From: a virus
Lineage: Duplodnaviria > Heunggongvirae > Uroviricota > Caudoviricetes
Strand: one strand, 5' to 3'
Length of the DNA: 64,000 bases
IMG/VR virus record: IMGVR_UViG_2974695582_000001
Coordinates: 46,918 to 110,917 of that record
Notes under the pieces: model-generated
Told to the model about the DNA's origin: nothing
What the model saw: the letters and a program-made list of their open reading frames with translations, nothing else
Databases searched by the model: none
Program-made: the position numbers and the translations under genes
Shown: positions 1 to 64,000 of the stretch, piece after piece
Numbering within the stretch: the stretch's first letter is position 1
How the letters are laid out: each line of letters opens with the position of its first letter

Positions 1-1
1 C

Positions 2-382
2 CAGCACAAGCCGGACCTGGTAATCTGTGATTACCACCAGCTATTCCAGTGCAATAGTAAGTCTAATAGCCCTACCGAGCGTGGTATGGCGGTTTCGCGA
101 GAGTTTAAGATGCTCGCTGTTACCAATAATATCCCGCTGATTGATATTACGGCGGCTACTCAGTCTGACCTTTCCGACCGTGACTCTCCTCCGATGATGA
201 GTCAGGTTGCTTGGTCCAAGGCTATCGAATATGATGCCGATATGGCTTTCGCTGTCCACCGTCATGAGGAATCTGACCTGGTGGAGATTGTATGCCGAAA
301 GAATCGTCACGGTAGCATGTTCGACTTCTATCTTGACTGGGATATTGACCGTGGTGTCGTGAACGAGAAGTTTAATCTTTGA
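2..382 (+). CDS. replicative DNA helicase (DnaB-like), C-terminal part; 5' end lies upstream of the window
   Basis: The open frame runs from the window edge. The C-terminal motifs ...EIVCRKNRHGSMFDFYLDWDIDRG... are typical of the DnaB C-terminus. A primase gene lies immediately downstream. Confidence 0.65.
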   Translation, partial: QHKPDLVICDYHQLFQCNSKSNSPTERGMAVSREFKMLAVTNNIPLIDITAATQSDLSDRDSPPMMSQVAWSKAIEYDADMAFAVHRHEESDLVEIVCRKNRHGSMFDFYLDWDIDRGVVNEKFNL

Positions 383-385
383 GAC

Positions 386-706
386 ATGCACAAGACGATT
401 AAGAGATTCGGGCTTGAGGGCAAAATTGGCGACGATGCTGATTTTGCCCGGCTCCGTTCTCAATACGAGAGTATGATTGTTAAAGAAATGAGGGAGCTTG
501 GTTATGTACCTGTACTAGACCTTGGTCCCTATTGGTCAACATCCTATATTCGAGAGGAATCTAGTTACGACTTTATCCTGTCGGTATATGGAATTTACGT
601 CGGAAGGAGGCGTTCATGGGAGGTAGAGGGGATTTCGAATGGGACAGAACTAGGGAGACCTACACCCCCAACCAAGTCGAAGCCACAATCCGGGCCTGCG
701 GAGTAG
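386..706 (+). CDS. hypothetical protein (overlaps the primase start in another frame; uncertain)
   Basis: 106-aa ORF with no strong SD. Its 3' 90 nt overlap the primase ORF. Confidence 0.25.
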   Translation: MHKTIKRFGLEGKIGDDADFARLRSQYESMIVKEMRELGYVPVLDLGPYWSTSYIREESSYDFILSVYGIYVGRRRSWEVEGISNGTELGRPTPPTKSKPQSGPAE

Positions 707-1713
707 ATGTTGAGGGCGAAACACATAACGACTTCCTGTGCTTCTGCCCCTTTCACGGAAATCGATTCAGTCCATCATTTAGTGTTTCCAAGACAAGTGG
801 TGCTTATATCTGCTTCAACCACTCTTGTGGAATGAGCGGAACTCTAATTGACCTAGTCAAGAAGATTCCAAAGAGAGATGGTACATTCAGAAATGAATTT
901 GCTGCTCGTAGGCTTATACTTAAGAAGGGTAGCGAAACGGAACAGGCTTTTGTAGACCAGATTGAAAAGTTGCTTGAGCCTGTTGTGGAGTTTCCTGAAT
1001 TTCCTCAAAAGACGTTGGACCGAATGTATGATGACTTCTGGCAAAATCCGGAGGCGGTTCGGTACATGGTTGAAGAAAGAGGATTTGAAGAGGAGACTCT
1101 AGAATATTTTCGCATCGGATTCTCTGCAAAGAAGGATATTATTGCGGTTCCTATGCATTCTCCTAAGGGAATTCCGGTGGGTGTTATTGGCAGACCAGCC
1201 GACAAAGAGAACAAGTTCTTCAAGAACTCTCAAGGTCTCCCAACAAGTAAGACTCTCTGGAATATCCATAGGGCTAAGAAGCATGGAGAAGTTGTTGTTG
1301 TATGCGAAGCGTCTTTTGATGCAATGAGAATTCATCAGGCGGGCTTTCCGAATGTCGTTGCCTGTCTTGGTGGTAACTTTAGTCCATATCACTTTGAGCA
1401 ATTGAATCGTCACTTTAGTCGAATCATCATCATGACCGACTTTGATAAGAAGGAAAAGCACATCTACAGAAATTGTAGAAAGTGTAAGAGAAAGGGTTTG
1501 AACCTTTGCGTGGGACACAATCCAGGCCGTGACCTTGGTGCTACAATTGCGGCGGGTCTTCACAGAAAAGATGTCCTTTGGGCTTCTTACGAAGAGGGAA
1601 TGGTATACCCTGGTATGGCTAAGGATGCAGGAGATATGACGGATGCAGAAATCCGGCAATGCCTCAAGAATGCAGTCCAGAACTTTGTTTACGAAGGCTG
1701 GCAACTGTACTGA
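616..1713 (+). CDS. DNA primase (DnaG-like, CHC2 zinc finger + TOPRIM)
   Basis: Strong SD (GGAAGGAGG) 7 nt upstream. CHC2 zinc finger C-x-x-H...C motif (FLCFCPFHGNRFSPSFSVSKTSGAYICFNHSCG). TOPRIM-like EASFDAMRIHQAG, and DxD in MTDFD. Confidence 0.85.
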   Translation: MGGRGDFEWDRTRETYTPNQVEATIRACGVDVEGETHNDFLCFCPFHGNRFSPSFSVSKTSGAYICFNHSCGMSGTLIDLVKKIPKRDGTFRNEFAARRLILKKGSETEQAFVDQIEKLLEPVVEFPEFPQKTLDRMYDDFWQNPEAVRYMVEERGFEEETLEYFRIGFSAKKDIIAVPMHSPKGIPVGVIGRPADKENKFFKNSQGLPTSKTLWNIHRAKKHGEVVVVCEASFDAMRIHQAGFPNVVACLGGNFSPYHFEQLNRHFSRIIIMTDFDKKEKHIYRNCRKCKRKGLNLCVGHNPGRDLGATIAAGLHRKDVLWASYEEGMVYPGMAKDAGDMTDAEIRQCLKNAVQNFVYEGWQLY

Positions 1714-1823
1714 GGTATGGGAGGAACCTTCCTCCCAAGCTTGCCTTTGCGGAAGCGAAGGTGGTACAATAGTAAGTAGAAGCCTCGGTAGTAGGCTCAA
1801 ATATATAGGAGATTATAAAACAA

Positions 1824-2531
1824 ATGGCAAAGACGATTAAGGGACTTGCGTCCATTCAGGCAAACCAGAAGGCACAGCAGGAGCGTGCTGAGGCAGGTAA
1901 CCGCCCCAAGGCGGATTGGTTCAAGTTTCCAAAGGGACAGCCGAATGTAGTTGTTCGATTCCTTCAGGAGCTTGACCCTGGTATGGAGAATTACCGTGAG
2001 GACCGTGGTATTGGCTTCATTGCAACCGAGCACAATGCGCCTGGCCCTGATGGCTGGAAGCGTCGTGGACTCTGCACTGTTGATGATGGTGCGTGCTACG
2101 CTTGTGAGCGTCACAAGTTGGATTACAAGGCCGGTTGGAGGCAGAAGCAGAACCTTTACATCAACGTTCTTGCTGACCTAGGCGATGGCCCAAAGGTTTA
2201 CATTCTTACTCGTAATGCGAATTCCGTTTTCGCTCAGAACCTTATTCAGGAGGCTCTTGATGAGGGAAGCATTACGAATGCAAATTACCGTCTGACCAAG
2301 ACTGGTGAGGGAACTCAGACTCAGTGGTCGTTGAAGCGTCTTAAGGACGAGCCTTTCAATGACGAGAAGGCTGAGGTTTGGGACCTTGACCAGGCTGCCG
2401 TCCGTGAGGTAGAGTACGAGAAGCAGCCCGAGTATTACGGTGCTGTTGCGTCTGAGGACGATGCACCTGCTTCGGCTTCTTCTTCACCTTCTATGGCGAA
2501 GCCACAGTCTAACGCTGACGACGAGTGGTGA
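1824..2531 (+). CDS. putative ssDNA-binding protein with acidic C-terminal tail
   Basis: Sits between primase and polymerase. Ends ...SEDDAPASASSSPSMAKPQSNADDEW, an SSB/gp2.5-like acidic tail with terminal aromatic. Has an internal Cys/His cluster CTVDDGACYACERH. Confidence 0.45.
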   Translation: MAKTIKGLASIQANQKAQQERAEAGNRPKADWFKFPKGQPNVVVRFLQELDPGMENYREDRGIGFIATEHNAPGPDGWKRRGLCTVDDGACYACERHKLDYKAGWRQKQNLYINVLADLGDGPKVYILTRNANSVFAQNLIQEALDEGSITNANYRLTKTGEGTQTQWSLKRLKDEPFNDEKAEVWDLDQAAVREVEYEKQPEYYGAVASEDDAPASASSSPSMAKPQSNADDEW

Positions 2532-2532
2532 T

Positions 2533-2578
2533 GTGATTTAGCTGGAACCCCCGCTGTTGATTCGGCGGGGGTTCTTTG
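2533..2578 (+). terminator. Rho-independent terminator hairpin overlapping a promoter
   Basis: aaCCCCCGCtgttgattcGGCGGGGGttctttg: GC stem plus T-rich tail. Confidence 0.55.
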
Positions 2579-2585
2579 CTATGAT
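2557..2585 (+). promoter_or_regulatory. sigma70/HrdB-like promoter (TTGATT-N17-TATGAT), leaderless onto the HNH gene
   Basis: -35 TTGATT at 2557-2562. -10 TATGAT at 2580-2585. The ATG at 2591 is 6 nt downstream. Confidence 0.5.
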
Positions 2586-2590
2586 AGAAC

Positions 2591-2887
2591 ATGTTCGAAT
2601 TTACACCAGAGTACAAGAGGTACATTGAGAGTGACAGATGGAAGCTGGTCTGTGCTCGGTATTGGGCTGTGTACGGCAAAAAGTGCCAGGCATGTGGCTC
2701 ACGTAAAAACCTGCACGTTCATCATAATACGTATGAGCGGTTTGGTCGGGAAGTATTGAAAGACCTCACAGGAGTTTGCCAGGCATGTCACAGAGAGATT
2801 CATAGACTTCATCGGCGGGATAGACGAAAGAGCCTGAGGTCTGTTACACTAAGCTTCGTAAACGCAAAGAAAATTAGACGTCTGTGA
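2591..2887 (+). CDS. HNH endonuclease
   Basis: HNH/zinc motif CQACGSRKNLHVHHNTYERFG...CQACHREIH. Confidence 0.8.
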   Translation: MFEFTPEYKRYIESDRWKLVCARYWAVYGKKCQACGSRKNLHVHHNTYERFGREVLKDLTGVCQACHREIHRLHRRDRRKSLRSVTLSFVNAKKIRRL

Positions 2888-2915
2888 CCCATTAGCCTAG
2901 AAGTGTCACAGCAGA

Positions 2916-5900
2916 TTGTTAGGAGAAAAGGCTTTGGCTTATACAGAACTGCATTTGCACGATTACTATTCAACTCTGGACGGATTGAATTCTCCAGACG
3001 AGTACATGATTCGTGCCAAGGAGTTGGGAATGACCCATCTCGCACAGACAAATCACGGTACCCTGCTTGGTCACCGTGAATTCCAGAAGTCTGCAAAGAA
3101 CGCTGGAATTGTTCCGATTCTCGGTGTTGAGGCGTACATTTCGCCTACCGACCGATTCGACCGACGCGCAAAGAATAAGCGTACTGACGGAACGAACGTG
3201 TACAATCACCTTATCATTCTTGCTCAGGGTGAGACGGGAATGAAGACTCTTCAGACTCTCAATGAGAAGGCGTGGACTGAGGGATTCTATAACAAGCCAC
3301 GTATTGATATGGAGCTTCTTGAAGAGCACAATGATGGCCTTATCATTCTTTCTGGCTGTCTTAACTCGATGCTGTGCAAGGCAATTGAGGCGGGTAACGT
3401 TGAAGAGGCTCACAGGATTGCCCTTGAATTTCGGCGGATTCTTGGTGACAGGTTTTACATTGAAGTTCAGGCTCACAACCCTGTGTATATGAACCAGGCT
3501 CTATTCGAGATTGCTGACAAGAATGGAATCAAGCCTGTTGTTACTTCTGACTGTCACTATGCTCGTAAGGAAGACCTTTGGATTGAAGAGGCTATGCTCA
3601 TTCTGTCTACGAATCCAAAGTTCAGTCGAGACTTTGACTTTACCAAGTCTCAGAAGATGGACATGCTTGAGCGGTTCAATTATCTGTATCCAGACAGGGT
3701 CATGACCTTTGAGGAAATCCAGATTTACCTAAAGTCTGCTGAGGAGCAGCTTACGGATTTCTCAAGGAATGGTTTCGAGCGAGAGGATATTGTCAAGAAT
3801 ACAGAGGAAATTGCTTCTCGAATTGAGGAATACGCTTTCCATCAGAACCTTGACCTTCTTCCTAAGCCTAAGAATGGTAATCCAGACGAGTTGCTAGAAA
3901 AGAAGGCTCGGGCGGGTTTGCGTAATCGTGGTCTGGATAAGGACCCGGTATATGTAGAAAGGCTTGAGGAAGAGCTTGAAATCATCAAGTCAAAGGATTT
4001 CTCGACGTACTTCCTTGTTGTGGCTAATACGATTAAGTGGGCAAAGGACAATGAGATTCTTGTTGGTCCCGGCCGTGGTTCTGGTGCTGGCTCTCTTGTG
4101 AACTATGCTCTTGGAATTACAGAAGTTGACCCGATTAAGTGGGGTCTTCTGTTCTTCCGATTCATTAACCCAGAGCGAAATGACTTCCCTGACATTGATA
4201 CCGACTTTGAGGACCGTAGGCGTAACGAAATCAAGGACTATCTTACGAGAAAGTTCAAGCACGTTGCCTCTATTGCCACGGTTGGTTATTTCAAGGATAA
4301 GGGTGTTGTTCGAGACGCAGCACGAGTGTTCCGAATTGACCCGGCTGAAACAGATGAGGCGTTGAAGACCATCGCCACTTTTGAGGAGTATCAGACTTCA
4401 AAGGCTACTGAGGGGTATCGTAAGAAGTATCCTGAGGTAGAGAAGTTGGCGAATGAGCTTCGTGGTCGTATTCGTCAGACTGGTATGCACGCTGCTGGTA
4501 TTGTTATCTCTAAGGAGCCGATTGCTAACTTTGCTCCGATTGAGACTGCTGCTGACCCAAAGGATAAGACGGCTCCCCGTAGGGCTCTTGTGGCTCTGGA
4601 TATGAATGAGGCTGCTGACCTTGGTCTGATTAAGTTGGATGCACTTGGGCTTAAGACCCTTTCCGTGATGGGTGATGCGGTGAAGATGATTGAGCAGCGT
4701 ACTGGTCGAAAGATTGTCCTGACTGACATTCCTCTTGAGGATAAGAAGGTTTATGACATGATTTCGGCGGGTCACACAAAGGGTATCTTCCAGTGTGAGG
4801 CTGGTCCGTATACAGGACTCATCATGAATATGGGTGGTATCTCCTCCTTCGCTGAACTTGCAGCCTCTAACGCTCTTGTTCGTCCGGGTGCGATGAATAC
4901 CATTGGTGCTGAGTATATCGCTCGAAAGAATGGTGAATCTCCGGTTACGTATCCTCACGAGGATATGAAGTGGTTTACTGAAGAGACTTATGGTGAGATT
5001 CTTTATCAGGAGCAGGTTATGCTTACGATGACCGAACTTGCCGGAATGTCTATGGCAACCGCTGATAAGGTTCGTAAGATTATTGGTAAGAAGAAGGATG
5101 TCAGTGAATTTGAGCAGTACAAGGCTGAATTCGTTGAGGGTGCTTCAAAGAAGGTTTCTAAGGCTGTGGCTGAAAAGCTGTGGCACGACTTTGAGGCTCA
5201 CGCTGGTTACTCCTTTAACAAGAGTCACGCCGTGGCTTATTCCATGATTTCTTACTGGACTGCATGGCTCAAGACGTACTACCCAATTGAGTTCGTTTAC
5301 GCTATGATGAAGAACGAGAACGATAAGGATGTCCGTACCACTTACCTCATTGAGGCTAAGCGAATGGGTGTGAAGGTCAAGTTGCCTCACGTTAACCATT
5401 CCGACCTTGACTTCTCTGTGGAAGAGGATGGTATTCGATTCGGTCTTGCCAACATCAAGTTCATTTCGACCAATCTTGGTACCAAGTTGATTGAGGCTCG
5501 TCCTTATGAAAACTATGCTGCGCTTGAGGCGAAGGTTACTGAGAAGGGCAATGGGCTTAACATCAGGGTTCTCAAGGCTCTGAATGCAATTGGTGCAGCC
5601 ACGTTTGCTGATAATCCTAAGCGAGGAGATGAGCGACACTTCTTCTATGAGTATCTGAGTATTCCCGCTTTCGAAATTCCTGACATGCCTGAGGGTGTTC
5701 GTAATCAGTTCACTCCATTGAGCGCTTTCCGTGAAGATGAAACCAGTATCATTATGGGAATGGTCAAGAATGTGAAGCGTGGAAAGGGATGGTCTCGTAT
5801 TGAAGTTGTTGATGAAACTGGTGAGGCTTCATTCTTCCATAAGGAAGATACTCTGATTGCACCAGGTAATATGTACGCAATGCTGATTGCCAATAAGCGA

Positions 5901-6224
5901 TTGGCTCGGTATGTTGAAATCAGTGATTTCGTGCGGGGTTCTTCGAATACATTCGTAAGATATGTATATTCAAAGAATCTGTCCCATGTGACAGAAGGCT
6001 TCTACTATGTAGTTTCCAATCAGACTCGTAAGACGAGGGCTGGAAAGAACATGGCCGACCTAGTCCTTGCGGATGGGGAAAAGAACCTGTATCCTGTACT
6101 AGTGTTCCCACAGATGTTCCACAAGGCTTATGGCTTCTGCAAGGAAGGTGGAGTTATTGAGGCAACTCTAAAGGAGACTCAGGACGGAGACAGTTACTTC
6201 CTTGACGAAGTAATTCCGCGCTAA
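2916..6224 (+). CDS. dnaE: DNA polymerase III alpha subunit (DnaE-type, PHP + pol domains)
   Basis: 1102 aa. N-terminal PHP motif ELHLHDYYSTLDG. GxGSGAGS finger region. Pol III alpha-like length. TTG start inferred. Confidence 0.9.
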   Translation: MLGEKALAYTELHLHDYYSTLDGLNSPDEYMIRAKELGMTHLAQTNHGTLLGHREFQKSAKNAGIVPILGVEAYISPTDRFDRRAKNKRTDGTNVYNHLIILAQGETGMKTLQTLNEKAWTEGFYNKPRIDMELLEEHNDGLIILSGCLNSMLCKAIEAGNVEEAHRIALEFRRILGDRFYIEVQAHNPVYMNQALFEIADKNGIKPVVTSDCHYARKEDLWIEEAMLILSTNPKFSRDFDFTKSQKMDMLERFNYLYPDRVMTFEEIQIYLKSAEEQLTDFSRNGFEREDIVKNTEEIASRIEEYAFHQNLDLLPKPKNGNPDELLEKKARAGLRNRGLDKDPVYVERLEEELEIIKSKDFSTYFLVVANTIKWAKDNEILVGPGRGSGAGSLVNYALGITEVDPIKWGLLFFRFINPERNDFPDIDTDFEDRRRNEIKDYLTRKFKHVASIATVGYFKDKGVVRDAARVFRIDPAETDEALKTIATFEEYQTSKATEGYRKKYPEVEKLANELRGRIRQTGMHAAGIVISKEPIANFAPIETAADPKDKTAPRRALVALDMNEAADLGLIKLDALGLKTLSVMGDAVKMIEQRTGRKIVLTDIPLEDKKVYDMISAGHTKGIFQCEAGPYTGLIMNMGGISSFAELAASNALVRPGAMNTIGAEYIARKNGESPVTYPHEDMKWFTEETYGEILYQEQVMLTMTELAGMSMATADKVRKIIGKKKDVSEFEQYKAEFVEGASKKVSKAVAEKLWHDFEAHAGYSFNKSHAVAYSMISYWTAWLKTYYPIEFVYAMMKNENDKDVRTTYLIEAKRMGVKVKLPHVNHSDLDFSVEEDGIRFGLANIKFISTNLGTKLIEARPYENYAALEAKVTEKGNGLNIRVLKALNAIGAATFADNPKRGDERHFFYEYLSIPAFEIPDMPEGVRNQFTPLSAFREDETSIIMGMVKNVKRGKGWSRIEVVDETGEASFFHKEDTLIAPGNMYAMLIANKRLARYVEISDFVRGSSNTFVRYVYSKNLSHVTEGFYYVVSNQTRKTRAGKNMADLVLADGEKNLYPVLVFPQMFHKAYGFCKEGGVIEATLKETQDGDSYFLDEVIPR

Positions 6225-6263
6225 AATGGCGGCCCTTCGGGGCCGCAAGCTTTAAGGAGGAAA

Positions 6264-6443
6264 ATGGAAGAAACATTTGAGGTTGACCTTTCTCAATTCC
6301 TGGCTGCTATTATTGAGTCTATGGGTGGAGAAGTCAGGATTCCTTATGACACCCTGCAAAGTGATGCGAAGGGTATTGCCATCGATTTTGAAGAAGATGG
6401 CGCAATTCTTGTTCTAAGTCTAGTTGAGGAGATTCCATCATGA
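6264..6443 (+). CDS. hypothetical small acidic protein
   Basis: 59-aa ORF with AAGGAGG SD 4-10 nt upstream. Its stop overlaps the dut start (ATGA). Confidence 0.45.
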   Translation: MEETFEVDLSQFLAAIIESMGGEVRIPYDTLQSDAKGIAIDFEEDGAILVLSLVEEIPS

Positions 6444-6877
6444 TGGTCGAGTATAAGTTGCTGAGTGAAAAGGCTCAGGCTCCCGTTTTTATGCGGGATG
6501 GGGATGCAGGTGCAGATATCTGTACGACGGAGGCATTTGTTCTAGCCCCTGGTGAGCGCAAGATGGTTCATACTGGGGTGGCTATTGCTGTCCCCGATGG
6601 GTATGCTGCTTTCGTACATCCACGCTCCAGTCTTGCAGCTATACATGGTATCTCTGTTGTAAATGCGCCTGGCACAATTGACGCCGGGTATCGTGGTGAG
6701 GTTTGTGTAATTCTCATCAATCACGGAGATGTTTCTATGGAATTCTCTGAGGGTCAGCGTATTGCCCAGCTTGTATTTCAGCGTGTTGAGCATCCAAGTT
6801 TTGTATTTGTTCGTGAATTTACTGATGACCGAACAGAGCGTGGAACTGGCGGATTTGGCTCGACGGGCACGGTCTGA
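6440..6877 (+). CDS. dut: dUTP diphosphatase (dUTPase)
   Basis: Conserved dUTPase motifs: AGADI, HPRSSLA, VVNAPGTIDAGYRGEV, RIAQLV, GGFGSTG. Confidence 0.9.
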   Translation: MMVEYKLLSEKAQAPVFMRDGDAGADICTTEAFVLAPGERKMVHTGVAIAVPDGYAAFVHPRSSLAAIHGISVVNAPGTIDAGYRGEVCVILINHGDVSMEFSEGQRIAQLVFQRVEHPSFVFVREFTDDRTERGTGGFGSTGTV

Positions 6878-6894
6878 CGTAGTACAATAGAAGT

Positions 6895-7095
6895 ATGATG
6901 AACGGCTACTTCCTCAGGGGAATCACAGAAGACAATATTCTTGTTTTCAGAAGTGATGACCCTGAGGAGCTTCTACGTATTATCAAGCGACTATGCGCCA
7001 GCCGCGATAAACAAATTAGAGCGCTAGCAGAACAACTAGAAATTGACTGGAACAGTCGAGAAAATACAAGAAAAGGTAATAATAAAACTAGATGA
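6895..7095 (+). CDS. hypothetical protein
   Basis: 66-aa ORF in operon context. Confidence 0.4.
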   Translation: MMNGYFLRGITEDNILVFRSDDPEELLRIIKRLCASRDKQIRALAEQLEIDWNSRENTRKGNNKTR

Positions 7096-8117
7096 GTTTC
7101 GAAGATTTTGTTTCCAAACTGGACCCCAAGACAGCTAAGCGTCTTCAGGTTGCTCAGGAGATTGAGACTACTCAGCTCCCATTGGCAAGTATTGGTCTAA
7201 CTCATGCTCTGAATGGAGGAATTGGCCAAGGTCGCGTTTCGACATTCTACGGCAATCAGAGTAGTGGTAAGTCCCTTGTTCTTATGCAGACGATTGGTCA
7301 GCTACAGAAGCAAGGATTTGTATGTGCCTATGGAGACGCAGAGGGCACCTATACAAAGGAATTTGGAAAGCGTCTCGGAATCAACAATGATGAGTTGATT
7401 TACGTTCGTAAGAAGTCTACTGGTGCAATGACGGATAAGATTATTCCGCTAATTGAGGCTGGTGTAGACTTCCTTGTGGTCGATAGTATCAGTGACTTGC
7501 TTCCAGAAGTATTTGTTGGAACTGATGGTAATGTCAAGGAATTTGCTGATATGAAGCAGATTGGTGCTCACGCAAAGTCTATTACAGCAATGTTGAATGC
7601 TATTCACTATGCTAACGAAAAGACGGCGGTGGCCCTTATCAGTCAGACCACAACAAAGATTGAGAACACCTACGTTCAGCAGGTTCCTCACGGAGGCCAG
7701 AAGGTTTTGTTTGGCTCTTCCCAGATTGTTAAGTTGACATCTAGTAATACGGATGCCAAGCAGATTAAGGGAATGGTCCAGCAGGGTGATAGGCTTGTTG
7801 AGAAGCCAATTGGTCGAAAGGTTGATTTGCTTGTAGAGAAGAACAAGTTGGGTCCTCAGCATCGTCGTTGTTCATACGACATGTATTACGACGGCCCGGC
7901 TGTAGGTGTTGACCTTGCTGGTGAGGTCTTTGATATGGCTGTAGACTTTGGTGTTGTAAACAAGTCTGGAGCATGGTACGATTACCAGGATAAGACAATT
8001 TACACTCAGGGTCGTCCAGCGTTCCTTGAGGAGATTAAGAAGGATGATGAGCTGTACTCTCAGTTGAAGAAGGAGGTTAACATCGCTCTAAATGGTGGTG
8101 TTATTGACGACGAGTGA
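7092..8117 (+). CDS. RecA/UvsX-like recombinase
   Basis: Walker A GNQSSGKS in a RecA-like context (GGIGQGRVSTFYGNQSSGKSLV). 341 aa. Confidence 0.75.
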   Translation: MSFEDFVSKLDPKTAKRLQVAQEIETTQLPLASIGLTHALNGGIGQGRVSTFYGNQSSGKSLVLMQTIGQLQKQGFVCAYGDAEGTYTKEFGKRLGINNDELIYVRKKSTGAMTDKIIPLIEAGVDFLVVDSISDLLPEVFVGTDGNVKEFADMKQIGAHAKSITAMLNAIHYANEKTAVALISQTTTKIENTYVQQVPHGGQKVLFGSSQIVKLTSSNTDAKQIKGMVQQGDRLVEKPIGRKVDLLVEKNKLGPQHRRCSYDMYYDGPAVGVDLAGEVFDMAVDFGVVNKSGAWYDYQDKTIYTQGRPAFLEEIKKDDELYSQLKKEVNIALNGGVIDDE

Positions 8118-8305
8118 AGTTTAGTGATTTCGTTGCTCAGGAACAAGAGGCAGAGGCTCCGAAGGGAATTCCTGTTGATGGTGGCTTTAGCTGTCAGACA
8201 TGTTATGAGCAATGCGACGAGGCGGAGTATTTCCGCATTGAAAAGATTTTGAAGTGGAAGTGTTCGGAGGGACACATTTCCTATGTTGAGGACTTTATTC
8301 TCTGA
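8114..8305 (+). CDS. hypothetical Cys-rich protein
   Basis: 63-aa ORF with C-x2-C...C motifs. Confidence 0.4.
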   Translation: MKFSDFVAQEQEAEAPKGIPVDGGFSCQTCYEQCDEAEYFRIEKILKWKCSEGHISYVEDFIL

Positions 8306-8416
8306 GATAGTGGAGAATGTCAGTTTGTTTCTCAGCGGTATGCTTTTGGGGGTGGCTTTGGGAATCATTGCCACCCTCATTGGTGTTACGGCATATATGA
8401 ATAGAGATAAAGAATA

Positions 8417-8644
8417 ATGTGGTGGTCGTGGGTTTTGACCGCAGTAGGTGTCACAGGTCTATATTTTGCTGGCAAGAACAATAAGCTCGGATGGGCTATT
8501 GGAATCTTTGCCCAGACCTTGTGGACAGCATATGCTCTGACTACAGAGCAGTATGGTTTCCTAGTATCAGCCTTTGCGTATGGCTGGGTGTATGTGAAGA
8601 ACTATCTAGCTTGGAGGAAAATTGAGCGAAGCGGAAGAGATTAA
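8417..8644 (+). CDS. hypothetical membrane protein
   Basis: 75 aa with two hydrophobic helices. Confidence 0.45.
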   Translation: MWWSWVLTAVGVTGLYFAGKNNKLGWAIGIFAQTLWTAYALTTEQYGFLVSAFAYGWVYVKNYLAWRKIERSGRD

Positions 8645-8930
8645 GCGAGATGGCGCTATCCCGGTAAAGAATTCCGGCCGGGGTATTCAAAAGGGCGATG
8701 CCATCCTTGAGCCATTTCTGGTAGACTATAAGGAATACAGCAAGTCCTTTGGTGTAACTCAGGAAATGTGGGCAAAGGTTTCTACAGATTCAATCAAGAA
8801 TGGTCGTAGGCAGCCAGCCCTTAAGTTGGTCATCGGTAAGGAAGGCGAAGTTAGAACCCGCCTTTGGGTTATTGGTGACAAGATGTTTCATGAGATGCTT
8901 GAGGCATGGAGGGAAAAGTATGACGTGTGA
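8622..8930 (+). CDS. hypothetical protein
   Basis: 102-aa ORF. Confidence 0.45.
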   Translation: MSEAEEIKRDGAIPVKNSGRGIQKGDAILEPFLVDYKEYSKSFGVTQEMWAKVSTDSIKNGRRQPALKLVIGKEGEVRTRLWVIGDKMFHEMLEAWREKYDV

Positions 8931-9135
8931 GTATGAAGATGGTTGCTGTGATACTTGCGACGGAAAGGGAACATCATATGATGAGCAAACAGGGGGCAAG
9001 TGTTGGGATTGCTATGGCACTGGCCACGTTCATGAGATTGAGGTAACCTTTAAGCAGAGTGGAGTAATTACAGCAGAGCAAATTAACCGAGCAATCGGAC
9101 GTAGTATTCAGCAGAGTCGGAGGTTCCAGGGTTGA
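8920..9135 (+). CDS. DnaJ-type zinc-finger mini-protein
   Basis: ATG after GGAGGG SD. Repeated CxxCxGxG motifs (CCDTCDGKGTSY...CWDCYGTGHV). Confidence 0.45.
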   Translation: MTCEYEDGCCDTCDGKGTSYDEQTGGKCWDCYGTGHVHEIEVTFKQSGVITAEQINRAIGRSIQQSRRFQG

Positions 9136-9461
9136 GTGACGAAAACCCCCTAGAGACTGTGTCGGTCATTACTGAATTCAATGACCTGACTGAGTTTATG
9201 CAGGATGACCAGCTAGATAGAGCACTAGAGCTAGCCATTCGATGCATTGCGCAACCAGATGTTGCAGCGGTAAAGGCTCCGAAGTTGATTGTTGAACTAC
9301 AGGCAATCTCTTTCAAGTTTGCGGTAAAGGCTGTTGAGTATGCGACCATTAAGAAGGACCGGGCTGGTACTGATAACAACCATCGAAAGAACGTTTATTA
9401 TTCAACCAAGGAAGCGCTAGACCGATTGGTTGATGCGCTGAAGTACGCGGCTAGAGCTTAA
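9132..9461 (+). CDS. hypothetical protein
   Basis: 109-aa ORF. Confidence 0.45.
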   Translation: MSDENPLETVSVITEFNDLTEFMQDDQLDRALELAIRCIAQPDVAAVKAPKLIVELQAISFKFAVKAVEYATIKKDRAGTDNNHRKNVYYSTKEALDRLVDALKYAARA

Positions 9462-9524
9462 ACTAGTCAACCAGGATTATGCGTGTTATAATGGTTGTAC
9501 AATAAATAACATTAAGGAAACAAA

Positions 9525-10307
9525 TTGAAGCGAGAGATTGTACAGGGTCTCAAGTTTCGTAAGCAGCCTAAGGGATTTGACGCCAATGAGTTGGCCGATA
9601 TCCTTGAGGCTGCTTATCTGAAGCAGCGACGCCCTGATAAGCATACACAAAAGAAGACCTTTTCCCCGAGTACAATTGGTTATGGGCATGGAACATGTCC
9701 TCGATATTGGTTCTTGGCATTTACTGGCGGGATGTTCATTGATTCCGTTGATGCTCTAGGGATTGCCAATATGTCCAATGGTACTCAGGCTCACGAACGT
9801 ATTGAGAAGTTGTTCGATGATTCAGGTATCCGCCTTGGTAATGAAATTGAAGTCACGATGTCTGACCCGCCTATTCGTGGGTTTGCTGATGTTGAAATCA
9901 ATTGGAAGGGCGAAGAGATTATTGGTGAAATCAAGACAACAAGGCAGGAAGCGTTCCTTGTTCGTCAGGCTACAATGAAGCCTACACCGAATCACCTGTT
10001 TCAGATTCTCATTTACATGAAGGCCCGTGAGCGTAGAATGGGATTCCTTTTGTATGAGAATAAAAATTCTCAGGAATTCCTTATTCTCCCAATTGAGATG
10101 AATGAAGCCAATTCAAAGATTATTGATAATGCACTGAATTGGATGCGAGAAACTTATAAGGCATACACAGAGGGAACGGTTCCTAATCGGCCGTTGCAGA
10201 AGCGCAGCAAGATTTGTAAGGCGTGCCCCTTCTATGAGTGGTGCTGGAGTGACGATTCTCCTGAGGGAACTATTGATATTCCTGTAATGGAGGTTCCAAA
10301 GATTTGA
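9525..10307 (+). CDS. PD-(D/E)xK nuclease, Cas4/RecB-like exonuclease with C-terminal Cys cluster
   Basis: TTG start after AAGGAAA. Motifs GFADVEI / EIKTT / QILIYMKA. C-terminal CKACPFYEWC cluster (Fe-S type). Confidence 0.6.
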   Translation: MKREIVQGLKFRKQPKGFDANELADILEAAYLKQRRPDKHTQKKTFSPSTIGYGHGTCPRYWFLAFTGGMFIDSVDALGIANMSNGTQAHERIEKLFDDSGIRLGNEIEVTMSDPPIRGFADVEINWKGEEIIGEIKTTRQEAFLVRQATMKPTPNHLFQILIYMKARERRMGFLLYENKNSQEFLILPIEMNEANSKIIDNALNWMRETYKAYTEGTVPNRPLQKRSKICKACPFYEWCWSDDSPEGTIDIPVMEVPKI

Positions 10308-10585
10308 GACCGTGTGCATATGCTGAGTGTGGTCGTTTGTTTGAGGCAAAGACGCATAATCAGCGATATTGTTCAGACGAATGCTGCCGCAAGGCAACCA
10401 ATGCTCGCTTGATGGAGCAGTATTATGAAAAGAAGGCTCGAAGGCAGGGCCACATTCGTGTATGCAAGAACGTTGGCTGCGAAACGAGACTGTCTAGATA
10501 TAACGATGACAGTGAATGTCAACGTTGTGCTGCGGCTAAGGAAACAGAGCGCCGTAAGCAGTTGCTGAATCTTGTAGGAATTTAA
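10304..10585 (+). CDS. hypothetical zinc-ribbon protein
   Basis: 93 aa with multiple CxxC pairs. Confidence 0.45.
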   Translation: MRPCAYAECGRLFEAKTHNQRYCSDECCRKATNARLMEQYYEKKARRQGHIRVCKNVGCETRLSRYNDDSECQRCAAAKETERRKQLLNLVGI

Positions 10586-10586
10586 T

Positions 10587-11174
10587 ATGTCACTTTTGGA
10601 TTTGAAGAAAACCAAGGCGAGTAAGGTTATGGGCATCGACTGCTCAACCCACTCGCTGGCTTTTACAATCTTCTTTAATAGGAGACCTGTGAAGTGGGGC
10701 AAGATTAATTTTGAGGGCTCCGACGTTTTTGAGAGGCTGGAGGATGCAGCAAATAAGCTGCGGGCTGTGAAGGACGAGTTTGATGTGGACTACATCGCGT
10801 TCGAGAGCGCCATCCTAGCCAGAACCAAAAATGCTGACGTGACAATCAAACTAGCGATGGTGTATGGTGCTTGTATCGCTGAGCTGATGAGAAAGAACGT
10901 TAAGGTGGTTACGGTGAAGCCGCTAACGTGGCAGTCGTACATTGGTAATCCAAACTTCAAGCCTGCTGAGAAGCTAGCTTTGAAGAAGGAGTTCCCGGAC
11001 AAGTCTGCTTCATGGTATTCTACGAAGATTAGAGAGATGCGTAAGCAGCGTACGATGGACTACTTCAATAAGAAGTGGCCTCACATGGAGCTAACGGATA
11101 ATGATGTTGGTGACAGTGCGGGAATTGCTTACTACGCCTACTACTCCTTGACCACTCGTGGTAGAGTAGATTAA
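10587..11174 (+). CDS. RuvC-like Holliday junction resolvase
   Basis: N-terminal MGIDCSTHSLAFTIF (RuvC motif I-like) and DYIAFE. Lies in the recombination cluster. Confidence 0.55.
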   Translation: MSLLDLKKTKASKVMGIDCSTHSLAFTIFFNRRPVKWGKINFEGSDVFERLEDAANKLRAVKDEFDVDYIAFESAILARTKNADVTIKLAMVYGACIAELMRKNVKVVTVKPLTWQSYIGNPNFKPAEKLALKKEFPDKSASWYSTKIREMRKQRTMDYFNKKWPHMELTDNDVGDSAGIAYYAYYSLTTRGRVD

Positions 11175-11211
11175 AGGTGCTGGGGCTCGTCCCCAAGCTT
11201 TAGGAGGAGAA

Positions 11212-11421
11212 ATGTCAGATTACATGGATTGTGATGCCTGTGACTGGGTTGACATTGAGGTAGGGATGCAAATGGTTCGTCCCGACCATTTTTGCCGGGT
11301 TAAGGCTCATAGAATCGATGCTTATGCATATTATGATAATCTTAGGGGCCAAGAGCTGATTGATGCCGTTGAAGAAAATTGGCCACCGTTTTGGGATGAG
11401 TCATTGGAGAGTATCGAATGA
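11212..11421 (+). CDS. hypothetical protein
   Basis: 69-aa ORF after AGGAGGAG SD. Confidence 0.45.
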   Translation: MSDYMDCDACDWVDIEVGMQMVRPDHFCRVKAHRIDAYAYYDNLRGQELIDAVEENWPPFWDESLESIE

Positions 11422-11927
11422 TTATTGTGGGAACGGGTCATCGGCCCGAAAAGATTACCGATAGAGATTGGCTTCTGGAGCAGATTACCTATGTGTACAT
11501 GCTTGCCGGGGCTGAAAAGGTAATTCAAGGTTGTGCTGCTGGTGCAGACCTTCTTTTGGCCAGGGTTGCATATGTTATGGGAATCCCTTACGTCGCAGCT
11601 AAGCCTTGGGAGAATCATAAGGCCAGAATGGGCGGGTCTTCTGGATTCAAGAATGAAGATGCTGTCGTTTATGACAAGATGATTAAGTATGCTTCTGAGG
11701 TTGTTAATGTGACTGGGGAAATTGACTATCCCGGTCCGTGGGCGTACTTCCGTCGAAATGAATGGATGGTTGACCAAATTACTCCAGAGACGGGAATCGT
11801 TTTGGCTGTATGGGATGGAACCCCTAGTGGTACGTCTCATTGTCTTGAGTATGCTAAGAAAAAGGGGATTCGAGTCTTCCAACTTGACCCCAAAAACAAT
11901 AAGGTGATTGGATGGCTAAAGCAGTAA
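11418..11927 (+). CDS. Rossmann-like DprA/SLOG (DUF2493-type) family protein
   Basis: GTGHRP...GCAAGADLLLARVA...AVWDGTPSGTSH: SLOG/DprA-like nucleotide-binding fold. Confidence 0.4.
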   Translation: MIIVGTGHRPEKITDRDWLLEQITYVYMLAGAEKVIQGCAAGADLLLARVAYVMGIPYVAAKPWENHKARMGGSSGFKNEDAVVYDKMIKYASEVVNVTGEIDYPGPWAYFRRNEWMVDQITPETGIVLAVWDGTPSGTSHCLEYAKKKGIRVFQLDPKNNKVIGWLKQ

Positions 11928-12063
11928 AGAAGTACCTTTCCGAAAAGTGGCTCTATAGACAGCATGTCGTTTTGCGCAGAAGCCCAGAGTCCATTGCGGA
12001 AGAGTGCAGAGTTGCGGTAAGAACTATTTACCGCAAGCTCGAAGACCTAGAGAGAAAGAATAA

Positions 12064-12690
12064 ATGAGATATACAATTTTTAGTGTAGACAATTCACGTC
12101 AACACTATATTGAAAAGATGAGACATCAACTTCGTAACGAGGAATATGTTGAAACGGAAGTTGTTGATGGTCGTGACCCTGACCAATTGAGGCGGGCGAT
12201 GAAGAAGTATCCTTATGAAATTAACTACGATGCCAAGGTAGGTCATCTAGGTATTTGGTACACAGTTCTCAATGCTATGGAACATGCACCAATTGTAACC
12301 TTTGAAGATGATGCTATTCTGAATGATGAGTTTATGACTCATTTTAATTGGCGGATTGGTGAGCTTCCCGGAGACACAGATTTCTTCTCGCTGTTTCTTC
12401 CTAGAGACAGTGACCATCTGTACACTGAAGACAAGTCTAGAGGCAATTTCATTTGTGAGACATATCAGAGATATGGTGGAGTTTCTATGCTTCACACAAT
12501 GCATGGTCGAGATATGATTAAGGAATTGCTCAAGAGGGATGGCATTACGGGACAGTATGATGACACTCTCTATATGTACGCCAAGAAGGGCGAATTGCGC
12601 GGGTATTGTTCAAAGCCTAAATATCCGGACCTAGTTTACATCTCAGGCTTTGAAGAAAGCATTGTTCAGGAAACGGAGAATTATAGATGA
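12064..12690 (+). CDS. putative glycosyltransferase (GT25-like)
   Basis: 208 aa with weak GT25-type N-terminus. Adjacent to a second GT-like gene and a cytidylyltransferase. Confidence 0.3.
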   Translation: MRYTIFSVDNSRQHYIEKMRHQLRNEEYVETEVVDGRDPDQLRRAMKKYPYEINYDAKVGHLGIWYTVLNAMEHAPIVTFEDDAILNDEFMTHFNWRIGELPGDTDFFSLFLPRDSDHLYTEDKSRGNFICETYQRYGGVSMLHTMHGRDMIKELLKRDGITGQYDDTLYMYAKKGELRGYCSKPKYPDLVYISGFEESIVQETENYR

Positions 12691-13343
12691 GAATGCTTGT
12701 AATTGTTCCTACACGTGGTAGGCCAGAGAACATTGTTCGTTTGGACAAGGCCATGCTTGACACAGAGGTCGATGTTGAGGTAATGTACTGTGTTGATGAA
12801 GACGACCCGCGACTGGCAGATTATGTCAGGACCGGAATTCCTCTAGTGGTTGGACCCAGAAAGCGACTCGTTGGAACACTGAATGATGTTGCCACACAGT
12901 TTGCTGACGATTATGATATTGTTGCCTTCCTTGGTGATGATGTTCTTCCTAAGACTCATCGTTGGGACAACATCCTTCGTGACAACTTCAAGCCAAACAT
13001 GGTAGCCTACGGAAACGATGGTCACCAGGGAGAGGGTCTTCCTACGGGAGTGTTTTTGGATGCTCGCATCGTAACTGGACTTGGCTACATGGTTCCGCCA
13101 ACATTTATTCACCTCTTCGCAGATAATTACTGGAAGACGTTGGGTGAGGCTCTTGGAACCTTGACGTATCTTCCGGGGGTTGACATGGAGCATCTGCACC
13201 CTTACGCTGGTAAGGCAGAGCACGACGAAACTTATGCACAGGCGAATGCTGGTCCTGTGTGGGAGAATGATGAGCGTGCATTTAATGAATACGTCAAGAA
13301 TGAATTGGCGTTCGATGTGGAGATTCTACAGCTTAATGAGTAA
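12687..13343 (+). CDS. putative nucleotide-diphospho-sugar glycosyltransferase
   Basis: N-terminal LVIVPTRGRPENI (GT-A-like), with a DD-containing segment. Confidence 0.35.
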   Translation: MRMLVIVPTRGRPENIVRLDKAMLDTEVDVEVMYCVDEDDPRLADYVRTGIPLVVGPRKRLVGTLNDVATQFADDYDIVAFLGDDVLPKTHRWDNILRDNFKPNMVAYGNDGHQGEGLPTGVFLDARIVTGLGYMVPPTFIHLFADNYWKTLGEALGTLTYLPGVDMEHLHPYAGKAEHDETYAQANAGPVWENDERAFNEYVKNELAFDVEILQLNE

Positions 13344-13782
13344 CATTGTTTATACAGGTGGAACATTTGATTTGTTCCATGAAGGACATATTGAGCTTCT
13401 TCGCTCTTGTCATCGAATTGCGGCGGGTGGAGAAGTTATCGTTGGTTTGAATACCGACGAATTTATTGCAGCATTCAAGAACAATCCGCCAATTCAGTCA
13501 TATCGGGAAAGAGCGCTTATGCTTGAATCTTGCCGATATGTTGATAGGGTTGTTCCCAACATCGGAAATGGTAGTTCGACTGTGACTATTCAGGACCAGA
13601 TTGATAATGGTTCTGTAATTGACATTGTGGCTATTGGTTCTGATTGGGCTGGTCGTGATTATTATGGCCAAATGGGGTTTACAAAGAAATGGCTTGATGA
13701 TAGAGATATCATCTTGATTTACATTGACAGAAGGACAGGAATGTCCACAACCAAGATTAAGGATAAGTTGAAGAATGCCTGA
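13336..13782 (+). CDS. cytidylyltransferase (HxGH nucleotidyltransferase, TagD/RfaE-domain-II-like)
   Basis: YTGGTFDLFHEGHIELL is the canonical (T/H)xGH motif. Start chosen at ATG 13336, overlapping the upstream stop. Confidence 0.7.
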   Translation: MSNIVYTGGTFDLFHEGHIELLRSCHRIAAGGEVIVGLNTDEFIAAFKNNPPIQSYRERALMLESCRYVDRVVPNIGNGSSTVTIQDQIDNGSVIDIVAIGSDWAGRDYYGQMGFTKKWLDDRDIILIYIDRRTGMSTTKIKDKLKNA

Positions 13783-13939
13783 AAAGGGACAACACTACGC
13801 TCCCTGGCCTGAGGATGATAACTGGACGTATCGCGGAATTCCAGTTCCGGGTCGTCTAAAGGCTACATGGAATAACGTTTCTGGCCGGTGGTGGAGACAA
13901 GGCGTTGATGACGCTCTTGATAGGGAGGATTCAGAATGA
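13775..13939 (+). CDS. hypothetical small protein
   Basis: 54 aa. ATGA overlaps at both ends. Confidence 0.3.
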   Translation: MPEKGQHYAPWPEDDNWTYRGIPVPGRLKATWNNVSGRWWRQGVDDALDREDSE

Positions 13940-14424
13940 AAGAACTTGTATTTGTTGACACTGAGACTACGGGTCTTGATGCATCGTCTGATAAGTTGGT
14001 AGAGCTTTCTTATGCCACGCTTAACAGTGACATTAAGACTCTGTACTTTGGTGTAACTGAGGTTCCGAGTTTTATTGATGACCTCACTCAATTCTTTAAG
14101 CGTGGTGTTGATAAGATGCCTCGCGCAACGAATGGAGAATTGCTTGAGTTTTCGATGGTTTTGGGAAATAACACAATGGTTGCGGCTAATCCAGCATTCG
14201 ACCAGAGTTTCTTGAAGGTAAATGGGCTTTGGAATGCCCACTACCGAATGCTTGACATTGAGTCTTATGCTATGTCAAAGTTGGACCTGGACCAAATTCC
14301 CTCAATGTTCCAGATTGTTCAGGAACTTGAGAAGCGCGGTTACAGCTTGACACAGCCCGACCATTCGTCATACAATGACGTTAAGGCCCTACGTGAGGCG
14401 TACAACATTTTGAGGTATATGTAA
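13936..14424 (+). CDS. DnaQ-like 3'-5' exonuclease (DEDD family)
   Basis: Exo I motif FVDTETTGLD. Confidence 0.75.
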   Translation: MKELVFVDTETTGLDASSDKLVELSYATLNSDIKTLYFGVTEVPSFIDDLTQFFKRGVDKMPRATNGELLEFSMVLGNNTMVAANPAFDQSFLKVNGLWNAHYRMLDIESYAMSKLDLDQIPSMFQIVQELEKRGYSLTQPDHSSYNDVKALREAYNILRYM

Positions 14425-14973
14425 ATGATTATTGGCTTGGCTGGATATGCTAGGTCAGGTAAGGATTCGGCTGCCGATGCTCTAGAGAGCATCGGCTTTC
14501 GCCGTATTGCCTTCGCTGACAAGTTGAGAGAATTCATGTACGAGATGAATCCCCCACTGAATTGCAATGGAATGATTGTAAGTTTGCGGGATGTCATTGA
14601 TAAGCATGGATGGAATGGATACAAGGAGACCATTTGGGCTCAGGATATTAGAAGGTGGATGCAGATAGTTGGTACTAACTGTGTTCGTGGTATTCTCGGA
14701 AATGAAATTTGGGCGGATGCTACATTTAATTCCATGTATATGGATAAGAATTATGTGGTGACAGATGTTCGTTTCATTAACGAAGCCAATGGTATTAGGC
14801 AGCGTGGTGGAAGAATGTATAGGATTGTTCGAGAAGGCATTGGTCCTGCGAATAATCACGTTTCCGAAACTGCCCTCGACAATTACGATTACGATGGATT
14901 CATTCATAATGATGGAACTCTTGAGGAGTTTCACGATAGTGTAAGGAGAAGGATTCTTGAGGGTAGGAGTTGA
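14425..14973 (+). CDS. P-loop kinase, putative deoxynucleoside monophosphate kinase
   Basis: GLAGYARSGKDS P-loop. Lies in a nucleotide-metabolism cluster. Confidence 0.45.
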   Translation: MIIGLAGYARSGKDSAADALESIGFRRIAFADKLREFMYEMNPPLNCNGMIVSLRDVIDKHGWNGYKETIWAQDIRRWMQIVGTNCVRGILGNEIWADATFNSMYMDKNYVVTDVRFINEANGIRQRGGRMYRIVREGIGPANNHVSETALDNYDYDGFIHNDGTLEEFHDSVRRRILEGRS

Positions 14974-15526
14974 CCTAGATGGAGTGTGCTACGACTTTGC
15001 ACACTCTTTTCGCCGGGCTCTATTTGAGCTAGGCGTATACAATGACTATAAGGTAGTAGAAGGAGAGCCTGACAATTGGCACTTCTACCTTGACTGGGGA
15101 CTGACGCAAGACGAATTTGTACAGTTTTGCCATCAGGGTGTAGACCGTGGTACAGTCTTTGGGTATGGCGGACCAAGGGATGATGCTCCAGCAGCTCTCA
15201 GCTTTTTGAGGGCGATGGGACATTCTATCCATATCGTTACCGACCGCTCTTTTGGTACGGTCCCTGAGAATTCCCACGATGTCACTAGAAAGTGGCTCTC
15301 CCACTTTGGGTTTGAGTATGATACACTTACCTTCTCAGCAGACAAGACGTGTGTTCCTACTGATGTCTTCATTGAGGATAAGTTGGAAAACTATGATGCG
15401 CTTGTTGCTGCGGGTGTTGACTGCTATCTTGTTGACCGACCCTGGAATCAAGATGGTGATGATGGTCGTAAGAGGATTAAGAGCATTCAGCAGTTTGCCA
15501 CTATTGTGGGAAACATGACTGTTTGA
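14957..15526 (+). CDS. 5'(3')-deoxyribonucleotidase (HAD superfamily)
   Basis: VDLDGV HAD motif I at the N-terminus. About 189 aa. Confidence 0.6.
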   Translation: MRVGVDLDGVCYDFAHSFRRALFELGVYNDYKVVEGEPDNWHFYLDWGLTQDEFVQFCHQGVDRGTVFGYGGPRDDAPAALSFLRAMGHSIHIVTDRSFGTVPENSHDVTRKWLSHFGFEYDTLTFSADKTCVPTDVFIEDKLENYDALVAAGVDCYLVDRPWNQDGDDGRKRIKSIQQFATIVGNMTV

Positions 15527-15569
15527 CTTTTCAGTCAACTAAGATTACAATTGTATCAGAAAGGATAAT

Positions 15570-15746
15570 ATGCCAATTTATACATACTGGTGTCAGTGTT
15601 GTGATGATGACCAAGAAAAGATTGTCAGCATTGATGACCGTGATAATCAGAAGTGCGAGGCTTGTGGCAATCGGCTTGTTCGAGCCATTGATAAGCCAGG
15701 CGCAGTTTGGGCACCGACTAGCACAGGCGGAGGTTTGAGGGTATAA
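15570..15746 (+). CDS. FmdB-family zinc-ribbon protein
   Basis: MPIYTYWCQCCD...CEACGN is a classic FmdB CxxC...CxxC ribbon. 58 aa. Confidence 0.55.
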   Translation: MPIYTYWCQCCDDDQEKIVSIDDRDNQKCEACGNRLVRAIDKPGAVWAPTSTGGGLRV

Positions 15747-16054
15747 TGGCACCTAGAGCAAAGCAGCTTGCCAATCCGAATGCGTGGTGGGAGCAAGCAT
15801 ACAAGAATCATCCTGACATTGAGGCTTCATTCGAATACGATTTCAATGGTGATGTGATGGTTCCTGGCACAAAGTTTAAGGTCAAATACCACAGAGGAGA
15901 GTTTAAGTTTCGTTGTTTGGCAACCAATAAGAGGACTGGTAAGGTCTGGATTGATTGTATGGAGATTGGCTCTGCATTCAGGAGCTTCTATCCCGAATCA
16001 ATCAAGGGAGTTGTAAAGCCTAAGGTTAGGCGACGACGAACAAAGAAGGCATGA
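15746..16054 (+). CDS. hypothetical protein
   Basis: 102-aa ORF. Confidence 0.45.
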   Translation: MAPRAKQLANPNAWWEQAYKNHPDIEASFEYDFNGDVMVPGTKFKVKYHRGEFKFRCLATNKRTGKVWIDCMEIGSAFRSFYPESIKGVVKPKVRRRRTKKA

Positions 16055-16269
16055 GGCGTTTTAACCTAGTAAGAAATGAAGATGAGTCCGGTGTCTCAGG
16101 CACCGGAACCGTCGCACAGGGAGTCCAGTTTGGTGATGGAACTTGTGCGATGCGGTGGCTAACCGAAACTGCTTCTACGGCAGTTTATGATAGCATCAGT
16201 GACCTTGAGAAGATTCATGGTCATGGCGGTAAGACCGTCGTAGAATGGATTGATACTGTAAATGTCTAA
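16051..16269 (+). CDS. hypothetical protein
   Basis: 72-aa ORF. Confidence 0.4.
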   Translation: MRRFNLVRNEDESGVSGTGTVAQGVQFGDGTCAMRWLTETASTAVYDSISDLEKIHGHGGKTVVEWIDTVNV

Positions 16270-16804
16270 TGAAATCGAATTGCTCGATAGATACGAGCAA
16301 ATCAACAAGGTAGCCCAGATGTATATCAAGGGCACGACGAACCCAACTACTATTTCTAAGGAGTTGGGTATTAAGCGTGCTCAGGCAATTGAACTCATTG
16401 AAGAGTGGCGTGAAATTGCCAAGAGTAATGATGATATTAAGGACCAGGCTGCGGAAGCGTTGCAGGCTGGTATTCAGCATTACGCCATGATTACAGAGAA
16501 GTTGTGGGAAACCGTTGAGCAGGCTGATGCCGCATTCGATTACAAGACAAAGAATGCTGTGCTTAAGAATGTAGCAGACATTGAGGCTAAGAAGATTGAT
16601 ATGCTTCAAAAGGCCGGGCTTTATGATGATGCTGCCATTGGTGATGAGCTTGCAGAGATGGAAGAAAAGCAGGCTATCCTTATTTCCATTCTTAAGGAAG
16701 TTACCAGTGATTGTGAGCACTGCAAGTATGAAGTAGCCAGACGCCTAGCAAAGGTAACTGGTAAGACTGAACCAGTGAACATTCCTGGGGAGGTGATTAG
16801 CTAA
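16262..16804 (+). CDS. putative terminase small subunit
   Basis: 180 aa with HTH-like N-terminus and coiled coil. Immediately upstream of the terminase large subunit. Confidence 0.4.
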   Translation: MSNEIELLDRYEQINKVAQMYIKGTTNPTTISKELGIKRAQAIELIEEWREIAKSNDDIKDQAAEALQAGIQHYAMITEKLWETVEQADAAFDYKTKNAVLKNVADIEAKKIDMLQKAGLYDDAAIGDELAEMEEKQAILISILKEVTSDCEHCKYEVARRLAKVTGKTEPVNIPGEVIS

Positions 16805-16844
16805 TACCCTGCCACCGAAAGGTGGTGGGGATATTGGCGTTTCT

Positions 16845-18659
16845 ATGTCGAACTTTGATTTTAATGAGCTTCTGAATATGCTGGACGGAGAGGACTTCGA
16901 ACAGCGTCCAGTCTCCATTGAGGAATTTGTACAGAGCGAGGATTACCTTAATCTACCTCCGCTTTCAGAAAATCAGTACAAGCTTATCAAGGCAAGCAGT
17001 CAAATTTACAAGAAGTCAACTTTGGCGGCTTTGTATGGTGAAGAGGCAGCCGAGAAAAGATTTGCCGAAACGATGAATGAGGTCATTTTCCAGCTCGGTA
17101 AGGGAAGTGGTAAGGGATACACGTCCTCTATTGCTTGTGCATATATTGTGTATCTTTTGCTGTGTCTAAAGGACCCGGCCAAGTATTATGGCAAGCCACC
17201 TGGTGACCACATTGCTATTCTGAACATCGCTATTAATGCTGCGCAGGCTCAGAACGTCTTCTTTAAGTATTTCAAGCAGCGTATTACCTCAAGCCCCTGG
17301 TTTGTAGGAAAGTATACTGAGAAGTCTGGAGAGTTCCAGTTCGATAAGAATATCTTTGTTTATTCTGGTCACTCTGAGCGTGAGGCTTGGGAGGGTTATA
17401 ACGTAATCTTCGTAATTCTTGATGAGATTTCCGGTTTTGCTCTTGATTCAACTTCTGGAAATGAGCAAGCCAAGACGGCTTCCGCAGTTTACAAGATGTA
17501 CAAGCAGTCTGTCACTTCACGATTCCCTGAGTTTGGTAAGGTAGTCTTGCTTTCCTTCCCACGATTCAAGAACGACTTTATCCAGCAAAGGTACGCTGAT
17601 GTTATTGCGGAGAAGGAAGTAATTATCAGAAGCCACCGTTTCAAGGTTGACCCTGCACTTCCGGATGGAACTGAGGGCAATGAGTTTGAAATTGAGTGGG
17701 AAGAAGACCAGATTATTTCTTACCGAATTCCTAAGATTTTTGCTCTGAAGCGACCAACTTGGGAAATCAATCCTCTCATCAAGCTTGACGATTTGATGGC
17801 GGCGTTCTACGATGACCCCATTGACTCACTCTCTCGTTTCGCATGTATGCCACCTGACGCGATTGACGCGTTCTTCAAGGACCGTGCGAAGATTGAGCTA
17901 GCTTTTTCTAAGCAGTCCACTCTAAATGAGGACAACAGTTTCCGCCCGAACTTTATTCCGGACCCTGAGAAAAGGTACTACGTCCACGTAGACCTTGCTC
18001 GTGTCCATGACCATGCGGCGGTTGCTCTGGCTCACGTAGAAAAGTGGGAGCAGAGAAATATCGGTGGTAAGATGACGGAACCGGCTCCGGTTGTTGTGGT
18101 GGACCAGGTTCGTTACTGGACGCCTAGCAAGACGAAGAACGTAGACTTTACTGAGATTCGTGAATATATCCTGAGCCTGAAGAGACGCGGGTTCAATATC
18201 CGTCTCGTTACATTTGACCGATGGGAGTCTGCTGACACCATGCAGTACCTTAACGACCGGGGTTTGAAGGCTGAGCGTCTATCTGTAGCAAAGAAGCACT
18301 ATGAAGACTTTGCGATGGTTATTGCTGAGCAAAGAGTAGTCGGTCCTAGTATTGAATTGCTTATCGATGAGCTTCTTCAGCTTAGGATTATGAAGAATGA
18401 CAGAGTTGACCACCCAAGAAAGGGAAGTAAGGACCTTTCTGACGCGGTTTGTGGAGCAATCTATAACGCAATTGCCCATACACCTAGAAACCTAGATGAA
18501 ACAGTTGAAGTGAAGACTCTTGAATCTGTCAGAAAGGAAATCAGAAGAAATTCTATCGAAGAGTATGAGCAGATGAAGAATGATGGAGTCATCCGACCAC
18601 CAAAGAGGAAAATGCCTCAGGAGCTTGAAGAATTTCTTGCCAGAATCTCTACCGTCTAG
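16845..18659 (+). CDS. terminase large subunit
   Basis: ATPase Walker A (LGKGSGKGYTS) and Walker B (VIFVILDEIS). C-terminal RNaseH-like nuclease motifs (YVHVDLARVHDHAA, DLSDAVCGAIY). Confidence 0.8.
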   Translation: MSNFDFNELLNMLDGEDFEQRPVSIEEFVQSEDYLNLPPLSENQYKLIKASSQIYKKSTLAALYGEEAAEKRFAETMNEVIFQLGKGSGKGYTSSIACAYIVYLLLCLKDPAKYYGKPPGDHIAILNIAINAAQAQNVFFKYFKQRITSSPWFVGKYTEKSGEFQFDKNIFVYSGHSEREAWEGYNVIFVILDEISGFALDSTSGNEQAKTASAVYKMYKQSVTSRFPEFGKVVLLSFPRFKNDFIQQRYADVIAEKEVIIRSHRFKVDPALPDGTEGNEFEIEWEEDQIISYRIPKIFALKRPTWEINPLIKLDDLMAAFYDDPIDSLSRFACMPPDAIDAFFKDRAKIELAFSKQSTLNEDNSFRPNFIPDPEKRYYVHVDLARVHDHAAVALAHVEKWEQRNIGGKMTEPAPVVVVDQVRYWTPSKTKNVDFTEIREYILSLKRRGFNIRLVTFDRWESADTMQYLNDRGLKAERLSVAKKHYEDFAMVIAEQRVVGPSIELLIDELLQLRIMKNDRVDHPRKGSKDLSDAVCGAIYNAIAHTPRNLDETVEVKTLESVRKEIRRNSIEEYEQMKNDGVIRPPKRKMPQELEEFLARISTV

Positions 18660-18662
18660 GGG

Positions 18663-18691
18663 TTGACACAATCTGTGAGAGGAGTTAAACT
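18663..18691 (+). promoter_or_regulatory. sigma70/HrdB-like promoter TTGACA-N17-TAAACT
   Basis: -35 at 18663-18668. -10 at 18686-18691. Confidence 0.45.
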
Positions 18692-18723
18692 AGAAACTAA
18701 TTAACCAAATTAGTTGCAAAGAG

Positions 18724-18963
18724 ATGAAGATTACTCTAATTAATACTAATGAAGTATGTGAGTGCGTGAGCAAGCACATCCCGAAGCCCAATAAGATGTA
18801 CAGGGTTGACTACAGCGATGGATACGTGTACGTTTGTCCTACTGCCTACTACAACCTGGTGGCTTTGGAAGAGGAGTACGTCAAGTATGGTGGACTTCCG
18901 CCCGGCTCTGTTCGTAAGCACTTCTCTGAGTTCACACATGACCTATACAGACTCTTGACATGA
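18724..18963 (+). CDS. hypothetical protein
   Basis: 79-aa ORF. Confidence 0.45.
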   Translation: MKITLINTNEVCECVSKHIPKPNKMYRVDYSDGYVYVCPTAYYNLVALEEEYVKYGGLPPGSVRKHFSEFTHDLYRLLT

Positions 18964-19017
18964 GACCCCGTCCGGGGTTAAGCTTCTAGCAAGTCAAACA
19001 ACGGAAGGAATCAAGAA

Positions 19018-19308
19018 ATGTCTAGTGTGGAAGAACGATTCGAGCTTGCACGCAATGCTGTTGAGGCTGTATCTCAGGTTACGAAGGACATGCACGCTAT
19101 TGGTGTGTATGATGAGCCTGAGTATCGAGCGGCTGCGGTATTGCTCATCACCTTGAGTCGTGCTATGGTTGTTCTTGACCCCGAGAAGACGCGGGATTAC
19201 AGCAAGCAGGCTCTTGAAGAGGCTAAGTCTGATATCCTGAAGACTCGTCCTGACCTTGCCGGTTTGCTTGATGGTAAGAAGGACGTTGGGCTTGGTCAGT
19301 ACCTCTGA
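19018..19308 (+). CDS. hypothetical protein
   Basis: 96-aa ORF with GGAAGGAA SD. Confidence 0.45.
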   Translation: MSSVEERFELARNAVEAVSQVTKDMHAIGVYDEPEYRAAAVLLITLSRAMVVLDPEKTRDYSKQALEEAKSDILKTRPDLAGLLDGKKDVGLGQYL

Positions 19309-19371
19309 TTGCGCAAAGCGCGGGGTTGTGGTAGACTAAAAACATGAGAAGGCCACTCAACAAAGGCCACT

Positions 19372-19442
19372 GTGGATATAGTGAAGTGGTATAACGGGTG
19401 TTTTGGGAACATCTGACGTCGGTTCGATTCCGGCTATCCGCA
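19372..19442 (+). tRNA. tRNA-Pro (anticodon TGG)
   Basis: Manual cloverleaf. Acceptor gtggata/tatccgc. Anticodon stem ggtgt/acatc with loop tttggga. T-arm gtcgg-ttcgatt-ccggc. Confidence 0.5.
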
Positions 19443-19569
19443 CGATGGGGGATGTAGAAGACCTCCAGGAGTATCGAAGGCCCCTAAATTAATGGGGAGC
19501 GCACCTGAGGATACGAAAACGATACACAGGGGACGCCCATCGCAGTATTGTGTCTCTTCTACAAGCTTC

Positions 19570-19644
19570 CGGGATGTAGCTCAGCTTGGTCAGAGCGCGC
19601 CGTTTGGGGCGGTGAAGTCGAAGGTTCGAATCCTTTCATCCCGA
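19570..19644 (+). tRNA. tRNA-Pro (anticodon TGG), second copy or variant
   Basis: Acceptor cgggatg/catcccg. D tagctcagcttggtcagagc. Anticodon loop tttgggg. T-loop ttcgaat. AAGCTT lies immediately 5' of the gene. Confidence 0.45.
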
Positions 19645-19679
19645 CTTCCTGAAATAAATGCCATGCAAAGGAAAGAGAA

Positions 19680-20183
19680 ATGAATGACATAATGACACGC
19701 GAGGACCTAATCCTTGCGATTGAGGCTAGAGACGGTTTAGACTGTTTCTTGTGTAAGAAGCCTTTTCTTGAAGGTGAAGAGGTTACTATTGACCACTGGT
19801 ACCCACAGTCTGTAGCATATGCAGAGGGTTGGACGTATGAGCAGGTTAATGACCTTTCTAACCTTAGGAAGGCTCACAGACTCTGCAACACTCAAAAGAG
19901 TGACCTTGTTCCAAATCCTGATGGTACGCTTCCTGAGCGTCCACGCAAGGATAGAACAATCAGGGTGCCTCGTCCAATGTCATGTGATACCTGCATGAAT
20001 GGTAGGATTCTTCTTCTTGGAGAATTCTGTCCGGATTGTAATTCTGGACCACAGCCAGCAAAGTTTCCTAAGACTTTGCAGAAGAGACCAAAGGAGTGTG
20101 ACCACTCAAGGTTCCACTGCTGGATGTGTGTAATTGGACATATCCCTCGCAAGTCTGCAATAGAAGCGATAATTACTGGTTGA
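19680..20183 (+). CDS. HNH endonuclease
   Basis: HNH motif TIDHWYPQS...NLRKAHRLCNTQK, with C-terminal CxxC pairs. Confidence 0.7.
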   Translation: MNDIMTREDLILAIEARDGLDCFLCKKPFLEGEEVTIDHWYPQSVAYAEGWTYEQVNDLSNLRKAHRLCNTQKSDLVPNPDGTLPERPRKDRTIRVPRPMSCDTCMNGRILLLGEFCPDCNSGPQPAKFPKTLQKRPKECDHSRFHCWMCVIGHIPRKSAIEAIITG

Positions 20184-20185
20184 GC

Positions 20186-20213
20186 TTGACACCCCAGTCG
20201 TCAAGTGATAAGG
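20186..20213 (+). promoter_or_regulatory. promoter TTGACAC-N-TGaTAAGGT (extended -10)
   Basis: -35 at 20186-20191. Extended -10 TGATAAGGT. Precedes tRNA-Gln. A near-identical promoter sits at 21168. Confidence 0.45.
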
Positions 20214-20286
20214 TAGTAACACGCCTTAAGGAACCGGCGATAATGTTCCTCGCAGTTACATCTCTGCGACAGCAAAAGATGGCAAT

Positions 20287-20359
20287 GCTCGCTAGCACAA
20301 TTGGCAGTTGCACTCCGCTCTGGACGGAGAGGTTCCAGGTTCGAATCCTGGGCGGGCAG
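20287..20359 (+). tRNA. tRNA-Gln (anticodon CTG)
   Basis: Acceptor tgctcgc/gcgggca. Anticodon stem ctccg/cggag with loop ctctgga. T-arm ccagg-ttcgaat-cctgg. Confidence 0.5.
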
Positions 20360-20387
20360 CAAGGTTGGTGAACCTTAAAATCACTTA

Positions 20388-20458
20388 TGCGTCCGTAGTG
20401 TAGTGGTAGCACACGAGCTTCCAAACCTCTTAGTCCGGGTTCGATTCCTGGCGGGCGT
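20388..20458 (+). tRNA. tRNA-Trp-like (anticodon CCA, weak anticodon stem)
   Basis: Acceptor gcgtccg/cgggcgt. D gtgt-agtggta-gcac. Loop ttccaaa. T-arm ccggg-ttcgatt-cctgg. Confidence 0.4.
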
Positions 20459-20589
20459 GCTTGTAAGGAGGTGTTACGATGAGGCGTATCAAAGCGCTAA
20501 TCAAGACACTAGTTGCTTCTAAGTTGTTCAAGGTAGCCCTTGACAAGTGGAAGCAAAGGAAGTATCGTAGTAATAAGTAAGAACAACGT

Positions 20590-20713
20590 TTTCGGGTCGG
20601 CAGGATGAGGGTTATCTAACCTACTATAAATTACACGCAATGGTAATTCCTGGTGGATTCCAGGGAGTGTGGTGACTATAACACTATCTCCCTCGCCAAT
20701 CACATATCCGAAT
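20590..20713 (+). ncRNA. Y RNA-like ncRNA (Ro60-binding type), locus 1
   Basis: 5' ttCGGGTCGGcaGGATGAGGGTTATCTAACc resembles the hY RNA GGUCCGAUGGUAGUGGGUUAUC motif. 3' cCCTCgccaatcaCATATCCGaat can pair with the 5' end. A TTGACA-N-TAGTAA promoter sits at 20550-20578. Confidence 0.5.
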
Positions 20714-20717
20714 ACAT

Positions 20718-20792
20718 TGGGGTATAGCTCGGTCTGGTGAGAGCACTCCGCTGATAACGGAGCGGTCGTGGGTTCAAATCCCACTGCCCCAA
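20718..20792 (+). tRNA. tRNA-Ile (anticodon GAT)
   Basis: Acceptor tggggta/tgcccca. Anticodon stem ctccg/cggag with loop ctgataa. T-arm gtggg-ttcaaat-cccac. Confidence 0.6.
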
Positions 20793-20793
20793 C

Positions 20794-20897
20794 TTTATGG
20801 GTCGGATGGAAACCTTTATCATAAGTTCAACTCTTATTATTCCCGCTCATGGGAATAGGGCGTGGTGCCCACTGGTTTACTGCAACATACCCATTAT
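20794..20897 (+). ncRNA. Y RNA-like ncRNA, locus 2
   Basis: 5' tttATGGGTCGGATGGaaacctttatca. 3' cATACCCATtat is complementary to the 5' end. Lies between tRNA-Ile and tRNA-Ser. Confidence 0.4.
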
Positions 20898-20984
20898 GGA
20901 AGGTCAATCCGATTGGCGACGGAACTTGTCTTGAAAACAAGCGAGGTGTGAAAGCCCTTAGGAGTTCGACTCTCCTACCTTCCG
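20898..20984 (+). tRNA. tRNA-Ser (anticodon TGA), type II
   Basis: Acceptor ggaaggt/accttcc (perfect). Anticodon stem cttgt/acaag with loop cttgaaa. Long variable arm. T-arm aggag-ttcgact-ctcct. Confidence 0.6.
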
Positions 20985-21167
20985 CTTTACCCTAAGGAGT
21001 AAAATTGACTGAGACAGAAAATGTCGGTCCTTCTTCCTATCAGCTAGCAATCATCCTTGCGCTTCAGAGCAAGCATGTGTATGCTAATACGGTAGATGAG
21101 AATGAGATTGCAAGACGACGTAAGGCAAGCAAGAGGGCGCGACTACAGCGCAGAGTAAATAGAAGGC

Positions 21168-21196
21168 TTGACACGACACGTCGCTCATGATAAGGT
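21168..21196 (+). promoter_or_regulatory. promoter TTGACAC-N17-TGaTAAGGT
   Basis: Same architecture as the 20186 promoter. Precedes tRNA-Asp. Confidence 0.45.
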
Positions 21197-21274
21197 TTTA
21201 ACAGTGCTGAGGGACCGGATGATTTCAGGTAGCACGCTGGTTGGGTATTTCCAGTCCTCACAAAATTCCCACAT

Positions 21275-21351
21275 GCCTCGTGGGGTTGCTAGGTTGTGGC
21301 CACTCCCCTGTCAAGGGAGACATCAGGCGGGTTCGATTCCCGTACGGGGCG
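21275..21351 (+). tRNA. tRNA-Asp (anticodon GTC), atypical D and variable regions
   Basis: Acceptor gcctcgt/acggggc. Anticodon stem ctccc/gggag with loop ctgtcaa. T-arm gcggg-ttcgatt-cccgt. Confidence 0.45.
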
Positions 21352-21376
21352 CTTTCGTAAATGAACAAAAGGAGTT

Positions 21377-21586
21377 ATGCTGATGGCAGCACGAGTTAAG
21401 AAGTTTGACCTTGTTGAGCTTGACAAGGACGGCTGGTTCTCTGCTAAGGTTAGTGGAAAGTTCCGGGGTCTGGTCGAGAAGACTGGACGAAGCAATTACA
21501 CACTTCATCTTGGCAAGGATGATGTAACTAACTTCAAGACTAAGAAGGCTCTTGAGACTTGGCTCACCGAGAAGTGGGCAGTTTAA
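21377..21586 (+). CDS. hypothetical protein
   Basis: 69-aa ORF after AAGGAG SD. Confidence 0.45.
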   Translation: MLMAARVKKFDLVELDKDGWFSAKVSGKFRGLVEKTGRSNYTLHLGKDDVTNFKTKKALETWLTEKWAV

Positions 21587-21610
21587 GTAAAACAACAAAA
21601 TATTGAAAGC

Positions 21611-21683
21611 GTTCGGGTCGGATGCATTCGTTTATCACTCATTGGCGACTAAATAACGATTGCTCTAACATATCCGTGCACAA
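21611..21683 (+). ncRNA. Y RNA-like ncRNA, locus 3 (compact, about 70 nt)
   Basis: 5' gTTCGGGTCGGATGcattcGTTTATCACTCATTGg resembles hY1 GUUAUCUCAAUUG. 3' aaCATATCCGtgcac pairs with the 5' CGGAT. Confidence 0.5.
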
Positions 21684-21687
21684 CTTC

Positions 21688-21849
21688 TAGCCCCTAAAGA
21701 TTTCGGGTCGGATGTTCTTTGGTTAACTCAATTGGAATGAAAAGTTCTGGGTTCGAATCCCAGCGGGTCCACTCTTGGGCCTGTAGTTTAACTGGCAAAA
21801 CTAAAACCCGAGGAACGCTTATATATCCGTGATTATCTTTAGGGGCTAA
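21688..21849 (+). ncRNA. YrlA-like Y RNA with embedded tRNA-like module, locus 4
   Basis: 13-bp terminal stem TAGCCCCTAAAGA/TCTTTAGGGGCTA. Inner TTCGGGTCGGATG...GGTTAACTCAATTGGAATG Y motif. tRNA-like T-arm ctgggttcgaatcccag followed by cgggtcc. 3' partner tATATATCCGtga. Followed by AAGCTT. Confidence 0.55.
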
Positions 21850-21874
21850 GCTTTTGTCTAGAAAAGGAGAGACA

Positions 21875-22060
21875 ATGCCTCGCTACGAAAAGAAGCCCAA
21901 GATTAATGCCAACCTGGTTAAGCGCTATGACGAGGAGTATTACCGAGTGCTTGACGACAACGAAATGATGCTGCTAAAGTGTAAGGGCAATGTTCGGCCT
22001 GAGGGTCGGATGCAGGAAACCAAGACGCATATCATCAGCTATTACATTGAGGTGGATTAA
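21875..22060 (+). CDS. hypothetical protein
   Basis: ATG after AAAAGGAGAG SD. 61 aa. Confidence 0.45.
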   Translation: MPRYEKKPKINANLVKRYDEEYYRVLDDNEMMLLKCKGNVRPEGRMQETKTHIISYYIEVD

Positions 22061-22426
22061 ATGTTGAACTGGCTAGGCCAGGATGTTAAGGTTGGCTCTG
22101 TAGTTTTTCGCGGGGCTCGACAAGGAAACTCTTCCAGTCACAAGATTGGTGTGGTAGAGTCTATTAACGAGAAGACGCGAAAGGCTCGGGTTGCCTGGAA
22201 GTACGAATGTGGTGGTCAGTGGATTCGACCTGATGGGGAAAAGCCCTACTTTGTTGAAGGCCCTTACAAGTTGAGTGACAAGTCAAAGGGGAGTCCTGAC
22301 GTTGGTCCTCTTGTGGTTGTACCTCATGGCCTGCTAGCATCAGCAGAGAACATGATTCAGGGAGTCGAAATGGCCAAGGCACAGAATGTTCCCGCTTCCG
22401 AGTTTGACAACTTTGTTCAAATCTAA
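22061..22426 (+). CDS. hypothetical protein
   Basis: 121-aa ORF. Confidence 0.45.
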   Translation: MLNWLGQDVKVGSVVFRGARQGNSSSHKIGVVESINEKTRKARVAWKYECGGQWIRPDGEKPYFVEGPYKLSDKSKGSPDVGPLVVVPHGLLASAENMIQGVEMAKAQNVPASEFDNFVQI

Positions 22427-22498
22427 TTGAATAGCCGGATGGTCTCCGGCAAGCTTCTAACAACAATATGCCCAGTTTGGGCCGAAAGGATATATAAA

Positions 22499-24115
22499 AT
22501 GTCTAATGCACTTGGTAAGTACGCCGGTAGCCAGAAGGCTGCAAAGGTTGCGACTCCTCAGACAAAGCGGACTCCGGGCCGTACGGATGAGGTAAAGAAC
22601 AACGCGGGCGGGTTTGTGTTTAAGGTTGACGACAAGTCTCGACTTGAGCGTTTCCTTATCCTTGGTACTGATAAGGGTACCTACTACGTTGGTGAGCAGA
22701 AGTTGACGGCTCAGAACGTTTCTTTCCTGAAGAACCTGGTTCAGAAGGATGAGCGTCTGGTTGTGGACACGCTTGTTGACGTTTCTGTAAATGGTCGTGC
22801 GCTTAAGAATTCTCCTGCGCTGTTCGCTCTGGCCACGGTTATGACGGAGGGCAAGGATAAGGCTTACGCTCGTGAGGCCGTTCAGAAGGTTGCTCGTACT
22901 TCTACCCACCTTTTCGAGTACGCACAGTACATCGATGACCTGGGTGGTTGGGGTCGTGCAAAGCGTCGTTCTGTCGCTGAGTGGTACGAGAACAAGTCTC
23001 TGGATACGCTTGCGTATCAGGCTGTTAAGTACCGTCAGAGGAATGGTTGGACGCACCGTGACCTGTTCCGTCTGTCTCACCCTCAGGGTGTGGACCAGGG
23101 TGTTGGTAACTTCATCCTTGGTAAGGACGCAGAGTCTGAGGTGGAAATTCTTAAGGGCTTCGCTGAGATGCAGTCTGCGACTTCGGTCAAGGACGTTATC
23201 AAGACGCTGGAGACTTTTAAGAACCTTCCGTGGGAGACCATCCCTACTCAGTTCCTCAAGGACGTGAAGGTGTGGAAGACTCTCTTCTACAATGGTCAGC
23301 TTCGTGGCCAGGCTCTCATTCGCAACATCACTCGACTCGCTCGAATTGGTGCGTTTGATGACATGGTTTTCGCAACTGACTACGCGAATGCAATTGCTAA
23401 CCAGGAAATGATTCAGAAGACTCGTCTTCACCCAATCAACTTCCTGAATGCGGTTGTTGTTCATGAGTACGGTCAGATTGACCGTAACGGCTACAGCATG
23501 TGGAGTGCCGGACGTAAGAAGGATTGGAAGTCTAATGGAAAGATTGTGGATGCTCTCAATGAGGGATTCCACATGGCGTTCAAGGCTGTCGAGCCTTCTG
23601 GCAAGAGGACTCTTGTTGCGACTGACGTTTCTGGCTCAATGAGTCAGAGCGCTATCGGACTCGACCTTTCTTGTGCTCAGGTTTCTGCGGCTGTTGCTAT
23701 GACGGTTGCTCGCACCGAGCCTTACAGTGACATTGTTGGCTTCTCTAGCAGCATTGTTGACTTGGGTATTACCGCAAAGAGTTCTTTTGCCGACGCAATG
23801 CGTAAGGTGAGTAACAGGAACTTCGGTGGTACGGATGCGGCTGCTGCAATTAAGTACGCTGACCAGAAGGGAATTCAGGTTGACACCTTCGTCGTTATCA
23901 CTGATAACGAGACGTGGGGCGGAAGCCAGAAGCCTTTCCAGGCACTTAAGCAGTACCGTCAGAAGACCGGAATCGATGCGCGTCTAGCGGTTCTTGGTGT
24001 TGCGTCTACGGACTTCAGCATCGCTGACCCAACTGACCGTGGTATGATGGACTTCGTTGGTTTCGATGCCAATGCGCCAAGGGCTCTTGCAGACTTCAGC
24101 GCTGGTCGTATCTGA
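22499..24115 (+). CDS. rsr: Ro60/TROVE-domain ribonucleoprotein (Rsr ortholog) with C-terminal vWA/MIDAS
   Basis: Direct similarity to the Ro60 TROVE core: RLERFLILGTDKGTYYVGEQKL versus human [22 protein letters not shown], plus PALFALA. vWA MIDAS motif VATDVSGSMS. About 538 aa from ATG 22499. Confidence 0.9.
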   Translation: MSNALGKYAGSQKAAKVATPQTKRTPGRTDEVKNNAGGFVFKVDDKSRLERFLILGTDKGTYYVGEQKLTAQNVSFLKNLVQKDERLVVDTLVDVSVNGRALKNSPALFALATVMTEGKDKAYAREAVQKVARTSTHLFEYAQYIDDLGGWGRAKRRSVAEWYENKSLDTLAYQAVKYRQRNGWTHRDLFRLSHPQGVDQGVGNFILGKDAESEVEILKGFAEMQSATSVKDVIKTLETFKNLPWETIPTQFLKDVKVWKTLFYNGQLRGQALIRNITRLARIGAFDDMVFATDYANAIANQEMIQKTRLHPINFLNAVVVHEYGQIDRNGYSMWSAGRKKDWKSNGKIVDALNEGFHMAFKAVEPSGKRTLVATDVSGSMSQSAIGLDLSCAQVSAAVAMTVARTEPYSDIVGFSSSIVDLGITAKSSFADAMRKVSNRNFGGTDAAAAIKYADQKGIQVDTFVVITDNETWGGSQKPFQALKQYRQKTGIDARLAVLGVASTDFSIADPTDRGMMDFVGFDANAPRALADFSAGRI

Positions 24116-24167
24116 AACACTGCCCCCTCTTCGGAGGGGGCAAGCTTGTTTAAGGAGAAACATTTGA

Positions 24168-25118
24168 ATGTTTATGTACAATGATGTAATGGTAAATTAT
24201 CAGCAAAGAGTTGAGCATGATTATATGGACTTCTATGGAGATAGCTTTATGTCTCCAATGAAGTTGAATACGATGTCTCGTGTGGTCCACATCCTTGAAG
24301 TGAGAAGCTTGGATGTTGAGGTTACAGTCAACTGTGAGACTGGTTACGGCTTTTCTACGGCGGTGGTAATTTCAACGCTACTGGCAGCCCTGAAAAATAT
24401 TGATGATGGCTTCATTTACAATCTAGCTCGTAAGAAGATGGAATCTCAGATGGGGTTTCAGGTTGACGATTTGATTCCTGGCTATGTTGCTAAGCCAACT
24501 GACGTAAGTTACAGTATGGACGGTGGAACGAGTTGGGATTTCACCATTGTTGCTTCTGTATGTCGTGGCCCCATTCAAAAGCCCAATCTGGTTTTGATTA
24601 AGCAAGAGGACAAGTTCGGTGGCCTTGTTTTGAGACTCGAATATTATTCCGGGGTTCACAAGGGATACATCGAAATGGATGTAGATGAAGACATTATGAT
24701 TAATGGAAGTCAAGCCATGCTTCAGCAGGCTCAAGAGCTTCTATGGATTAGGGCATATGAGAAGATGCCTATGCTTGCACCAGACCTTTCCTATATGAGA
24801 TACACTGAAGGTTTGCTAAATGGAGGAAAGTATCATACTGGAAAGTATCAGGCTCCGAAGGCTGACCCTTATTTCTCAGGTCCACTTGCACAACCGGCCA
24901 AAAAGGCGTATGGTGGTAAGGACAAGAGGGTTGATGAATTGCCGGGTGTCAAGGAAATGGTAAAGCATCCTGTAACTGGTAGTCGTGATACCCTGGAGAG
25001 AGTCATCATTAGTTTGAATGACTCATATGATTGGTCAAGAGAAGAAATCGCGGATTGGCTTGAGACTCTTGACATTGATATTACCTTTAAGACTAAGGAG
25101 ATAAATGAACAAGATTGA
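24168..25118 (+). CDS. hypothetical protein
   Basis: 316-aa ORF with AAGGAGAAA SD. Confidence 0.5.
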   Translation: MFMYNDVMVNYQQRVEHDYMDFYGDSFMSPMKLNTMSRVVHILEVRSLDVEVTVNCETGYGFSTAVVISTLLAALKNIDDGFIYNLARKKMESQMGFQVDDLIPGYVAKPTDVSYSMDGGTSWDFTIVASVCRGPIQKPNLVLIKQEDKFGGLVLRLEYYSGVHKGYIEMDVDEDIMINGSQAMLQQAQELLWIRAYEKMPMLAPDLSYMRYTEGLLNGGKYHTGKYQAPKADPYFSGPLAQPAKKAYGGKDKRVDELPGVKEMVKHPVTGSRDTLERVIISLNDSYDWSREEIADWLETLDIDITFKTKEINEQD

Positions 25119-25311
25119 CGAGAAGGCTGAGGAGCTTAAGAAGACCATTGACGAGATTGGTATGTCGGTATACACTGGCTACACTCTTGCTGATGCTATT
25201 CGTGAAGGTTCTTCTGTTTCCGAGAAGGAACGTGGTTGGGGAGATGGCGCAACTGCATGTGCTCTGACCGCCGCTGTGATTGGTGCTAAGTCTCGTGGCT
25301 ATGTCGATTGA
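25105..25311 (+). CDS. hypothetical protein
   Basis: 68-aa ORF after AAGGAG. Confidence 0.45.
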   Translation: MNKIDEKAEELKKTIDEIGMSVYTGYTLADAIREGSSVSEKERGWGDGATACALTAAVIGAKSRGYVD

Positions 25312-25405
25312 CATTAGCTGGGTCAGATGATAGTATGTAGTTAGTTGGTCGGGTAGCAGTGGTACTGCTCATAAAGTAGTCCCCTTTGGGACATGCCTGA
25401 CTTAT

Positions 25406-25478
25406 GGTCCCGTAGCTCAGTGGATAGAGCAACGGCTTGCGGAGCCGTGTGTCGGAGGTTCGAATCCTCTCGGGACTA
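25406..25478 (+). tRNA. tRNA-Arg (anticodon GCG)
   Basis: Acceptor ggtcccg/cgggact. D tagctcagtggatagagc. Anticodon stem acggc/gccgt with loop ttgcgga. T-arm ggagg-ttcgaat-cctct. Confidence 0.5.
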
Positions 25479-25482
25479 CTTT

Positions 25483-25556
25483 GCCCCTGTATTGGCCCGG
25501 TCTTCTAAACCAGAGGTGCATAACGGATGATGCTGGTTCGAATCCAGTCGGGGGTG
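25483..25556 (+). ncRNA. tRNA-like element (acceptor + T-arm, non-canonical D/anticodon region)
   Basis: Acceptor gcccctg/cgggggt. T-arm gctgg-ttcgaat-ccagt. No canonical anticodon arm could be folded. Confidence 0.3.
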
Positions 25557-25667
25557 CGCTATGAAAATGCTGCGAAAGAACTCTTCTTGGCAAAATTGGT
25601 CCAAGACATATGGCAGTCCTAGAAAAAGAAACGATAGGGCTTTTGAAAAGAGGCAGTGGGTGAGAGA

Positions 25668-25835
25668 ATGCCAGAGCGAAAGCTGACGGTATATTATGAA
25701 CTGAGTGATTCGGTAGATGAAGATGCTTTCTTTGAGCATGTTCATCAATTTTTTTGTAAAAATCCGAATGACCCTGAGGTGGAAGATTGTCCACTTTACG
25801 CAATGACAGCGCAGGACGTAGTTGAGGAAGAATAA
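25668..25835 (+). CDS. hypothetical small acidic protein
   Basis: 55 aa after GGTGAGAG. Confidence 0.3.
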   Translation: MPERKLTVYYELSDSVDEDAFFEHVHQFFCKNPNDPEVEDCPLYAMTAQDVVEEE

Positions 25836-25848
25836 TAGGCGTGCTATC

Positions 25849-26442
25849 ATGAGACTAAGAAAGTTTCATGGAGGTTGGATGCCAAAGAGAAAGTTTTTCT
25901 ACGATACTGAATTTCATGAAGACGGAAATACCATTGACCTAATTTCAATTGGTATTGTTCGTGGAGATGGAAAAGAATATTATGCAGTATCGTCAGAGGC
26001 AAATTATAAGCGGGTTTATGAGAACAGTTGGCTCATGAATCATGTAATGAATACTATCCCATACATCGTGGTAGAAATTCCAAATGATGGTGGATATACA
26101 ATTATTCCAACTGGTCCTAATGTGAAGACTCGTGCTCAGATTAGGGATGAGATTCTTGACTTCATCGGTGAAAGCCGAGGAGAATTTAATGACCCACATG
26201 GAGAACCGAAGGCAGAGCTTTGGGCGTGGTATGCTGATTATGACCACGTTGCTTTGTGTCAGTTGTTTGGTAAGATGATTGACCTTCCCGAAACCTTGCC
26301 GATGTTCACCAGAGATTTGCGTCAACATTGGGAGTACAAGGGGTATCCTGAGCTTCCAAGACAGCCTGAAGGAGAGCACAATGCTCTTGACGATGCTAGA
26401 CACAATCTGGTAATGTGGAAGTATCTGGAAGGGCTTGATTGA
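25849..26442 (+). CDS. DEDDh 3'-5' exonuclease (RNase T/oligoribonuclease-like)
   Basis: Exo I motif FFYDTEFHEDG. Exo III motif HNALDDARHN (H-x4-D). Confidence 0.7.
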   Translation: MRLRKFHGGWMPKRKFFYDTEFHEDGNTIDLISIGIVRGDGKEYYAVSSEANYKRVYENSWLMNHVMNTIPYIVVEIPNDGGYTIIPTGPNVKTRAQIRDEILDFIGESRGEFNDPHGEPKAELWAWYADYDHVALCQLFGKMIDLPETLPMFTRDLRQHWEYKGYPELPRQPEGEHNALDDARHNLVMWKYLEGLD

Positions 26443-26570
26443 TGTGGAAGAGTACACGCTGACTTTGCAGTTGACTGTTAAGGTCGAAGCACCTAGTCTA
26501 GGAGATGCGCTAGACGCTGTGATGGACACTTTTGGTCCGGGTAGCACATGTGGCGCAGATGTGGTAGAGT

Positions 26571-26795
26571 ATGAGGTACTTAAGCATGTTGAATCTAAGT
26601 GACCTTGAGAAGTCTGGACTGACTGTAAAGAAGTTCTGTGGACTAGACATTCAAGAAAATGTGGGTTGCACGGGAGAGGCTGTTGGTGATATGATTATTG
26701 AGATGGAAGACGAGAAACAAGTATCCATCCCAGTATGTCAGCAACACCTAGACCTGATTCAATCCGAGTTTGACGTCGAGAACCTAAGTATTTGA
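26571..26795 (+). CDS. hypothetical protein
   Basis: 74-aa ORF. Confidence 0.4.
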   Translation: MRYLSMLNLSDLEKSGLTVKKFCGLDIQENVGCTGEAVGDMIIEMEDEKQVSIPVCQQHLDLIQSEFDVENLSI

Positions 26796-26821
26796 CAAGA
26801 CGTACGGACTCTTGCTATGAT
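26792..26821 (+). promoter_or_regulatory. promoter TTGACA-N18-TATGAT
   Basis: -35 at 26792-26797. -10 at 26816-26821. Precedes tRNA-Ala. Confidence 0.45.
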
Positions 26822-26833
26822 AGAAGAGTTCCT

Positions 26834-26908
26834 GGGGGTTTAGCTCATCGTAGGTAGAGCATCTGATTTGCAATCAGAAGGTGGCCGGTTCGAGCCCGGC
26901 AATCTCCA
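26834..26908 (+). tRNA. tRNA-Ala (anticodon TGC)
   Basis: Acceptor gggggtt/aatctcc with G3:U70. Anticodon stem tctga/tcaga with loop tttgcaa. T-arm gccgg-ttcgagc-ccggc. Confidence 0.6.
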
Positions 26909-27012
26909 CTGACCATATTTGGTCTACAAAGGGGGTGTACAGAATGTTGTACACACTACTAGTAATCTTGGTAATCATCGTTATCTTGATGCTTATCTTC
27001 TAAGGAGGTAAG

Positions 27013-27102
27013 ATGAGAGGCAGCGATGTAGTATGGACAATTGCAGGTGTGCTGTTCGCAATTGCTTTGATTGTATGGCTTGCGGACAACGTAAGCTTCT
27101 GA
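27013..27102 (+). CDS. hypothetical 29-aa membrane peptide
   Basis: ATG 6 nt after AAGGAGG. A single hydrophobic helix. Confidence 0.3.
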   Translation: MRGSDVVWTIAGVLFAIALIVWLADNVSF

Positions 27103-27181
27103 TACAGCGAAGCTTGGCTGGACCGATACGAACCCCATCGTATCCTACGAAAGTAGCCCGAGGGTTAGGGACCAGCATTTT

Positions 27182-27254
27182 GCTCCGGTAGCTCAGTTGG
27201 CAGAGCAGGCGGCTCTTAACCGTCGTGTCGGGAGTTCAAGTCTCCCTCGGAGTA
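27182..27254 (+). tRNA. tRNA-Lys (anticodon CTT)
   Basis: Acceptor gctccgg/tcggagt. D tagctcagttggcagagc. Anticodon stem ggcgg/ccgtc with loop ctcttaa. T-arm gggag-ttcaagt-ctccc. Confidence 0.55.
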
Positions 27255-27270
27255 CGTATAATATAATATG

Positions 27271-27302
27271 CCCCCGTTAGAATAATCTGGCGGGGGTTTT
27301 CT
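27271..27302 (+). terminator. Rho-independent terminator
   Basis: CCCCCGttagaataatctggCGGGGGttttctttt. Confidence 0.6.
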
Positions 27303-27324
27303 TTTAACCAAAGGAGAAGTAAAC

Positions 27325-28131
27325 ATGTTTGGTCGTCGTAACAAGCCTGCCTTCGTTGCTGATAACACTAAGCGAGTTCTGAAGACTGTCAAGGTTATTA
27401 AGCGTGACCCTTCTACGGCTGCTGCGCCTGTTGACATGATTAAGAAGGTTGGCGTTTCCTTCGAGAAGAAGGTTGAGTCTGCTGTCAATCTGAATAAGAA
27501 TGTCAGTGGTCCTTCTCGCGGTGTTGTTTGGAATGTAATTGGTCTGCTTGATGAGTCTTACTCTATGGACCCGTTTTTCTATGATGGCACTGTTCAGGAA
27601 ATTGTTGACCGCGTCCTTGCTTGGTCTGCATCCGTTGATGCTGATGGTCTGGTGCCTTTCGGCGGGTTTGCTAACAGTCACGTTTGGCATGGTGACGTTG
27701 ACCTGACGAACGTTAATAACGTCGTTGCTACAAATGGCTGGTCCCCGTGGGGTGGTACCAACCTTGCTGACTCTCTGAAGGCTATCCTTGACATGGTTAA
27801 GGACATGGGAGATGCTTGGCAGGAGAACCCCATCCTTCTGTTCATTGTGACGGATGGTATGCCTCAGAACCAGGCTCTTGTGAAGCAGTACATTCAGGAG
27901 CTTTCTCAGTATCCTGTGTTCATCAAGATTCTGCGGGTTGGAAATGACCCTGGCGCTAAGGCTTTTGTTGAGGACCTTGACAACATGAACACTGGTCGTC
28001 TGGTTGACAATGTTGAGGCTCCGGATGATGGTCTGCACAAGGGTATGTCTGATGACAAGTTCAATGCTGCTATGATTCACGACATGGACAAGTACGTCAA
28101 TGAGGCTACTGCGGCGGGGCTGCTTAGCTGA
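27325..28131 (+). CDS. von Willebrand factor A (vWA) domain protein (TerY-like)
   Basis: MIDAS motif LLDESYSM. Also GGTNLADSL and FIVTDG. Confidence 0.7.
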   Translation: MFGRRNKPAFVADNTKRVLKTVKVIKRDPSTAAAPVDMIKKVGVSFEKKVESAVNLNKNVSGPSRGVVWNVIGLLDESYSMDPFFYDGTVQEIVDRVLAWSASVDADGLVPFGGFANSHVWHGDVDLTNVNNVVATNGWSPWGGTNLADSLKAILDMVKDMGDAWQENPILLFIVTDGMPQNQALVKQYIQELSQYPVFIKILRVGNDPGAKAFVEDLDNMNTGRLVDNVEAPDDGLHKGMSDDKFNAAMIHDMDKYVNEATAAGLLS

Positions 28132-28301
28132 TGACAAACGAGCGACTTGATGATATGGTAGAAGCATGGCATACATCAGGTGATGAAGAAACTCGTAGTC
28201 TCCAGGAGTATCTTGGGATGAACGACTACGAGTTTCGCATCTGGGTTGTCACTGCAAAGATTCCACAGTCTTACCTTGACAGACATCCTGAGATGATGTA
28301 A
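28131..28301 (+). CDS. hypothetical small protein
   Basis: 56 aa. ATGA overlap with the vWA stop. Confidence 0.3.
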   Translation: MTNERLDDMVEAWHTSGDEETRSLQEYLGMNDYEFRIWVVTAKIPQSYLDRHPEMM

Positions 28302-28332
28302 GATATAAGAACAAGGCGTCGAAAGACGCTAT

Positions 28333-28406
28333 GGCGGCTTAGCTCATCTGGTTAGAGCGTTCCCCTCATAAGGGAAAGGCAACTGGTTCGAATCCAGTAG
28401 CCGCTA
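28333..28406 (+). tRNA. tRNA-Met (anticodon CAT; elongator or Ile-lysidine type)
   Basis: Acceptor ggcggct/agccgct. D tagctcatctggttagagc. Anticodon stem ttccc/gggaa with loop ctcataa. T-arm actgg-ttcgaat-ccagt. Confidence 0.6.
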
Positions 28407-28407
28407 C

Positions 28408-28480
28408 TGCGCGGTAGTGGAGTTCGGTTCCACGCAGGGCTCATAATCCTGAAACACCGGTTCGAATCCGGTCTGCGCCA
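28408..28480 (+). tRNA. tRNA-fMet-like initiator (anticodon CAT)
   Basis: 1:72 mismatch (T·C). GGG/CCU-type anticodon stem caggg/tcctg with loop ctcataa. T-arm accgg-ttcgaat-ccggt. Confidence 0.45.
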
Positions 28481-28481
28481 C

Positions 28482-28553
28482 GGTCCTTTAGCTTAGTTGG
28501 TAAAGCGCGGGTGTGAAGTACCTGAGTCTGCGGTTCGATTCCGTGATGGACCA
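28482..28553 (+). tRNA. tRNA-Phe (anticodon GAA)
   Basis: Acceptor ggtcctt/atggacc. D tagcttagttggtaaagc. Anticodon stem cgggt/acctg with loop gtgaagt. T-loop ttcgatt. Confidence 0.55.
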
Positions 28554-28704
28554 CGTGGTAAATACAAAGAAGAATCCATTGCACAAGGCTCAATCAAGAA
28601 TTGAAGCCGAAGCATGGATTGACAGCACTGGTAAGAGTAAGTATCCTGGTGAGAAGCTAATTATTCATCGTCAGGGTTCCGAGTGGCACGTATATAAGGG
28701 GTAA
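28513..28704 (+). CDS. hypothetical protein (5' end overlaps tRNA-Phe; true start may be internal)
   Basis: 63-aa ORF. Confidence 0.3.
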   Translation: MKYLSLRFDSVMDHVVNTKKNPLHKAQSRIEAEAWIDSTGKSKYPGEKLIIHRQGSEWHVYKG

Positions 28705-28840
28705 AGATGGGAATCTTCAGCAAGAGTCCGAAGCCTGTTTCTTCAGGTGATGATTCAACTGAGGAGGAGAAGGCAGACCAGAAGTTGAAGTTTGCTACGG
28801 CATCTGTTAGGTTTGGTCCTGTTGGTAAGAGGGAGAAGAC

Positions 28841-29056
28841 ATGGAAGACATCAGAACAGTAAGTGATGAGCGTCTTAATCGTCCTGGTCCGGGTTCTCTG
28901 ACAGACGAGCGAGCGGCTGAAGCCCTTGGTCTTGACATGGATGAACTTATCCGTATCATGGATGTATGGATGGAGTTCGCTGGTGAGAACGCCAAGGAAC
29001 GAATGAGGCGTCGCAACGAACGACTTGCAAACGCTCAGCGAACTGTGGTAAGGTAA
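28841..29056 (+). CDS. hypothetical protein
   Basis: 71-aa ORF. Confidence 0.4.
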   Translation: MEDIRTVSDERLNRPGPGSLTDERAAEALGLDMDELIRIMDVWMEFAGENAKERMRRRNERLANAQRTVVR

Positions 29057-29060
29057 TCAC

Positions 29061-29222
29061 ATGAGTTGCTTCAAGGTCAGTCAAGAGAAGTTGAAGGAAA
29101 AGATTCCGGCCATCAAGGATATCTTTCTATACATGAAGAGTGAAGAGTTTCAGCGAGAGATGGAAGAAACTCTGAAACATCCGTCAACAAGAGTCAATTA
29201 TCTTGAGTTGATGAAGCGATAA
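29061..29222 (+). CDS. hypothetical small protein
   Basis: 53-aa ORF. Confidence 0.35.
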   Translation: MSCFKVSQEKLKEKIPAIKDIFLYMKSEEFQREMEETLKHPSTRVNYLELMKR

Positions 29223-29244
29223 GTAAGACGCCCGAAAGGGCAAT

Positions 29245-29330
29245 GGATGTATAACACGTAATTGGTAGCGTCGCGGCCTGTAAAGCCGTTGTCCGAAAGG
29301 GCTCTGGGGGTTCAAGTCCCTCTGCATCCA
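29245..29330 (+). tRNA. tRNA-Tyr (anticodon GTA), type II
   Basis: Acceptor ggatgta/tgcatcc. Anticodon stem gcggc/gccgt with loop ctgtaaa. Long variable arm. T-arm ggggg-ttcaagt-ccctc. Confidence 0.55.
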
Positions 29331-29332
29331 CT

Positions 29333-29406
29333 GTGACTGTAGCATAACTGGCTAATGCACTACGTTGTGGTCGTAGCAAATGCGGGTTCAAATCCCGTCA
29401 GTCACC
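29333..29406 (+). tRNA. tRNA-His (anticodon GTG)
   Basis: Acceptor gtgactg/cagtcac. D tagcataactggctaatgc. Anticodon stem ctacg/cgtag with loop ttgtggt. T-arm gcggg-ttcaaat-cccgt. Confidence 0.6.
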
Positions 29407-29408
29407 CC

Positions 29409-29480
29409 GGTCCTTTGTTGCGAGTGGTTAGCAATCGGTCTGCAAAACCGAATACGTCGGTTCGAATCCGACAAGGGCCT
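29409..29480 (+). tRNA. tRNA-Cys (anticodon GCA)
   Basis: Acceptor ggtcctt/aagggcc. Anticodon stem tcggt/accga with loop ctgcaaa. T-arm gtcgg-ttcgaat-ccgac. Confidence 0.5.
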
Positions 29481-29859
29481 CTATACATTCCCCACCTGAA
29501 TGTAGAGGGTAACCGAAAGTGTAAAAGTCAGCTAACTGACTGCCTGTGTAAGTGGAACGGGACGCTTCTAGCAGAGCGATTTGTCTAAAGGGATAGCCCG
29601 TAAAATCCTTTAGTGCCAGAGACTACAATGTGCTAGCATTGCTGGTAGTTCCGGGGAAGAGCCTAGTCAGCTTCAGCCGGTTTTGTTATAGTAGCAATAA
29701 AAGTAATAAGGTGTTTCACCAGTCGTCACCTTGTAAATCTAGGCTGGAGTAGCTAATCAAAGTTAGGGGCGTGGAGCCCAAACCTTTGAGAATGGCCGGG
29801 GATGGTTCTCCCTGCTGCGAATGAACCCTAGAGCGTAAGCTAGTTAATCTTACGCACAT

Positions 29860-29931
29860 TCCCTCGTAGCTCAACGGCAGAGCAGAGAGCTGTTAACTCT
29901 AAGGTTGTTGGTTCGAGTCCAGCCGGGGGAG
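29860..29931 (+). tRNA. tRNA-Asn (anticodon GTT)
   Basis: Acceptor tccctcg/cggggga. D tagctcaacggcagagc. Loop ctgttaa. T-arm gttgg-ttcgagt-ccagc. Confidence 0.5.
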
Positions 29932-30040
29932 CTTGGTGGTATCGGTTGAATACCCACAAAGGATAATCCGTATATCCTGGTAGACGCGCTTTCGCGGCGG
30001 GTTATCTGAATGTAAAGGAGTCACGTCCAATCAACCACTT

Positions 30041-30111
30041 GCCTCTATGGTGTAAAGGATGCACAATAGTCTTCGGAACTATTAGTCCGGGTTCGAATCC
30101 TGGTGGGGGTA
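30041..30111 (+). tRNA. tRNA-Arg (anticodon TCG)
   Basis: Acceptor gcctcta/tgggggt (G·U rich). D gtgt...gcac. Anticodon stem atagt/actat with loop cttcgga. T-arm ccggg-ttcgaat-cctgg. Confidence 0.5.
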
Positions 30112-30131
30112 CTTTAATAGAAGGAGATGAG

Positions 30132-30308
30132 ATGCCGACTGTAAGAGTTGGAGAAATCGTCAAGATTACTGGTGGACAGCGTTCAGGCAACAAGGCTAAG
30201 GTCTTGGCTAACCTGAACGCTTTTGCAATTAAGGCGCAAGTTATCGGTGGTAAGCATGATGGTCAGATTTTAGAAAACGTCAGATTCAACCATTACGAGA
30301 AGGCTTGA
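30132..30308 (+). CDS. hypothetical small protein
   Basis: ATG after AGGAGATGAG. 58 aa. Confidence 0.4.
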   Translation: MPTVRVGEIVKITGGQRSGNKAKVLANLNAFAIKAQVIGGKHDGQILENVRFNHYEKA

Positions 30309-30333
30309 CACCAATCTTGGGCTGAGTTACACT
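30305..30333 (+). promoter_or_regulatory. promoter TTGACA-N17-TACACT
   Basis: Upstream of tRNA-Arg(CCT). Confidence 0.4.
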
Positions 30334-30343
30334 TGGCTCATGA

Positions 30344-30415
30344 GCTTCTGAAGTTCAACGGATGAACAACTCCCTCCTAAGGAGTAGGCTGCTGGTTCGA
30401 ATCCAGTCAGGAGCA
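30344..30415 (+). tRNA. tRNA-Arg (anticodon CCT)
   Basis: Acceptor gcttctg/caggagc. D aagttcaacggatgaac. Anticodon stem actcc/ggagt with loop ctcctaa. T-arm gctgg-ttcgaat-ccagt. Confidence 0.55.
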
Positions 30416-30720
30416 CTTCAGTTCTGGTAAAAATCCAGTCTGAGTTTATACAGAGTTTGGAAGGTAAGCCGGTTCGATTCCGGCAGACTGATGGGTCAGG
30501 GCGCGGTTCGAGTCCGCTATATAAATATGGGTGCAAATAGGGTAGCTCCCGCCGAGTCAGGTTCGAATCCTGGCACTCTGTATAAAGCTTACAAGACACG
30601 GGGGCTTGGCCCGTCCTCCAATCATGAGTCTTGGGTCTCAGTCCAATCGAGATTTAGAGTTAACGGGCTTGCCAGGGGTAGCTTGGTTTCGACTTTGCTG
30701 GATGACATATGAACGCAACC
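30416..30720 (+). other. cluster of degenerate tRNA fragments / T-arm-like hairpins (no intact cloverleaf)
   Basis: Four GGTTCGA(A/T/G)TCC T-arm hairpins, at 30470, 30497, 30560 and about 30690. One has a perfect 7-bp acceptor-like pairing (cagtctg/cagactg) but only about 25 nt between acceptor and T-arm. Confidence 0.4.
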
Positions 30721-30883
30721 CTTCTTGGTCAAAGAAGTAAAACGGGCCAAAACAATAAATGCAAACTCTAAGAATGCATCTGCATACGCCCTTGCGGCGT
30801 AAGAGCCGGGTTTGTCGTTGACCTAGGAACAGAACAACGACTAGACAAAATGTGTAGATAATGTGTAAGACCCTTCAGTGTGA

Positions 30884-30912
30884 TTGACATGGTTGTGTAA
30901 CGGTTATATGCT
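30884..30912 (+). promoter_or_regulatory. promoter TTGACA-N17-TATGCT
   Basis: Drives the downstream small ORF. The 5'UTR contains a T-arm-like hairpin gcgggttcgactcccgc. Confidence 0.45.
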
Positions 30913-30968
30913 AGATAGTAAAGGACGCGGGTTCGACTCCCGCCTACTCCACACAGAAAGATAAGGTA

Positions 30969-31148
30969 ATGAAAGTAAGCAATCTCTACATCTACGGTTC
31001 CAGTGAGTTCCTAAGTAGACTGGAAGAAGAGTACGTATTCATGGGTAGACAAGTGAGGCTTGAGGATGGTAGGCTTATCGTATTCGCTCTTCCAAAGAAG
31101 CGAAAGAAGCGTAATGGTCCTCAGAAGGGTCGTCAGCGGAGACGTTGA
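30969..31148 (+). CDS. hypothetical small basic protein
   Basis: 59 aa. C-terminus is KKRKKRNGPQKGRQRRR. Confidence 0.35.
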   Translation: MKVSNLYIYGSSEFLSRLEEEYVFMGRQVRLEDGRLIVFALPKKRKKRNGPQKGRQRRR

Positions 31149-31595
31149 CAGGCAGGGTCGAAACCTGCTAAGGTATAATCAAGAGGTCAGGCAGTCGGAC
31201 AAGGCTTAGGCGGGTGAGAGTAGTTCAAGCGGTGGTAACTTAAATGCCCACTTAATGATGCTCAACAAACCGGTGGGATGCGAGTGGACTAGTCCTGACC
31301 TCTTAAGCTTCAATCTGTGGATAACGAAAGGGGTCCGGCGTTCTGTGAACTGGCAGTCGGGTAGCCTGGCATGATACAATAAGCCTCTAGCGGGGCTAGT
31401 CACCCAAGAGTAAAGTTCATTGAGGGTGAGCAGATTGAAACCTCGGTTGCGAGAGGGCCAACGGGTATGCTAAGGTGGTGTACAACACCAAAGCACAAAG
31501 GAGATAGGAGCACCAATTAAATGGGTGCTGTGTATCGCAACCAAGCTTCCTTCGTAAGCTGTAATGTAGTAAACAAAAACACGAAGGGTATTAAA

Positions 31596-32483
31596 ATGGG
31601 TTACATTGTTTTCGCTAGCATCTTTATCCTTATTGGACTGATTGCTTTTGGAGTCAGCTTCGCTGCACGAAATGAGCCGGGGGTTCGTAAGGGTGCATAT
31701 GGTGTAGTTGCGGGAATGTTTGTACTGCTTCTGGTTACAACTGCTTTCAATTCTGTTACTAGTGTCGGTGCTCGTAGTGTTGGTATTCAGACCGCTTTTG
31801 GTCGATACCAGGGAACGCTTGACAATGGTCTTCAGATTGTTGCTCCGTGGTCCGAGCATGAGGATTTCTCTACTCGAATGCAGTACCTTGACCTTGACGG
31901 AGAAAAGTGGAGTGATGGTGCTCCGGTAACTTTTAGCGACGGTGGTTCTGGTGTTGTGTTCGCTACTCCTCGTTGGGAGATTAGCGAGAATGGTGCTGGT
32001 GACCTCTGGAAGAAGTACAAGAACTTTGATGCTGTTCGTGACCAGCTCGTTAAGTCTTCCGCTAAGGATTCTTTCCGTGCAGTCATGACTGACTACAGCC
32101 CGAATGAGGCTCGTGCGAAGGTGCGTGAGGTTACTGCTAAGGTGAAGGATGACCTTCAGAGTACCCTTGGCAAGTACGGTATCAAGGTTGACTCCATTAG
32201 CATTCGTGACATCGGTCTGAACAAGCGTGCTCAGGATTCTCTTGACAAGGTCGTAGAGGCTAAGAACAAGATTGAGCGTGCAAAGGCAGAGCAGGAGCAG
32301 GCCAAGATTGAGGCTGAGACTGTGAAGATTCGCGAGAAGAGTGGTCAGCTTACTCCTGAGGCTCTTGCTAACAGGTGTCTTGACATCATGGACAAGTGGA
32401 GTAAGAACAACAACGGTACTGCTCCCGCTGCTGGCTTCGGCTGTGGTAGTGTGGGTGTTCCGTTCACTGTCACCAACAAGTGA
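31596..32483 (+). CDS. SPFH/Band-7 (prohibitin/HflK-like) domain membrane protein
   Basis: N-terminal TM helix. SPFH core VGIQTAFGRYQGTLDNGLQIVAPW. Ala/Glu-rich coiled coil. Confidence 0.7.
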   Translation: MGYIVFASIFILIGLIAFGVSFAARNEPGVRKGAYGVVAGMFVLLLVTTAFNSVTSVGARSVGIQTAFGRYQGTLDNGLQIVAPWSEHEDFSTRMQYLDLDGEKWSDGAPVTFSDGGSGVVFATPRWEISENGAGDLWKKYKNFDAVRDQLVKSSAKDSFRAVMTDYSPNEARAKVREVTAKVKDDLQSTLGKYGIKVDSISIRDIGLNKRAQDSLDKVVEAKNKIERAKAEQEQAKIEAETVKIREKSGQLTPEALANRCLDIMDKWSKNNNGTAPAAGFGCGSVGVPFTVTNK

Positions 32484-32531
32484 CGGGTGCGGGCTTCGGC
32501 CCGCAAGCTTATTACTAACGAGGGAGTTGAA

Positions 32532-32825
32532 ATGGCTACCGGTAAGGAACGCGGCTTTAAGGACTGGCACGGAAGTAAGGGTTTCCGTCGTAGCGCTCGT
32601 AATTACACTGAGCCTGACGAAATTACTCGCTCTCCTTCTAAGCCCAAGAACACTAAGAAGTGGTGTAAGGGTGTTGTAGGACGTAAGCACACGCTTGCTC
32701 TTTACAACAAGTACACCTTTACTCACAACTACAAGTGCCTGAAGTGCGGAAAGGAATTCTGGGGTAAGCTTAACCTGGACAATTTCGATATGGTTGAAAT
32801 GACCTGGGAACAGGTCAATGGCTGA
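32532..32825 (+). CDS. hypothetical zinc-ribbon protein
   Basis: ATG after GAGGGAG. Contains CKG...CLKCG. Confidence 0.45.
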   Translation: MATGKERGFKDWHGSKGFRRSARNYTEPDEITRSPSKPKNTKKWCKGVVGRKHTLALYNKYTFTHNYKCLKCGKEFWGKLNLDNFDMVEMTWEQVNG

Positions 32826-32904
32826 TTTCCTAGTTGACTAGTTGGACATGGATTTCCTCCCAAGATATAATGGTTATACAATCCATCAAAGTTGGGAGGA
32901 AATT

Positions 32905-33321
32905 ATGAGCGATACTTTCCTAGAACAAATGGGATTTAAGTTCATCTCCGACCTTTTGACGGAAATCCGAGATGGCCAAAAGAGATTGGAGGATAAAATG
33001 GCAGACCTACAGACTGAAGTTGTAGAACTTCGTGAAGCAGTTTCAGGCGTTTCAGCACGTGTTGACGCTCTCGTTGGTCCACTCACGGACGCCGTTAGAG
33101 AGGCACAGGATGCTCTAGCAGCCGAAAGAGAGGCAGCAGCTAATCTTGCAGCAGCGGAGGACCAGGAGGACGTTGAGCAGAACCAGGCTCTTGCAGACGC
33201 CAAGGCAGCGACAGACGCAGCCCTAGCAAATGCTCAGCAGGCCGCTGATGAAATCAGTGCCGAGACTGACCGCCTTAATGCAGTTGCTCAGCCAACAACC
33301 CCAGAAGAGCCTCAGGCTTGA
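32905..33321 (+). CDS. hypothetical coiled-coil protein (Ala/Gln/Glu-rich)
   Basis: ATG after GGAGGAAA. Low-complexity coiled coil. Confidence 0.45.
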   Translation: MSDTFLEQMGFKFISDLLTEIRDGQKRLEDKMADLQTEVVELREAVSGVSARVDALVGPLTDAVREAQDALAAEREAAANLAAAEDQEDVEQNQALADAKAATDAALANAQQAADEISAETDRLNAVAQPTTPEEPQA

Positions 33322-33348
33322 TTCTGATACGATAACTAAATAGCTTGG

Positions 33349-33372
33349 GAACCCCGCTTCGGCGGGGTTTTC
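33349..33372 (+). terminator. Rho-independent terminator
   Basis: CCCCGCttcgGCGGGGtttt. Confidence 0.6.
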
Positions 33373-33390
33373 CTGTTCTAAGGAGAATTT

Positions 33391-33648
33391 ATGAAGAGTC
33401 GTAAGAAGTTTCTCTGCCTTGATTGTAAGGTGGACACGGGTAAGATTGGTGAGCACTACATGCTTGTTGATGAGACCTGGCACTTGACTGGTCTCCGAAA
33501 GTATGGGATGCTCTGTATTGAACACGTTGAGAGCCGGATTGGAAGAGAGCTTGTTCCGTCTGACTTCAACAACAGTTATTTGAACAATGCCCGAACGGGC
33601 ATCATTAGCCAGAAGCTTGCTAGCAGGATGGGCCTTCTGGTATCATAG
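33391..33648 (+). CDS. hypothetical protein
   Basis: 85-aa ORF after AAGGAGAA. Contains CLDCK. Confidence 0.45.
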   Translation: MKSRKKFLCLDCKVDTGKIGEHYMLVDETWHLTGLRKYGMLCIEHVESRIGRELVPSDFNNSYLNNARTGIISQKLASRMGLLVS

Positions 33649-33656
33649 ATTTATCG

Positions 33657-33810
33657 TCCCTGTAGCTTAAAAGGAAGAGCGCAGTAAAAACGGAGACTGG
33701 TCATGATAGGATGGTTGCAGAAGCACCGAATGGCTTTAGCGGGTCTGTAGGGAAGCGCGTTATCCAAGCCTATCTAACATTGGGTGTGAGTTCGAATCTC
33801 ACCAGGGACA
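33657..33810 (+). ncRNA. tRNA-like RNA with about 80-nt insertion (YrlA-like Y RNA candidate, or intron-containing tRNA)
   Basis: Perfect 7-bp acceptor gtccctg/cagggac. D-arm tagcttaaaaggaagagc. T-arm gtgag-ttcgaat-ctcac. The insert carries GATAGGATGG and CCTATCTAACATTGG, which are Y-motif-like. Confidence 0.45.
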
Positions 33811-33981
33811 CATGGGTATTTTAAGAGTTGGTGCACAGGTAATTGTATGTGAAAATCATACACACAATGGTAGAAATTGGAAGGACGTAACGGGATACGT
33901 TTTGATGATTACCCGCAAGACAGTGACAATTTCAACTTCTCATGGTCAGATTAACCTTCCTAGAAATAAGGTGGTTGCAGT

Positions 33982-34260
33982 ATGAGTTACATTGTTTACC
34001 GAGATGTATTTGGAATGGAACAGGAAGATACTCTTCTGGATAAGATTGATAAGCTGGATGACGAAATCATCAAGAGGTATCAGCAAGGATATGTTGATGA
34101 TGAATTCGGGCCGGGTATGAGTCTTGAAGAGGCTGAGGCTTATGTAAAGGAGAAGGGTTATCATTGCTATCCATTCCCTGAGCCTCGTAGTTTTGATACT
34201 CTTCTCATCCTGTATAAGATGATTGAGAATGGAGAGATTAATTTTGAATTTCCGAAGTAA
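33982..34260 (+). CDS. hypothetical protein
   Basis: 92-aa ORF. Confidence 0.45.
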   Translation: MSYIVYRDVFGMEQEDTLLDKIDKLDDEIIKRYQQGYVDDEFGPGMSLEEAEAYVKEKGYHCYPFPEPRSFDTLLILYKMIENGEINFEFPK

Positions 34261-34264
34261 GACA

Positions 34265-34846
34265 ATGATTGGTTTGAGTGCACTGGTTGCTGCTGTTATT
34301 CCGGCAACATTTATGGCTACTGCTGAAGGTGCAACTCCCAAGACGTTGAAGGCTTATACGACTGGGTATTCGTGGTATGATAATACTCCTGCGGGTTCTG
34401 GTGATATCAGCCACCCTGTTCTGCATAGGAAGGCTGGTGGTAAGGGAACATATACCGACCCTGTAACTATTGCGGTTGGTCATTCCATTATTAATGGAAA
34501 GGATATTCTGGATTACCCCAAGGGTACTAAGTTTTATATTCCAAATGTTCGCAAGTATTTCATTGTTGAAGATACTTGCGGGGACGGAAGGACTCCTCAA
34601 AATGGGCCATGTCACAGCTTGACCAAGGCTCCAAAGGGTGTTACAGTATGGCTAGACCTTTGGATTGGTGGTGGGTCTTCTACTCGCAAGCAGGCAGATG
34701 ACTGTATGTCCAAGGTGACAGATGGAAACGGAGCAATCCACACAGCCATCTTGAATCCTCGCAAGGACTATGTTACAGTCAGTGGAGACATTCTTCTCAA
34801 TGGCAAGTGTCGTGCTAGTTACGGAAACACAGCAAAGGTGAGGTAA
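34265..34846 (+). CDS. secreted protein, possible RlpA/3D-domain-like cell-wall binding or hydrolase
   Basis: Signal peptide MIGLSALVAAVIPATFMATAEG. Mature region YTTGYSWYDNTPAGSG...CGDG (DPBB/3D-like). Confidence 0.35.
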   Translation: MIGLSALVAAVIPATFMATAEGATPKTLKAYTTGYSWYDNTPAGSGDISHPVLHRKAGGKGTYTDPVTIAVGHSIINGKDILDYPKGTKFYIPNVRKYFIVEDTCGDGRTPQNGPCHSLTKAPKGVTVWLDLWIGGGSSTRKQADDCMSKVTDGNGAIHTAILNPRKDYVTVSGDILLNGKCRASYGNTAKVR

Positions 34847-35014
34847 TGGGACTCTTTAATCGTACTGGTTTTAGCAAGGGTCAGAAGGTTTATGTTGTAA
34901 AGAAGGCCGAATACGGCCGGATTACCGAAATCAAGCGTGATGGCATGATTAAGGTAGATGGATACAAGACTGGGGAGATGTGGGTTCGAGCAACCGACAT
35001 TGAGTCAGGTAATT
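34847..35014 (+). CDS. hypothetical small protein (KOW-like)
   Basis: 55 aa. ATG overlaps the upstream stop. Confidence 0.35.
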
Positions 35015-35034
35015 GATAAAGCCCTTCGGGGCAT

Positions 35035-35124
35035 GGAAGTGTGGCTGAGTCCGGTTTAAGGCGCTTCACTGCTAATGAAGTGGTTTCGTAAAGAGGCCCG
35101 CAGGTTCGAATCCTGTCACTTCCG
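35035..35124 (+). tRNA. tRNA-Ser (anticodon GCT), type II
   Basis: Acceptor ggaagtg/cacttcc. Anticodon stem cttca/tgaag with loop ctgctaa. Long variable arm. T-arm gcagg-ttcgaat-cctgt. Confidence 0.6.
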
Positions 35125-35143
35125 CGTATTGTATAATAGTTCC

Positions 35144-35455
35144 ATGAGTCTATTTCAAGGAACACCTAAGTATCAGCAGAGCGGGTTCATCAAGAAACAT
35201 TCCTTGAGCCTTGCTCTGCTGACTCTTTTTGTGGTACAGTCAATCATTGTCTGGTGCAGTGGCTACTCCGACTGGAGAGCTGACCAGATTACACACAAGC
35301 AGGATGTTGCAATCTGGCCGGGGTTCGTGGTTTACTATCTCTACCAGATGTCAGTCAGCATCGTAGCTGATACATACGGGGCTCTCCTTCTGGTACTATT
35401 TGCTAAATGGTTCTATGAAAAGGGAAGCCCAGAGTCAAACGACGAGGAGAAGTAA
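35144..35455 (+). CDS. hypothetical membrane protein
   Basis: 103 aa with three predicted TM helices. Confidence 0.45.
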   Translation: MSLFQGTPKYQQSGFIKKHSLSLALLTLFVVQSIIVWCSGYSDWRADQITHKQDVAIWPGFVVYYLYQMSVSIVADTYGALLLVLFAKWFYEKGSPESNDEEK

Positions 35456-35734
35456 TTGCTAACATGGCTTTTGAGCAGCGCCGTACTCGGTGTTATGCTA
35501 GCCATTCTTAGGTTGGGTTGGAAGGTTATTCGCGGATATGATAAGGCTCGAAAAGAGCTTATTCCGGCAGTTTCTTCAAATAGAGCTGGGGTAACCATTC
35601 TAAGACGCAAAAAGTTCAGAGCGGTTAAAACAGCTCTAGGCTTCAAAGAGCTTGCTGGGGGTCATATCAACTATAAAGAATATGAACCTCAACGCAATAT
35701 GAGCATTATGGAATACAACCTTACACTCAAGTGA
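35456..35734 (+). CDS. hypothetical membrane protein
   Basis: 92 aa with an N-terminal TM helix. Confidence 0.45.
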   Translation: MLTWLLSSAVLGVMLAILRLGWKVIRGYDKARKELIPAVSSNRAGVTILRRKKFRAVKTALGFKELAGGHINYKEYEPQRNMSIMEYNLTLK

Positions 35735-35770
35735 TTTGCATTTTAACTACACGGCATGTATAGTTAAAGT

Positions 35771-36232
35771 ATGACAGAGAAAAGATGTAGCTTTCCAGAT
35801 TGCGAATACCCCTTCCTAGCGAAGGGGTATTGCAACAATCACTATCAGCAATCAAGGTCTGGTAGAGAGCTTGTTCCAGTAAGGCCAAGGTCAAAAAATG
35901 GTTCTGGAACGATTAACACAGATGGCTATAGAATCGTCTATAAGCCTGGCCATCCCAATTGCCAATCAAATGGTAGGATTGCCGAACATCGTTGGGTCAT
36001 GTCGGAAAGTCTTGGAAGACCTCTTGAGGAGTATGAAGAGGTTCATCACAAGAATGGTGACAGACTTGACAATCGCCTTGAGAATCTGGAACTATGGGTT
36101 CGTAGGCAGCCGCCTGGACAACGGGCGGAAGACTTGCTAGAGTGGGCATACGAAATCATTAGACGATATGGAGATGAAAATGACTCACGTTTCAGCAATC
36201 TTTTCAGTGGACGACCTGAACAAGGCAATTGA
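35771..36232 (+). CDS. HNH homing endonuclease (HNH_3-like)
   Basis: GYRIVYKPGHP...GRIAEHRWVM...EVHHKNGDRLDNRLENLEL. Confidence 0.65.
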   Translation: MTEKRCSFPDCEYPFLAKGYCNNHYQQSRSGRELVPVRPRSKNGSGTINTDGYRIVYKPGHPNCQSNGRIAEHRWVMSESLGRPLEEYEEVHHKNGDRLDNRLENLELWVRRQPPGQRAEDLLEWAYEIIRRYGDENDSRFSNLFSGRPEQGN

Positions 36233-37247
36233 GGACGGTTGGGTCAGGGTCCAGACGAATGAGGATAATACCCTCTCTATTTACAATTATACAGAAGCGA
36301 GCCAGTATAAGCGTTACTGGAATGATGTGACGCTGAATTGTCGGGGTTTGATTCTCGACAGCTACAATCACATTGTGGCACGTCCTTGGAAGAAGTTCTT
36401 CAATTTCGGTGAGCGTCCGCTTCTGTTTTCTACGGATGACCCAGTTGAGGTAACGGATAAGAAGGATGGCTCATTGGGTATTCTTTACCAGCACCCAATG
36501 ACTGGTGATTACCGAATTGCAACTCGTGGCTCTTTTCTTTCTGACCAGGCAATTCACGCAACAAACGTCTGGGATAACAAGTACAGCCACATTGCAGACC
36601 CGTGGCACGGAGTAACCTTCTTGTTTGAGATTGTGTACCCTGAGAACCGCATTGTTTTGGATTATGGTGAGACTGATGACCTTATCCTTCTTGGTGCAGT
36701 TCAGAATCAGTACGGTTGGTACTACGGTCCCAACGAGGCTGCGGGTATGCTCAACTGGACTGGCCCGGTCACAGAGGTCTTTGAGTACCGCACCACGAAC
36801 GACTGCTTCAAGGTGCATCGCTCAAATGCTGAGGGTCTGGTAATTCGGTGCGGTAGTGAGATGGTCAAGTTGAAGCAGGAGGACTACGTAGCTTTGCACA
36901 AGCTAGTTACGGGTCTGAACGAGCGGGCTGTGTGGGAGCGCTTGATGGCAGGTGAGAGTCGTGATACTATCTGTTCATCGCTTCCGGATGAGTTCCACGG
37001 ATTTGTTGACAAGGTGGCCGATGAGCTGGAGACTCAGTTCAAGGAGATTTACCACTCTTCTCACGTGAGTTACTGCGAGATTCTTAACAAGATGCCTGGA
37101 AAGTCGGCACTTCCTAAGAATGAGTGGCGTAAGTTGTTTGCATCATATGCGGTAAAGATGCCCAACTACGACCTTATATTCAATTACTTGGACAACCGTC
37201 CGGTTGCTGAGTCAATTTGGAAGATGATTCGTCCGAAGGGTGAGTAA
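36180..37247 (+). CDS. ATP-dependent RNA ligase, Rnl1 (T4 RnlA)-like
   Basis: Nucleotidyltransferase motif I VTDKKDGSLGILY (KxDGSL as in T4 Rnl1). 355 aa. A Pnk-like kinase lies downstream. Confidence 0.6.
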   Translation: MTHVSAIFSVDDLNKAIEDGWVRVQTNEDNTLSIYNYTEASQYKRYWNDVTLNCRGLILDSYNHIVARPWKKFFNFGERPLLFSTDDPVEVTDKKDGSLGILYQHPMTGDYRIATRGSFLSDQAIHATNVWDNKYSHIADPWHGVTFLFEIVYPENRIVLDYGETDDLILLGAVQNQYGWYYGPNEAAGMLNWTGPVTEVFEYRTTNDCFKVHRSNAEGLVIRCGSEMVKLKQEDYVALHKLVTGLNERAVWERLMAGESRDTICSSLPDEFHGFVDKVADELETQFKEIYHSSHVSYCEILNKMPGKSALPKNEWRKLFASYAVKMPNYDLIFNYLDNRPVAESIWKMIRPKGE

Positions 37248-37269
37248 TTAAATGTGGTCCCTGATTCCC

Positions 37270-37310
37270 CCGGCATATCTGTTACTTGGAATTGCCGGGG
37301 GTTCTTGGGT
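37270..37310 (+). terminator. Rho-independent terminator
   Basis: CCCCCGGCAtatctgttacttggaatTGCCGGGGGttctt. Confidence 0.55.
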
Positions 37311-37406
37311 TAACTTTTCGTTCTGGTCTGGTCTACTGACACTATGTGTGGTAGGGTGGGTCAAGTTAAGTTAACCGCTGCGGGCTAGTCCCGCAAGCTT
37401 GGAGGT

Positions 37407-37679
37407 ATGATGGATTACGAAAAGATTATTGATGGATATAACGACCTTCGTGAAACATGTCTTGTAATTGCTAAGCTTAACGATGAATTGATGGGTCCAG
37501 ATAGATGGCTGAAGTTTGCCATTCAGGATTCTGACATCACGCTGATGTTTACAGAGCGAGGCATCGTGTGCTATGGTAGTGCTTACACGACACAGACTAT
37601 GGACAACGAACACTTCAGTTTCATGATTCCGTTTGAATACATAGAGGAGTTTGAGGCAAATGCTAGAGCTGGTGATTAA
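37407..37679 (+). CDS. hypothetical protein
   Basis: 90-aa ORF after GGAGG. Confidence 0.45.
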   Translation: MMDYEKIIDGYNDLRETCLVIAKLNDELMGPDRWLKFAIQDSDITLMFTERGIVCYGSAYTTQTMDNEHFSFMIPFEYIEEFEANARAGD

Positions 37680-38085
37680 CCGGGGGATTCCGGGAAGCGG
37701 TAAGTCAACGTATGCTCGCAAGTGGGTATTCGATGGAACTCCGCTCAATCGTCGTGCTAGAGTTAACCGTGATGACATCCGTAAGCAGCTTTACGGAGTT
37801 GACTTCGGGGTTCCAGTTGAGGAGACTGCTGTAACTGCTGTCGAGTACGCTATGATTCGCTCTTTGCTTGAGCGCGGAGTGTCTGTTATTGTTGACGACT
37901 GCAACATCAGTCAGCGATACATTACTGCATTTACAAAGATTGCAAAGGAGTTTGATGCTGAGGTGAGGGTAAACCTTATCGATGTTGAGCTTGATGTTGC
38001 AATCCAGCGTAATCAGGGCAGGGAGCGTTTCGTTCCTGTCCATGTAATTGAGGACATGTATAGGCGACTTCAGGAGCAACTGTGA
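37651..38085 (+). CDS. polynucleotide kinase-like P-loop kinase (Pnk/zeta-toxin fold)
   Basis: Walker A GIPGSGKST. Walker B-like IVDDCN. 144 aa. Confidence 0.55.
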   Translation: MRQMLELVINRGIPGSGKSTYARKWVFDGTPLNRRARVNRDDIRKQLYGVDFGVPVEETAVTAVEYAMIRSLLERGVSVIVDDCNISQRYITAFTKIAKEFDAEVRVNLIDVELDVAIQRNQGRERFVPVHVIEDMYRRLQEQL

Positions 38086-38276
38086 TGATTCTTGGAATTC
38101 TCGGCGGGATTCTGGTAACATGGTTTCTCGCCGGGTTTGTCCTTGCAGGAGTATGGACTATTCTTGCAAGTGAACCTGCTGACAAGTTTATCGGAGTAGT
38201 TGTAATCGTAGTTGCTTCTGTGATATGGTGGTTCCTAGTAGGAACACACATTAATTGGGATGGTCTAATTGAATAA
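38082..38276 (+). CDS. hypothetical membrane protein
   Basis: 64 aa with two TM helices. Confidence 0.4.
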   Translation: MMILGILGGILVTWFLAGFVLAGVWTILASEPADKFIGVVVIVVASVIWWFLVGTHINWDGLIE

Positions 38277-38493
38277 TATTCCAGAAGCAGATTATTTCGA
38301 TTCGATTGAGGTCCTTCCACACGAAGAAGATTTCACCATGTGGAAGGTTGTTGGAATCAGAATTGATATGGACAACATCAAGTCCACCATCTTGAAGGAT
38401 TACATCGCGAACAAGGCCCTTGCGGAAGCGTTCGTAAGATGGTACACTGATAAGTATTGGTTGGACATGTTCGGTGGGGCGCAAGACTGCTGA
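38269..38493 (+). CDS. hypothetical protein
   Basis: 74-aa ORF. Confidence 0.4.
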   Translation: MNNIPEADYFDSIEVLPHEEDFTMWKVVGIRIDMDNIKSTILKDYIANKALAEAFVRWYTDKYWLDMFGGAQDC

Positions 38494-38515
38494 ACGATGC
38501 GGCTTCGGCCGCAAG

Positions 38516-38546
38516 CTTGACAACATCTGATGTTGTCTGTTAAGAT
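38516..38546 (+). promoter_or_regulatory. promoter TTGACA-N19-TAAGAT with operator-like inverted repeat
   Basis: AAGCTTGACAACATCtgaTGTTGTC: the -35 lies within a 9-bp inverted repeat. Precedes tRNA-Leu. Confidence 0.4.
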
Positions 38547-38561
38547 AGAATACATAAGCAA

Positions 38562-38644
38562 GCCCGTGTGGTGGAATTCGGCAGACACGCTAGTCTTAGG
38601 AACTAGTCTCTTCGGGGGTGCAGGTTCAAGTCCTGTCACGGGTA
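38562..38644 (+). tRNA. tRNA-Leu (anticodon TAG), type II
   Basis: Acceptor gcccgtg/cacgggt. Anticodon stem ctagt/actag with loop cttagga. Long variable arm. T-arm gcagg-ttcaagt-cctgt. Confidence 0.6.
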
Positions 38645-38673
38645 CGTAAAGATTAACAATCAAGGAGTTAATA

Positions 38674-38868
38674 ATGGGTTACAAGTTTGGTCAGGGCGCT
38701 AAGGTTAAGTCTAAGAAGACTGGCAATGAGAGCACTGTCCGGATGCGAGACAATTCGCATCCCAAGGGAAATCGATATATTCTCGCTAATGGTGAGAATC
38801 TTTTCGAGAGTGAAGTGACTGTTCCCGACCCGCCTGCGAAGAAGAAGGGTCTTTTCCGCAGGAAGTGA
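38674..38868 (+). CDS. hypothetical protein
   Basis: 64-aa ORF after AAGGAG. Confidence 0.45.
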   Translation: MGYKFGQGAKVKSKKTGNESTVRMRDNSHPKGNRYILANGENLFESEVTVPDPPAKKKGLFRRK

Positions 38869-38906
38869 TAAATCTGGGGCTTCGGTCCCAAGCTTAGGAG
38901 GTCATA

Positions 38907-39107
38907 ATGGCTAGAAAAGTTGCTAACGAAACTCCAGTCAGAGTTCATGACCCAAGACAACTAAATGCAGCTCATAGAAATAAGCTAGGAATCATCAAGG
39001 ATAGTGAAAAGAAAATCGGTGGTGTCTGGTCATATAAGGTGAAGTTGAACAATGGTCCTGAACTTTGGTTTGATGAGGGAGAGCTAAGAGTTCTCAAGAA
39101 CACATGA
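38907..39107 (+). CDS. hypothetical protein
   Basis: 66-aa ORF after TAGGAGG. Confidence 0.45.
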   Translation: MARKVANETPVRVHDPRQLNAAHRNKLGIIKDSEKKIGGVWSYKVKLNNGPELWFDEGELRVLKNT

Positions 39108-39292
39108 AACTACCACATTATATTAGTAGGAAGTCTTGGTCTCAGGGAGACCGAGTTGTTGTAGCAGTTGGACAACACAAGGGTAAGCATGGTACAGTGA
39201 AGCTGTTCGCCACGAAGCACAATTACTTGGTGCTTCTTGATGGTGAAGATAGACCAAGACAATTTCATAAAGGTGCTCTAGACCCAGAATAG
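39104..39292 (+). CDS. hypothetical protein
   Basis: 62-aa ORF. Confidence 0.4.
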   Translation: MKLPHYISRKSWSQGDRVVVAVGQHKGKHGTVKLFATKHNYLVLLDGEDRPRQFHKGALDPE

Positions 39293-39306
39293 GGGGATAA
39301 ATTAAT

Positions 39307-39468
39307 ATGGCTAACGAAAAGAATCCAGTACCCAAGTCAGCTAAGTATTCCGTGAAGTGCGAAAAGTCTAATACGGGCAAGCACAAGCCACAGACATATG
39401 AGGGCAAGTACCAGGGTAAGGCTATTAAGTGGAAGGCTTGCACTGAGTGCGGCGGTACGCTAAAGTAA
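39307..39468 (+). CDS. hypothetical small zinc-ribbon protein
   Basis: 53 aa. Contains CEKS...CTECGG. Confidence 0.35.
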   Translation: MANEKNPVPKSAKYSVKCEKSNTGKHKPQTYEGKYQGKAIKWKACTECGGTLK

Positions 39469-39489
39469 CACCAAGCCCTTCGGGGCAAT

Positions 39490-39561
39490 GCCGGTTTAGC
39501 TCAGCGGAAGAGCGTCTGCCTTACAAGCAGAGGGCCGGGGGTTCAACTCCCTCAACCGGTA
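39490..39561 (+). tRNA. tRNA-Val (anticodon TAC)
   Basis: Acceptor gccggtt/aaccggt. D tagctcagcggaagagc. Anticodon stem tctgc/gcaga with loop cttacaa. T-arm ggggg-ttcaact-ccctc. Confidence 0.6.
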
Positions 39562-39653
39562 CGCTATGAGAAAGTTTAAGATTGAGGAATGGTGTGGCCC
39601 ATTCCTCATCATCTTTGTAGCTATAATGATTATCTATAGTGAAAACAAATAAT

Positions 39654-39727
39654 GGCGGTGTAGCCCAATGGCAGGAGGCGGCAGATTCAAAACCTGTACA
39701 GTGTGGGTTCGAATCCCACCACCGCTA
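39654..39727 (+). tRNA. tRNA, class I, apparent anticodon CAA (Leu-like, unusual)
   Basis: Acceptor ggcggtg/caccgct. T-arm gtggg-ttcgaat-cccac. Best anticodon fold gcaga/cctgt with loop ttcaaaa and a short variable arm. Confidence 0.4.
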
Positions 39728-39831
39728 CATGTCTCTTGGAAGACCACCGGGCGAAGTCCCGAATCCAAGTGGTGGTACAAAACCACGACAGCCGCGACCT
39801 TCTACAGGTCCTAAAAGATAAAAGGAGAATC

Positions 39832-40020
39832 ATGATGAAGTTTGTTAAGGTTGATGAAGACGCTTACGAGGTTACCGTTAATCTCGACACCATTCGTAGG
39901 ATTGGTGAACTTCAGGGTGATGAGCGAAATGAGGTCATTGGTACCAGTTTCCAAAATGCCCATGAGCGACTTTCGCAGCCTGAGGCAACTGAGGTTGCTG
40001 AGGAAGTAACCGCAGCATGA
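39832..40020 (+). CDS. hypothetical protein
   Basis: ATG after AAAAGGAGAA. About 62 aa. Confidence 0.45.
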   Translation: MMKFVKVDEDAYEVTVNLDTIRRIGELQGDERNEVIGTSFQNAHERLSQPEATEVAEEVTAA

Positions 40021-40067
40021 TGAACGGCCCCGGAAACGGGGCCAAGCTTTTGAGAGAAGGTGGTTAA

Positions 40068-40292
40068 ATGTCCAAGTGGATTCAGCCGGGTAACCGGATT
40101 ATGGACAAGGCGTATTTGCGCGATGGCAGCGTGACATATACTGGTGAGCAGCTAGTGCTAGCACTTTTGTTGCACACCAAGGGTCGAACTAAGCGAGGCT
40201 CTGGTGAGCTTGAGCAAGTTGCTAAGATGCTTGATGACCCAAACATCAATCGAAAGAGGACACCCCGTAGGAAGCCTAAGAAGGCAGCCTGA
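40068..40292 (+). CDS. hypothetical protein
   Basis: 74-aa ORF after GAGAAGG. Confidence 0.45.
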   Translation: MSKWIQPGNRIMDKAYLRDGSVTYTGEQLVLALLLHTKGRTKRGSGELEQVAKMLDDPNINRKRTPRRKPKKAA

Positions 40293-40327
40293 CGGGGTTT
40301 TCCCGTTTTACGATAAAGGAGAATGAA

Positions 40328-40681
40328 ATGGCACAGATAATTATTAACCGTTCTGAATCCCGCTGCGGTAATTGTGGAAGGCAAGCCTTTATGGAAGAGA
40401 CTGGCCATTATACAGTTGCTGGATATAAGGACAATGGTGAGCCTGGTTGCGGAGAGGTCTGGGATAGTGTAAGCTCTGACTATCTGAACATTCCGGCGAT
40501 GCTTGTTGCTGGTGAAGATGGATACTGGTTCGCAGAAAATTTGCGAGGGCTTCCTGTTTATGATGCTAGCAGTCCAGAACCGATTGGAGTTTATGGTGGC
40601 CCGTCAAGAAAGGATGCGGAAGTGTCAGCGCTGCGGCGTCAAGCGGATATCCCCGTTTCTTCAGACGACGATTTGCGGTGA
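40328..40681 (+). CDS. hypothetical protein
   Basis: 117-aa ORF after AAAGGAGAA. Confidence 0.45.
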   Translation: MAQIIINRSESRCGNCGRQAFMEETGHYTVAGYKDNGEPGCGEVWDSVSSDYLNIPAMLVAGEDGYWFAENLRGLPVYDASSPEPIGVYGGPSRKDAEVSALRRQADIPVSSDDDLR

Positions 40682-40716
40682 ATGCAAGGCTCTCGATATT
40701 ATTTTGGAGGTAACTA

Positions 40717-40884
40717 ATGGCAGATTGGTACAGGACACACAATGTGAGTCCGGAAGCAGTGAGTGAAGAAGAGTATCGTGATTGGCTTGCTGTGAATGTG
40801 AGTGTTGAAGAGGCAGACCGTTTCTGGTATGGTGTTGAAGACGCAGAGTTTCTAGGGGATGATGACTATGGCCGGACTTCCTAA
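40717..40884 (+). CDS. hypothetical small acidic protein
   Basis: 55 aa after GGAGG. Confidence 0.35.
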   Translation: MADWYRTHNVSPEAVSEEEYRDWLAVNVSVEEADRFWYGVEDAEFLGDDDYGRTS

Positions 40885-41095
40885 GAAACTGTACTATGTT
40901 CTTATCAAGCCTGGTGGTAAGCCTCTTGGGTATGGTAAGAAGGGTGGCGGTAAGTACACAAGTCGTTCCGCTGCTGAATCTCAGGCAGAAGATTTGAAGA
41001 AGCAAGGTGTCAATGTGACTTTGTGGGAATCTTCAGAGATTGATTGGACTGAAGTTCCAATTTCGGTTCCAGAGAACCAGGAACCTCTATGGTAA
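40859..41095 (+). CDS. hypothetical protein
   Basis: 78-aa ORF. Confidence 0.4.
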   Translation: MMTMAGLPKKLYYVLIKPGGKPLGYGKKGGGKYTSRSAAESQAEDLKKQGVNVTLWESSEIDWTEVPISVPENQEPLW

Positions 41096-41772
41096 AGGTA
41101 CTATTCGTAACTGGTGCCGGGATTTCTGCTAATGCGGGAATCCCAACATACCGTGACGGAGGTTCATCATGGAAGGATGCCGACCTTGAGAAAAAGTCTC
41201 ACGCGTCCCGTTATGGCAACCACCTAGATGAGCTGTGGGATAAGCATTGGGGGCCTGTAGCAAAGGCTATGGGGCAGGCTGAGCCGACACAGACTCATCG
41301 TGCGATTGCTGAGTTTCAGAAGGACAACCCCAGCATCGTAGCAACTCAGAACATCGATGACTTGCACGAACGGGCGGGGTCTGATAACGTAGCTCATGTG
41401 CACGGAAGTATGGTCATTAAGTGCATCCGATGTAAGCGAAGCCACCTTGAAACAAAGTGGTTTGGCAAGGGTGCACCTGTATGTCCTCACTGTGGAAAGT
41501 CTAAGACTCGTCCAGATGTGGTACTCTTTGGTGAGAAGTTGGACCTGAAGATGTTTGCTGCACTTGAGTCTTTCGCTAAGCATGATGCAGATGTTATTGT
41601 TGCTGTTGGAACCTCACTGAATGTGTTTCCTGCGGCGGGTTTGGTAATGGATAATATCGCAAAGTCTGTCATCATCAATAAGGAGAAGACACCTTTCGAC
41701 AAGTTCGCGTACAAGGTCTACAATGATGATTGTGATTCCGTAATTGATGAAGTCCTAGGAGGACTAAACTAA
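41089..41772 (+). CDS. Sir2-family NAD-dependent protein deacylase / ADP-ribosyltransferase (sirtuin)
   Basis: Sir2 family motifs: GAGISANAGIPTYR, QNIDDLHERAG, catalytic HG (AHVHGS). Zn ribbon CIRC...CPHC. Also RPDVVLFGE. Confidence 0.85.
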   Translation: MVKVLFVTGAGISANAGIPTYRDGGSSWKDADLEKKSHASRYGNHLDELWDKHWGPVAKAMGQAEPTQTHRAIAEFQKDNPSIVATQNIDDLHERAGSDNVAHVHGSMVIKCIRCKRSHLETKWFGKGAPVCPHCGKSKTRPDVVLFGEKLDLKMFAALESFAKHDADVIVAVGTSLNVFPAAGLVMDNIAKSVIINKEKTPFDKFAYKVYNDDCDSVIDEVLGGLN

Positions 41773-42249
41773 ATGGTAACGTATGTCAAGGGTGATGCGA
41801 CCAATCCTCAGGGTGATGGTCCAAAGATTATCGCTCACGTCTGCAATGATGAGGGCGGATGGGGAGCAGGATTTGTTCTGGCAGTTGATAAGTTGTCTCC
41901 GCGCCCGAAGAATTTTTACAAGAATGAGTACGCGTTCTATATGAACGCTGGTTATGCATTCATGCCTCTTGGCGTGATTGACGTTGTTCCTGTTGGTGGG
42001 GATGTTTATGTGTGCAATATGGTTGCCCAACATCGCACAATTCGTTCAGTTGAAAAGCCTATCTGTTACAAGTCTCTTGAGATTTGCCTGACTAAGTTGG
42101 CTGAGTATGCTGTTGCTGAAAACGCAACAGTTCATATGCCTCGCATTGGCTGCGGTCTTGCGGGTGGCAACTGGGATGTGGTAGAGTCAATTATCAACCG
42201 CACACTGACTCTTCGAGATGTGGATGTCACTGTGTATGACCTTCCGTAA
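41773..42249 (+). CDS. macrodomain protein (ADP-ribose binding/hydrolase)
   Basis: Macro-fold motifs: VKGDATNPQGDGPKIIAHVCNDEGGWGAGF and IGCGLAGGNW. Lies immediately after the sirtuin gene. Confidence 0.65.
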   Translation: MVTYVKGDATNPQGDGPKIIAHVCNDEGGWGAGFVLAVDKLSPRPKNFYKNEYAFYMNAGYAFMPLGVIDVVPVGGDVYVCNMVAQHRTIRSVEKPICYKSLEICLTKLAEYAVAENATVHMPRIGCGLAGGNWDVVESIINRTLTLRDVDVTVYDLP

Positions 42250-42306
42250 GGAGGGTGCGGGGAAACCCGCAAGCTTCATTGGTTCGAAAACAAAGGAGAA
42301 TAACCA

Positions 42307-44232
42307 ATGCGACCTAATGCAAATGTTGCTGAACGCCAGGGTGACCTTGGTGGACAGAAGATTGCAATGACGTTCGACCAGAATAGCCTTGCGCATCTTA
42401 TGAGGGTTATGACTGACCTGTATTCTGACCCTGAGCTTGCAGTTATTCGCGAGTATAGCACAAATGCGTGGGATTCCCACAAGGCCGCTGGTGTTACCCG
42501 CCCAATTGAGGTTACGCTTCCTAATGGTCTCTCGCCTTTCTTCAAGGTGAAGGACTTCGGTCTTGGTATGGATATCTCTGATATTGAGAATATCTATTCT
42601 CAGTATGGTGCTTCTACTAAGCGTGACACTGATGACCAGGTTGGTATGCTTGGGCTTGGTTGTAAGTCTGCTCTTTCTTACACTCAGCAGTTCAATGTTG
42701 TTGCTGTAAAGAATGGCCGGAAGTACAATGTGGCTGTAAGTCGTACCGAAGATGGTTCTGGAATGATGGAAATTGTTCTGGACACTGAAACTGATGAGCC
42801 AAATGGTGTTGAAATTATTGTTCCGGTAAAGCGTGGACATAACTTTCAGCGGAAGGCCATTGAGTTCTATCAGTTCTGGGAAAAGGGCAGTGTCCTGGTT
42901 GATGGAACTGAGCCGAATTACATTTCTGGCCGGGAGGTCAAGGATGGTATTCTGATGGTTCCTGACCTGTCCAAGGATTATCTTGTTATGGGTAATGTTG
43001 GATACCCTCTAGCTGATAATTATCAGCTTGGTAATCGTAACTACTACTCAAAGTATGGTGTTGTGGCTCGTGTGGACATTGGAGATGTGAATTTCACTCC
43101 TTCCCGTGAGTCTCTGCACTACACTAAGATGACTGAGGCAACGATTAACCGGATTCGTGAGGAATTCAAGGCTGGTTTGGACGGAATCGTTGAGCGTGAT
43201 GTTGCTGCATGTAAGTCTCAGGAAGAGGCTCTGAATACTTATCTTGAGTGGTACAATCTTCTTGGTGGTGGCTATAATCGCTATCCATTCCCTGACTGTG
43301 AGTACCAGGGTAAGAAGGTTCCTCTGAAGATTAACCATCCGTTCCTGTCTTACAAGGTGAATCACACGCGGTATGCTGTTGATTCTCATGCATGGATTGA
43401 CATTAAGACTGCCCGCGATACTCCGATTATTTATGGATTCGCTGGAGAAAAGATTAGTGGTCATCAGCGTGAGAAGATGCGTACATGGCGAACGATGAAT
43501 GGCTTTGAGTCCAACAACATTCTTATTTGCGACGAGCTTCCTGAGATTCTTGAGGAAGACTGGATTCCTGAGTCTAAGATTTATTCTTGGGAGGATGTTA
43601 AGAAGGCTAAGGCTCCGGGACAGAAGACTGGTCGTCCGAAGGCTATGTTTGATGTGTGGCTTCCGGGGGCTGTCAGAATCAAGTCGGTAACGGCTGACGA
43701 TTTTCCTGACGACGCTAGGATTGCTCTGGTGGCTCCGAGGGACGTTCCTAATAACAAGGTGGTTCTAAAGTTTATTGAAGAGCATGACGATGTCATGATT
43801 GTTCGCCTTCAGTCTTATCGTTGGGAGAAGTTCAGGAAGTCGTACCCGCAGGCATTGAATCTTGGTGACATGCTTGCTAAGATGTACAACGAGTCGGTAG
43901 AAGCACTGACCGATGATGACAAGTTCAACTTGGGCCTTGACTATCGGGTGCGAAGTCTGCTACAGTCACTTAATGAGGCAGAAATCAATGACCCTGAGCT
44001 TGTGAAGGCTATCATTGCTGCAAAGGAGGTCACTCCTAGTGCTACGCTCAAGCGATATGAGCAGATGAATGACCTGTTTTCCGGGCATTACTTTGTCCGA
44101 AGGTCTAGTCTGAACATCAATAGGATTAACCCGCTTGAGAAGTACACTCTGCTTCAGAATTCGTACTACAATTACGATGTGAAGCACGCTACTGTTTACA
44201 TTAATGCCGCTTATGAGGCTTTCGTAAAGTGA
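42307..44232 (+). CDS. GHKL-family ATPase domain protein (possibly rIIA-like)
   Basis: GHKL motifs: N-box EYSTNAWDS, G1 DFGLGMD, G2 GMLGLGCKSALSY. 641 aa. Followed by a 336-aa partner ORF. Confidence 0.6.
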   Translation: MRPNANVAERQGDLGGQKIAMTFDQNSLAHLMRVMTDLYSDPELAVIREYSTNAWDSHKAAGVTRPIEVTLPNGLSPFFKVKDFGLGMDISDIENIYSQYGASTKRDTDDQVGMLGLGCKSALSYTQQFNVVAVKNGRKYNVAVSRTEDGSGMMEIVLDTETDEPNGVEIIVPVKRGHNFQRKAIEFYQFWEKGSVLVDGTEPNYISGREVKDGILMVPDLSKDYLVMGNVGYPLADNYQLGNRNYYSKYGVVARVDIGDVNFTPSRESLHYTKMTEATINRIREEFKAGLDGIVERDVAACKSQEEALNTYLEWYNLLGGGYNRYPFPDCEYQGKKVPLKINHPFLSYKVNHTRYAVDSHAWIDIKTARDTPIIYGFAGEKISGHQREKMRTWRTMNGFESNNILICDELPEILEEDWIPESKIYSWEDVKKAKAPGQKTGRPKAMFDVWLPGAVRIKSVTADDFPDDARIALVAPRDVPNNKVVLKFIEEHDDVMIVRLQSYRWEKFRKSYPQALNLGDMLAKMYNESVEALTDDDKFNLGLDYRVRSLLQSLNEAEINDPELVKAIIAAKEVTPSATLKRYEQMNDLFSGHYFVRRSSLNINRINPLEKYTLLQNSYYNYDVKHATVYINAAYEAFVK

Positions 44233-44292
44233 GTAGTGGCCCCCGAATGGGGGCAAGCTTCTGCAAATAACTAATATTAGGAGAAAATACAG

Positions 44293-45303
44293 ATGAAGTA
44301 TAATCTCGTTCAGGTTGAGGATGGCGGAGAAGCGAACCTTACCGTCGTTCACGATGGAGAGATGTACGTCGCTACGGACAGTCACCCCAATTTTCAGCGA
44401 ATTGTTGCTGGTCTGGCTGTAGGAGATGAAAGTGTAGTCGAACTCTTTGATGTTCAGAAGACTGCACAGAGGCGATTCGACCGGCTTTCCGAGCGGGTTA
44501 CTGTCGCAAATGGCAAGGTGTACCTTGATGGTGAAGAGGCTGACAATGCTCTTACTCAGCAGGTTATTCACTTTGTAAATCAGGGTGTTGAGGATTTCAA
44601 GCCTCTTGTTGCCTTCTTTGAGAAGGTTGAGACTAACCCAAACAGTCACAGTCGAGAGCAGCTTTACACTTGGCTTCGTGACCGCAACATTACCCTTACT
44701 GAGGATGGTAACTTCATTGCTTACAAGGGTGTTCGTGTTGAGAACGATGAGTATTTCAGCATTTCTACCGGAAAGGCTATTTCGAATGGCGTAGAGTACA
44801 ATGGCGCAATTCCTAACCCTCTCGGTGCTATCGTTGAGATGCCTCGTTCTGAGGTTCAGCACAATCCTGCGGTTGGCTGTCACACTGGTCTGCACGCTGG
44901 TACGTGGGGTTACGCGTCCGGGTTTGCTCGTGGTGCTGTTCTGACCGTTGAGATTAATCCTCGCGACGTGGTTTCTGTTCCTACGGACTGTGATGCTGCT
45001 AAGTTGAGGGTCTGTCGATACATTGTCAAGGACGTTACTGAGACTGAGCTTGACGCAGCAGTCTACAGCACGTACCCTGACCTTGATGGTTACGACGACG
45101 AAGAGTATGACGACTACGGCTATGAGGACGACGACGAGCCGGATGTTGACACGGAAGAGACTCCTCAGGTACAGTCTGAGGAGAAGGAAGTAACCGAGTC
45201 AACTGGTGTCGTGACTGCTGATGTGTCTAGTGCAATTACCTGGCGTCCTGTAGAGTCCAACTGGGCTCCGGAGGACCCTGACGCACCTTGGAACCGAGTC
45301 TAA
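44293..45303 (+). CDS. hypothetical protein (putative rIIB-like partner), acidic C-terminus
   Basis: 336 aa. Acidic C-terminal region (DLDGYDDEEYDDYGYEDDDEPDVD), lying about 60 residues before the end. Adjacent to the GHKL gene. Confidence 0.3.
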   Translation: MKYNLVQVEDGGEANLTVVHDGEMYVATDSHPNFQRIVAGLAVGDESVVELFDVQKTAQRRFDRLSERVTVANGKVYLDGEEADNALTQQVIHFVNQGVEDFKPLVAFFEKVETNPNSHSREQLYTWLRDRNITLTEDGNFIAYKGVRVENDEYFSISTGKAISNGVEYNGAIPNPLGAIVEMPRSEVQHNPAVGCHTGLHAGTWGYASGFARGAVLTVEINPRDVVSVPTDCDAAKLRVCRYIVKDVTETELDAAVYSTYPDLDGYDDEEYDDYGYEDDDEPDVDTEETPQVQSEEKEVTESTGVVTADVSSAITWRPVESNWAPEDPDAPWNRV

Positions 45304-45345
45304 TCGGTTCGGCCCTTCGGGGCCAAGCTTTGAAAGGAGAATGTC

Positions 45346-45513
45346 ATGTTTGACCCTGAAGACTGGTTTCCTGAGGATGTTCTAGAGGAGCTTGAGGAAA
45401 GCGACACAAGCCTTGTTGACATTCTCCCTGAGGAACTGCTACAGTATCTGCAAGACGAAGATGATGACCGAAATCATTGGGACCGATACGACGAGATGCC
45501 TTGGAATGGGTGA
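45346..45513 (+). CDS. hypothetical small acidic protein
   Basis: 55 aa after AAAGGAGAA. Confidence 0.4.
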   Translation: MFDPEDWFPEDVLEELEESDTSLVDILPEELLQYLQDEDDDRNHWDRYDEMPWNG

Positions 45514-45518
45514 TATTA

Positions 45519-46298
45519 ATGTCTAAGATTATGATTCTTGGTGACGTTCATGGCGAGACTAAGTGGCTTGTCAACATGATTAACAAGGCAAAGCGGGCGG
45601 GTGTCAAGAAGATTGTTCAGGTTGGTGACTTCGGAATGTGGACTCACGAGGCTGAGGGTCACCGGTTCCTTGACCGCTCGAATGAGGAGCTTCGTAAGCA
45701 TGGAATTAAGCTCTATTTCGTTGGCGGTAACCATGAGAACTGGGACCACCTAAATTGGCATGAGAAGAATGGCGCAAAGGACTGGAATGGACATACGTTC
45801 ATTCGGTCTCACATCCTTTACACTGGTCGAGTTAATCGCTGGGTTTGGGGTGAGAAGGGTGAGGAGAAGGTTTTCCAGGCCGTTGGTGGCGCATGGTCAA
45901 TTGACCGTCGTCGGCGGGTTGTGGGAAAGACTCTTTGGCTTGATGAGACTATTCCAGACCAGGTTGTTTATGGACTGGAGAAGGCCAATCGTAAGTGTGA
46001 CTATCTGTTCACTCATGATGGTCCTACCTGTCTTCCCTATGCCAATCTGAAGCCTGACCCTGACTCTCATATCCATCGTCAGAAGATGGACCGAATTGGA
46101 CTTGCAACCCGGCCGAATCTGTGGTTTCATGGTCACTATCACAAGTGGATGGAGTACAGCTTTGAGCACACGCAGAGGAGCGATTTCGCCTTTGTGTATG
46201 GTCTTGACCGGGATTACCAGTTCTATTCTTATGTGATTCTGGACACAGTTTCCGATGATGTGGAGACTGCAACAGGTAAGGTTATTGAGCACAGTTAA
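45519..46298 (+). CDS. calcineurin-like metallophosphoesterase (Ser/Thr phosphatase fold)
   Basis: Motifs ILGDVHGE, VGDFG, GGNHE and HGHYH. Confidence 0.75.
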   Translation: MSKIMILGDVHGETKWLVNMINKAKRAGVKKIVQVGDFGMWTHEAEGHRFLDRSNEELRKHGIKLYFVGGNHENWDHLNWHEKNGAKDWNGHTFIRSHILYTGRVNRWVWGEKGEEKVFQAVGGAWSIDRRRRVVGKTLWLDETIPDQVVYGLEKANRKCDYLFTHDGPTCLPYANLKPDPDSHIHRQKMDRIGLATRPNLWFHGHYHKWMEYSFEHTQRSDFAFVYGLDRDYQFYSYVILDTVSDDVETATGKVIEHS

Positions 46299-46387
46299 GT
46301 CATTTGCCATTTGAAAGTATTTCCAATACAATAAAATGTATGGAGGTCAAAGCCTCCGACAGATTTTTGAGGAGGTGTACAATTCAA

Positions 46388-46825
46388 ATGGCAAATGAAG
46401 AGAAGAACGAGCCTCGTATCCTTTCTGATGACGAGCGTGCTGCTTCCCTAAAGGAGGCTGACGCAAAGGCTGCAAAGGCAGATTACAAGCCTGTTACTGC
46501 TCAGTCTGCTGTTGCGGTTCACGGACCACACGGTGTTGAGGAGGCTGCTGCTAAGCGTGCGAAGGATGCTGGGGTTACTGACCCTGCCTTCGTTAATTAC
46601 GCTGAGGCTCTGGAGAATTACCAGGCCCGTCCAGACGTTGAGCCACTAGATGAGCGTCGCGCTCGTGAGGGTGGACGTGATTTCCAGGCTGCTGCATTCC
46701 GTCGTGAAATCGGTGGAACTGACAATTCTGGAGTTACCACTTCTGAGGACGTTACTACTGGTGCGGCTGAGGATAACAAGGACAACAACAAGACTGTTGC
46801 TGCTCGTAAGCCTGCTTCCAAGTAA
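46388..46825 (+). CDS. hypothetical Ala/Lys-rich protein
   Basis: ATG after GAGGAGG. 145 aa. Confidence 0.45.
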   Translation: MANEEKNEPRILSDDERAASLKEADAKAAKADYKPVTAQSAVAVHGPHGVEEAAAKRAKDAGVTDPAFVNYAEALENYQARPDVEPLDERRAREGGRDFQAAAFRREIGGTDNSGVTTSEDVTTGAAEDNKDNNKTVAARKPASK

Positions 46826-46837
46826 GGTTAACGATTT

Positions 46838-46883
46838 TGCTAAAAACCCGGTGTTGACAAAACACCGGGTTTTTGCTTATACT
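46838..46883 (+). promoter_or_regulatory. terminator hairpin overlapping promoter TTGACA-N18-TATACT
   Basis: aaaaACCCGGTGTTgacaAAACACCGGGTttttg. -35 at 46854-46859. -10 at 46878-46883. tRNA-Lys(TTT) lies downstream. Confidence 0.55.
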
Positions 46884-46894
46884 AGGTAAACAAT

Positions 46895-46967
46895 GATTCG
46901 TTAGCTCAGTTGGCAGAGCGGGGAACTTTTAATTCCACGGTCCTCGGTTCGAGTCCGAGACGAATCA
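46895..46967 (+). tRNA. tRNA-Lys (anticodon TTT)
   Basis: Acceptor gattcgt/acgaatc. D tagctcagttggcagagc. Loop cttttaa. T-arm ctcgg-ttcgagt-ccgag. Confidence 0.6.
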
Positions 46968-47037
46968 CTATTGACACAGCAGTGTCAAGAATGTTAAGAT
47001 GTTTGTATAATGCAACTTAAGCGAAAGGTAAGGACTA

Positions 47038-47271
47038 ATGCCTAATCTCGATTACAAGGCAGCACACCGATTTGTTCGTGAGCAGCGTAGGGCTGGTAAT
47101 GATGTCAGGTGGGAGCAGTGGGACATGGTTTTCTGGAAGCCCACTCGTCATGGATTTACTAGCACTAATGGTGCTTTTCGGAATGGGCGTTGGGGCGTAG
47201 AGTCTCGAATTGCCGTCAATTCTGATGGAGTGTGGATGGTCCCTAAGAAGAATGTCAAGACTACTCGATGA
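47038..47271 (+). CDS. hypothetical protein
   Basis: 77-aa ORF. Confidence 0.45.
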   Translation: MPNLDYKAAHRFVREQRRAGNDVRWEQWDMVFWKPTRHGFTSTNGAFRNGRWGVESRIAVNSDGVWMVPKKNVKTTR

Positions 47272-47560
47272 ACTAGGTCTGGACCCTGAAGATTTTGAAT
47301 GGCAAGACTTGGCTCTGTGCTCTAATATGCCGACGAGTTTCTTTTATGACCAGTATGAGTCAGACCAAGAAACGGCAAGAGCTACAGACCAAGTCTGTCT
47401 TCATTGTCCAGTTCAGAAGCAGTGCTTTTTCGCAGGAGCCGAAGGAGAGCACGGTGTTTGGGGCGGGGTATACTGGAATGGCGCTGGTAAACCCGACAAG
47501 AACAGAAACTCACATAAGACTGAAGAAGTGTGGGAAGATATACGGAATAAGGTAGCATGA
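47252..47560 (+). CDS. WhiB-like (Wbl) Fe-S transcription factor
   Basis: C-x26-C-x2-C-x5-C (ALC...VCLHCPVQKQC) followed by a GVWGG turn. Actinobacteria/actinophage-specific family. Confidence 0.75.
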   Translation: MSRLLDELGLDPEDFEWQDLALCSNMPTSFFYDQYESDQETARATDQVCLHCPVQKQCFFAGAEGEHGVWGGVYWNGAGKPDKNRNSHKTEEVWEDIRNKVA

Positions 47561-47817
47561 GTCTATACACAAACAATGTAAGAAAGATTTTCAAGACCAT
47601 GCGAGCCCCGTATCCCAACTTTGTGGTTGACATTGTTGAATATCCTGACTACCTCTCTTTGAGAGTGTACAAGGACAATATCGAATCTTTCAGTGAGCCA
47701 CAGAAGGTGGCACTTGCTGAATATCTCTATCAAGTAAGAGATGCAATTAGGTCCGAATGTAAATGTCACATTGAAGGAGTCGAGAATGCGCCACCGTCTA
47801 GAGGAAGACAGGGATAA
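47557..47817 (+). CDS. hypothetical protein
   Basis: 86-aa ORF. Confidence 0.45.
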   Translation: MSLYTNNVRKIFKTMRAPYPNFVVDIVEYPDYLSLRVYKDNIESFSEPQKVALAEYLYQVRDAIRSECKCHIEGVENAPPSRGRQG

Positions 47818-47983
47818 CTATCCTCTGATTTACATCATTCAGGAGGGTGTTTGGGGGTTTCTCGTTCAAGAGAACGCCTTCTACTCTCAGGTGAAGTATA
47901 GCGTTGACGGATTTGAATATAATACCAGTTTGGACAATGATGAGTTCATCATTCCAAACCAGATTGGATACGAGAGAGGTTAA
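47786..47983 (+). CDS. hypothetical protein
   Basis: ATG after AAGGAG. 65 aa. Confidence 0.4.
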   Translation: MRHRLEEDRDNYPLIYIIQEGVWGFLVQENAFYSQVKYSVDGFEYNTSLDNDEFIIPNQIGYERG

Positions 47984-48222
47984 TGAGCCAAGCGGAATGC
48001 AGTTCTTGCGGGAAGCAGCACAATGACCTGAGAGCACATAAGTCGAAATTGCTAGTTGGTACTACGTTTCTTATGTGCCCTACCTGTCGCGCTGGGAAGA
48101 TGGAGCCTAGATTTGCCATCATCCTTGCTGGCAGGTCTCAGGGAGTGGATGTTGTTTCAGAGTATGTTAGGAATAGGCGATATTGTGGCGCTGATATCCT
48201 GGCTAAGGAACTAATGGTCTAA
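47983..48222 (+). CDS. hypothetical Cys-rich protein
   Basis: 79 aa. Contains CSSCG...CPTC. Confidence 0.45.
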   Translation: MSQAECSSCGKQHNDLRAHKSKLLVGTTFLMCPTCRAGKMEPRFAIILAGRSQGVDVVSEYVRNRRYCGADILAKELMV

Positions 48223-48261
48223 CAACTAAAAATGGGCGGGTTTGGAGACAAATCCCGCTGA

Positions 48262-48334
48262 CCCTGGTTAGTTTAATTGGTAAAACGGTCGATTTATAGT
48301 CGGCTATATACAGGTTCGAATCCTGTACTGGGGA
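48262..48334 (+). tRNA. tRNA-Ile (apparent anticodon TAT, AUA-reading)
   Basis: Acceptor ccctggt/actgggg. D tagtttaattggtaaaac. Anticodon stem gtcga/tcggc with loop tttatag. T-arm acagg-ttcgaat-cctgt. Confidence 0.45.
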
Positions 48335-48385
48335 CTTTCAAAAGGCAAATTGGACTTTTAAGTTCTACAGATATATACTTTAAAC

Positions 48386-48817
48386 ATGTCCAGACTAGTG
48401 AATCTAGCTAAGACTGCGGCTGAAAGACCAACGGAGACAATTGAGGGTATCATTGGTACTGCGGTTCTCTTGGTTGGTCTTTGGTTCGTAAGTCCATTTT
48501 ACAAGGCATCTACGTCCGTTTCGGCACAGGCTTGGGCAAGTGGAACTATTCCACAGTACATTGGTGCTGCTCAAGCAATTGTAGGTGCTTTGCTTCTTTA
48601 CGCACTGGTCAGAAAGAATTGGACAAGGAGGCAAGCGGTTCGTCGTCAGACAACGTTTGCCATTTTTGTTCTCTACCTCTTTTATGGATTCTCTTCTACA
48701 ATCATCCTAGGGATGGGGAGGGTGTCATGGATTGCCACATTCGCGCTTGCGCTAATTTCAGGTGTGGCACATCTGAGGTTGAAGTGGGAGGAGGGTGAAG
48801 CTAATGCCCGAAATTAG
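48386..48817 (+). CDS. hypothetical membrane protein (4 TM)
   Basis: 143 aa, hydrophobic. Confidence 0.45.
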   Translation: MSRLVNLAKTAAERPTETIEGIIGTAVLLVGLWFVSPFYKASTSVSAQAWASGTIPQYIGAAQAIVGALLLYALVRKNWTRRQAVRRQTTFAIFVLYLFYGFSSTIILGMGRVSWIATFALALISGVAHLRLKWEEGEANARN

Positions 48818-49106
48818 TCAGGCTTGGCTTGCCCTGCTAGGTGCTGTCATTGGTGGTTCGGGTCTTAAATTCGTTGAACATTGGCTAAGTCGCTCTAAGG
48901 TTAGAGAAGATGCCGCTCTACAAATGCGTACTGAACTTAGGGATGAAATTAAGGTCCTTCGTGAAGAATTGCGCACAGTAGAAGATGAGCTTGATAAGTG
49001 GCGAGGCAAGTATTACGAATTGATGGATGAGTTCATGAAGGCCAAGGGTGACCTAGCGGAAGCTTTGCGTAAAGCGCAGAGTAAAATCAATAATGAGGAT
49101 TCCTGA
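48795..49106 (+). CDS. membrane-anchored coiled-coil protein (holin/lysis-accessory-like)
   Basis: N-terminal TM helix plus a charged coiled coil. Confidence 0.4.
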   Translation: MKLMPEISQAWLALLGAVIGGSGLKFVEHWLSRSKVREDAALQMRTELRDEIKVLREELRTVEDELDKWRGKYYELMDEFMKAKGDLAEALRKAQSKINNEDS

Positions 49107-49176
49107 CCGGTACTCAATGCGAGCGGGGCGCAATATCCCCGCACCCTAAACGATTGTGTAGTACAATGGTTACGGA

Positions 49177-49467
49177 TTGGAGGTGTCGAATTTGGCATTT
49201 TTTGTTGTAAACTCATTTTACTACAATGAGGAAACTGGGAACATGTTTCTCTATCTGACTAAGCCAACAGAGGTTTCATACGAACACTCTGCTGAATATG
49301 CTGCTGAGGATATTTACGAAGCTCAGATTTTCCTAGATGGTGGAATTAGTCTTATTGGTAAGAACAGACCACCTTCTGAGGATGGTACGATTCCTGGTGG
49401 AATGTACGGTCGTACTGCTAACCCTTCCGGTACAGTCACGGCCCCTCTCGAAGAGGCTCCCGAGTAA
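49177..49467 (+). CDS. hypothetical protein
   Basis: 96-aa ORF. Confidence 0.4.
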   Translation: MEVSNLAFFVVNSFYYNEETGNMFLYLTKPTEVSYEHSAEYAAEDIYEAQIFLDGGISLIGKNRPPSEDGTIPGGMYGRTANPSGTVTAPLEEAPE

Positions 49468-49470
49468 GAC

Positions 49471-49500
49471 TTGACAGAGGCTTGACGCTTCTGGTAAGGT
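49471..49500 (+). promoter_or_regulatory. promoter TTGACA-N18-TAAGGT (tandem -35 boxes)
   Basis: Upstream of the tRNA-Glu pair. Confidence 0.4.
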
Positions 49501-49608
49501 ATTAAGTACAAGGTAAGGCAACCGCCCAAGAGTTGCCGACTGTGTTGGACTAAGGAACCAACATAGAGGGTGCGGCATCACTACTTTATCTACATGCATG
49601 GCACTCAT

Positions 49609-49684
49609 GCTCCGGTGGTCTAGTCTGGTCTAGGATACTTGACTCTCAATCAAGAGGGCACGGGTTCGAATCCCGTTCGGAGTA
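49609..49684 (+). tRNA. tRNA-Glu (anticodon CTC)
   Basis: Acceptor gctccgg/tcggagt. D gtctagtctggtctagga. Anticodon stem cttga/tcaag with loop ctctcaa. T-arm acggg-ttcgaat-cccgt. Confidence 0.55.
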
Positions 49685-49789
49685 CAAGCATTGACAATCG
49701 AGCGTACTAGCGCTAGTATTGAGAGAAACCGCAAGATTGTTAATGACTAGGTTGAGTAGCTACCATTACGAACGCTCAATAACCGACAT

Positions 49790-49864
49790 GCCCCGTTAGT
49801 CTAGTGGCCTAGGATTCCGGATTTTCACTCCGCGAGAACATCGGTTCGAATCCGATACGGGGTA
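49790..49864 (+). tRNA. tRNA-Glu (anticodon TTC)
   Basis: Acceptor gccccgt/acggggt. D gtctagtggcctagga. Loop ttttcac. T-arm atcgg-ttcgaat-ccgat. Confidence 0.55.
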
Positions 49865-49865
49865 C

Positions 49866-50054
49866 ATGGGTATTACAGGAAACACACCAAAGTATAAGCG
49901 TGGAGACAGAGTTTACTCAAAGACTTATGGCAGCAATGCTACGGTAGTCGCGGTAGACAACGACAACGCTGTACCGATTTACATTATCAGAATTGACGGC
50001 TCAAAGAAGGACAGCTACAATATTTACGAGCGTCAACTAGGTAATGCACGATAA
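49866..50054 (+). CDS. hypothetical small protein
   Basis: 62-aa ORF. Its start abuts the tRNA-Glu 3' end. Confidence 0.4.
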   Translation: MGITGNTPKYKRGDRVYSKTYGSNATVVAVDNDNAVPIYIIRIDGSKKDSYNIYERQLGNAR

Positions 50055-50258
50055 AATTATTGGGCTTCGGCCCAAGCTTTGTAAGTGGATGGAATGCGAT
50101 AGAGATAAAGGCCGTAAGTAACGTACGTATCTTCAGCGGTGGGGACTCTAACGATGCTGTTCTCCCGTCCCCAAGGGTCCAGATTGGCAGCGAAACTTAC
50201 AAATGTGAGGTTGCATCACGGCTTCGGGCCTCCAAAAATAATCATGAAACCGTGACCC

Positions 50259-50332
50259 TCCGTAGTAGTGAAATGGTATCACTTCTGCTTGCCAAGCAGA
50301 CAGCGCGAGTTCGATTCTCGTCTACGGGACCA
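50259..50332 (+). tRNA. tRNA-Gly (anticodon GCC), genomically encoded CCA
   Basis: Acceptor tccgtag/ctacggg. D gtga-aatggta-tcac. Anticodon stem tctgc/gcaga with loop ttgccaa. T-arm gcgag-ttcgatt-ctcgt. 3' ACCA. Confidence 0.6.
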
Positions 50333-50335
50333 TGA

Positions 50336-50378
50336 ACAGGCACACCGGGTAAAGCCGCACTGCCTGTCTTTTTTATCC
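50336..50378 (+). terminator. Rho-independent terminator
   Basis: ACAGGCAcaccgggtaaagccgcacTGCCTGTcttttttat. Confidence 0.55.
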
Positions 50379-50400
50379 ATAAACAAAGTTAGGATTAGCA

Positions 50401-50922
50401 ATGATTCAGATTGGTATTCGCGTCCGAGTTCTCGATAACTATTCTGGTGGTCTTGGAAATACGATTGGTCGTACTGGCAAGGTTCTTCGTGCTAGCTCGG
50501 AAGGTCTCTACCTCCTTGACATCAAGGGCAGTCGTAAGGCTTCCTGGGGTGACTACACCTACGAGCGAGACGTTATTGTGAAGGCTGACGAAATTGAGCC
50601 GGTCTCCTTCGACCTGAAGGATGCTCAGGGACGTAAGATTGAGCTTGGCGACAAGGTTGCTTACGGTCCTCTCGGTGGTGGTGTTACTATCGGTACTGTT
50701 GTTGATATCGATGAGCGCGAGGGGCGATACGGTTACAAGACTACGAAGTTCCGTCTTGAGACTAATGGTAAGGATTATTTCAACGATGGTGGTGACCGAA
50801 CGATTTCGGGCGGTCACCTTAAGACTTATCGTTGGTATGAGCACTCTGGACGATGTGTTATCATCGAAAAGAATCCGATTAATGCGGATGTGTTTGAACT
50901 GCGCTCGGTTCCTATGCCATGA
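50401..50922 (+). CDS. hypothetical protein (tandem KOW/SH3-like repeats)
   Basis: 173-aa ORF. Confidence 0.5.
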   Translation: MIQIGIRVRVLDNYSGGLGNTIGRTGKVLRASSEGLYLLDIKGSRKASWGDYTYERDVIVKADEIEPVSFDLKDAQGRKIELGDKVAYGPLGGGVTIGTVVDIDEREGRYGYKTTKFRLETNGKDYFNDGGDRTISGGHLKTYRWYEHSGRCVIIEKNPINADVFELRSVPMP

Positions 50923-51086
50923 AGAAGCCAAAGCCACTAGGAAAGGGAAACTACAGAGTTTGCCCTACTTGCGGAGGCCAAGGCGTTAAGGCTAATATGC
51001 GTAAGTATCCAAAGAGTCCAACAAATGATGCTGTCGTTTGGGAAGACTGCAAAACTTGCAAGACTGTTGGTTGGATTGAGGCTTGA
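50919..51086 (+). CDS. DnaJ-type zinc-finger mini-protein
   Basis: ATGA overlap. Contains CPTCGGQG...CKTCKTVG. Confidence 0.45.
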   Translation: MKKPKPLGKGNYRVCPTCGGQGVKANMRKYPKSPTNDAVVWEDCKTCKTVGWIEA

Positions 51087-51112
51087 CAGCCCTGGTCTGA
51101 CTGTGTTACAGT
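51084..51112 (+). promoter_or_regulatory. promoter TTGACA-N17-TACAGT driving a Y RNA plus tRNA-Gly
   Basis: -35 at 51084-51089. -10 at 51107-51112. The Y-RNA motif begins about 10 nt downstream. Confidence 0.45.
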
Positions 51113-51121
51113 AGATATATC

Positions 51122-51224
51122 GGGTCGGACGGATAGGGTTATCTAACAATCAATTGATGATGAGCCTTCGGGCAACCCTGCGGCGGGTATAGCCGCATCT
51201 CCCTTCCTCAACATATCCGATGTA
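51122..51224 (+). ncRNA. Y RNA-like ncRNA, locus 5
   Basis: atCGGGTCGGACGGATAGGGTTATCTAACAATCAATTGATGatgag resembles hY4 GGUCCGAUGGUAGUGGGUUAUC and hY1 ...AAUUGAUUG. Has an internal gcc-ttcg-ggc hairpin. 3' ACATATCCGATG pairs with the 5' TCGGA. Confidence 0.55.
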
Positions 51225-51227
51225 TTT

Positions 51228-51298
51228 GCGGGTGTAGTTTAATGGTAGAACAACAGACTTCCACTCTGTTAGCGGGGGTTCGATTCCCCCTACCCGCT
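51228..51298 (+). tRNA. tRNA-Gly (anticodon TCC)
   Basis: Acceptor gcgggtg/tacccgc. D tagtttaatggtagaac. Anticodon stem acaga/tctgt with loop cttccac. T-arm ggggg-ttcgatt-ccccc. Confidence 0.6.
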
Positions 51299-51310
51299 CG
51301 AAACGAATGT

Positions 51311-51345
51311 CCCCGCTGGTAAAAACTGGCGGGGCTTCGTTGTTT
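51311..51345 (+). terminator. Rho-independent terminator
   Basis: CCCCGCtggtaaaaactgGCGGGGcttcgttgtttc. Confidence 0.5.
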
Positions 51346-51363
51346 CTATGGTAAGATGGAGTC

Positions 51364-51561
51364 ATGGAAGAAATCGTATCCTACAGCTTTGCTGTAGACA
51401 TCTACAAGAATGATTCTGGAACCTTCACCTATGGTGTCTTCCAGGAGATTGAGTCAGATGAGGATGACGAGCTACAGTTGCTTGAGACTGGTGAAGCTGA
51501 TACACTTGCTGAAGCAGCCGAGATTGCTGGTCGTAGCATCAAGACATTGTTCGTCGTCTGA
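51364..51561 (+). CDS. hypothetical acidic protein
   Basis: 65-aa ORF. Confidence 0.4.
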   Translation: MEEIVSYSFAVDIYKNDSGTFTYGVFQEIESDEDDELQLLETGEADTLAEAAEIAGRSIKTLFVV

Positions 51562-51604
51562 ATTTTATGGCAAATTTTGACGAGGGTTCGTAAAGGGCCT
51601 TCTA

Positions 51605-51676
51605 TCCCCCTTAGTGTAATTGGCAGCACGACTGTCTTTGGAACAGTTAGTTCGAGTTCGAGTCTCGCCGGGGGAG
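51605..51676 (+). tRNA. tRNA-Gln (anticodon TTG)
   Basis: Acceptor tccccct/cggggga. D gtgt-aattggca-gcac. Anticodon stem actgt/acagt with loop ctttgga. T-loop ttcgagt. Confidence 0.5.
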
Positions 51677-51700
51677 CAACCATAACAAAAGGAGAAGTTA

Positions 51701-51937
51701 ATGGTTATCGCAGCAACTATCATTTGGATTATCGGAATGGTAATGGTTCTTGTCTTCGGATTTGCAGTTGCCCTTACTGGGGAACTTCATGAAGAGGAAC
51801 CTCTTGATGGGCTTTTCAAGAGTTGGGGCGGAACGAGGTTTTACAGTCTGTACTTCCTTATCCTGATTCTTTGTCTGCCCATTTGGCCACTCATCCTGGT
51901 TTCTATCTGGATTGTTGCCCTGGTTAGGGGATGGTAA
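51701..51937 (+). CDS. hypothetical membrane protein
   Basis: 78 aa with 2-3 TM helices. Confidence 0.45.
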   Translation: MVIAATIIWIIGMVMVLVFGFAVALTGELHEEEPLDGLFKSWGGTRFYSLYFLILILCLPIWPLILVSIWIVALVRGW

Positions 51938-51938
51938 G

Positions 51939-52154
51939 ATGATTTTCCTGTGGATTTATCTGGCCGGGTTGACGTTCTGCTTGCTCGGTGGTACAGTTAC
52001 TGCATTCATTGAGAAGCGTAGGTTCAAGGAAGACAGGGTTTCTGCTACCGCATGGGCTTCAATTGCTCTTTATTCTATCTGGTGGCCGTTCATTGTCGTT
52101 CTTAATATTATCTGTCTTCCATTCGAATTCTTCGACAGAAGGAATGGTCGATAA
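51939..52154 (+). CDS. hypothetical membrane protein
   Basis: ATG after AGGGGATGG. 71 aa with two TM helices. Confidence 0.4.
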   Translation: MIFLWIYLAGLTFCLLGGTVTAFIEKRRFKEDRVSATAWASIALYSIWWPFIVVLNIICLPFEFFDRRNGR

Positions 52155-52204
52155 GATTTCGGGGAGTTTACTCCCCAAGCTTCCATTACAAAAAGGAGAA
52201 GATA

Positions 52205-52663
52205 ATGGATATTCTGTTCTGGATTTGGGTAGTACCGGCAGGATTTTTCACCGCTCTGTTCTTGCTGATTGTACTATTCGCATCACTGATTAACATTCAG
52301 ACAGGAGCGGTGGTTGGTGGACTTGCAATTGGTGTTTTCGGTCCGCCTGTTGCTGTAGTTCTTGGCGCTCTTTGGCCAGTTACTTGGCCTCTCTTCTCTC
52401 TGTTTGGTCGTCTCGATGACAAGCGAACTGAGAAGAGGAATGCTGAATATGAGAAGCGTCTTTCTGAAGGGGAGGGTTATGGTAAGCTGATGAAGATTAC
52501 TGAAGTTTACTCTCACCTTGAGGACAAGGGTTATCTCGGTTCGGTGGTCAAGGTTATTCAGTGGAATGACCCCGCCAAGGAAAAGGCTTACGTCGAGTTT
52601 GTTGACCAGAGCATTCGTTCTGGCCGATTCTATTGGTCGCATGACATGATGGAAGAGGTCTGA
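52205..52663 (+). CDS. hypothetical membrane protein
   Basis: 152 aa. N-terminal TM helices plus a soluble C-terminus. Confidence 0.45.
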   Translation: MDILFWIWVVPAGFFTALFLLIVLFASLINIQTGAVVGGLAIGVFGPPVAVVLGALWPVTWPLFSLFGRLDDKRTEKRNAEYEKRLSEGEGYGKLMKITEVYSHLEDKGYLGSVVKVIQWNDPAKEKAYVEFVDQSIRSGRFYWSHDMMEEV

Positions 52664-52705
52664 TACAGTTGGGGCGAAAGCCCCAAGCTTTCGTAAAGGA
52701 GGACA

Positions 52706-53017
52706 TTGATGAATGTGCTGATTGGTCTTGCGATTCTGGCTGTCATCCTGTACAGTTATGAACGCAACCGAGGAGTCCAGGCGGCTCGAAAGTCTCGCGA
52801 GAGGTTGGAAGCTCTGAAGAAGGGTGAGAATTATGGCCGGTGGTTTACCATCGCTAGCTCCCTTGACTCAGACCGAGTGTACTATGGTAAGGTAATCAGG
52901 TGGGAAGTTCCTGAAGACCCTAATGATGTTGCCGAACTGTACTGCGTAGAAGGTTCTAACCCTGATGGCTGGACTCCTTCGTTTGTTTGGCCGAAGGATG
53001 ACCTTATTCTTCAGTAG
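52706..53017 (+). CDS. hypothetical membrane-anchored protein
   Basis: 103 aa after AAAGGAGG. Confidence 0.45.
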   Translation: MMNVLIGLAILAVILYSYERNRGVQAARKSRERLEALKKGENYGRWFTIASSLDSDRVYYGKVIRWEVPEDPNDVAELYCVEGSNPDGWTPSFVWPKDDLILQ

Positions 53018-53058
53018 TATCTCTGCCCGAAAGGGCAAGCTTTCAAAAAGGAGGAAGT

Positions 53059-53259
53059 ATGATTGCGCTTCTCATGACTATTTATCTCATCGGATTCCTT
53101 GGCATGGCAGGCTTTATTCTGTTCGCCTTGGGTGTTGGTGCGATGTTCGGTAGTTTTCCCACATCAGATGTTTGGAAGGCTTTCGCTTATGCTTCCGTCT
53201 GGCCAGTTCTTATTGTGTGGGGTTTTTGCAATTTCGTTATTTACAAGATTAGGAACTAA
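53059..53259 (+). CDS. hypothetical membrane protein
   Basis: 66 aa after AAAGGAGG. Confidence 0.45.
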   Translation: MIALLMTIYLIGFLGMAGFILFALGVGAMFGSFPTSDVWKAFAYASVWPVLIVWGFCNFVIYKIRN

Positions 53260-53874
53260 ATGGATTTCAATCAACTGCGTGAAATGATTCCTCTTGCAAC
53301 TGGAGAGAAACTTCACGTAATGGAAATGAAGCCATATCCAAACATTACCCTCGCTATGCCGGGTAGGCATCAGAATGATACTACTCCAATTGGCGGGGAT
53401 TTTGTTGTTATGGTGGACGATGATTCAATGGGTTGGGTCAGGCATCAGTTCACTCACGGTGACCTTTGGGATGACCTTGAAAAGAAGATGCAAACGGACC
53501 TTGAAGGTGCTACAGTGCTTATGCGGGACTACGCAAAGGTGGTTCGTGGCTCTGACCCTGTAATGCCTGGTTGGGATTTTCAGCGGGGTGGTTATGATGG
53601 AGAGGGCTCAGACCCTTGGGAAACTACCATGCATCCTCAGACTTTTCTCTACGCAGTTCAGTGTCTTGCTGTAGCTGAGCATCGTCGGTACTGGCAGCAT
53701 GAGTGTCAGGGTGGTGGAAGGTACTTGCCAGCACGGTTCTCTATGGGTATCATAGAACGCAAGTGGACAGCAGCAGACGCTAAGTCTTATCAGTATCGTG
53801 GTCGTCAAGGTCTTGAGAATCTGATTAAGGAGAAGGGTCGTCCTACGCCACTTAAGAAGTTTGCTGAGTCGTAA
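53260..53874 (+). CDS. hypothetical protein
   Basis: 204-aa ORF. Confidence 0.5.
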   Translation: MDFNQLREMIPLATGEKLHVMEMKPYPNITLAMPGRHQNDTTPIGGDFVVMVDDDSMGWVRHQFTHGDLWDDLEKKMQTDLEGATVLMRDYAKVVRGSDPVMPGWDFQRGGYDGEGSDPWETTMHPQTFLYAVQCLAVAEHRRYWQHECQGGGRYLPARFSMGIIERKWTAADAKSYQYRGRQGLENLIKEKGRPTPLKKFAES

Positions 53875-53931
53875 AACCCGGCAAAATTTGGGGGCCTTTC
53901 GTAAAGGCTCTCAAGCTTGTATACTAGACCT

Positions 53932-54195
53932 ATGAGAGAAATTTGCGAAGAACTAGCGCACTGGTTTTTGGTGCATGACTATAAATGGAAGTTTGATTAT
54001 GGCCACGGAAATCCGGATGCGGATGACATTGAGGCTGTAGTTAACCGAGCAATGCAATTGCTGAGTGTTGAAGATACTGATACCAGACTTGAAGTTGGTC
54101 GTCTTATCTTCATGAAGAATGCTGAGCTGGGTTTGGTAGACATCTTTGTCCACGCTGGAACAATTGGAGAAAATGATGAAGACAGCAACGTTTGA
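53932..54195 (+). CDS. hypothetical protein
   Basis: 87 aa. Confidence 0.4.
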   Translation: MREICEELAHWFLVHDYKWKFDYGHGNPDADDIEAVVNRAMQLLSVEDTDTRLEVGRLIFMKNAELGLVDIFVHAGTIGENDEDSNV

Positions 54196-54598
54196 TTACA
54201 CTGAGATGGCCGTAGTTGACAGCAGCTTTATTGACGCTGTTTACTACAACGACAAGACGAGTGAACTTGCGGTAAGTATGCTTAACGGAGACACGCATTT
54301 CTATGGCGCTGTCCCCGCCCGCACCTTCTACAGCCTTGTTGATGGTCCATCCGCTGGTGCTGCTTACAACCGTGAGGTTAAGGACCAGTTCACGAACCTT
54401 GGCAACGGGCCAGTTCATGAGGTACAGTTTATTTCATACGAGCCTGGCGTTAACAAGCGCTTCCAGGTTCATGCTACAGTAAAGTATCAGCAGTTCTTTG
54501 ACGCTGAGACTGCTGCGGACGCTGCCAAGCAGATGGAGAAGTACATGGCTCCAAACTATGGTAACGTATCAATCACGGAGGTAAAGGAAATTGGGTGA
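54173..54598 (+). CDS. KTSC-domain protein
   Basis: SSFIDAVYYNDKTSELAVSMLNGDTHFYGAVPARTFYSLVDGPSAGAAYN matches the KTSC (lysyl-tRNA synthetase C-terminal-like) signature. Confidence 0.55.
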   Translation: MMKTATFDYTEMAVVDSSFIDAVYYNDKTSELAVSMLNGDTHFYGAVPARTFYSLVDGPSAGAAYNREVKDQFTNLGNGPVHEVQFISYEPGVNKRFQVHATVKYQQFFDAETAADAAKQMEKYMAPNYGNVSITEVKEIG

Positions 54599-54902
54599 CG
54601 TTCGTAAGGTCCGTACACTAACGGAACTTCACGAAATTATGAACAACCATGATAAGGTTGTTCTTGACTTGGCTGCACCTTCTTGGTGTGTTCCTTGTCA
54701 GAGACTTTCCCCGCATTTTAAGAAGGCTGCGGAAAAGTCGGACGCTGCTTTTGTTGAGGTAGATATTGAGGATGCTGAAGAGGATATTCTCAACACCTAT
54801 CCAACTCAGTCGGTTCCTACGGTTCTCCTCTTGCAGAAGGGTGAACCAACGGTTACACTGAAGGGACGAACTTCGGTCGCACTGCTTAAGGAGATTGCAT
54901 AA
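54591..54902 (+). CDS. thioredoxin
   Basis: WCVPC active site in a roughly 100-aa thioredoxin-fold context. Confidence 0.8.
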   Translation: MGDVRKVRTLTELHEIMNNHDKVVLDLAAPSWCVPCQRLSPHFKKAAEKSDAAFVEVDIEDAEEDILNTYPTQSVPTVLLLQKGEPTVTLKGRTSVALLKEIA

Positions 54903-54954
54903 TCTCGGCGGGTATCGTAAGGTACCCGCAAGCTTCCAACAAAGGAGAAATGAC

Positions 54955-55134
54955 ATGACCGCTCAGGACCTTGGTGCTACTCCTCAGCAGCTCATTAATA
55001 AGGCTGAAGGAATGCTCAATCAGATTTCGGAATATCCCACAGAGCGTGATGAGCCTCGAATTATTAAGGCTCGTGCTCTTATCGAACTGGCTCAAGCTAA
55101 GATTGCTCTAAAGGAATTCCACAGGGCTCGATAA
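54955..55134 (+). CDS. hypothetical small protein
   Basis: 59 aa after AAAGGAGAAA. Confidence 0.4.
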   Translation: MTAQDLGATPQQLINKAEGMLNQISEYPTERDEPRIIKARALIELAQAKIALKEFHRAR

Positions 55135-55191
55135 AGAGCCGGGCCGAAAGGCCCAAGCTTCCTACCAACTAAACAGAAAAGGATTAGGAAA

Positions 55192-55428
55192 ATGGTTGAG
55201 ATTACCGCTGAGCAGGAGAAGCAGAGCCGGGATTTCGTTAAGGCTGCGACTCTCCTTGCCGTTCATGTTCACGCTGTGAATGAGGCAATTGCTCTTAACG
55301 ATATGGACCTTCTTAAGGGCAGTGTTGAGTTTGGCACTGAGTTCTCTCAGAAGATTCTTGCTCAGGTTCCTGAGGACATTCAGATGGAAGTTATGCTCGA
55401 AGTTCTCGCGGGTGCGATGGGTCTCTGA
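55192..55428 (+). CDS. hypothetical protein
   Basis: 78-aa ORF after AGGAAA. Confidence 0.45.
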   Translation: MVEITAEQEKQSRDFVKAATLLAVHVHAVNEAIALNDMDLLKGSVEFGTEFSQKILAQVPEDIQMEVMLEVLAGAMGL

Positions 55429-55485
55429 TGTACAATTAGGCTAGGGGAGAAATCCCCTAGCTTTTTTGTATTGGAGGAAGCTTGT

Positions 55486-55710
55486 ATGTCCATTGAATCA
55501 TGGGAGAATGAAGGAGGTTTTATCCAGATGACTCATTCATACATTGATGGAATGGGTTTTGAAGAGATGCACGAGGGTAGCCAGCAAGATTGTCTAACTA
55601 AGCAGTGTCGTAGGGAGCGACGGTATTACCGCAGCATCCCGTCAATCGACCCGTGGCCCGAGGGTTCAGGACCCTACGGAACTGACCCGTGGATGCAGGA
55701 AGGTATCTGA
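55486..55710 (+). CDS. hypothetical protein
   Basis: ATG after GGAGGAAG. 74 aa. Confidence 0.4.
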   Translation: MSIESWENEGGFIQMTHSYIDGMGFEEMHEGSQQDCLTKQCRRERRYYRSIPSIDPWPEGSGPYGTDPWMQEGI

Positions 55711-55714
55711 GAAA

Positions 55715-56209
55715 ATGCATGTCGTACCTAAATTTGAAGGTGACCATAGATTCCTCAGCAACTTTTACCACGCGCCTACACGTTTTGTTTTGGCCGATGA
55801 CATCATAGTCATGCCGACTGGCGAACACGCTTTCCAGGCTGCCAAGTGCAACGCGATGCTTGACAAGTCGGAAAAGTTGGAGTACGTTCGTCGTGTTGCA
55901 ACTGCTGAAACTCCCGGCATCGCCAAGCAGGAAGGGCAGAAGGTCAAGATTGACCTTGACCATTGGGAGTCGGTTCGTGTAGATTGTATGCGTGAAGTTG
56001 TCTTCCAAAAGTTCTTGCAGCATCCTGACTTAAGAACACAGCTTCTTAAAACAGGCGATGCTATGCTTGTGGAAGGAAATACCTGGGGTGATAAATTCTG
56101 GGGAAGAGTAGATGGCAAGGGTTTTAATAAGCTCGGTGTCATTTTGATGGAAGTGCGTGGATACTGGCTTTGGCAGACACGCAGAAATAGCCCGGAGATG
56201 GGGTCATGA
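55715..56209 (+). CDS. NADAR-domain protein (YbiA-like; putative ADP-ribose processing / DNA-ADP-ribose glycohydrolase)
   Basis: FLSNFY, EHAFQAAK, W..VR...M, LLKTGDAMLVE, DKFWGRVDGKGFNKLGVILMEVR: canonical NADAR/DUF1768 signature. Confidence 0.8.
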   Translation: MHVVPKFEGDHRFLSNFYHAPTRFVLADDIIVMPTGEHAFQAAKCNAMLDKSEKLEYVRRVATAETPGIAKQEGQKVKIDLDHWESVRVDCMREVVFQKFLQHPDLRTQLLKTGDAMLVEGNTWGDKFWGRVDGKGFNKLGVILMEVRGYWLWQTRRNSPEMGS

Positions 56210-56367
56210 GCGACAGACAACCTAATTTTGCTGTGCGAGATGAAGTAGTGTATCTGGGAATGCTTGGTATTGTAAGACGAGTTCTTCTTGGCAAGAATAT
56301 CAGATACGTTGTGGAATTTGAGCATGGCAGACAGACAATTCCCGAAGGAAAGTTGAAGAGGGCATGA
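56206..56367 (+). CDS. hypothetical small protein
   Basis: 53 aa. ATGA overlap. Confidence 0.35.
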   Translation: MSDRQPNFAVRDEVVYLGMLGIVRRVLLGKNIRYVVEFEHGRQTIPEGKLKRA

Positions 56368-56489
56368 GTCAGAGGTATCGTAAGGCTCAGCGTCTTATTG
56401 CATCCCGCCGTTATTTTCGGCGGGTTCGTAATAGATGGCGCAAATATGGATGTTCGTGTGGAAAGCACAACATGAGAGGCAATAAGTAA
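56364..56489 (+). CDS. hypothetical small basic Cys-containing peptide
   Basis: 41 aa. ATGA overlap. Confidence 0.25.
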   Translation: MSQRYRKAQRLIASRRYFRRVRNRWRKYGCSCGKHNMRGNK

Positions 56490-56491
56490 AT

Positions 56492-56650
56492 ATGGAACCG
56501 AAATACAAGGTCGGGCAAAGAGTAAAGTATGACAATCGAACAGGCATCATTCGTAAGGTCTGGACTACAGACCCCAATGAGACTAAGTATACTGTTGACT
56601 TTTTGCCTGGTAAGCACATTCTGAAGGAAACTCAGATTACAAAGGCTTAA
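56492..56650 (+). CDS. hypothetical small protein (KOW-like)
   Basis: 52-aa ORF. Confidence 0.35.
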   Translation: MEPKYKVGQRVKYDNRTGIIRKVWTTDPNETKYTVDFLPGKHILKETQITKA

Positions 56651-56668
56651 AAATCTTGTTGGGAGGGG

Positions 56669-56697
56669 TTGACAACTTCTCCCAAGCTCGTTAAACT
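56669..56697 (+). promoter_or_regulatory. promoter TTGACA-N17-TAAACT
   Basis: Lies within a gggaggGGTTGACAACTTctccc hairpin context. Confidence 0.45.
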
Positions 56698-56773
56698 AGA
56701 AAAAGAATAAATAATTAATAGCAAAGAGAAGAATATCTAATAACTAAACAATTAGGATAACTGGGGATAAATA

Positions 56774-56962
56774 ATGAGTCTATCAGTAATCGTGATTCTG
56801 GCTATTGCTCTTGTCATCTTCATCACCAAGGACGGAATGAATAAGATTCATGCGTTCATCGCTGTTCTTTTTGGTGTATATCTTGGTGGAACAGAATGGG
56901 GTGGCAACCTTAAGGGTTGGACAGACAGTTTTGCGGAAATGATTTCTCAGATTCAATTCTGA
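56774..56962 (+). CDS. hypothetical membrane protein
   Basis: 62 aa with two TM helices. Confidence 0.45.
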   Translation: MSLSVIVILAIALVIFITKDGMNKIHAFIAVLFGVYLGGTEWGGNLKGWTDSFAEMISQIQF

Positions 56963-57037
56963 GAAAATTATGGCAGATTTTCGGGAGGGTTCGTAAAGGA
57001 CCCTCCTAAGCTTTTGTACCTAACAAAGGATAATAAC

Positions 57038-57286
57038 ATGAATGAAACTGTTACTCTCGACAAGGAATTGGTTGTCGATATGTTTTCCGCTCTCCTTGCA
57101 ACTAAGTCTTTGCTTGAGTCTATCTTTGCAGGAGAAAGGCCCGGCCCTGAGCTTGGTCAGGCTGTGGTAAACACGATTCAGCAGGCTCTTGACAGCACCC
57201 CTGAGGATGTGAGAGGGTTGGTCATCGAAGCAATCGTCAAGAACATCGGTAGTGACAACCTGCTTGAAACTGTTGAGCCTGAGTGA
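57038..57286 (+). CDS. hypothetical protein
   Basis: ATG after AAAGGA. 82 aa. Confidence 0.45.
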   Translation: MNETVTLDKELVVDMFSALLATKSLLESIFAGERPGPELGQAVVNTIQQALDSTPEDVRGLVIEAIVKNIGSDNLLETVEPE

Positions 57287-57335
57287 TACAGTTGGCCTTC
57301 GGGCCAAGCTTCCAATTAGGAAAAGGAGAGATAAG

Positions 57336-57983
57336 ATGCGTGAGTATTCAAAGACCGATAACCTTTACAAGCGCAACCCGAAGAAGAAGTCTGAGCTGCT
57401 TGTTGGAGAGTACACCCGTCCTGAGTTCGCTCTTATCAATTCTTGGTGGGTTACTGAGAAGGTTGACGGTACCAACGTACGTCTTTGGTTTGACAAGGAC
57501 GAGAACACCAATTATGGTGGTCGCACAGACAATGCACAGTTCAGCCCGGTTCAGCAAGAGTTTATGTCTAACCTTGTTGATTCTATCAAGGAGGATGCGG
57601 TAAGTCTTATTCATCGTCATGGATTGAATGAGCTGCTTATCTTCGGTGAGCTTTATGGACCGAAGATTCTTTCTGGCGGGAATTATTCTGACAGTCTAGA
57701 CTTTCGAGCGTTTGACATGATGGTCAATAACCGGGTATGGTTGAATCCTGATTCGGTGAACCAGAATGCGTCAGACCTTGGTCTGAAGATGGTTCCTAAT
57801 TTTGGAATGATGACCACTGCTCAGATTTTCTTGATGGTTGCGGGTGGCTTTAAGTCCACCTTTGCGAAGAACCCTGAGTTTGATGCTGAGGGTGTAATTG
57901 CTCAACCTCCAGTTAATCTTTATGACCAGCGTGGTGAGCGTGTTAAGTTCAAGTTGAAGACAAAGGATTTGAGGCACGTCTAA
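57336..57983 (+). CDS. RNA ligase Rnl2-like nucleotidyltransferase domain protein
   Basis: N-terminal YSKTDNLY...WVTEKVDGTNVRLWF parallels T4 Rnl2 YSSLENHY...REKIHGTNFSL, with a KxDG motif I. 215 aa (no C-terminal domain). Confidence 0.5.
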   Translation: MREYSKTDNLYKRNPKKKSELLVGEYTRPEFALINSWWVTEKVDGTNVRLWFDKDENTNYGGRTDNAQFSPVQQEFMSNLVDSIKEDAVSLIHRHGLNELLIFGELYGPKILSGGNYSDSLDFRAFDMMVNNRVWLNPDSVNQNASDLGLKMVPNFGMMTTAQIFLMVAGGFKSTFAKNPEFDAEGVIAQPPVNLYDQRGERVKFKLKTKDLRHV

Positions 57984-58031
57984 GGTCTTAATGCCCCGAA
58001 AGGGGCAAGCTTCCCAACTGATGGAGAGATA

Positions 58032-58304
58032 ATGAATTACATTCAGGAAATGCTTGATGAGCTTTCCGAAACTTTGCCGGGTCTGCCTGATGAGCTTCTT
58101 GACCTCTACGCTTTGCTTGTGGCTGTCAAGGGTGATAAGGTGACTCTGAAGGATGTGCATGAGGCTTGGGCCATCTGGAAGAATCGTATTCGACCCGACC
58201 ATAAGTCACTCATTCCATTTGATGAGCTGACTTTTGAAGTGCAAGAGCTTGACCGTAAGTATGCTGATGGAATCGCAAAGGTGAGTGAGAATTACAATGG
58301 CTGA
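58032..58304 (+). CDS. hypothetical protein
   Basis: 90-aa ORF. Confidence 0.45.
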   Translation: MNYIQEMLDELSETLPGLPDELLDLYALLVAVKGDKVTLKDVHEAWAIWKNRIRPDHKSLIPFDELTFEVQELDRKYADGIAKVSENYNG

Positions 58305-58503
58305 GATGCCCGAAGAGATGAAGAATCTCGGTGTTCTTATCGCAGTATCCAAGATTATTGAGGTCTTCAGTGACCTTGTTCAGGCTGCTGACAAGGCTAG
58401 CCCTGAAATTAAGGCTTTCGTAAAGCCGTTCGAGAATGAAGTTGACAAGACTGCAAAGGCTCTTGAGTCTCTGTTTGGCAAGGATTTTCTCGAAGGTAAG
58501 TGA
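58285..58503 (+). CDS. hypothetical protein
   Basis: 72-aa ORF. Confidence 0.4.
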   Translation: MRITMAEMPEEMKNLGVLIAVSKIIEVFSDLVQAADKASPEIKAFVKPFENEVDKTAKALESLFGKDFLEGK

Positions 58504-58547
58504 AATTCTGGCGGGTTCGTAAGAGCCTGCCAAGCTTAGGAGGAATC

Positions 58548-58751
58548 ATGGAATCTAACTATAAGTATGAGATTACCGTAATGGAATCTGAAAGGGGTTG
58601 GGGTCGGAATTCTTGGACAGAAGAATTCGATACCCCAGAAAAGGCACAGGAACGCATTGATGAAATCAATGGTCGTAATAAGCCTGGTCCTGCCCCTGAC
58701 TATTACATGCAGGCGTATGCAGAGATTCGTGCCGTCCTGAAGACAGCTTGA
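58548..58751 (+). CDS. hypothetical protein
   Basis: ATG after AGGAGGAA. 67 aa. Confidence 0.45.
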   Translation: MESNYKYEITVMESERGWGRNSWTEEFDTPEKAQERIDEINGRNKPGPAPDYYMQAYAEIRAVLKTA

Positions 58752-58776
58752 CACAACCATGGAAGGTTGGTAGTAT
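58748..58776 (+). promoter_or_regulatory. promoter TTGACA-N17-TAGTAT, leaderless onto the next ORF
   Basis: The ATG at 58784 is 8 nt after the -10 element. Confidence 0.45.
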
Positions 58777-58783
58777 CTGAATC

Positions 58784-58963
58784 ATGAGATACGAAGTGAA
58801 AGAAGAGGTTACAAAGGATGGCCGAAAGGCAATAGTCAATTGGGTCATCTGGGATAACATCGAAGGACGCGTTTTTGCCCGGTTTAAGGACAAGGAGACG
58901 CCTGACAGCATCCTTGCAAAGTGGTATGCTGCTCAAGAGGCAGCCGAAGCAAAGGGAGAGTAA
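58784..58963 (+). CDS. hypothetical small protein (probably leaderless)
   Basis: 59-aa ORF. Confidence 0.4.
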   Translation: MRYEVKEEVTKDGRKAIVNWVIWDNIEGRVFARFKDKETPDSILAKWYAAQEAAEAKGE

Positions 58964-58966
58964 AGC

Positions 58967-59347
58967 ATGATTGAGTACAACACTACATGTAATGTAAACG
59001 GAACTAACATTCTTTGTGATTTGAAGTATGACAAGGCGAATCCGGCCGAAGTCAGCTTTACATTCCATGTTAACGAGAACTCTCCCGAATGGGTCTTTTC
59101 CAGGGACCTTCTTGGTGAGGTAATGTCTAGTCGTGGTAAGGCTGGTCAGGGTGACGTTCTTCTTTATGACCACGGTGACGCAGTTAGCTTGCTTTTGCGT
59201 TCACCTGAGGGAAAGGGTCTCGCTATTTTCCAGCGAGAGGTCATTAAGGAATTCGTTGATGAGATGTACAATGAAGTTCCAAAGCATGATGATGTCCTTC
59301 CTCTCGATGATGACAGCTTGCAGGAATGGCTAGAGGGTTTGGTTTAA
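58967..59347 (+). CDS. hypothetical protein
   Basis: 126-aa ORF. Confidence 0.5.
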   Translation: MIEYNTTCNVNGTNILCDLKYDKANPAEVSFTFHVNENSPEWVFSRDLLGEVMSSRGKAGQGDVLLYDHGDAVSLLLRSPEGKGLAIFQREVIKEFVDEMYNEVPKHDDVLPLDDDSLQEWLEGLV

Positions 59348-59365
59348 TAAGCTCTTGGGGGTACA

Positions 59366-59551
59366 ATGAACTCAGGAGGAAATATGTATCTGGATTTCAG
59401 CATGAACCCCGGCCTAGATGTTTGGCTAGGCATTCGTCCACCTGAGTGGGACGAAGATGATTTCGATGATTGGGAGGACGAAGAGTTCAAAGTAAACCAG
59501 AAGCGTCGAATCATTCGGATTCGGAAGTCAAATTTCCGGCGAGAATTTTAG
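59366..59551 (+). CDS. hypothetical acidic protein
   Basis: 61-aa ORF. Confidence 0.4.
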   Translation: MNSGGNMYLDFSMNPGLDVWLGIRPPEWDEDDFDDWEDEEFKVNQKRRIIRIRKSNFRREF

Positions 59552-59613
59552 AGGGTTCGTAAAGGACTCTTTTGCCCCTTCGGGGGCAAGCTTACTAGGG
59601 TTGAGGTGAAGGG

Positions 59614-59642
59614 TTGACAACAGGTCCCCGCTCCCCTAGAGT
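59614..59642 (+). promoter_or_regulatory. promoter TTGACA-N17-TAGAGT
   Basis: Streptomyces-type -10 TAGAGT. Confidence 0.45.
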
Positions 59643-59657
59643 ATGTGAGGTAGGCGC

Positions 59658-59843
59658 ATGAAGATTGAAGAGGGAGACTACCGTTTCAAGGATGGTGTGG
59701 ACATGCGCATCGTCGGGTTTGAGCGGCGGGTCTTGACAACCTACGTAAAGTTTGTTCCACTACATAACGGCAAGGTGTGCGGTCCAGTACGGGTCATCAC
59801 TCTTGAGTACGCGAGAGAGCGACTGGAGAGGTTGACAGGCTAG
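59658..59843 (+). CDS. hypothetical protein
   Basis: 61-aa ORF. Confidence 0.4.
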   Translation: MKIEEGDYRFKDGVDMRIVGFERRVLTTYVKFVPLHNGKVCGPVRVITLEYARERLERLTG

Positions 59844-59892
59844 ACAGACTCAGGTAAGGTAGTAACCACAACGACAGCCAAGGAGGCAAAAA

Positions 59893-60243
59893 ATGAAGGT
59901 TTCGACTCGCGTTTCTCGCAACGGTGGCATCTCCATTAAGAAGCTTGGCCGTGACAATCAGTCGCACAAGGCTGGTACGGTGGTCATGCGTAACGTGCGC
60001 TTCAACGGCTCCATCCTGGGTGACCTGATTGAGGAGTCCAAGAACCGCTACGTGCCTCGCGTCAAGTCCAGCGTTGGTTTCTCTTCTGATGGTGACCTGG
60101 TGGTTACTCAGGGTATCTCTGACTGGGGTCAGGCTCGTTACATCAAGTCTCTTGGTGGTTACTACAACATCAAGAACGGTCAGCGTGTCGAGTCTGCTGC
60201 TTACGTCTACATCGTTGGCTCCAAGATTTACTACACCAACTGA
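59893..60243 (+). CDS. hypothetical protein
   Basis: 116-aa ORF after AAGGAGG. Confidence 0.5.
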   Translation: MKVSTRVSRNGGISIKKLGRDNQSHKAGTVVMRNVRFNGSILGDLIEESKNRYVPRVKSSVGFSSDGDLVVTQGISDWGQARYIKSLGGYYNIKNGQRVESAAYVYIVGSKIYYTN

Positions 60244-60273
60244 TTGACAGTTCTGGCAAGCATCCTGTAGAGT
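60244..60273 (+). promoter_or_regulatory. promoter TTGACA-N18-TAGAGT
   Basis: Upstream of the Lsr2-like gene. Confidence 0.45.
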
Positions 60274-60302
60274 CTTAACTACCAACCAAGAGGGAGAACA
60301 AA

Positions 60303-60875
60303 ATGACTGAGCGTGAGTACCTGATTTCACTCGGACTGGCCAAGGCTGGTCGTGGCCGATACTCCAAGGATGCCCGTGAGGCTCTGGACAAGGCAAAGGC
60401 TGATGGTATGCAGTTTGACCTTACCCCGGCCGATGTCGCCAAGCTGGAGCGCAAGAACAAGCCTACCCGTAAGGCGGTAGCTGTTGCTCCGAAGGAGTCT
60501 CGTCCGTCTCAGGATTCGTACAACGCTAAGGCGGTTCGGGCATGGGGTGAGCAGACTGGAGCCATCGAAAAGGGCAAGCGTGGTAAGCTGCCTACGGCTC
60601 TCATCAACGCTTACCTTGCAGCGAACAAGTCTGAGCCTGCGAAGAAGGTGGTGCGGGTTTCTGGTAGTCGTCAGAAGGTCCGTGACGTGGCTGTGGGCTA
60701 CACTTACGCTCGTCGTGGCCCGAAGGACCCTGCCTTTGTTTCTGAGCCTCTGGTAGCTGTACAGAGCTGCGGCGGGTGCTCTAAGGGTATCTCGTTCTGT
60801 GGCTGCAAGTCTGGCCCGACTGCCCCGAAGTACCTTGGTGGTGAGGTTCTGCTGTTGACTCGACCGTCTGAGTGA
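60303..60875 (+). CDS. Lsr2-like nucleoid-associated DNA-binding protein (tandem RGR DNA-binding motifs)
   Basis: AKAVRAWGEQTGAIEKGKRGKLPTALINAYLAANK matches the Lsr2 C-terminal AT-hook-like domain (...IREWAR.NG..VS.RGRIP...AY). There is a second AGRGRYS motif near the N-terminus. Confidence 0.65.
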   Translation: MTEREYLISLGLAKAGRGRYSKDAREALDKAKADGMQFDLTPADVAKLERKNKPTRKAVAVAPKESRPSQDSYNAKAVRAWGEQTGAIEKGKRGKLPTALINAYLAANKSEPAKKVVRVSGSRQKVRDVAVGYTYARRGPKDPAFVSEPLVAVQSCGGCSKGISFCGCKSGPTAPKYLGGEVLLLTRPSE

Positions 60876-60884
60876 TGTACAGTA

Positions 60885-61256
60885 GTGGTCAGTGGGGGAG
60901 AGAAAAGCTCTCCCCCCAACCTAAGGAGATTTATGTACGACTCTTCAGCACGTCGTCGCGGTGAGGATACTGGCGTTCGTCTTGCCAATTCAAATCACCG
61001 GGCAGACCGACTTTATCGCGCGGTGGCCAATAAGCTGCTTGACGCTATGGAAAACTACACTTTCAATGTCCAGACGTTCGCTAATTTCCTGGTAAAGACT
61101 TCTCCTGATGTCATTAAGCACCGACTTATGCAGTTCGCACTCGCTATTGCAGATGCAAATGCTGATGAGTACATGGGCGGTAACATGACTGATGGACCTA
61201 TCAATGGTATGCGTGTGAAGGAAGCTGTAGAAGTGTACAACCTTCCCAGGGGTTGA
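60885..61256 (+). CDS. hypothetical protein
   Basis: 123-aa ORF. Confidence 0.45.
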   Translation: MVSGGEKSSPPNLRRFMYDSSARRRGEDTGVRLANSNHRADRLYRAVANKLLDAMENYTFNVQTFANFLVKTSPDVIKHRLMQFALAIADANADEYMGGNMTDGPINGMRVKEAVEVYNLPRG

Positions 61257-61282
61257 CAGAAGCTTCTCCAGCCTGCTAGTCT
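61253..61282 (+). promoter_or_regulatory. promoter TTGACA-N18-TAGTCT
   Basis: Upstream of the DUF932-like gene. Confidence 0.35.
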
Positions 61283-61323
61283 TTAGACATCGAGCAAGAC
61301 ACACCAACTAAGGAGACGTAAGA

Positions 61324-62346
61324 ATGCCCGCTGGTATCGAGACGTACAAGGAAATGGCCGCTTTCGCTTCTCTCCGTCAGCCTGCATGGCATGACCTCGG
61401 AACGGTTTTTGACAAGCCTGTTTCGACTGAGGAAATGCTTAAGCTGGCTCACATGCACAACTGGAATCTGCGATTTGAGGATGCATCCGACTGGATGCCT
61501 GGCTTCACTTTCGTGGATGAGACGCTTCACGTGGTTCGTGATAATCCGTTCATTCCCGGTCAGAAGGATGTTCTGGGAACTGTCGGTGGTCGGTATAACA
61601 TCTTCTCGAATGAGCAGATTTTCGACTTCGCTGACACTCTGACGGATGGTCGGCGTCGGTGGGAAACGGCCGGAAGCATTAAGAATGGTCAGAAGGTTTT
61701 CGCTACTCTTGTGGCAACTGATGACCTTGTCCTTGACCCGAATGGTTCTGCTGACACCATCAAGCGCTATATCATGCTGGTTTCCAGCCATGACGGTTCT
61801 ACCACCATGATTATCAAGATGGTGAATACCCGAGTGGTTTGCCAGAATACCCTTAACATTGCTCTTGGTGAGAAGGGTGCTGAGTTCAAGATTCGCCACA
61901 CTCAGGGAATGGAAACCAAGATTCAGGATGCTAAGAAGGCTCTGAGTCTGGCGACTGTTTACGACGAGGCTTTCGAAAAGGGAATGCAGGCTCTCTTTGA
62001 GGCTGAGATGACTCTTACTCAGTTTGAGAAGATTGTTATGGATATCTTCCCGGAGCCGGAAGAGGATGTTCGTGGAAGCCAGAAGAAGTGGGACACCAAG
62101 ATGGACACCATTCTGAACATCTGGCAGAATTCCACTGGTGAGGTTGAGAATCTGCCGAATTCCGCTTACAAGGGATTCAATGTTCTCACTGGATGGAACC
62201 AGTGGCACCGTGGAATCCGAAAGGACAAGAGCGGTAACCCGAACACGGAGAACTTCCTTGCGGCTGGTGCTGGATTCGATGTCAAGACGAACGAATTCCG
62301 CACTGAGGTTTTTGAGCGTATGCAGGAATTCGCTCTGACTGTCTGA
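61324..62346 (+). CDS. phage/plasmid-like protein, possibly DUF932 (TIGR03299) family
   Basis: 340 aa. The N-terminal PAWHDLG-like segment recalls the DUF932 VPWHGLG motif. Tentative. Confidence 0.3.
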   Translation: MPAGIETYKEMAAFASLRQPAWHDLGTVFDKPVSTEEMLKLAHMHNWNLRFEDASDWMPGFTFVDETLHVVRDNPFIPGQKDVLGTVGGRYNIFSNEQIFDFADTLTDGRRRWETAGSIKNGQKVFATLVATDDLVLDPNGSADTIKRYIMLVSSHDGSTTMIIKMVNTRVVCQNTLNIALGEKGAEFKIRHTQGMETKIQDAKKALSLATVYDEAFEKGMQALFEAEMTLTQFEKIVMDIFPEPEEDVRGSQKKWDTKMDTILNIWQNSTGEVENLPNSAYKGFNVLTGWNQWHRGIRKDKSGNPNTENFLAAGAGFDVKTNEFRTEVFERMQEFALTV

Positions 62347-62398
62347 GGCTTTACGGCGGCCCCTTCGGGGGCCGCAAGCTTTTATCTAAGGAGATAAC

Positions 62399-62563
62399 AT
62401 GAATGAATTCGGCTGGTCTGTTTTCGGTTCTGCTGCGATTGGCGGGATTTCGACGGCAGTTGCCAATGGAGCTTTTGACCAACACTGGAATTTCTTTGTA
62501 GTATGGATTCTGTTGTTCTTGCTGTATTGGGCTATCCGATTCGGTCTTGACTTGGATTGGTAA
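62399..62563 (+). CDS. hypothetical membrane protein
   Basis: 54 aa after AAGGAGATAA. Two TM helices. Confidence 0.4.
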   Translation: MNEFGWSVFGSAAIGGISTAVANGAFDQHWNFFVVWILLFLLYWAIRFGLDLDW

Positions 62564-62576
62564 GGAGGTAGGATAT

Positions 62577-62825
62577 ATGGAAATGATTAACCTGTCCAAG
62601 GCAATGCGGACAGAGGTGGTTGACGGTAGGATTTATTTCGACCTTGAGCAGTTGCTAGGAATCATGTACGACGTTTGCAATAAGTCGGCTGTCATGGCAA
62701 CAGACCACCAAGACCCTGTCTTGGGCACGATGACTCTAGGCGTAGCCAACATGTGTAAGGCTCTGGACGACGTTCTGACGCTCCAGAAGGAAGCACATGG
62801 GCTGACTCACCCGAAGGCTACTTGA
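62577..62825 (+). CDS. hypothetical protein
   Basis: ATG after GGAGG. 82 aa. Confidence 0.45.
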   Translation: MEMINLSKAMRTEVVDGRIYFDLEQLLGIMYDVCNKSAVMATDHQDPVLGTMTLGVANMCKALDDVLTLQKEAHGLTHPKAT

Positions 62826-63047
62826 AGCGCTCACAGAGCGATTTTCGGGGGTTGCCCTGACCAAGCAAACATGCTACACTAATTACATGTTCGTTAGGTG
62901 ATAAGGACACCTTTTCTCTTAAAGGATTCCGGTACCTCTATCAGTCAGGTCAGGCGAGAGGCTAAGTAACAGTCGGCAGTTATGCCGGAATCCCTTCACA
63001 ATTAGATAGTTGTTTACAAATGTCCAATTAACAGAAGGAGAATTAAG

Positions 63048-63152
63048 ATGCCTGAGGTTTACGATTACGATGACGAGTCGCAGGATGTTTTCGTTGAATC
63101 GGATTCTCCTGTTGACAGCGTTTACATTCCGGATGGACTGACCGATTTTTAG
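63048..63152 (+). CDS. hypothetical small acidic peptide
   Basis: 34 aa after GAAGGAGAA. Confidence 0.3.
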   Translation: MPEVYDYDDESQDVFVESDSPVDSVYIPDGLTDF

Positions 63153-63162
63153 GAGTTAACTT

Positions 63163-63432
63163 ATGCGCACCGGACTTGAGAACACTAAGCAAGAGACGCT
63201 TGAAATCTTGATTACAAACCTTAAGTCCGGTGTGCTTAAGGTTATTGATATGGGTCCGGCCGCTTTGGTTTCCGACAATCCAAAGGAATGCCCGCCCGCA
63301 GCAGCTTTTGAAACCAACATGATGATTCTTCAAGCCTTTGAGGCGGAATGCCTCAGGCGTGGAATCGATTTTGATTCCATTGGTCCAAACATTCGAGAAA
63401 TTGAGGACCGCTGGCTTGAAGCCCGACAATAA
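63163..63432 (+). CDS. hypothetical protein
   Basis: 89-aa ORF after AGGAG. Confidence 0.45.
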   Translation: MRTGLENTKQETLEILITNLKSGVLKVIDMGPAALVSDNPKECPPAAAFETNMMILQAFEAECLRRGIDFDSIGPNIREIEDRWLEARQ

Positions 63433-63448
63433 GGAATAGGTAAAGACA

Positions 63449-63658
63449 TTGGCAATTGTTCGTATCAGCACTGTACTTAAGAATGCTCCGTCCGTTGGCA
63501 TTCAGGCTTGCGTCTATGGCGTTGAGTGTGAAACCATTGAGTCTAAGGACCCGGCTGGAATTGTTTTTGAACTAATGGGAAGCCGTGAGAAGATTGCCAA
63601 CGTCGTTGGCCGCACTGGTTCCCGCATTCTGAGTATCGCTGAGCCTGTAGGTAAGTAA
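63449..63658 (+). CDS. hypothetical protein (TTG start)
   Basis: 69-aa ORF. Confidence 0.35.
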   Translation: MAIVRISTVLKNAPSVGIQACVYGVECETIESKDPAGIVFELMGSREKIANVVGRTGSRILSIAEPVGK

Positions 63659-63663
63659 GAGAT

Positions 63664-63692
63664 GCCCCGTCAGAAATGGCGGGGTTTTCTCG
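63664..63692 (+). terminator. Rho-independent terminator
   Basis: CCCCGtcagaaatggCGGGGttttctcg. Confidence 0.55.
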
Positions 63693-63762
63693 TCCCTGGT
63701 AGCTTCTTGACAGGGCTACCAAGCTTGATGTACAGTCTTAGCAGAAGGAAGGGAGAGCCAGA

Positions 63763-64000
63763 GTGGCTAAGGCAGGGTCTACCATCGAAAAGGTTTTTGT
63801 CAAGGACAGGGGAATTTGCTGGCTATGCCGCAAGCTTGTTGACAAGGAAGAGGCTACGCGTGACCATGTCATTCCGTACTCTCTTGGTGGTCCGAACAAT
63901 GAGCCTAATCTAAGGCTGGCACACAGGAAGTGTAACGAGAAGCGAGCGAATCAAATCAGGATTTCTAAGAAGGAAAGCCTGAAGATTCTTATTGAATGTC
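63763..64000 (+). CDS. HNH endonuclease (partial, continues beyond the window; GTG start inferred)
   Basis: CWLCRKLVDKEEATRDHVIPYSLGGPNNEPNLRLAHRKCNEKRANQ is an HNH motif. The overlapping 63662 ORF in another frame is judged spurious. Confidence 0.5.
   Translation, partial: MAKAGSTIEKVFVKDRGICWLCRKLVDKEEATRDHVIPYSLGGPNNEPNLRLAHRKCNEKRANQIRISKKESLKILIEC

Follow-up and report, generated by a model that had tools for sequence, protein, structure and literature searches.

About 45 early and middle genes of Streptomyces phage Comrade (Gilsonvirus, Loccivirinae) terminate in a stable RNA stem-loop that is directly followed by AAGCU(U). This gene-end signal is undescribed and lineage-specific; no earlier description of a hairpin with AAGCU was found in the literature. 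It was analysed in a stretch of 64,000 nt, hereafter the window, corresponding to bases 46918-110917 of the Comrade record. Among the functions initially suggested for the element, a role at the RNA level, in processing or as the site of a factor, is the best reading.

The hexamer AAGCTT (the HindIII site) occurs 47 times in the window and 84 times genome-wide, while dinucleotide shuffles of the window gave 21.0±4.2 copies with a maximum of 32. Of the window sites, 28 of 47 directly adjoin a perfect stem containing four or more G-C pairs; in 200 dinucleotide shuffles this configuration was obtained with a mean of 0.10 and a maximum of 2. When all hexamers were compared in the real window sequence, only AAGCTT and its one-base shifts stood out beside hairpins. 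An unbiased census of the whole genome placed AAGCTT directly 3' of 40 out of 357 GC hairpins, the runner-up hexamer being found twice. Fifty-five of the 84 genomic copies are intergenic, in a genome with an intergenic share of 12%. Loop counts were 10 for UUCG, 9 for GAAA and 4 for other GNRA loops. The element proposed in the original prediction is thus real and non-random, and its strand-specific and intergenic character was borne out. All 23 sites listed there exist, three of them displaced by 1 nt (18979, 24143 and 58533) and two by 10 nt (53027 and 62386, truly at 53037 and 62376). Five additional hairpin-abutted copies were identified at 1737, 22451, 37395, 52177 and 63721.

The element acts in the sense-strand RNA and its orientation follows transcription. 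Non-Watson-Crick pairs in 111 distinct stems comprise 36 G.U against 2 A.C (p = 5e-9). Among 63 tetraloops, 49 are of the UUCG (21) or GNRA (28) type, and none is the reverse complement of these types. The + strand gave the more stable fold 35 times and the - strand 5 times. A conserved copy of the element located in the minus-strand gene arm has the minus orientation, and its stems covary in three phages. The motif itself is asymmetric. Besides 113 exact copies, 25 copies with one mismatch were collected, where the mismatch falls at position 6 in 19 cases and at position 1 in only two; position 5 is invariant. The core is AAGCU with a relaxed position 6, which is not what a symmetric DNA site would display, and the HindIII palindrome is therefore incidental.

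The position of the element is set by the gene that it follows. Hairpins follow the upstream stop codon tightly, at a median of 6 nt and within 1-9 nt in 34 of 44 copies, whereas the next start codon lies at widely varying distances from the hexamer (median 23 nt, range 9-306). In many copies a Shine-Dalgarno sequence lies 0-10 nt 3' of the hexamer. Minimum-free-energy folding gave weak pairing between the CUU of the hexamer and purine-rich sequence downstream for 32 of 44 copies. The anchor of the element is the upstream stop codon; the next start codon plays no such part. A fixed spacing before the Shine-Dalgarno sequence or start codon is thus not supported, nor is the label 'start-associated'. 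The same anchoring speaks against the suggested analogy to the start-associated sequences (SAS) of cluster K mycobacteriophages. Pope and colleagues reportedly described these in 2011 as a 13-bp motif which includes the ribosome-binding site and lies a fixed few bases from the start. The likeness is limited to the fact that a short intergenic motif is conserved and recurs many times on the coding strand of an actinophage. The Comrade motif lies outside the Shine-Dalgarno sequence, and the variable distance to the start and the anchor at the upstream stop codon and hairpin do not support the analogy. A 5' hairpin of the downstream mRNA, as also suggested, does not fit either: the hairpin is located upstream of the single-stranded motif, and the same hairpins are found 2-4 nt before tRNA 5' ends. 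This geometry fits a protector of the 3' end of the upstream mRNA.

All copies described here lie on the + strand of the window. The hairpin tgggaggaaccttcctccca with AAGCTT (1718..1742) starts 4 nt past the primase stop codon; a promoter-like TTGCCT-N18-TACAAT begins within its hexamer. A copy with UUCG loop (6229..6252) is located 4 nt past the DnaE stop codon and 11 nt from the next ATG. Other copies lie 3' of a RuvC-like gene (11181..11200), 5' and 3' of a Ro-like gene (22434..22456 and, with UUCG loop, 24121..24147), and at 37379..37400, where the Shine-Dalgarno sequence follows the hexamer at once. Copies with a UUCG loop were further detected at 32488..32510, 57292..57311 and 62356..62381 (8 G-C pairs), copies with a GAAA loop at 40026..40049 and 57992..58012, one with a G.U pair at 18965..18985 and one of the TTCGTAAAGG type at 56983..57013. 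Six copies are arranged in series in a predicted operon: 52161..52182, 52669..52690 (GAAA), 53024..53042 (GAAA), 53888..53918 (TTCGTAAAGG type with two G.U pairs), 54908..54935 (GUAA) and 55141..55160 (GAAA).

Overlap with sigma-70-like promoters concerns a minority of copies, about 8-10 genome-wide and mostly to the right of the window, which carry TTGACA inside the loop or beside the hexamer. In the copy gcggcttcggccgc (38499..38518) the TT of the hexamer starts a TTGACA-N18-TAAGAT promoter for tRNA-Leu. The variant at 56661..56689, kept in four relatives, harbours TTGACA in its loop and is followed by AAGCTC and a -10 TAAACT. At 59572..59593 (UUCG) a TTGACA-N17-TAGAGT promoter is located 3' of the element. 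The copy at 63697..63726 is embedded in a promoter: its loop contains TTGACA, its AAGCTT falls within the spacer and TACAGT serves as -10. An ambiguous copy with a weak hairpin (61234..61265) overlaps a gene end and displays TTGACA, g and AAGCTT within a promoter spacer.

Conservation in related phages was evaluated in orthologous intergenic regions with flanks of 75-96% identity. Hairpin and AAGCT are kept in 18 of 21 regions, and the stem sequence differs in all 18. The relatives keep AAGCU while the stems change, a sign of selection on the motif. Stems replaced beside an identical hexamer were found in the Jada orthologue of the copy at 38875..38895 (UUCG, G.U pair) and in three relatives for the copy 5' of rIIA (42257..42276, GAAA). 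At the rIIA/rIIB junction (44239..44260) the relatives have other stems followed by AAGCTC, and other stems were also found in three relatives for the copy at 58509..58537 (GUAA, G.U pairs). The hairpin ggcccttcggggcc (45311..45330) is gccccttcgggggc in Jada, which represents a compensatory change. The element was absent from the sampled regions of Mildred21 (Boydwoodruffvirinae), which shares hosts with Comrade, and from those of Rhodococcus phage Peregrin. It is restricted to one lineage and, in Loccivirinae phages, belongs to the non-structural (early and middle) transcripts.

Tetraloop hairpins equivalent to those of the element also occur 2-4 nt upstream of tRNA 5' ends. A GAAA hairpin without hexamer (29230..29241, +) lies 3 nt before the 5' end of tRNA-Tyr, i.e. 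the RNase P site. UUCG hairpins precede tRNA-Ser by 2 nt (35021..35032, +) and tRNA-Val by 3 nt (39475..39486, +), and a hairpin of the TTCGTAAAGG type precedes tRNA-Gln by 2 nt (51582..51602, +). For the copy at 50060..50079 (UUCG), the hairpin is the same in Jada, but the hexamer is missing and 'tat' and tRNA-Gly come next. The tRNA 5' end, a known cleavage site, and the hexamer appear interchangeable after the same hairpins.

We tentatively favour a model in which the hairpin protects the 3' end of the mRNA and AAG|CUU is the site of endonucleolytic cleavage, so that long mRNAs would be converted into stable pieces. About 6 nt past the stop codon the mRNA would fold into a very stable stem-loop, mostly with a UUCG or GNRA tetraloop, which RNA polymerase would traverse. 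An endoribonuclease would then cleave the single-stranded AAGCU(U) that starts at the stem base. The upstream mRNA would keep its 3' hairpin with an overhang of at most 3 nt and resist 3'-5' exonucleases, and the downstream cistron would become an RNA of its own. RNase P would make the equivalent cut at hairpins that lack the hexamer and have a tRNA gene 2-4 nt further on. In Streptomyces, Term-seq data have shown that the largest structured class of 3' ends is hairpin-protected and devoid of U-tracts (PMC8269248). Two observations were counted against cleavage: within the region that carries the elements, coding sequence is only slightly depleted of bare AAGCTT (about 0.24 per kb vs 0.33 expected from shuffles), and the CUU is weakly paired in the folds mentioned above.

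Host RNase E would be the most likely enzyme, the alternative being a dedicated phage or host factor recognising the hairpin base and AAGCU. Mycobacterial RNase E prefers RR|CNU and has C at +1 in >90% of its sites, which are over-represented between the genes of operons (PMC10641625; PMC6448022). AAG|CUU is an exact fit to these actinobacterial sites, described as single-stranded RNA enriched between co-transcribed genes (Martini 2019, Zhou 2023), a specificity documented for mycobacteria and not for Streptomyces. The RNase E motif is degenerate, with position 5 free and U preferred at position 6, and an adjacent hairpin is not obligatory. In contrast, the phage motif is near-invariant at five positions, including position 5, is relaxed at position 6 and always abuts a stem. 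As the RNase E consensus is far looser, a generic preference of this enzyme fails to explain the stringency. Since Mildred21 infects the same hosts without the element, a host enzyme alone would need a separate explanation. Pfam screens of about 160 phage proteins revealed no recognisable endoribonuclease.

It is possible, though unlikely, that the element is instead a non-canonical and perhaps factor-dependent terminator or attenuator, at which a fraction of the RNA polymerases would stop or pause after each gene, yielding graded expression and insulation from upstream transcription. Location right after stop codons and GC-rich stems are terminator-like features, and the several copies that overlap promoters could insulate these from read-through. 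Poly-U-less terminators have reportedly been described in the early region of actinophage phiC31, which is counted in favour of this explanation. Many Streptomyces 3' ends also lie at hairpins without U-tracts (PMC8269248). However, even in the presence of NusA and NusG, purified actinobacterial RNA polymerase depends on a U-tract, and nuclease cleavage may account for earlier reports of tail-less termination (PMC3993855). The element has no U-tract, the three bases adjacent to the stem are always AAG, and only 2 of the 28 window copies passed a lenient T-tail scan. Canonical hairpin and T-run terminators form a distinct class in the same genome; one of them (55438..55470, +) closes the predicted operon that starts at promoter 51083 and contains the six serial copies. 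No full-consensus promoter (TTGACA -35) was found between these copies, only weaker consensus matches. The serial arrangement, together with the hairpins 2-4 nt before tRNAs, requires that the polymerase reads through. The element is not a canonical terminator, and an invariant AAGCU would have no reason under simple termination. The suggested 'terminator-restart' module is likewise disfavoured, as most copies have no promoter between hexamer and Shine-Dalgarno sequence.

A site for a non-cleaving, sequence-specific RNA-binding protein of phage or host is rather improbable. Such a protein could repress or activate translation of the next gene, load a nut-like antitermination complex or stabilise the RNA. 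Proteins that recognise RNA at the base of a helix typically use such a combination of a variable stem and an invariant adjoining pentamer, the constraint weakens with distance from the stem (position 6), and the restriction to one lineage is compatible with a phage factor that co-evolves. In 32/44 copies, CUU(YY) 3' of the stem can pair weakly with the downstream Shine-Dalgarno sequence. The variable distance to the Shine-Dalgarno sequence or start (9-306 nt) argues against a direct translational operator. No candidate protein was identified in the Pfam screens of the phage proteins, and replacement of the hexamer by a tRNA 5' end is left unexplained.

It is very doubtful that the element primarily serves as a recombination or module boundary promoting the exchange of small cassettes, with a secondary role in expression, as for the PeSL (promoter-early stem-loop) cassettes of T4-like phages and, loosely, integron attC sites. 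The elements do sit in a hyperplastic region of small genes, and a subset are true composite hairpin/promoter units similar to PeSL (PMC4122927), which also flank small early genes in hyperplastic regions. PeSL combine a sigma-70 early promoter with a terminator-like stem-loop and are proposed to work via DNA homology, whereas most Comrade copies lack a promoter and only AAGCU(U) is shared. Homologous recombination needs more than five or six shared bases, and no sequence is common to the stems. Synteny with Jada is broken at 19 of 38 element junctions and 27 of 79 other junctions (raw counts), a small excess. Selection on RNA and not on DNA is indicated by the excess of G.U over A.C, by the RNA tetraloops and by an orientation that follows transcription. 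We know of no recombinase for a hairpin-AAGCTT site.

It is hardly credible that AAGCTT functions at the DNA level, be it as the palindromic target of a dimeric protein (DNA-binding, restriction or methylation) or as part of a promoter, such as a -10-like cAAGCT or the first bases of a -35 TTG. In favour, the hexamer is perfectly palindromic, some copies have a -35 TTGACA or TTGCCT beginning with its TT or a tAAGCT that fits TANNNT, and Comrade encodes a DNA methyltransferase. However, constraint differs between the palindrome ends, stem G.U pairs are A.C mismatches on the opposite strand, the methylase matches C5-cytosine methylases only weakly, the hexamer follows the hairpin 3' end and not the -35 or -10 (offset to the -10 of 1-11 nt), and a Shine-Dalgarno sequence or start codon 0-11 nt 3' of the hexamer leaves no room for a transcription start in many copies.

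In phage T7 early mRNA, intercistronic hairpins are transcribed through and then cut by host RNase III. These sites resemble the proposed Comrade signal in that they separate the cistrons of a polycistronic phage transcript and leave the upstream mRNA with a 3' hairpin that protects it. The T7 sites are long irregular double strands of roughly 20 bp, cut within the stem and present in a handful of copies. Comrade has about 45 copies with stems of 5-12 bp and tetraloops, where the conserved signal is single-stranded outside the stem and would be the target of cleavage. RegB of phage T4 cuts GGAG in early mRNAs within the Shine-Dalgarno sequence and inactivates them. It resembles the putative signal of Comrade as a short sequence-specific endonucleolytic target in early intergenic regions and not in late genes. 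The Comrade motif is located upstream of the Shine-Dalgarno sequence and beside a hairpin, and no RegB-like protein was found in this phage.

In mitochondrial tRNA punctuation, RNase P and RNase Z cut at structured RNA located at gene boundaries, which would also set the cut points in Comrade. The element is not tRNA-like and has no determinants for either enzyme, but tRNAs and hairpin-AAGCU seem mutually substitutable after the same hairpins. Of the two RNA contexts initially noted for AAGCTT, the 'YrlA-like RNA' corresponds only to a sub-threshold Rfam match at 21742-21802 (28 bits vs a gathering score of 69), with AAGCTT at 21848. The position next to tRNA-Pro was confirmed, the hexamer at 19563-19568 being separated by one base from the tRNA, which starts at 19570.

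Megablast of window positions 40000-48000 gave 100% identity to Streptomyces phage Comrade (MH651172 / NC_048728), which is classified in the Stanwilliamsviridae, Loccivirinae, Gilsonvirus and has S. griseus as host. Base 1 of the window corresponds to base 46918 of the record, a correspondence checked on the 129,015-bp genome after its reassembly from three pieces. Comrade is lytic, and its 129-kb genome has about 230 genes on the same strand; genes 3-18 are on the minus strand and lie outside the window. All the genes of the window are encoded on the + strand, and they include 31 tRNA genes and one tmRNA gene.

The original prediction described a GC-rich hairpin followed by AAGCTT at 23 sites. 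All of these are present, with three positions shifted by 1 nt and two by 10 nt (53027 and 62386, with true positions 53037 and 62376). The window contains 47 AAGCTT hexamers against 21.0±4.2 expected from dinucleotide shuffles. Of these, 28 directly adjoin a perfect stem containing 4 or more G-C pairs, compared with a mean of 0.10 and a maximum of 2 in 200 shuffles, so that the proposed non-randomness was upheld. Among all hexamers in the real sequence, such a stem-abutting excess was unique to AAGCTT and its one-base shifts. A census of the whole genome made independently of any hexamer found AAGCTT immediately after 40 of the 357 GC-rich perfect hairpins, and the runner-up hexamer after 2. 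Intergenic DNA represents 12% of the genome, yet holds 55 of the 84 genomic AAGCTT; the deficit of bare AAGCTT within coding sequence was mild and not significant. About 44 good copies are distributed from 48.6 kb to 121.0 kb of the record, corresponding to the replication and small-gene region, while none was found in the structural-gene block (6-48.6 kb) or in the last 8 kb of the genome.

The stems comprise 5-12 bp and have fold energies of about -6 to -20 kcal/mol. A median of 6 nt separates the upstream stop codon from the hairpin (interquartile range 5-8; 1-9 nt in 34 of 44 copies), and the start of the hexamer always coincides with the last stem pair. From the hexamer to the next start codon the distance ranges from 9 to 306 nt (median 23, interquartile range 18-36), with the Shine-Dalgarno sequence 0-10 nt past the hexamer in many copies. 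The element is tied to the end of the upstream gene and not to a gene start, and its initial designation as start-associated was abandoned. Exact AAGCTT follows the stem of 113 Loccivirinae hairpins, and a hexamer with one mismatch follows 25 others, in which position 6 differs 19 times and position 1 only twice. The two bases past the hexamer are pyrimidine-rich, with A rare at the first of them (9%), and the constraint on the motif falls with distance from the stem. The motif is therefore given as AAGCU, which is asymmetric; the HindIII palindrome is incidental, since a symmetric dimer reading palindromic DNA would hold positions 1 and 6 under equal constraint.

In the predicted folds, the mean unpaired probabilities are 0.61, 0.73 and 0.53 for AAG and 0.32-0.38 for CUU. 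Of 44 minimum-free-energy folds, counted without a control, 32 show weak pairing of the last three hexamer positions and the next two nucleotides, CUU(YY), with the purine-rich stretch around the Shine-Dalgarno sequence of the downstream gene; at 52685, for instance, the anti-SD-like CUUUC faces GGAGG. This pairing could modulate translation or be a by-product of composition. As an explanation of the motif it was rejected, because it leaves the invariant AAG unexplained. A sub-family of hairpins with a common loop and upper stem, GGGTTCGTAAAGG(N)CCC (referred to as 'TTCGTAAAGG'), occurs at 51582-51602, 53888-53912, 54908-54929, 56983-57007, 58509-58532 and about 59550-59571. In some cases AAGCTT comes next, in one case a tRNA and in one a second hairpin; the shared sequence is also present in Jada and in metagenomic relatives.

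Jada belongs to the same genus and shows about 82% identity in alignable DNA. In its right 50 kb, 26-30 of 39 AAGCTT abut hairpins. Conservation in related phages had been proposed as a check, and it was borne out: across 21 orthologous intergenic regions with a flank identity of 75-96%, hairpin and AAGCT were kept in 18, and all 18 stems differ from those of Comrade, either by compensatory changes (ggcccttcggggcc to gccccttcgggggc) or by wholesale replacement. When IMG/VR was scanned with one hairpin and hexamer pattern, the multi-copy carriers all aligned to Comrade; they are Gilson, Annadreamy, Blueeyedbeauty and metagenomic relatives. No motif was found past the hairpins of Mildred21 (sampled 50 kb), a member of the sister subfamily Boydwoodruffvirinae, or of Rhodococcus phage Peregrin (40 kb). 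By these comparisons, the element is a single-lineage trait under strong purifying selection on the structure and the pentamer. A contig search of other genomes gave, among the hits listed, scattered single matches and none from Streptomyces, which is uninformative on use by the host. One hit, at about 4549-4860 of L051 (the Sulfurimonadaceae MAG JBNKJB010000004.1), is unrelated to the element and consists of 103-bp repeats in tandem, each with ctgccccaagaggggcAAGCTT; similar hits were obtained in several Sulfuricurvum MAGs. The copies of this array are conserved in sequence, in contrast to those of the phage element.

The strand on which the element acts was addressed with 111 non-identical stems preceding AAGCT in Comrade and its relatives. 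The non-Watson-Crick positions comprise 36 G·T and two A·C (p = 5e-9), which speaks for this strand because an A·C here corresponds to a G·T wobble on the opposite one. The tetraloops (n = 63) comprise 21 UUCG and 28 GNRA, and none is CGAA or a reverse-complement GNRA. The more stable fold is on the + strand for 35 copies of Comrade and on the - strand for 5. In the minus-strand arm, a copy located between two tRNA-Thr genes sits in minus orientation. Its conservation extends over Comrade, Jada and Blueeyedbeauty, where the stems covary (gtcggtccc/gggaccgac, ggtggttctg/cagaaccacc and ggcggttcc/ggaaccgcc) and AAGCT follows. A second site in this arm can be read in both orientations and is ambiguous. 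The element acts in the sense strand, most likely as RNA. A symmetric DNA palindrome was rejected on the asymmetry between positions 1 and 6 together with the G·U versus A·C counts.

A GC-rich stem-loop located just past a gene is typical of a terminator. A U-tract of at least 3 U adjoining the stem is lacking, however, as AAG adjoins the stem in every copy, and a lenient scan for T-rich tails (5 T in 8 bases) retained 2 of 28 window copies. Canonical terminators made of a hairpin and a T-run form a separate class in Comrade, as at 55438-55470 of the window and at the sites past the capsid and tail genes. Six copies lie in series between a promoter at 51083 and the terminator at 55438, both predicted by consensus. 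No full-consensus promoter (TTGACA -35) was found in the interval 51083-55438, where weaker consensus matches are present. Given these consensus predictions and the close Shine-Dalgarno sequences, the polymerase would have to read through the serial copies. The element is thus not a canonical terminator. It could still be imagined as a non-canonical attenuator. Purified actinobacterial RNA polymerase required a U-tract even with NusA and NusG, and the authors remarked that tail-less termination can be mimicked by nuclease cleavage (PMC3993855). Attenuation is considered unlikely.

The reading that we favour, tentatively and with somewhat less than even confidence, is that of an RNA module for gene end and processing, in which a protective 3' hairpin is combined with AAGCU(U) as a cleavage or recognition signal. 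Endonucleolytic cleavage at the hexamer would give an upstream mRNA that ends in the 3' hairpin followed by a very short tail. In Streptomyces, a Term-seq study found hairpin-protected 3' ends lacking a U-tract to be the largest structured class, 353 versus 182 with U-tracts (PMC8269248). In mycobacteria, the cleavage sites of RNase E in single-stranded RNA have the context RR|CNU; C occupies +1 in more than 90% of those mapped, and regions separating co-transcribed genes are enriched in them (PMC10641625, PMC6448022). This context is matched by A-A-G|C-U-U. RNase E tolerates far more variation than the phage motif shows, however, and prefers U at the very position that is relaxed here. Mildred21 infects the same hosts as the element-bearing phages, yet its sampled region is devoid of the element. 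A more specific factor, perhaps encoded by the phage, is plausible.

Pfam screens of 143, 68 and 53 proteins (about 160 phage proteins) revealed no endoribonuclease. They detected an Rv2179c-like 3'-5' exoribonuclease (gp108), an RNase_T-like exonuclease and, among 53 right-arm proteins, a weak DUF4258 match (E = 0.003). The gene of gp108 (25879-26439, + strand) is annotated as 'DnaQ-like DNA polymerase III subunit', and its product gave a full-length Rv2179c-like match of 47 bits (cut-off 27). If the phage does encode a 3'-5' exoribonuclease, 3' hairpins on its mRNAs would gain particular relevance. Weak matches to KOW, uL24-like and SH3 domains (E = 7e-4 to 9e-3) were also obtained among 68 proteins. 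The DNA methyltransferase gp7, encoded outside the window (1634-2239, - strand, of the sequence L003), has a weak C5-cytosine methylase match (16 bits, below cut-off); AAGCTT itself contains AGCT.

Tetraloop hairpins of the same kind, without hexamer, precede many tRNA 5' ends by 2-4 nt (e.g. 29230-29241, 35021-35032, 39475-39486 and 51582-51602), an arrangement which is common in both Loccivirinae and Boydwoodruffvirinae. At 50060-50079 of Comrade a hairpin is followed by AAGCTT, with a tRNA 179 nt off, while the Jada orthologue has the same hairpin followed by 'tat' and tRNA-Gly. After a hairpin, the hexamer and the RNase P cleavage site thus appear interchangeable, from which we infer endonucleolytic cleavage at the hexamer as well. 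A site on the RNA bound by a protein without being cut would leave this exchange unexplained, and is regarded as quite improbable. A bolder reading is possible, if speculative: in a dedicated 'punctuation code' of the Loccivirinae, a sequence-specific and possibly phage-encoded endoribonuclease or RNA-binding factor would read AAGCU together with the foot of whichever stable hairpin precedes it. Long early transcripts would thereby become defined, hairpin-capped monocistronic mRNAs, with tRNA genes as alternative marks in these transcripts. A link to tRNA 3' processing by RNase Z was rejected, as the tRNA trailers carry no AAGCTT-like motif.

Two readings at the DNA level fare worse. The element may mark a recombination boundary, and synteny with Jada breaks at 19 of 38 element junctions versus 27 of 79 others, a small excess in raw counts; this idea is given very little credence. 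A DNA site or part of a promoter is hardly credible, since the hexamer tracks the end of the hairpin and not the -35/-10 elements, and the space left ahead of the Shine-Dalgarno sequence is often too short for a transcription start. Overlap with a sigma-70-like promoter is limited to about 8-10 of roughly 44 copies, mostly to the right of the window; examples in it or at its edge are at 38499-38518, 56661-56689, 59572-59593, 61234-61265 and 63697-63726. In these copies TTGACA is found within the loop of the hairpin, shares the TT of the hexamer or comes after it, and the hexamer lies in the spacer, 1-11 nt from the -10, at a position that follows the hairpin and not the promoter. A scan of the whole genome for TTGACA-N16-19-TANNNT identified about 35 clear intergenic promoters, in the window for example at 15523, 18663, 20186, 46854, 49691, 51083, 56669, 58748, 59614, 60244 and 63707. 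They have the form TTGACA-N17/18-TANNNT, with TAAGGT, TAGAGT and TACAGT as common -10 elements, and at several of them the -35 hexamer is inside a hairpin loop. TTGACA itself is strongly biased towards the + strand (100 versus 43 for the reverse complement).

The suggested analogy with the start-associated sequences of cluster K mycobacteriophages did not hold: there the motif overlaps the ribosome-binding site at a fixed short distance from the start, whereas the distance is not fixed here and the motif is separate from the Shine-Dalgarno sequence. Their 13-bp consensus presumably bears no evident resemblance to AAGCU(U) and a variable hairpin. RNase III sites of the T7 type span about two helical turns and are cut inside, in contrast to stems of 5-12 bp with tetraloops and a conserved motif outside the stem. 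REP/BIME-like palindromes share the sequence of the palindrome, while here the stems are unrelated between copies and orthologues and only AAGCU is common. The promoter-embedded subset resembles the promoter/stem-loop cassettes (PeSL) of T4-like phages (PMC4122927), in which a sigma-70-type early promoter is fused to a stem-loop; here this minority alone overlaps a promoter, and in most copies the hexamer is directly succeeded by the Shine-Dalgarno sequence and start codon.

Intercistronic hairpins in phage mRNAs are known as terminators, RNase III sites and stabilisers. What distinguishes the present element is a five-base single-stranded motif that, throughout a phage subfamily, is invariant beside about 45 stems per genome which themselves evolve freely. 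No prior description was found in the literature searched on Stanwilliamsviridae and the BE/BK clusters; the searches yielded genome announcements, and hairpins, motifs and promoters did not appear in those covered by term search. As a cleavage signal, the element would explain how Comrade sets the stabilities of individual mRNAs, offer a high-copy set of natural substrates for the specificity of an endoribonuclease (RNase E or a new enzyme) in Streptomyces, and provide a compact part (about 25 nt) with which synthetic operons could be insulated or processed in this host. Should the punctuation code be true, both the RNA-processing signal and the specificity of the enzyme would be new for actinobacteria or their phages. 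For annotation, the hairpins of the element should not be called terminators, and the motif flags true gene ends amid tiny ORFs.

Several other RNA features were noted. Between hairpin and tRNA, AT, AAT or TAT is often found at 19372-51677 of the window and in two further sequences (L004 and L005), and most of the annotated tRNA 3' ends in the same regions are without CCA. A sub-threshold match to YrlA, a Y RNA-like RNA (28 bits, E = 6e-4), is located at 21742-21802, about 700 nt upstream of a Ro-like gene, with AAGCTT at 21848-21853, about 45 nt past the match. The interval separating tRNA-Ser from the tmRNA contains a tRNA-like T-arm fragment (caggttcgaatcctg…; 30540-30590) with AAGCTT behind it at 30585, and a borderline Rfam 'tmRNA_permuted' match (30560-30802; 49.5 bits versus 47) overlaps the standard tmRNA. 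In the spacer from tRNA-Ala to tRNA-Lys, two AAGCTT (27093-27098 and 27110-27115) lie 11 nt apart with no upstream hairpin, and they could base-pair with each other.

What the first reader, a model, noticed from the sequence alone, without database searches (positions are those of the whole stretch)
19372..51676. Large tRNA island (about 30 genes) with unusual members
Manually folded tRNAs cover nearly all amino acids. Oddities: two UGG (Pro) genes about 130 nt apart. An initiator-like tRNA with a 1:72 mismatch right after an elongator CAU gene. A UAU anticodon tRNA (AUA-Ile decoding without lysidine). A class I tRNA whose best fold gives anticodon CAA. A Trp-like tRNA with a weak anticodon stem. 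tRNA-Gly(GCC) with encoded CCA. Anticodon assignments came from hand folding and several are uncertain.
Basis: seen in the sequence. Interest (0 to 1): 0.5.

Follow-up and report, generated by a model that had tools for sequence, protein, structure and literature searches.

The report
Annotated phage tRNA island, oddities mostly explained
The window is the already-annotated tRNA and tmRNA gene island of Streptomyces phage Comrade; the odd-looking tRNAs are real and conserved in related phages, most have known explanations, and one annotated "tRNA" is really a different structured RNA.

Summary
The window is 100% identical to Streptomyces phage Comrade (cluster BE, Gilsonvirus). ARAGORN finds 31 tRNAs plus a tmRNA at 19372-51677, all on the + strand, exactly as GenBank annotates them. 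Shuffled sequence gives none. Rfam supports 29 tRNAs and the tmRNA.

They are conserved traits of this phage family, not pseudogenes.
- The class I tRNA(CAA) matches the type I tRNA-Leu(CAA) that Streptomyces LeuRS is known to charge.
- The second CAU tRNA keeps a U1xC72 mismatch in five phages, which is initiator-like.
- The paired Pro(UGG) genes and Ile(UAU) occur across the family.
- Thr is missing only because three Thr genes lie outside the window.

- The tmRNA.
- "tRNA-Ser(cga)" is a false call on a conserved 142-nt RNA with three T-arm hairpins.
- An unannotated YrlA-like Y RNA lies next to the Ro60 gene.
- tRNA-Asp has a remodelled D arm.
- There is a decayed tRNA-Arg(UCU).

The most likely function is a near-complete decoding set for an AT-rich phage in a GC-rich host, with tRNA-repair genes alongside. 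The island is already known; interest is modest.

The parts
19372..19443 (+). tRNA-Pro(UGG) copy 1. Divergent paralogue with G1-C72, A73 and a Gly-like D arm.
   Evidence: ARAGORN; Rfam 54.3 bits. Conserved as a pair with copy 2 in Gilson, Kenrey, Blueeyedbeauty and Evy, with compensatory acceptor changes.
19570..19645 (+). tRNA-Pro(UGG) copy 2. Canonical bacterial type with C1-G72, A73, G37.
   Evidence: (60.2 bits).
20286..20360 (+). tRNA-Gln(CUG)
   Evidence: 50.7 bits.
20389..20460 (+). tRNA-Trp(CCA) with G73. The anticodon stem has two mismatches.
   Evidence: (52.1 bits). Blueeyedbeauty and Evy orthologues have one mismatch, A31xC39.
20718..20793 (+). tRNA-Ile(GAU)
   Evidence: 66.5 bits.
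20898..20985 (+). tRNA-Ser(UGA), class II
   Evidence: Rfam reports it under the tRNA-Sec model (47.1 bits) through clan competition. The anticodon is UGA, not UCA.
21275..21352 (+). tRNA-Asp(GUC) with a remodelled D arm and an 8-nt variable region. G occupies positions 8 and 14 in place of U8 and A14.
   Evidence: ARAGORN. No Rfam tRNA hit at threshold (25.3 bits to the Sec model). Compensatory changes in the acceptor and D stems in Gilson and Kenrey; the Blueeyedbeauty orthologue is canonical.
21602..21687 (+). Small conserved stem-loop RNA module that shares the helix CGGGU/AUCCG with the Y RNA. Possibly a second, YrlB-like Y RNA.
   Evidence: Covariation is weak: 2 of 12 pairs.
21689..21847 (+). 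Unannotated YrlA-like Y RNA. It has a 14-bp basal stem, internal helices, and a permuted tRNA-like domain made of a T arm (21747-21763), a closed 7-bp acceptor-like hairpin and a D arm.
   Evidence: Rfam YrlA 28.2 bits, E 3.4e-4, below GA 69. In an 11-phage alignment, 44 pairs are predicted and 13 have compensatory double changes. The element is present in 33 phage records. It is unannotated in most and mis-annotated as tRNA-His or tRNA-Ser in two.
22499..24115 (+). Ro60 orthologue (TROVE plus Ro60 vWA domains)
   Evidence: GenBank annotation. Pfam TROVE 2.6e-38 and vWA_Ro60 3.2e-56.
25406..25479 (+). tRNA-Arg(GCG)
   Evidence: 67.8 bits.
25483..25557 (+). Decayed tRNA-Arg(UCU). The acceptor stem, the loop CUUCUAA, the T arm and G73-C74 are kept. 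The D arm and the 5' anticodon stem are lost.
   Evidence: Rfam 23.2 bits only. The 3' half and acceptor match the intact tRNA-Arg(UCU) of Blueeyedbeauty and of IMG/VR contig L144.
26834..26909 (+). tRNA-Ala(UGC)
   Evidence: 61 bits.
27182..27255 (+). tRNA-Lys(CUU)
   Evidence: 58.2 bits.
28333..28407 (+). tRNA(CAU), elongator Met type, with G1.U72 and A73. An Ile2/lysidine substrate is not excluded.
   Evidence: (67.5 bits).
28408..28481 (+). tRNA(CAU), initiator-like. It has a U1xC72 mismatch, with G29-C41, G30-C40 and G31.U39.
   Evidence: (53.5 bits). The mismatch is kept in Gilson, Kenrey, Blueeyedbeauty and Evy, while other acceptor pairs change with compensation.
28482..28554 (+). tRNA-Phe(GAA), with zero spacer after the preceding tRNA
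   Evidence: (54.1 bits).
29245..29331 (+). tRNA-Tyr(GUA), class II
   Evidence: 46 bits.
29333..29408 (+). tRNA-His(GUG) with C73. Position -1 is T, so no G-1 is encoded.
   Evidence: (61.1 bits).
29409..29481 (+). tRNA-Cys(GCA)
   Evidence: 52.8 bits.
29860..29932 (+). tRNA-Asn(GUU)
   Evidence: 59.9 bits.
30041..30112 (+). tRNA-Arg(UCG)
   Evidence: 54 bits.
30344..30416 (+). tRNA-Arg(CCU)
   Evidence: 62 bits.
30445..30586 (+). Conserved structured RNA that is not a tRNA. A 12-bp closing stem encloses three T-arm-like hairpins (30468-84, 30502-18, 30557-73). ARAGORN and GenBank call its 5' part (30445-30526) tRNA-Ser(cga).
   Evidence: No Rfam tRNA hit. The 'anticodon' CGA is the middle of a UUCGAUU T loop. 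The closing stem and T arm 3 covary in six phages and in one IMG/VR contig. Found in 26 phage records.
30675..30952 (+). tmRNA, 278 nt, tag ANSKNASAYALAA
   Evidence: ARAGORN; Rfam RF00023 83.4 bits, E 7e-31.
35035..35125 (+). tRNA-Ser(GCU), class II
   Evidence: 54.7 bits.
36207..37247 (+). T4 Rnl1-type RNA ligase
   Evidence: GenBank annotation. Pfam RNA_lig_T4_1 4.4e-16.
37660..38085 (+). Polynucleotide kinase (P-loop kinase)
   Evidence: GenBank annotation. Pfam AAA_33 1.8e-19.
38562..38645 (+). tRNA-Leu(UAG), class II
   Evidence: 52.3 bits.
39490..39562 (+). tRNA-Val(UAC)
   Evidence: 70 bits.
39654..39728 (+). Class I (type I) tRNA-Leu(CAA). It has a 5-nt variable loop ACAGU, a 3-bp Leu-type D stem, U8, A14, G18G19, A73 and C74.
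   Evidence: (55.6 bits). It replaces a class II Leu(CAA) found in the same slot in Gilson, Kenrey and Blueeyedbeauty. It belongs to the same family as the S. coelicolor type I tRNA-Leu(CAA), which ScoLeuRS charges (PMC6614811), and as 78 class I tRNA-Leu genes in bacterial genomes.
45519..46298 (+). Metallophosphoesterase
   Evidence: GenBank annotation. Pfam Metallophos_2 1.1e-5, just below the cutoff.
46895..46968 (+). tRNA-Lys(UUU)
   Evidence: 63.8 bits.
48262..48335 (+). tRNA-Ile(UAU) with A37 and A73
   Evidence: (59.8 bits). Present in all five phages compared, with compensatory stem changes.
49609..49685 (+). tRNA-Glu(CUC)
   Evidence: 63 bits.
49790..49865 (+). tRNA-Glu(UUC)
   Evidence: 54 bits.
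50259..50332 (+). tRNA-Gly(GCC) with U1.G72, A73 and a full encoded CCA
   Evidence: (62.1 bits).
51228..51299 (+). tRNA-Gly(UCC), canonical, with G1-C72 and U73
   Evidence: 71.9 bits.
51605..51677 (+). tRNA-Gln(UUG)
   Evidence: 50.3 bits.
57336..57983 (+). Second RNA ligase, downstream of the island
   Evidence: GenBank annotation. Pfam RNA_ligase 1.5e-17.

Best explanation
The feature is the tRNA/tmRNA island of Streptomyces phage Comrade, a virulent cluster BE siphovirus of about 129 kb and 47% G+C that infects a host of about 72% G+C.

Shown:
- 30 genuine tRNA genes and one tmRNA gene lie co-oriented among small ORFs. Several abut with 0-1 nt spacers.
- With three tRNA-Thr genes elsewhere in the genome, they cover all 20 amino acids.
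- The 'odd' members are conserved in related phages with compensatory changes, so they are maintained genes.

Inferred mechanism:
- The genes are transcribed within long rightward transcripts and cut out by host RNase P and 3' processing. Every gene encodes C74, so RNase P cleavage at a zero-spacer junction would leave N73-C74.
- The ends are then completed by the host CCA-adding enzyme, and the tRNAs are charged by host synthetases.
- The set supplies one U34 tRNA per four-codon box and the NNA/NNG readers of split boxes. These are the decoders a GC3-rich host has least of. The host's abundant G34 tRNAs read the phage's favoured NNU codons.
- The class I tRNA-Leu(CAA) is charged by Streptomyces LeuRS, as the host's own type I tRNA-Leu(CAA) is.
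- The U1xC72 CAU tRNA acts as an extra initiator, and tRNA-Ile(UAU) reads AUA without lysidine.
- The tmRNA, the Ro60 + YrlA-like RNA pair and the Rnl1-type ligase/kinase/phosphoesterase genes are accessory modules. They add RNA quality control and tRNA repair, which buffer tRNA damage or depletion during infection.
For: - Identity: 100% match to Comrade, with the same annotation.
- Genuineness: ARAGORN and Rfam agree, and shuffles give 0 calls.
- Whole-genome census: Thr(GGU, CGU, UGU) lie at record 4150-4581, and there are no tRNAs in the rest of the genome.
- Conservation: the island is syntenic in Gilson, Kenrey and Blueeyedbeauty and its members recur in Evy, with covariation in Pro1, Met2, Asp, Ile(UAU) and Gly(GCC).
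- Codon usage: phage GC3 is 0.46, against about 0.87 in a Streptomyces sample. Every U34 phage tRNA has a cognate NNA codon that is 1.5-16 times more frequent in the phage than in that sample.
- Leucylation of a type I tRNA-Leu(CAA) by Streptomyces LeuRS is experimentally established (PMC6614811).
- Ro60, Rnl1, kinase and phosphoesterase domains are present, and the Y RNA shows covariation.
- Published view of cluster BE tRNA arrays: PMC5764925.
Against: Codon compensation alone does not fit several facts.
- ATA (1.4 per 1000) and AAA (3.9 per 1000) are strongly avoided, yet tRNA-Ile(UAU) and tRNA-Lys(UUU) are kept.
- AGA makes up 19% of Arg codons, but the tRNA-Arg(UCU) gene has decayed.
- The most used codons (NNT in four-codon boxes) have no dedicated phage tRNA.
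- C34 tRNAs serve codons that the host also favours.
- Two Pro tRNAs share one anticodon.

The host codon sample is tiny (1518 codons from two Streptomyces contigs). No expression, processing, charging or formylation data were available.
Confidence: 0.7

Rival explanations
1. The main role is counter-defence rather than codon matching. The phage carries its own nuclease-insensitive replacement set of tRNAs, plus tRNA-like decoys and a repair kit. Translation can then continue when host anticodon nucleases or other tRNA-targeting immune systems, or phage-induced host shut-off, deplete host tRNAs.
For: - The set is nearly complete (all 20 amino acids), including tRNAs for codons the phage barely uses (ATA, AAA) and for codons the host already serves well.
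- Duplicate, structurally divergent isoacceptors exist: Pro1 versus Pro2, and a D-arm-remodelled Asp.
- T4 Rnl1-type ligase, kinase and phosphoesterase genes sit inside the island.
- Two tRNA-mimic RNAs are conserved: the YrlA-like RNA and the triple-T-arm RNA.
- This hypothesis is published for phage tRNAs (PMC10264068; PMC11555353), and Hughes et al. offered it for BE phages.
Against: No host tRNA sequences were available, so anticodon loops could not be compared. No tRNA-targeting defence system is known here for the isolation host. The U34-rich composition is what codon compensation predicts. The two ideas are not mutually exclusive.
Confidence: 0.35
2. The unusual members are decaying or non-functional copies, that is, pseudogenes left by tRNA gene turnover, and only the canonical members matter.
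For: Turnover does happen in this island.
- tRNA-Arg(UCU) has decayed in Comrade.
- Leu(GAG) is absent from Comrade but present in relatives.
- tRNA-Asp fails the Rfam tRNA threshold.
- The Trp anticodon stem has two mismatches.
Against: - All six flagged genes score 52-68 bits in Rfam.
- Pro1, CAU-2, Ile(UAU), Gly(GCC) and Asp are retained across phage genera with compensatory base-pair changes.
- The U1xC72 mismatch is kept specifically, while neighbouring pairs covary.
Confidence: 0.1
3. Some odd members recode or mistranslate. For example, the class I CAA tRNA or Pro1 (G1-C72) could be charged with a non-cognate amino acid, or the CAU tRNAs could include a lysidine-modified Ile2.
For: Identity elements deviate from bacterial norms.
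- Pro1 has C72 where E. coli-type ProRS uses G72.
- Gly(GCC) has A73 and U1.G72.
- tRNA-His lacks an encoded G-1.
- Met1 cannot be told apart from Ile2(CAU) by sequence.
Against: - The class I CAA tRNA has the Leu-type D arm and a 5-nt variable loop like the leucylated S. coelicolor tRNA.
- AUA is already covered by Ile(UAU).
- No phage-encoded synthetase or TilS was seen in the annotation.
- No aminoacylation data exist.
Confidence: 0.07

Closest known systems
tRNA/tmRNA arrays of cluster BE Streptomyces phages (Stanwilliamsviridae; Hughes et al. 2018, PMC5764925)
   Same: It is the same genome type, and the window is a member (Comrade, 100% identity). The island follows the terminase gene, with tens of tRNAs and one tmRNA interspersed with small ORFs, in a low-GC genome that infects a high-GC host.
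   Different: Comrade has 34 tRNAs in total, against 43-48 in the BE1 phages described. Three Thr genes sit on the other arm. The Comrade lineage lacks Leu(GAG) and an intact Arg(UCU).
Cluster C mycobacteriophages (Bxz1, ET08): about 30 tRNAs, a tmRNA, Ro60 and a YrlA RNA (Chen et al. 2014, PMC4201824)
   Same: Large actinobacteriophages that carry a tRNA array, a tmRNA, a Ro60 orthologue and a YrlA-type tRNA-like Y RNA next to it. Class I tRNA-Leu homologues are also present.
   Different: They are different phage families with no DNA similarity outside the RNA genes. The Streptomyces-phage Y RNA scores below the Rfam YrlA threshold and is unannotated.
Streptomyces coelicolor type I tRNA-Leu(CAA) (Fan et al. 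2019, PMC6614811)
   Same: CAA anticodon, 5-nt variable loop (ACAGC in the host, ACAGU in the phage), U8-A14, G18G19 and C74, in the same host genus whose LeuRS charges type I tRNA-Leu.
   Different: The phage copy has its own acceptor stem (G1.U72, GGCGGUG), closer to Erwinia-phage class I tRNA-Leu. The S. coelicolor sequence itself could not be retrieved for direct alignment, and charging of the phage tRNA is untested.
Phage T4 tRNA cluster with Rnl1/Pnkp tRNA repair and the small stable species 1/2 RNAs (from general knowledge)
   Same: A tRNA cluster includes an AUA-reading tRNA-Ile, is accompanied by an Rnl1-type ligase plus polynucleotide kinase, and encodes extra small structured RNAs of unknown role.
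   Different: T4 has 8 tRNAs and no tmRNA, Ro60 or Y RNA. No homology between the T4 species RNAs and the triple-T-arm RNA was tested.
tRNA-Ile(UAU) of Mycoplasma mobile and other TilS-lacking bacteria (from general knowledge)
   Same: AUA is decoded by a UAU anticodon instead of a lysidine-modified CAU.
   Different: Here the tRNA comes from a phage in a host that presumably has TilS. Whether Streptomyces IleRS accepts UAU is unknown.

Membership tests
Cluster BE / Stanwilliamsviridae phage tRNA island | Sequence identity and synteny with annotated members | tested here: met
   100% identity to NC_048728/MH651172 over 12 kb. The same 31 tRNA + tmRNA annotation. A syntenic island in Gilson, Kenrey and Blueeyedbeauty.
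Canonical tRNA (Rfam RF00005) | Covariance-model score at or above the gathering threshold for each ARAGORN call | tested here: met
   28 calls score 46-72 bits (GA 29). Ser(UGA) is reported under the clan-mate Sec model. Exceptions are Asp(GUC), which is atypical, and 'Ser(cga)', which is rejected.
tRNA-Ser(CGA) (GenBank gene 129) | tRNA covariance score; a genuine anticodon loop; class II architecture | tested here: not met
   No Rfam tRNA hit even at E<=10. The 'anticodon arm' is a GGUUCGAUUCC T arm. The better closing stem spans 30445-30586 and covaries in relatives.
Bacterial initiator tRNA (tRNA-fMet) | CAU anticodon with an unpaired 1:72 | tested here: met
   U1xC72 in Comrade, Gilson, Kenrey, Blueeyedbeauty and, in my register, Evy. 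The canonical bacterial form is C1xA72.
Bacterial initiator tRNA (tRNA-fMet) | Three consecutive G:C pairs 29:41, 30:40, 31:39 | tested here: inconclusive
   G29-C41 and G30-C40 are present in all phages compared. 31:39 is G.U in four of them and C-G in Blueeyedbeauty.
Bacterial initiator tRNA (tRNA-fMet) | A11:U24 in the D stem | tested here: not met
   The D stem GUGG/CCAC gives U11:A24.
Bacterial initiator tRNA (tRNA-fMet) | Formylation by MTF and use in initiation | not testable with these tools
   Needs biochemical assay.
Type I (class I) tRNA-Leu of Streptomyces / Actinomycetota | Leu anticodon, 5-nt variable loop, 3-bp D stem with an A14 A15 ... G18 G19 loop, U8, C74 | tested here: met
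   Cloverleaf. The D arm GUAGCCCAAUGGCAGGAGGC matches 78 class I tRNA-Leu genes found in bacterial genomes. Features agree with those listed for ScotRNA-Leu(CAA).
Type I (class I) tRNA-Leu of Streptomyces / Actinomycetota | Leucylation by host LeuRS | not testable with these tools
   Shown for the S. coelicolor tRNA (PMC6614811), not for the phage copy.
tRNA-Ile(UAU) | UAU anticodon in a canonical cloverleaf with A37 and A73, conserved in relatives | tested here: met
   (59.8 bits).
tmRNA (RF00023) | tRNA-like domain plus a tag reading frame ending ALAA | tested here: met
   83.4 bits, E 7e-31; tag ANSKNASAYALAA. The overlapping 'permuted tmRNA' hit (49.5 bits) is explained by the shared 5' half plus an upstream hairpin.
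YrlA-type Y RNA (RF02553) | Encoded next to a Ro60 orthologue; long terminal stem; domain ordered T arm, closed acceptor-like stem, D arm | tested here: met
   The RNA ends about 650 nt upstream of the Ro60 gene. For structure and covariation.
YrlA-type Y RNA (RF02553) | Rfam gathering score | tested here: not met
   28.2 bits against GA 69. Only the tRNA-like domain aligns.
YrlA-type Y RNA (RF02553) | Binding to Ro60 | not testable with these tools
   Needs RIP or in vitro binding.

The most novel reading that the evidence does not exclude
Beside its tRNAs, the island encodes a set of tRNA mimics that act as decoys, sponges or processing signals for enzymes that recognise the tRNA elbow. The set comprises the YrlA-like RNA and, above all, the conserved 142-nt RNA with three T-arm hairpins inside a covarying closing stem. 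Targets could be host tRNA-targeting nucleases, RNase P, or modification enzymes. The structurally divergent tRNAs (Pro1, the Asp lacking U8 and A14, the 1:72 wobble or mismatch tRNAs, the His without G-1) could be variants selected to escape such host factors. On this reading, the triple-T-arm RNA would be a new class of phage non-coding RNA that is currently mis-annotated as a tRNA.
Probability: 0.2. Interest if true: 0.6.

Novelty: already known. Interest (0 to 1): 0.3.

Why it matters
The island itself adds nothing new. It is a deposited, annotated genome, and tRNA arrays of this phage cluster are published. The value of the check lies in three points.

1. The six 'oddities' are real, selected features, so the phage family is a natural test bed for three questions:
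- Whether a phage can supply its own initiator tRNA.
- Whether host IleRS accepts a UAU tRNA-Ile.
- Whether host LeuRS charges a phage class I tRNA-Leu in a host with a published type I tRNA-Leu system.

2. Public annotation contains errors that spread. A T arm read as an anticodon gives 'tRNA-Ser(cga)' here and in Sham, and 'tRNA-His' in Blueeyedbeauty.

3. Two conserved non-coding RNAs in the island are unannotated. One is a Y RNA partner for the phage Ro60. The other is a three-T-arm RNA of unknown function. Both are cheap to test by RNA-seq of infected cells.

Tried and rejected
- Missing tRNA-Thr as an oddity: rejected. Three Thr genes lie at record 4150-4581, outside the window.
- The class I CAA tRNA as a class II Leu(CAA) that lost its variable arm: rejected. 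The stems are unrelated to the class II gene in the same slot of Gilson, Kenrey and Blueeyedbeauty.
- The class I CAA tRNA as a mutated Met or Val tRNA: rejected in favour of the Leu-type D arm family.
- Ser(UGA) as a selenocysteine tRNA: rejected. The Rfam label comes from clan competition, and the anticodon is UGA, not UCA.
- A permuted tmRNA at 30560-30802 (49.5 bits): judged a by-product of the ordinary tmRNA 5' half plus an upstream hairpin followed by CCUCCA. In Gilson the same leader lies about 190 nt away from the tmRNA.
- Retrieving the S. coelicolor tRNA-Leu(CAA) or host initiator tRNAs: failed. The one genome scan returned only two Streptomyces contigs, without an intact gene. The paper has no held supplement. 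No actinobacterial initiator turned up in the sampled loci.
- RNAalifold on the triple-T-arm RNA: uninformative, because MAFFT misaligned the closing stems. I replaced it with direct pairing counts.
- The amber-suppressor-like 'tRNA-Pyl(cta)' in IMG/VR contig L144: this is a mis-registered tRNA-Arg(UCU).
- The element at 25483-25557 as a functional D-armless tRNA: considered, but it is absent from Gilson and Kenrey and shows rearrangement, so I call it a remnant.

Full report
**Identity and observation.** Window 19000-31000 is 100% identical to Streptomyces phage Comrade (NC_048728 / MH651172). Comrade is 129,015 bp, a Gilsonvirus of the Stanwilliamsviridae, isolated on S. griseus. Window position equals record position minus 46,917.

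ARAGORN finds 31 tRNAs and one tmRNA between 19372 and 51677, all on the + strand. GenBank annotates exactly the same genes. Twenty locally shuffled copies of the window gave no calls, against 32 in the real sequence. Rfam at gathering threshold supports 29 tRNAs (46-72 bits) and the tmRNA (83.4 bits).

Hughes et al. 2018 described cluster BE phages as carrying tens of tRNAs plus a tmRNA (PMC5764925). As a feature, the island is already known.

**The six listed oddities.**

1. *Two Pro(UGG) genes.* They lie at 19372-19443 and 19570-19645. Copy 2 is the canonical bacterial type (C1-G72, A73). Copy 1 is a divergent paralogue (G1-C72, with a different D arm). The pair is present in Gilson, Kenrey, Blueeyedbeauty and the distant Evy, and copy 1 shows compensatory acceptor changes. 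Both copies are therefore maintained. Why two tRNAs share one anticodon remains open.

2. *The two CAU tRNAs.* They abut with no spacer, at 28333-28407 and 28408-28481.
- The second has a U1xC72 mismatch, with G29-C41, G30-C40 and G31.U39.
- The mismatch is retained in all five phages, while neighbouring acceptor pairs covary. This argues for an initiator-type role.
- A11:U24 is not present, and the mismatch is U/C rather than the canonical C/A.
- The first copy looks like an elongator Met. A lysidine-dependent Ile2 cannot be excluded from sequence alone.

3. *tRNA-Ile(UAU).* It lies at 48262-48335, scores 59.8 bits and is conserved in all five phages.

4. *The class I tRNA with anticodon CAA.* It lies at 39654-39728 and scores 55.6 bits.
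- It has a 5-nt variable loop (ACAGU), a 3-bp Leu-type D stem, U8, A14, G18G19, A73 and C74.
- In Gilson, Kenrey and Blueeyedbeauty the same slot holds a class II Leu(CAA) with unrelated stems. This is a replacement, not a deletion.
- Fan et al. 2019 showed that S. coelicolor's own tRNA-Leu(CAA) is type I, with the variable loop ACAGC. Its LeuRS charges this tRNA, but E. coli LeuRS does not (PMC6614811).
Of these, 78 are class I tRNA-Leu genes, mostly in Actinomycetota.
- Homologues annotated as tRNA-Leu occur in 249 phage records.
- The oddity is real but explained. It is the host-type tRNA-Leu(CAA).

5. *tRNA-Trp.* It lies at 20389-20460 and has only 3 of 5 anticodon-stem pairs. It still scores 52.1 bits and has G73.

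6. *tRNA-Gly(GCC).* It is the only gene with a full encoded CCA. It also has U1.G72 and A73, unlike the canonical Gly(UCC) in the same island.

- *The tmRNA.* It lies at 30675-30952 and encodes the tag ANSKNASAYALAA.
- *tRNA-Thr.* It is absent from the window only because Thr(GGU), Thr(CGU) and Thr(UGU) lie at record 4150-4581 on the other strand. The genome total is 34 tRNAs covering all 20 amino acids.
- *'tRNA-Ser(cga)' (30445-30526) is a false call.*
  - It has no Rfam tRNA hit.
  - Its 'anticodon arm' is a T arm, GCCGG-UUCGAUU-CCGGC.
  - The real unit is 30445-30586. A perfect 12-bp closing stem encloses three T-arm-like hairpins and an invariant core.
  - The unit occurs in 26 phage records from several genera and in one IMG/VR contig.
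  - Its closing stem and third T arm covary completely.
  - Its function is unknown.
- *An unannotated YrlA-like Y RNA.*
  - It lies at 21689-21847, in the 288-nt gap upstream of the Ro60 gene. Pfam finds TROVE and vWA_Ro60 domains in that protein.
  - It has a T arm, a closed 7-bp acceptor-like hairpin, a D arm and a 14-bp basal stem.
  - Rfam YrlA scores 28.2 bits, which is below threshold.
  - Across 11 phages, 44 pairs are predicted. Thirteen have compensatory double changes and almost none are broken.
  - Chen et al. 2014 reported such RNAs next to Ro60 in mycobacteriophages but do not mention Streptomyces phages (PMC4201824).
  - In Blueeyedbeauty and Sham this element is annotated as tRNA-His and tRNA-Ser(cga).
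- *tRNA-Asp(GUC) (21275-21352).* It lacks U8 and A14, has a remodelled D arm and fails the Rfam threshold. It is nonetheless conserved with compensatory changes in Gilson and Kenrey. The Blueeyedbeauty orthologue is canonical.
- *A rearranged remnant of tRNA-Arg(UCU).* It lies at 25483-25557.

**How it probably works.**

*Processing.* All genes point the same way as the flanking ORFs. Met-Met-Phe and Tyr-His-Cys are joined by spacers of 0-1 nt. Every supported tRNA and the tmRNA encode C at position 74, but only Gly(GCC) has the full CCA. I infer three steps:
- excision from long transcripts by RNase P, which at a zero-spacer junction would leave N73-C74;
- completion by the CCA-adding enzyme;
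- charging by host synthetases.

*Codon usage.* Phage GC3 is 0.46, against about 0.87 in a small Streptomyces sample. NNT codons dominate in the phage. The phage supplies a U34 tRNA for every four-codon box plus the NNA/NNG readers of split boxes, and their cognate NNA codons are enriched in the phage. The G34 tRNAs for Ala, Val, Pro, Ser(UCN) and Leu(CUN) are left to the host, which must have them in abundance for its NNC codons. This fits codon compensation.

*What does not fit.*
- ATA and AAA are avoided (observed/expected 0.11 and 0.16) although their tRNAs are kept.
- TTA is avoided (0.10) and has no phage tRNA.
- AGA makes up 19% of Arg codons, yet its tRNA has decayed.

*The main rival.* The near-completeness of the set, the divergent duplicates, the two tRNA mimics and the T4 Rnl1-type ligase, kinase and phosphoesterase genes fit a counter-defence or replacement role. 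That hypothesis is published for phage tRNAs (PMC10264068). I regard the two roles as complementary. I put codon-matched supply first at 0.7 overall, including the identity claims.

**Comparison with known systems, and verdict.** The window is a member of the cluster BE tRNA islands by identity and synteny. Its closest analogues elsewhere are:
- cluster C mycobacteriophages (tRNAs, tmRNA, Ro60, YrlA);
- the T4 tRNA cluster with Rnl1/Pnkp.

The class I tRNA-Leu belongs to the Streptomyces/actinobacterial type I family. The CAU-2 tRNA works like an initiator but meets only part of the bacterial initiator definition. The finding is already known and correctly read by the first stage. Its 'unusual members' are genuine and mostly explained.

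The side results are an unannotated Y RNA, a mis-annotated three-T-arm RNA and an atypical tRNA-Asp. They are modestly novel and easy to test. Interest is 0.3.

Noticed in passing
window 21689-21847: An unannotated YrlA-like Y RNA lies upstream of the phage Ro60 gene. It has a T arm, a closed acceptor-like hairpin, a D arm and a long basal stem. Thirteen of its 44 pairs show compensatory changes across 11 phages. In related genomes it is annotated as tRNA-His (Blueeyedbeauty) or tRNA-Ser(cga) (Sham).
   Followed up: yes
window 21602-21687: A second small conserved module lies directly upstream of the Y RNA. It shares the invariant motifs UUCGGGUCGG ... AUAUCCG. It may be a YrlB-like second Ro partner. 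Covariation support is weak.
   Followed up: partly
window 30445-30586: A conserved 142-nt RNA has a covarying 8-12 bp closing stem around three (two in Blueeyedbeauty) GGUUCGAnUCC T-arm hairpins and the invariant core AAAUAGGGUAGCUCCCGCCG. Its 5' part is annotated as tRNA-Ser in Comrade, SparkleGoddess, Belfort and Karp. It always sits next to tRNA-Arg(CCU/UCU) or the tmRNA. Its function is unknown.
   Followed up: partly
window 25483-25557: A rearranged remnant of tRNA-Arg(UCU) directly follows tRNA-Arg(GCG). The acceptor stem, the loop CUUCUAA, the T arm and G73-C74 are kept, but the D arm is lost. Intact orthologues exist in Blueeyedbeauty, Evy and IMG/VR contig L144. AGA is still 19% of the phage's Arg codons.
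   Followed up: partly
window 21275-21352: tRNA-Asp(GUC) has G at positions 8 and 14 in place of U8 and A14, a remodelled D arm and an 8-nt variable region. It fails the Rfam tRNA threshold but is conserved with compensatory changes in Gilson and Kenrey. Gilson and Kenrey tRNA-Trp also have an aberrant D arm.
   Followed up: partly
all tRNA 3' ends, e.g. junctions 28407/28408, 28481/28482, 29408/29409: Every supported tRNA and the tmRNA encode C74, but only Gly(GCC) has the full CCA. At zero-spacer junctions the next tRNA starts right after C74. The same C74-only pattern is common in the sampled, mostly actinobacterial, chromosomal tRNA genes: 196 of 225 have C74 and only 85 have CCA.
   Followed up: partly
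window 29332-29408: tRNA-His(GUG) keeps C73, but the base at -1 is T in Comrade, Gilson, Kenrey and Blueeyedbeauty. No G-1 is encoded. A single T separates it from tRNA-Tyr.
   Followed up: no
window 50259-50332: tRNA-Gly(GCC) has U1.G72 and A73 in all five phages, instead of the bacterial G1-C72 and U73 seen in the neighbouring Gly(UCC).
   Followed up: no
window 30590-30674: A conserved leader upstream of the tmRNA has a hairpin ACGGG-GGCUUGG-CCCGU followed by CCUCCAAUCA. Together with the tmRNA 5' half it triggers an Rfam 'permuted tmRNA' hit at 49.5 bits (GA 47). The same leader is present in Gilson about 190 nt from the tmRNA.
   Followed up: partly
loci L010-L129 (bacterial genomes); phage records: Class I tRNA-Leu genes with the D arm GUAGCCCAAYNGGCAGAGGC are far more widespread than the literature read here suggests. 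They have anticodons UAA, UAG, CAA, CAG and GAG. Homologues occur in 249 phage records, including Mycobacterium, Erwinia, Salmonella, Bacillus and Pseudomonas phages and cyanophages.
   Followed up: partly
L006 409-486 and 655-731 (Erwinia phage Hena2); L007 (phiEa21-4): Felix O1-like Erwinia phages carry class I tRNA-Leu(AAG) and tRNA-Leu(UAA), about 79% identical to the Comrade tRNA and with the same G1.U72 acceptor. E. coli LeuRS was reported unable to charge the Streptomyces type I tRNA-Leu, so how these are charged in an enterobacterial host is unclear.
   Followed up: no
L002 18965-19040 (Gilson), L003 20130-20203 (Kenrey), L004 16552-16637 (Blueeyedbeauty): Gilson and Kenrey have a class I tRNA-Leu(GAG). 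It shares acceptor and anticodon stems with the class II Leu(GAG) of Blueeyedbeauty at the same locus. This suggests an in-place class II to class I conversion by replacement of the D arm and variable arm. Comrade lacks this gene.
   Followed up: partly
whole Comrade genome (window plus L008, L009): TTA (0.8 per 1000), ATA (1.4) and AAA (3.9) are 6-10 fold rarer than base composition predicts, in a 47% GC genome. The phage carries tRNAs for ATA and AAA but not for TTA.
   Followed up: partly
window 41089-41772 and 27325-28131: Two ORFs annotated as hypothetical have clear Pfam domains: Sir2 family (1.9e-36) and vWA-TerF-like (1.2e-25).
   Followed up: no
window 33786-33802: An orphan T-arm-like hairpin, GUGAG-UUCGAAU-CUCAC, sits in a stretch conserved in Gilson and Kenrey, downstream of their Leu(GAG) gene. 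It may be another tRNA remnant.
   Followed up: no
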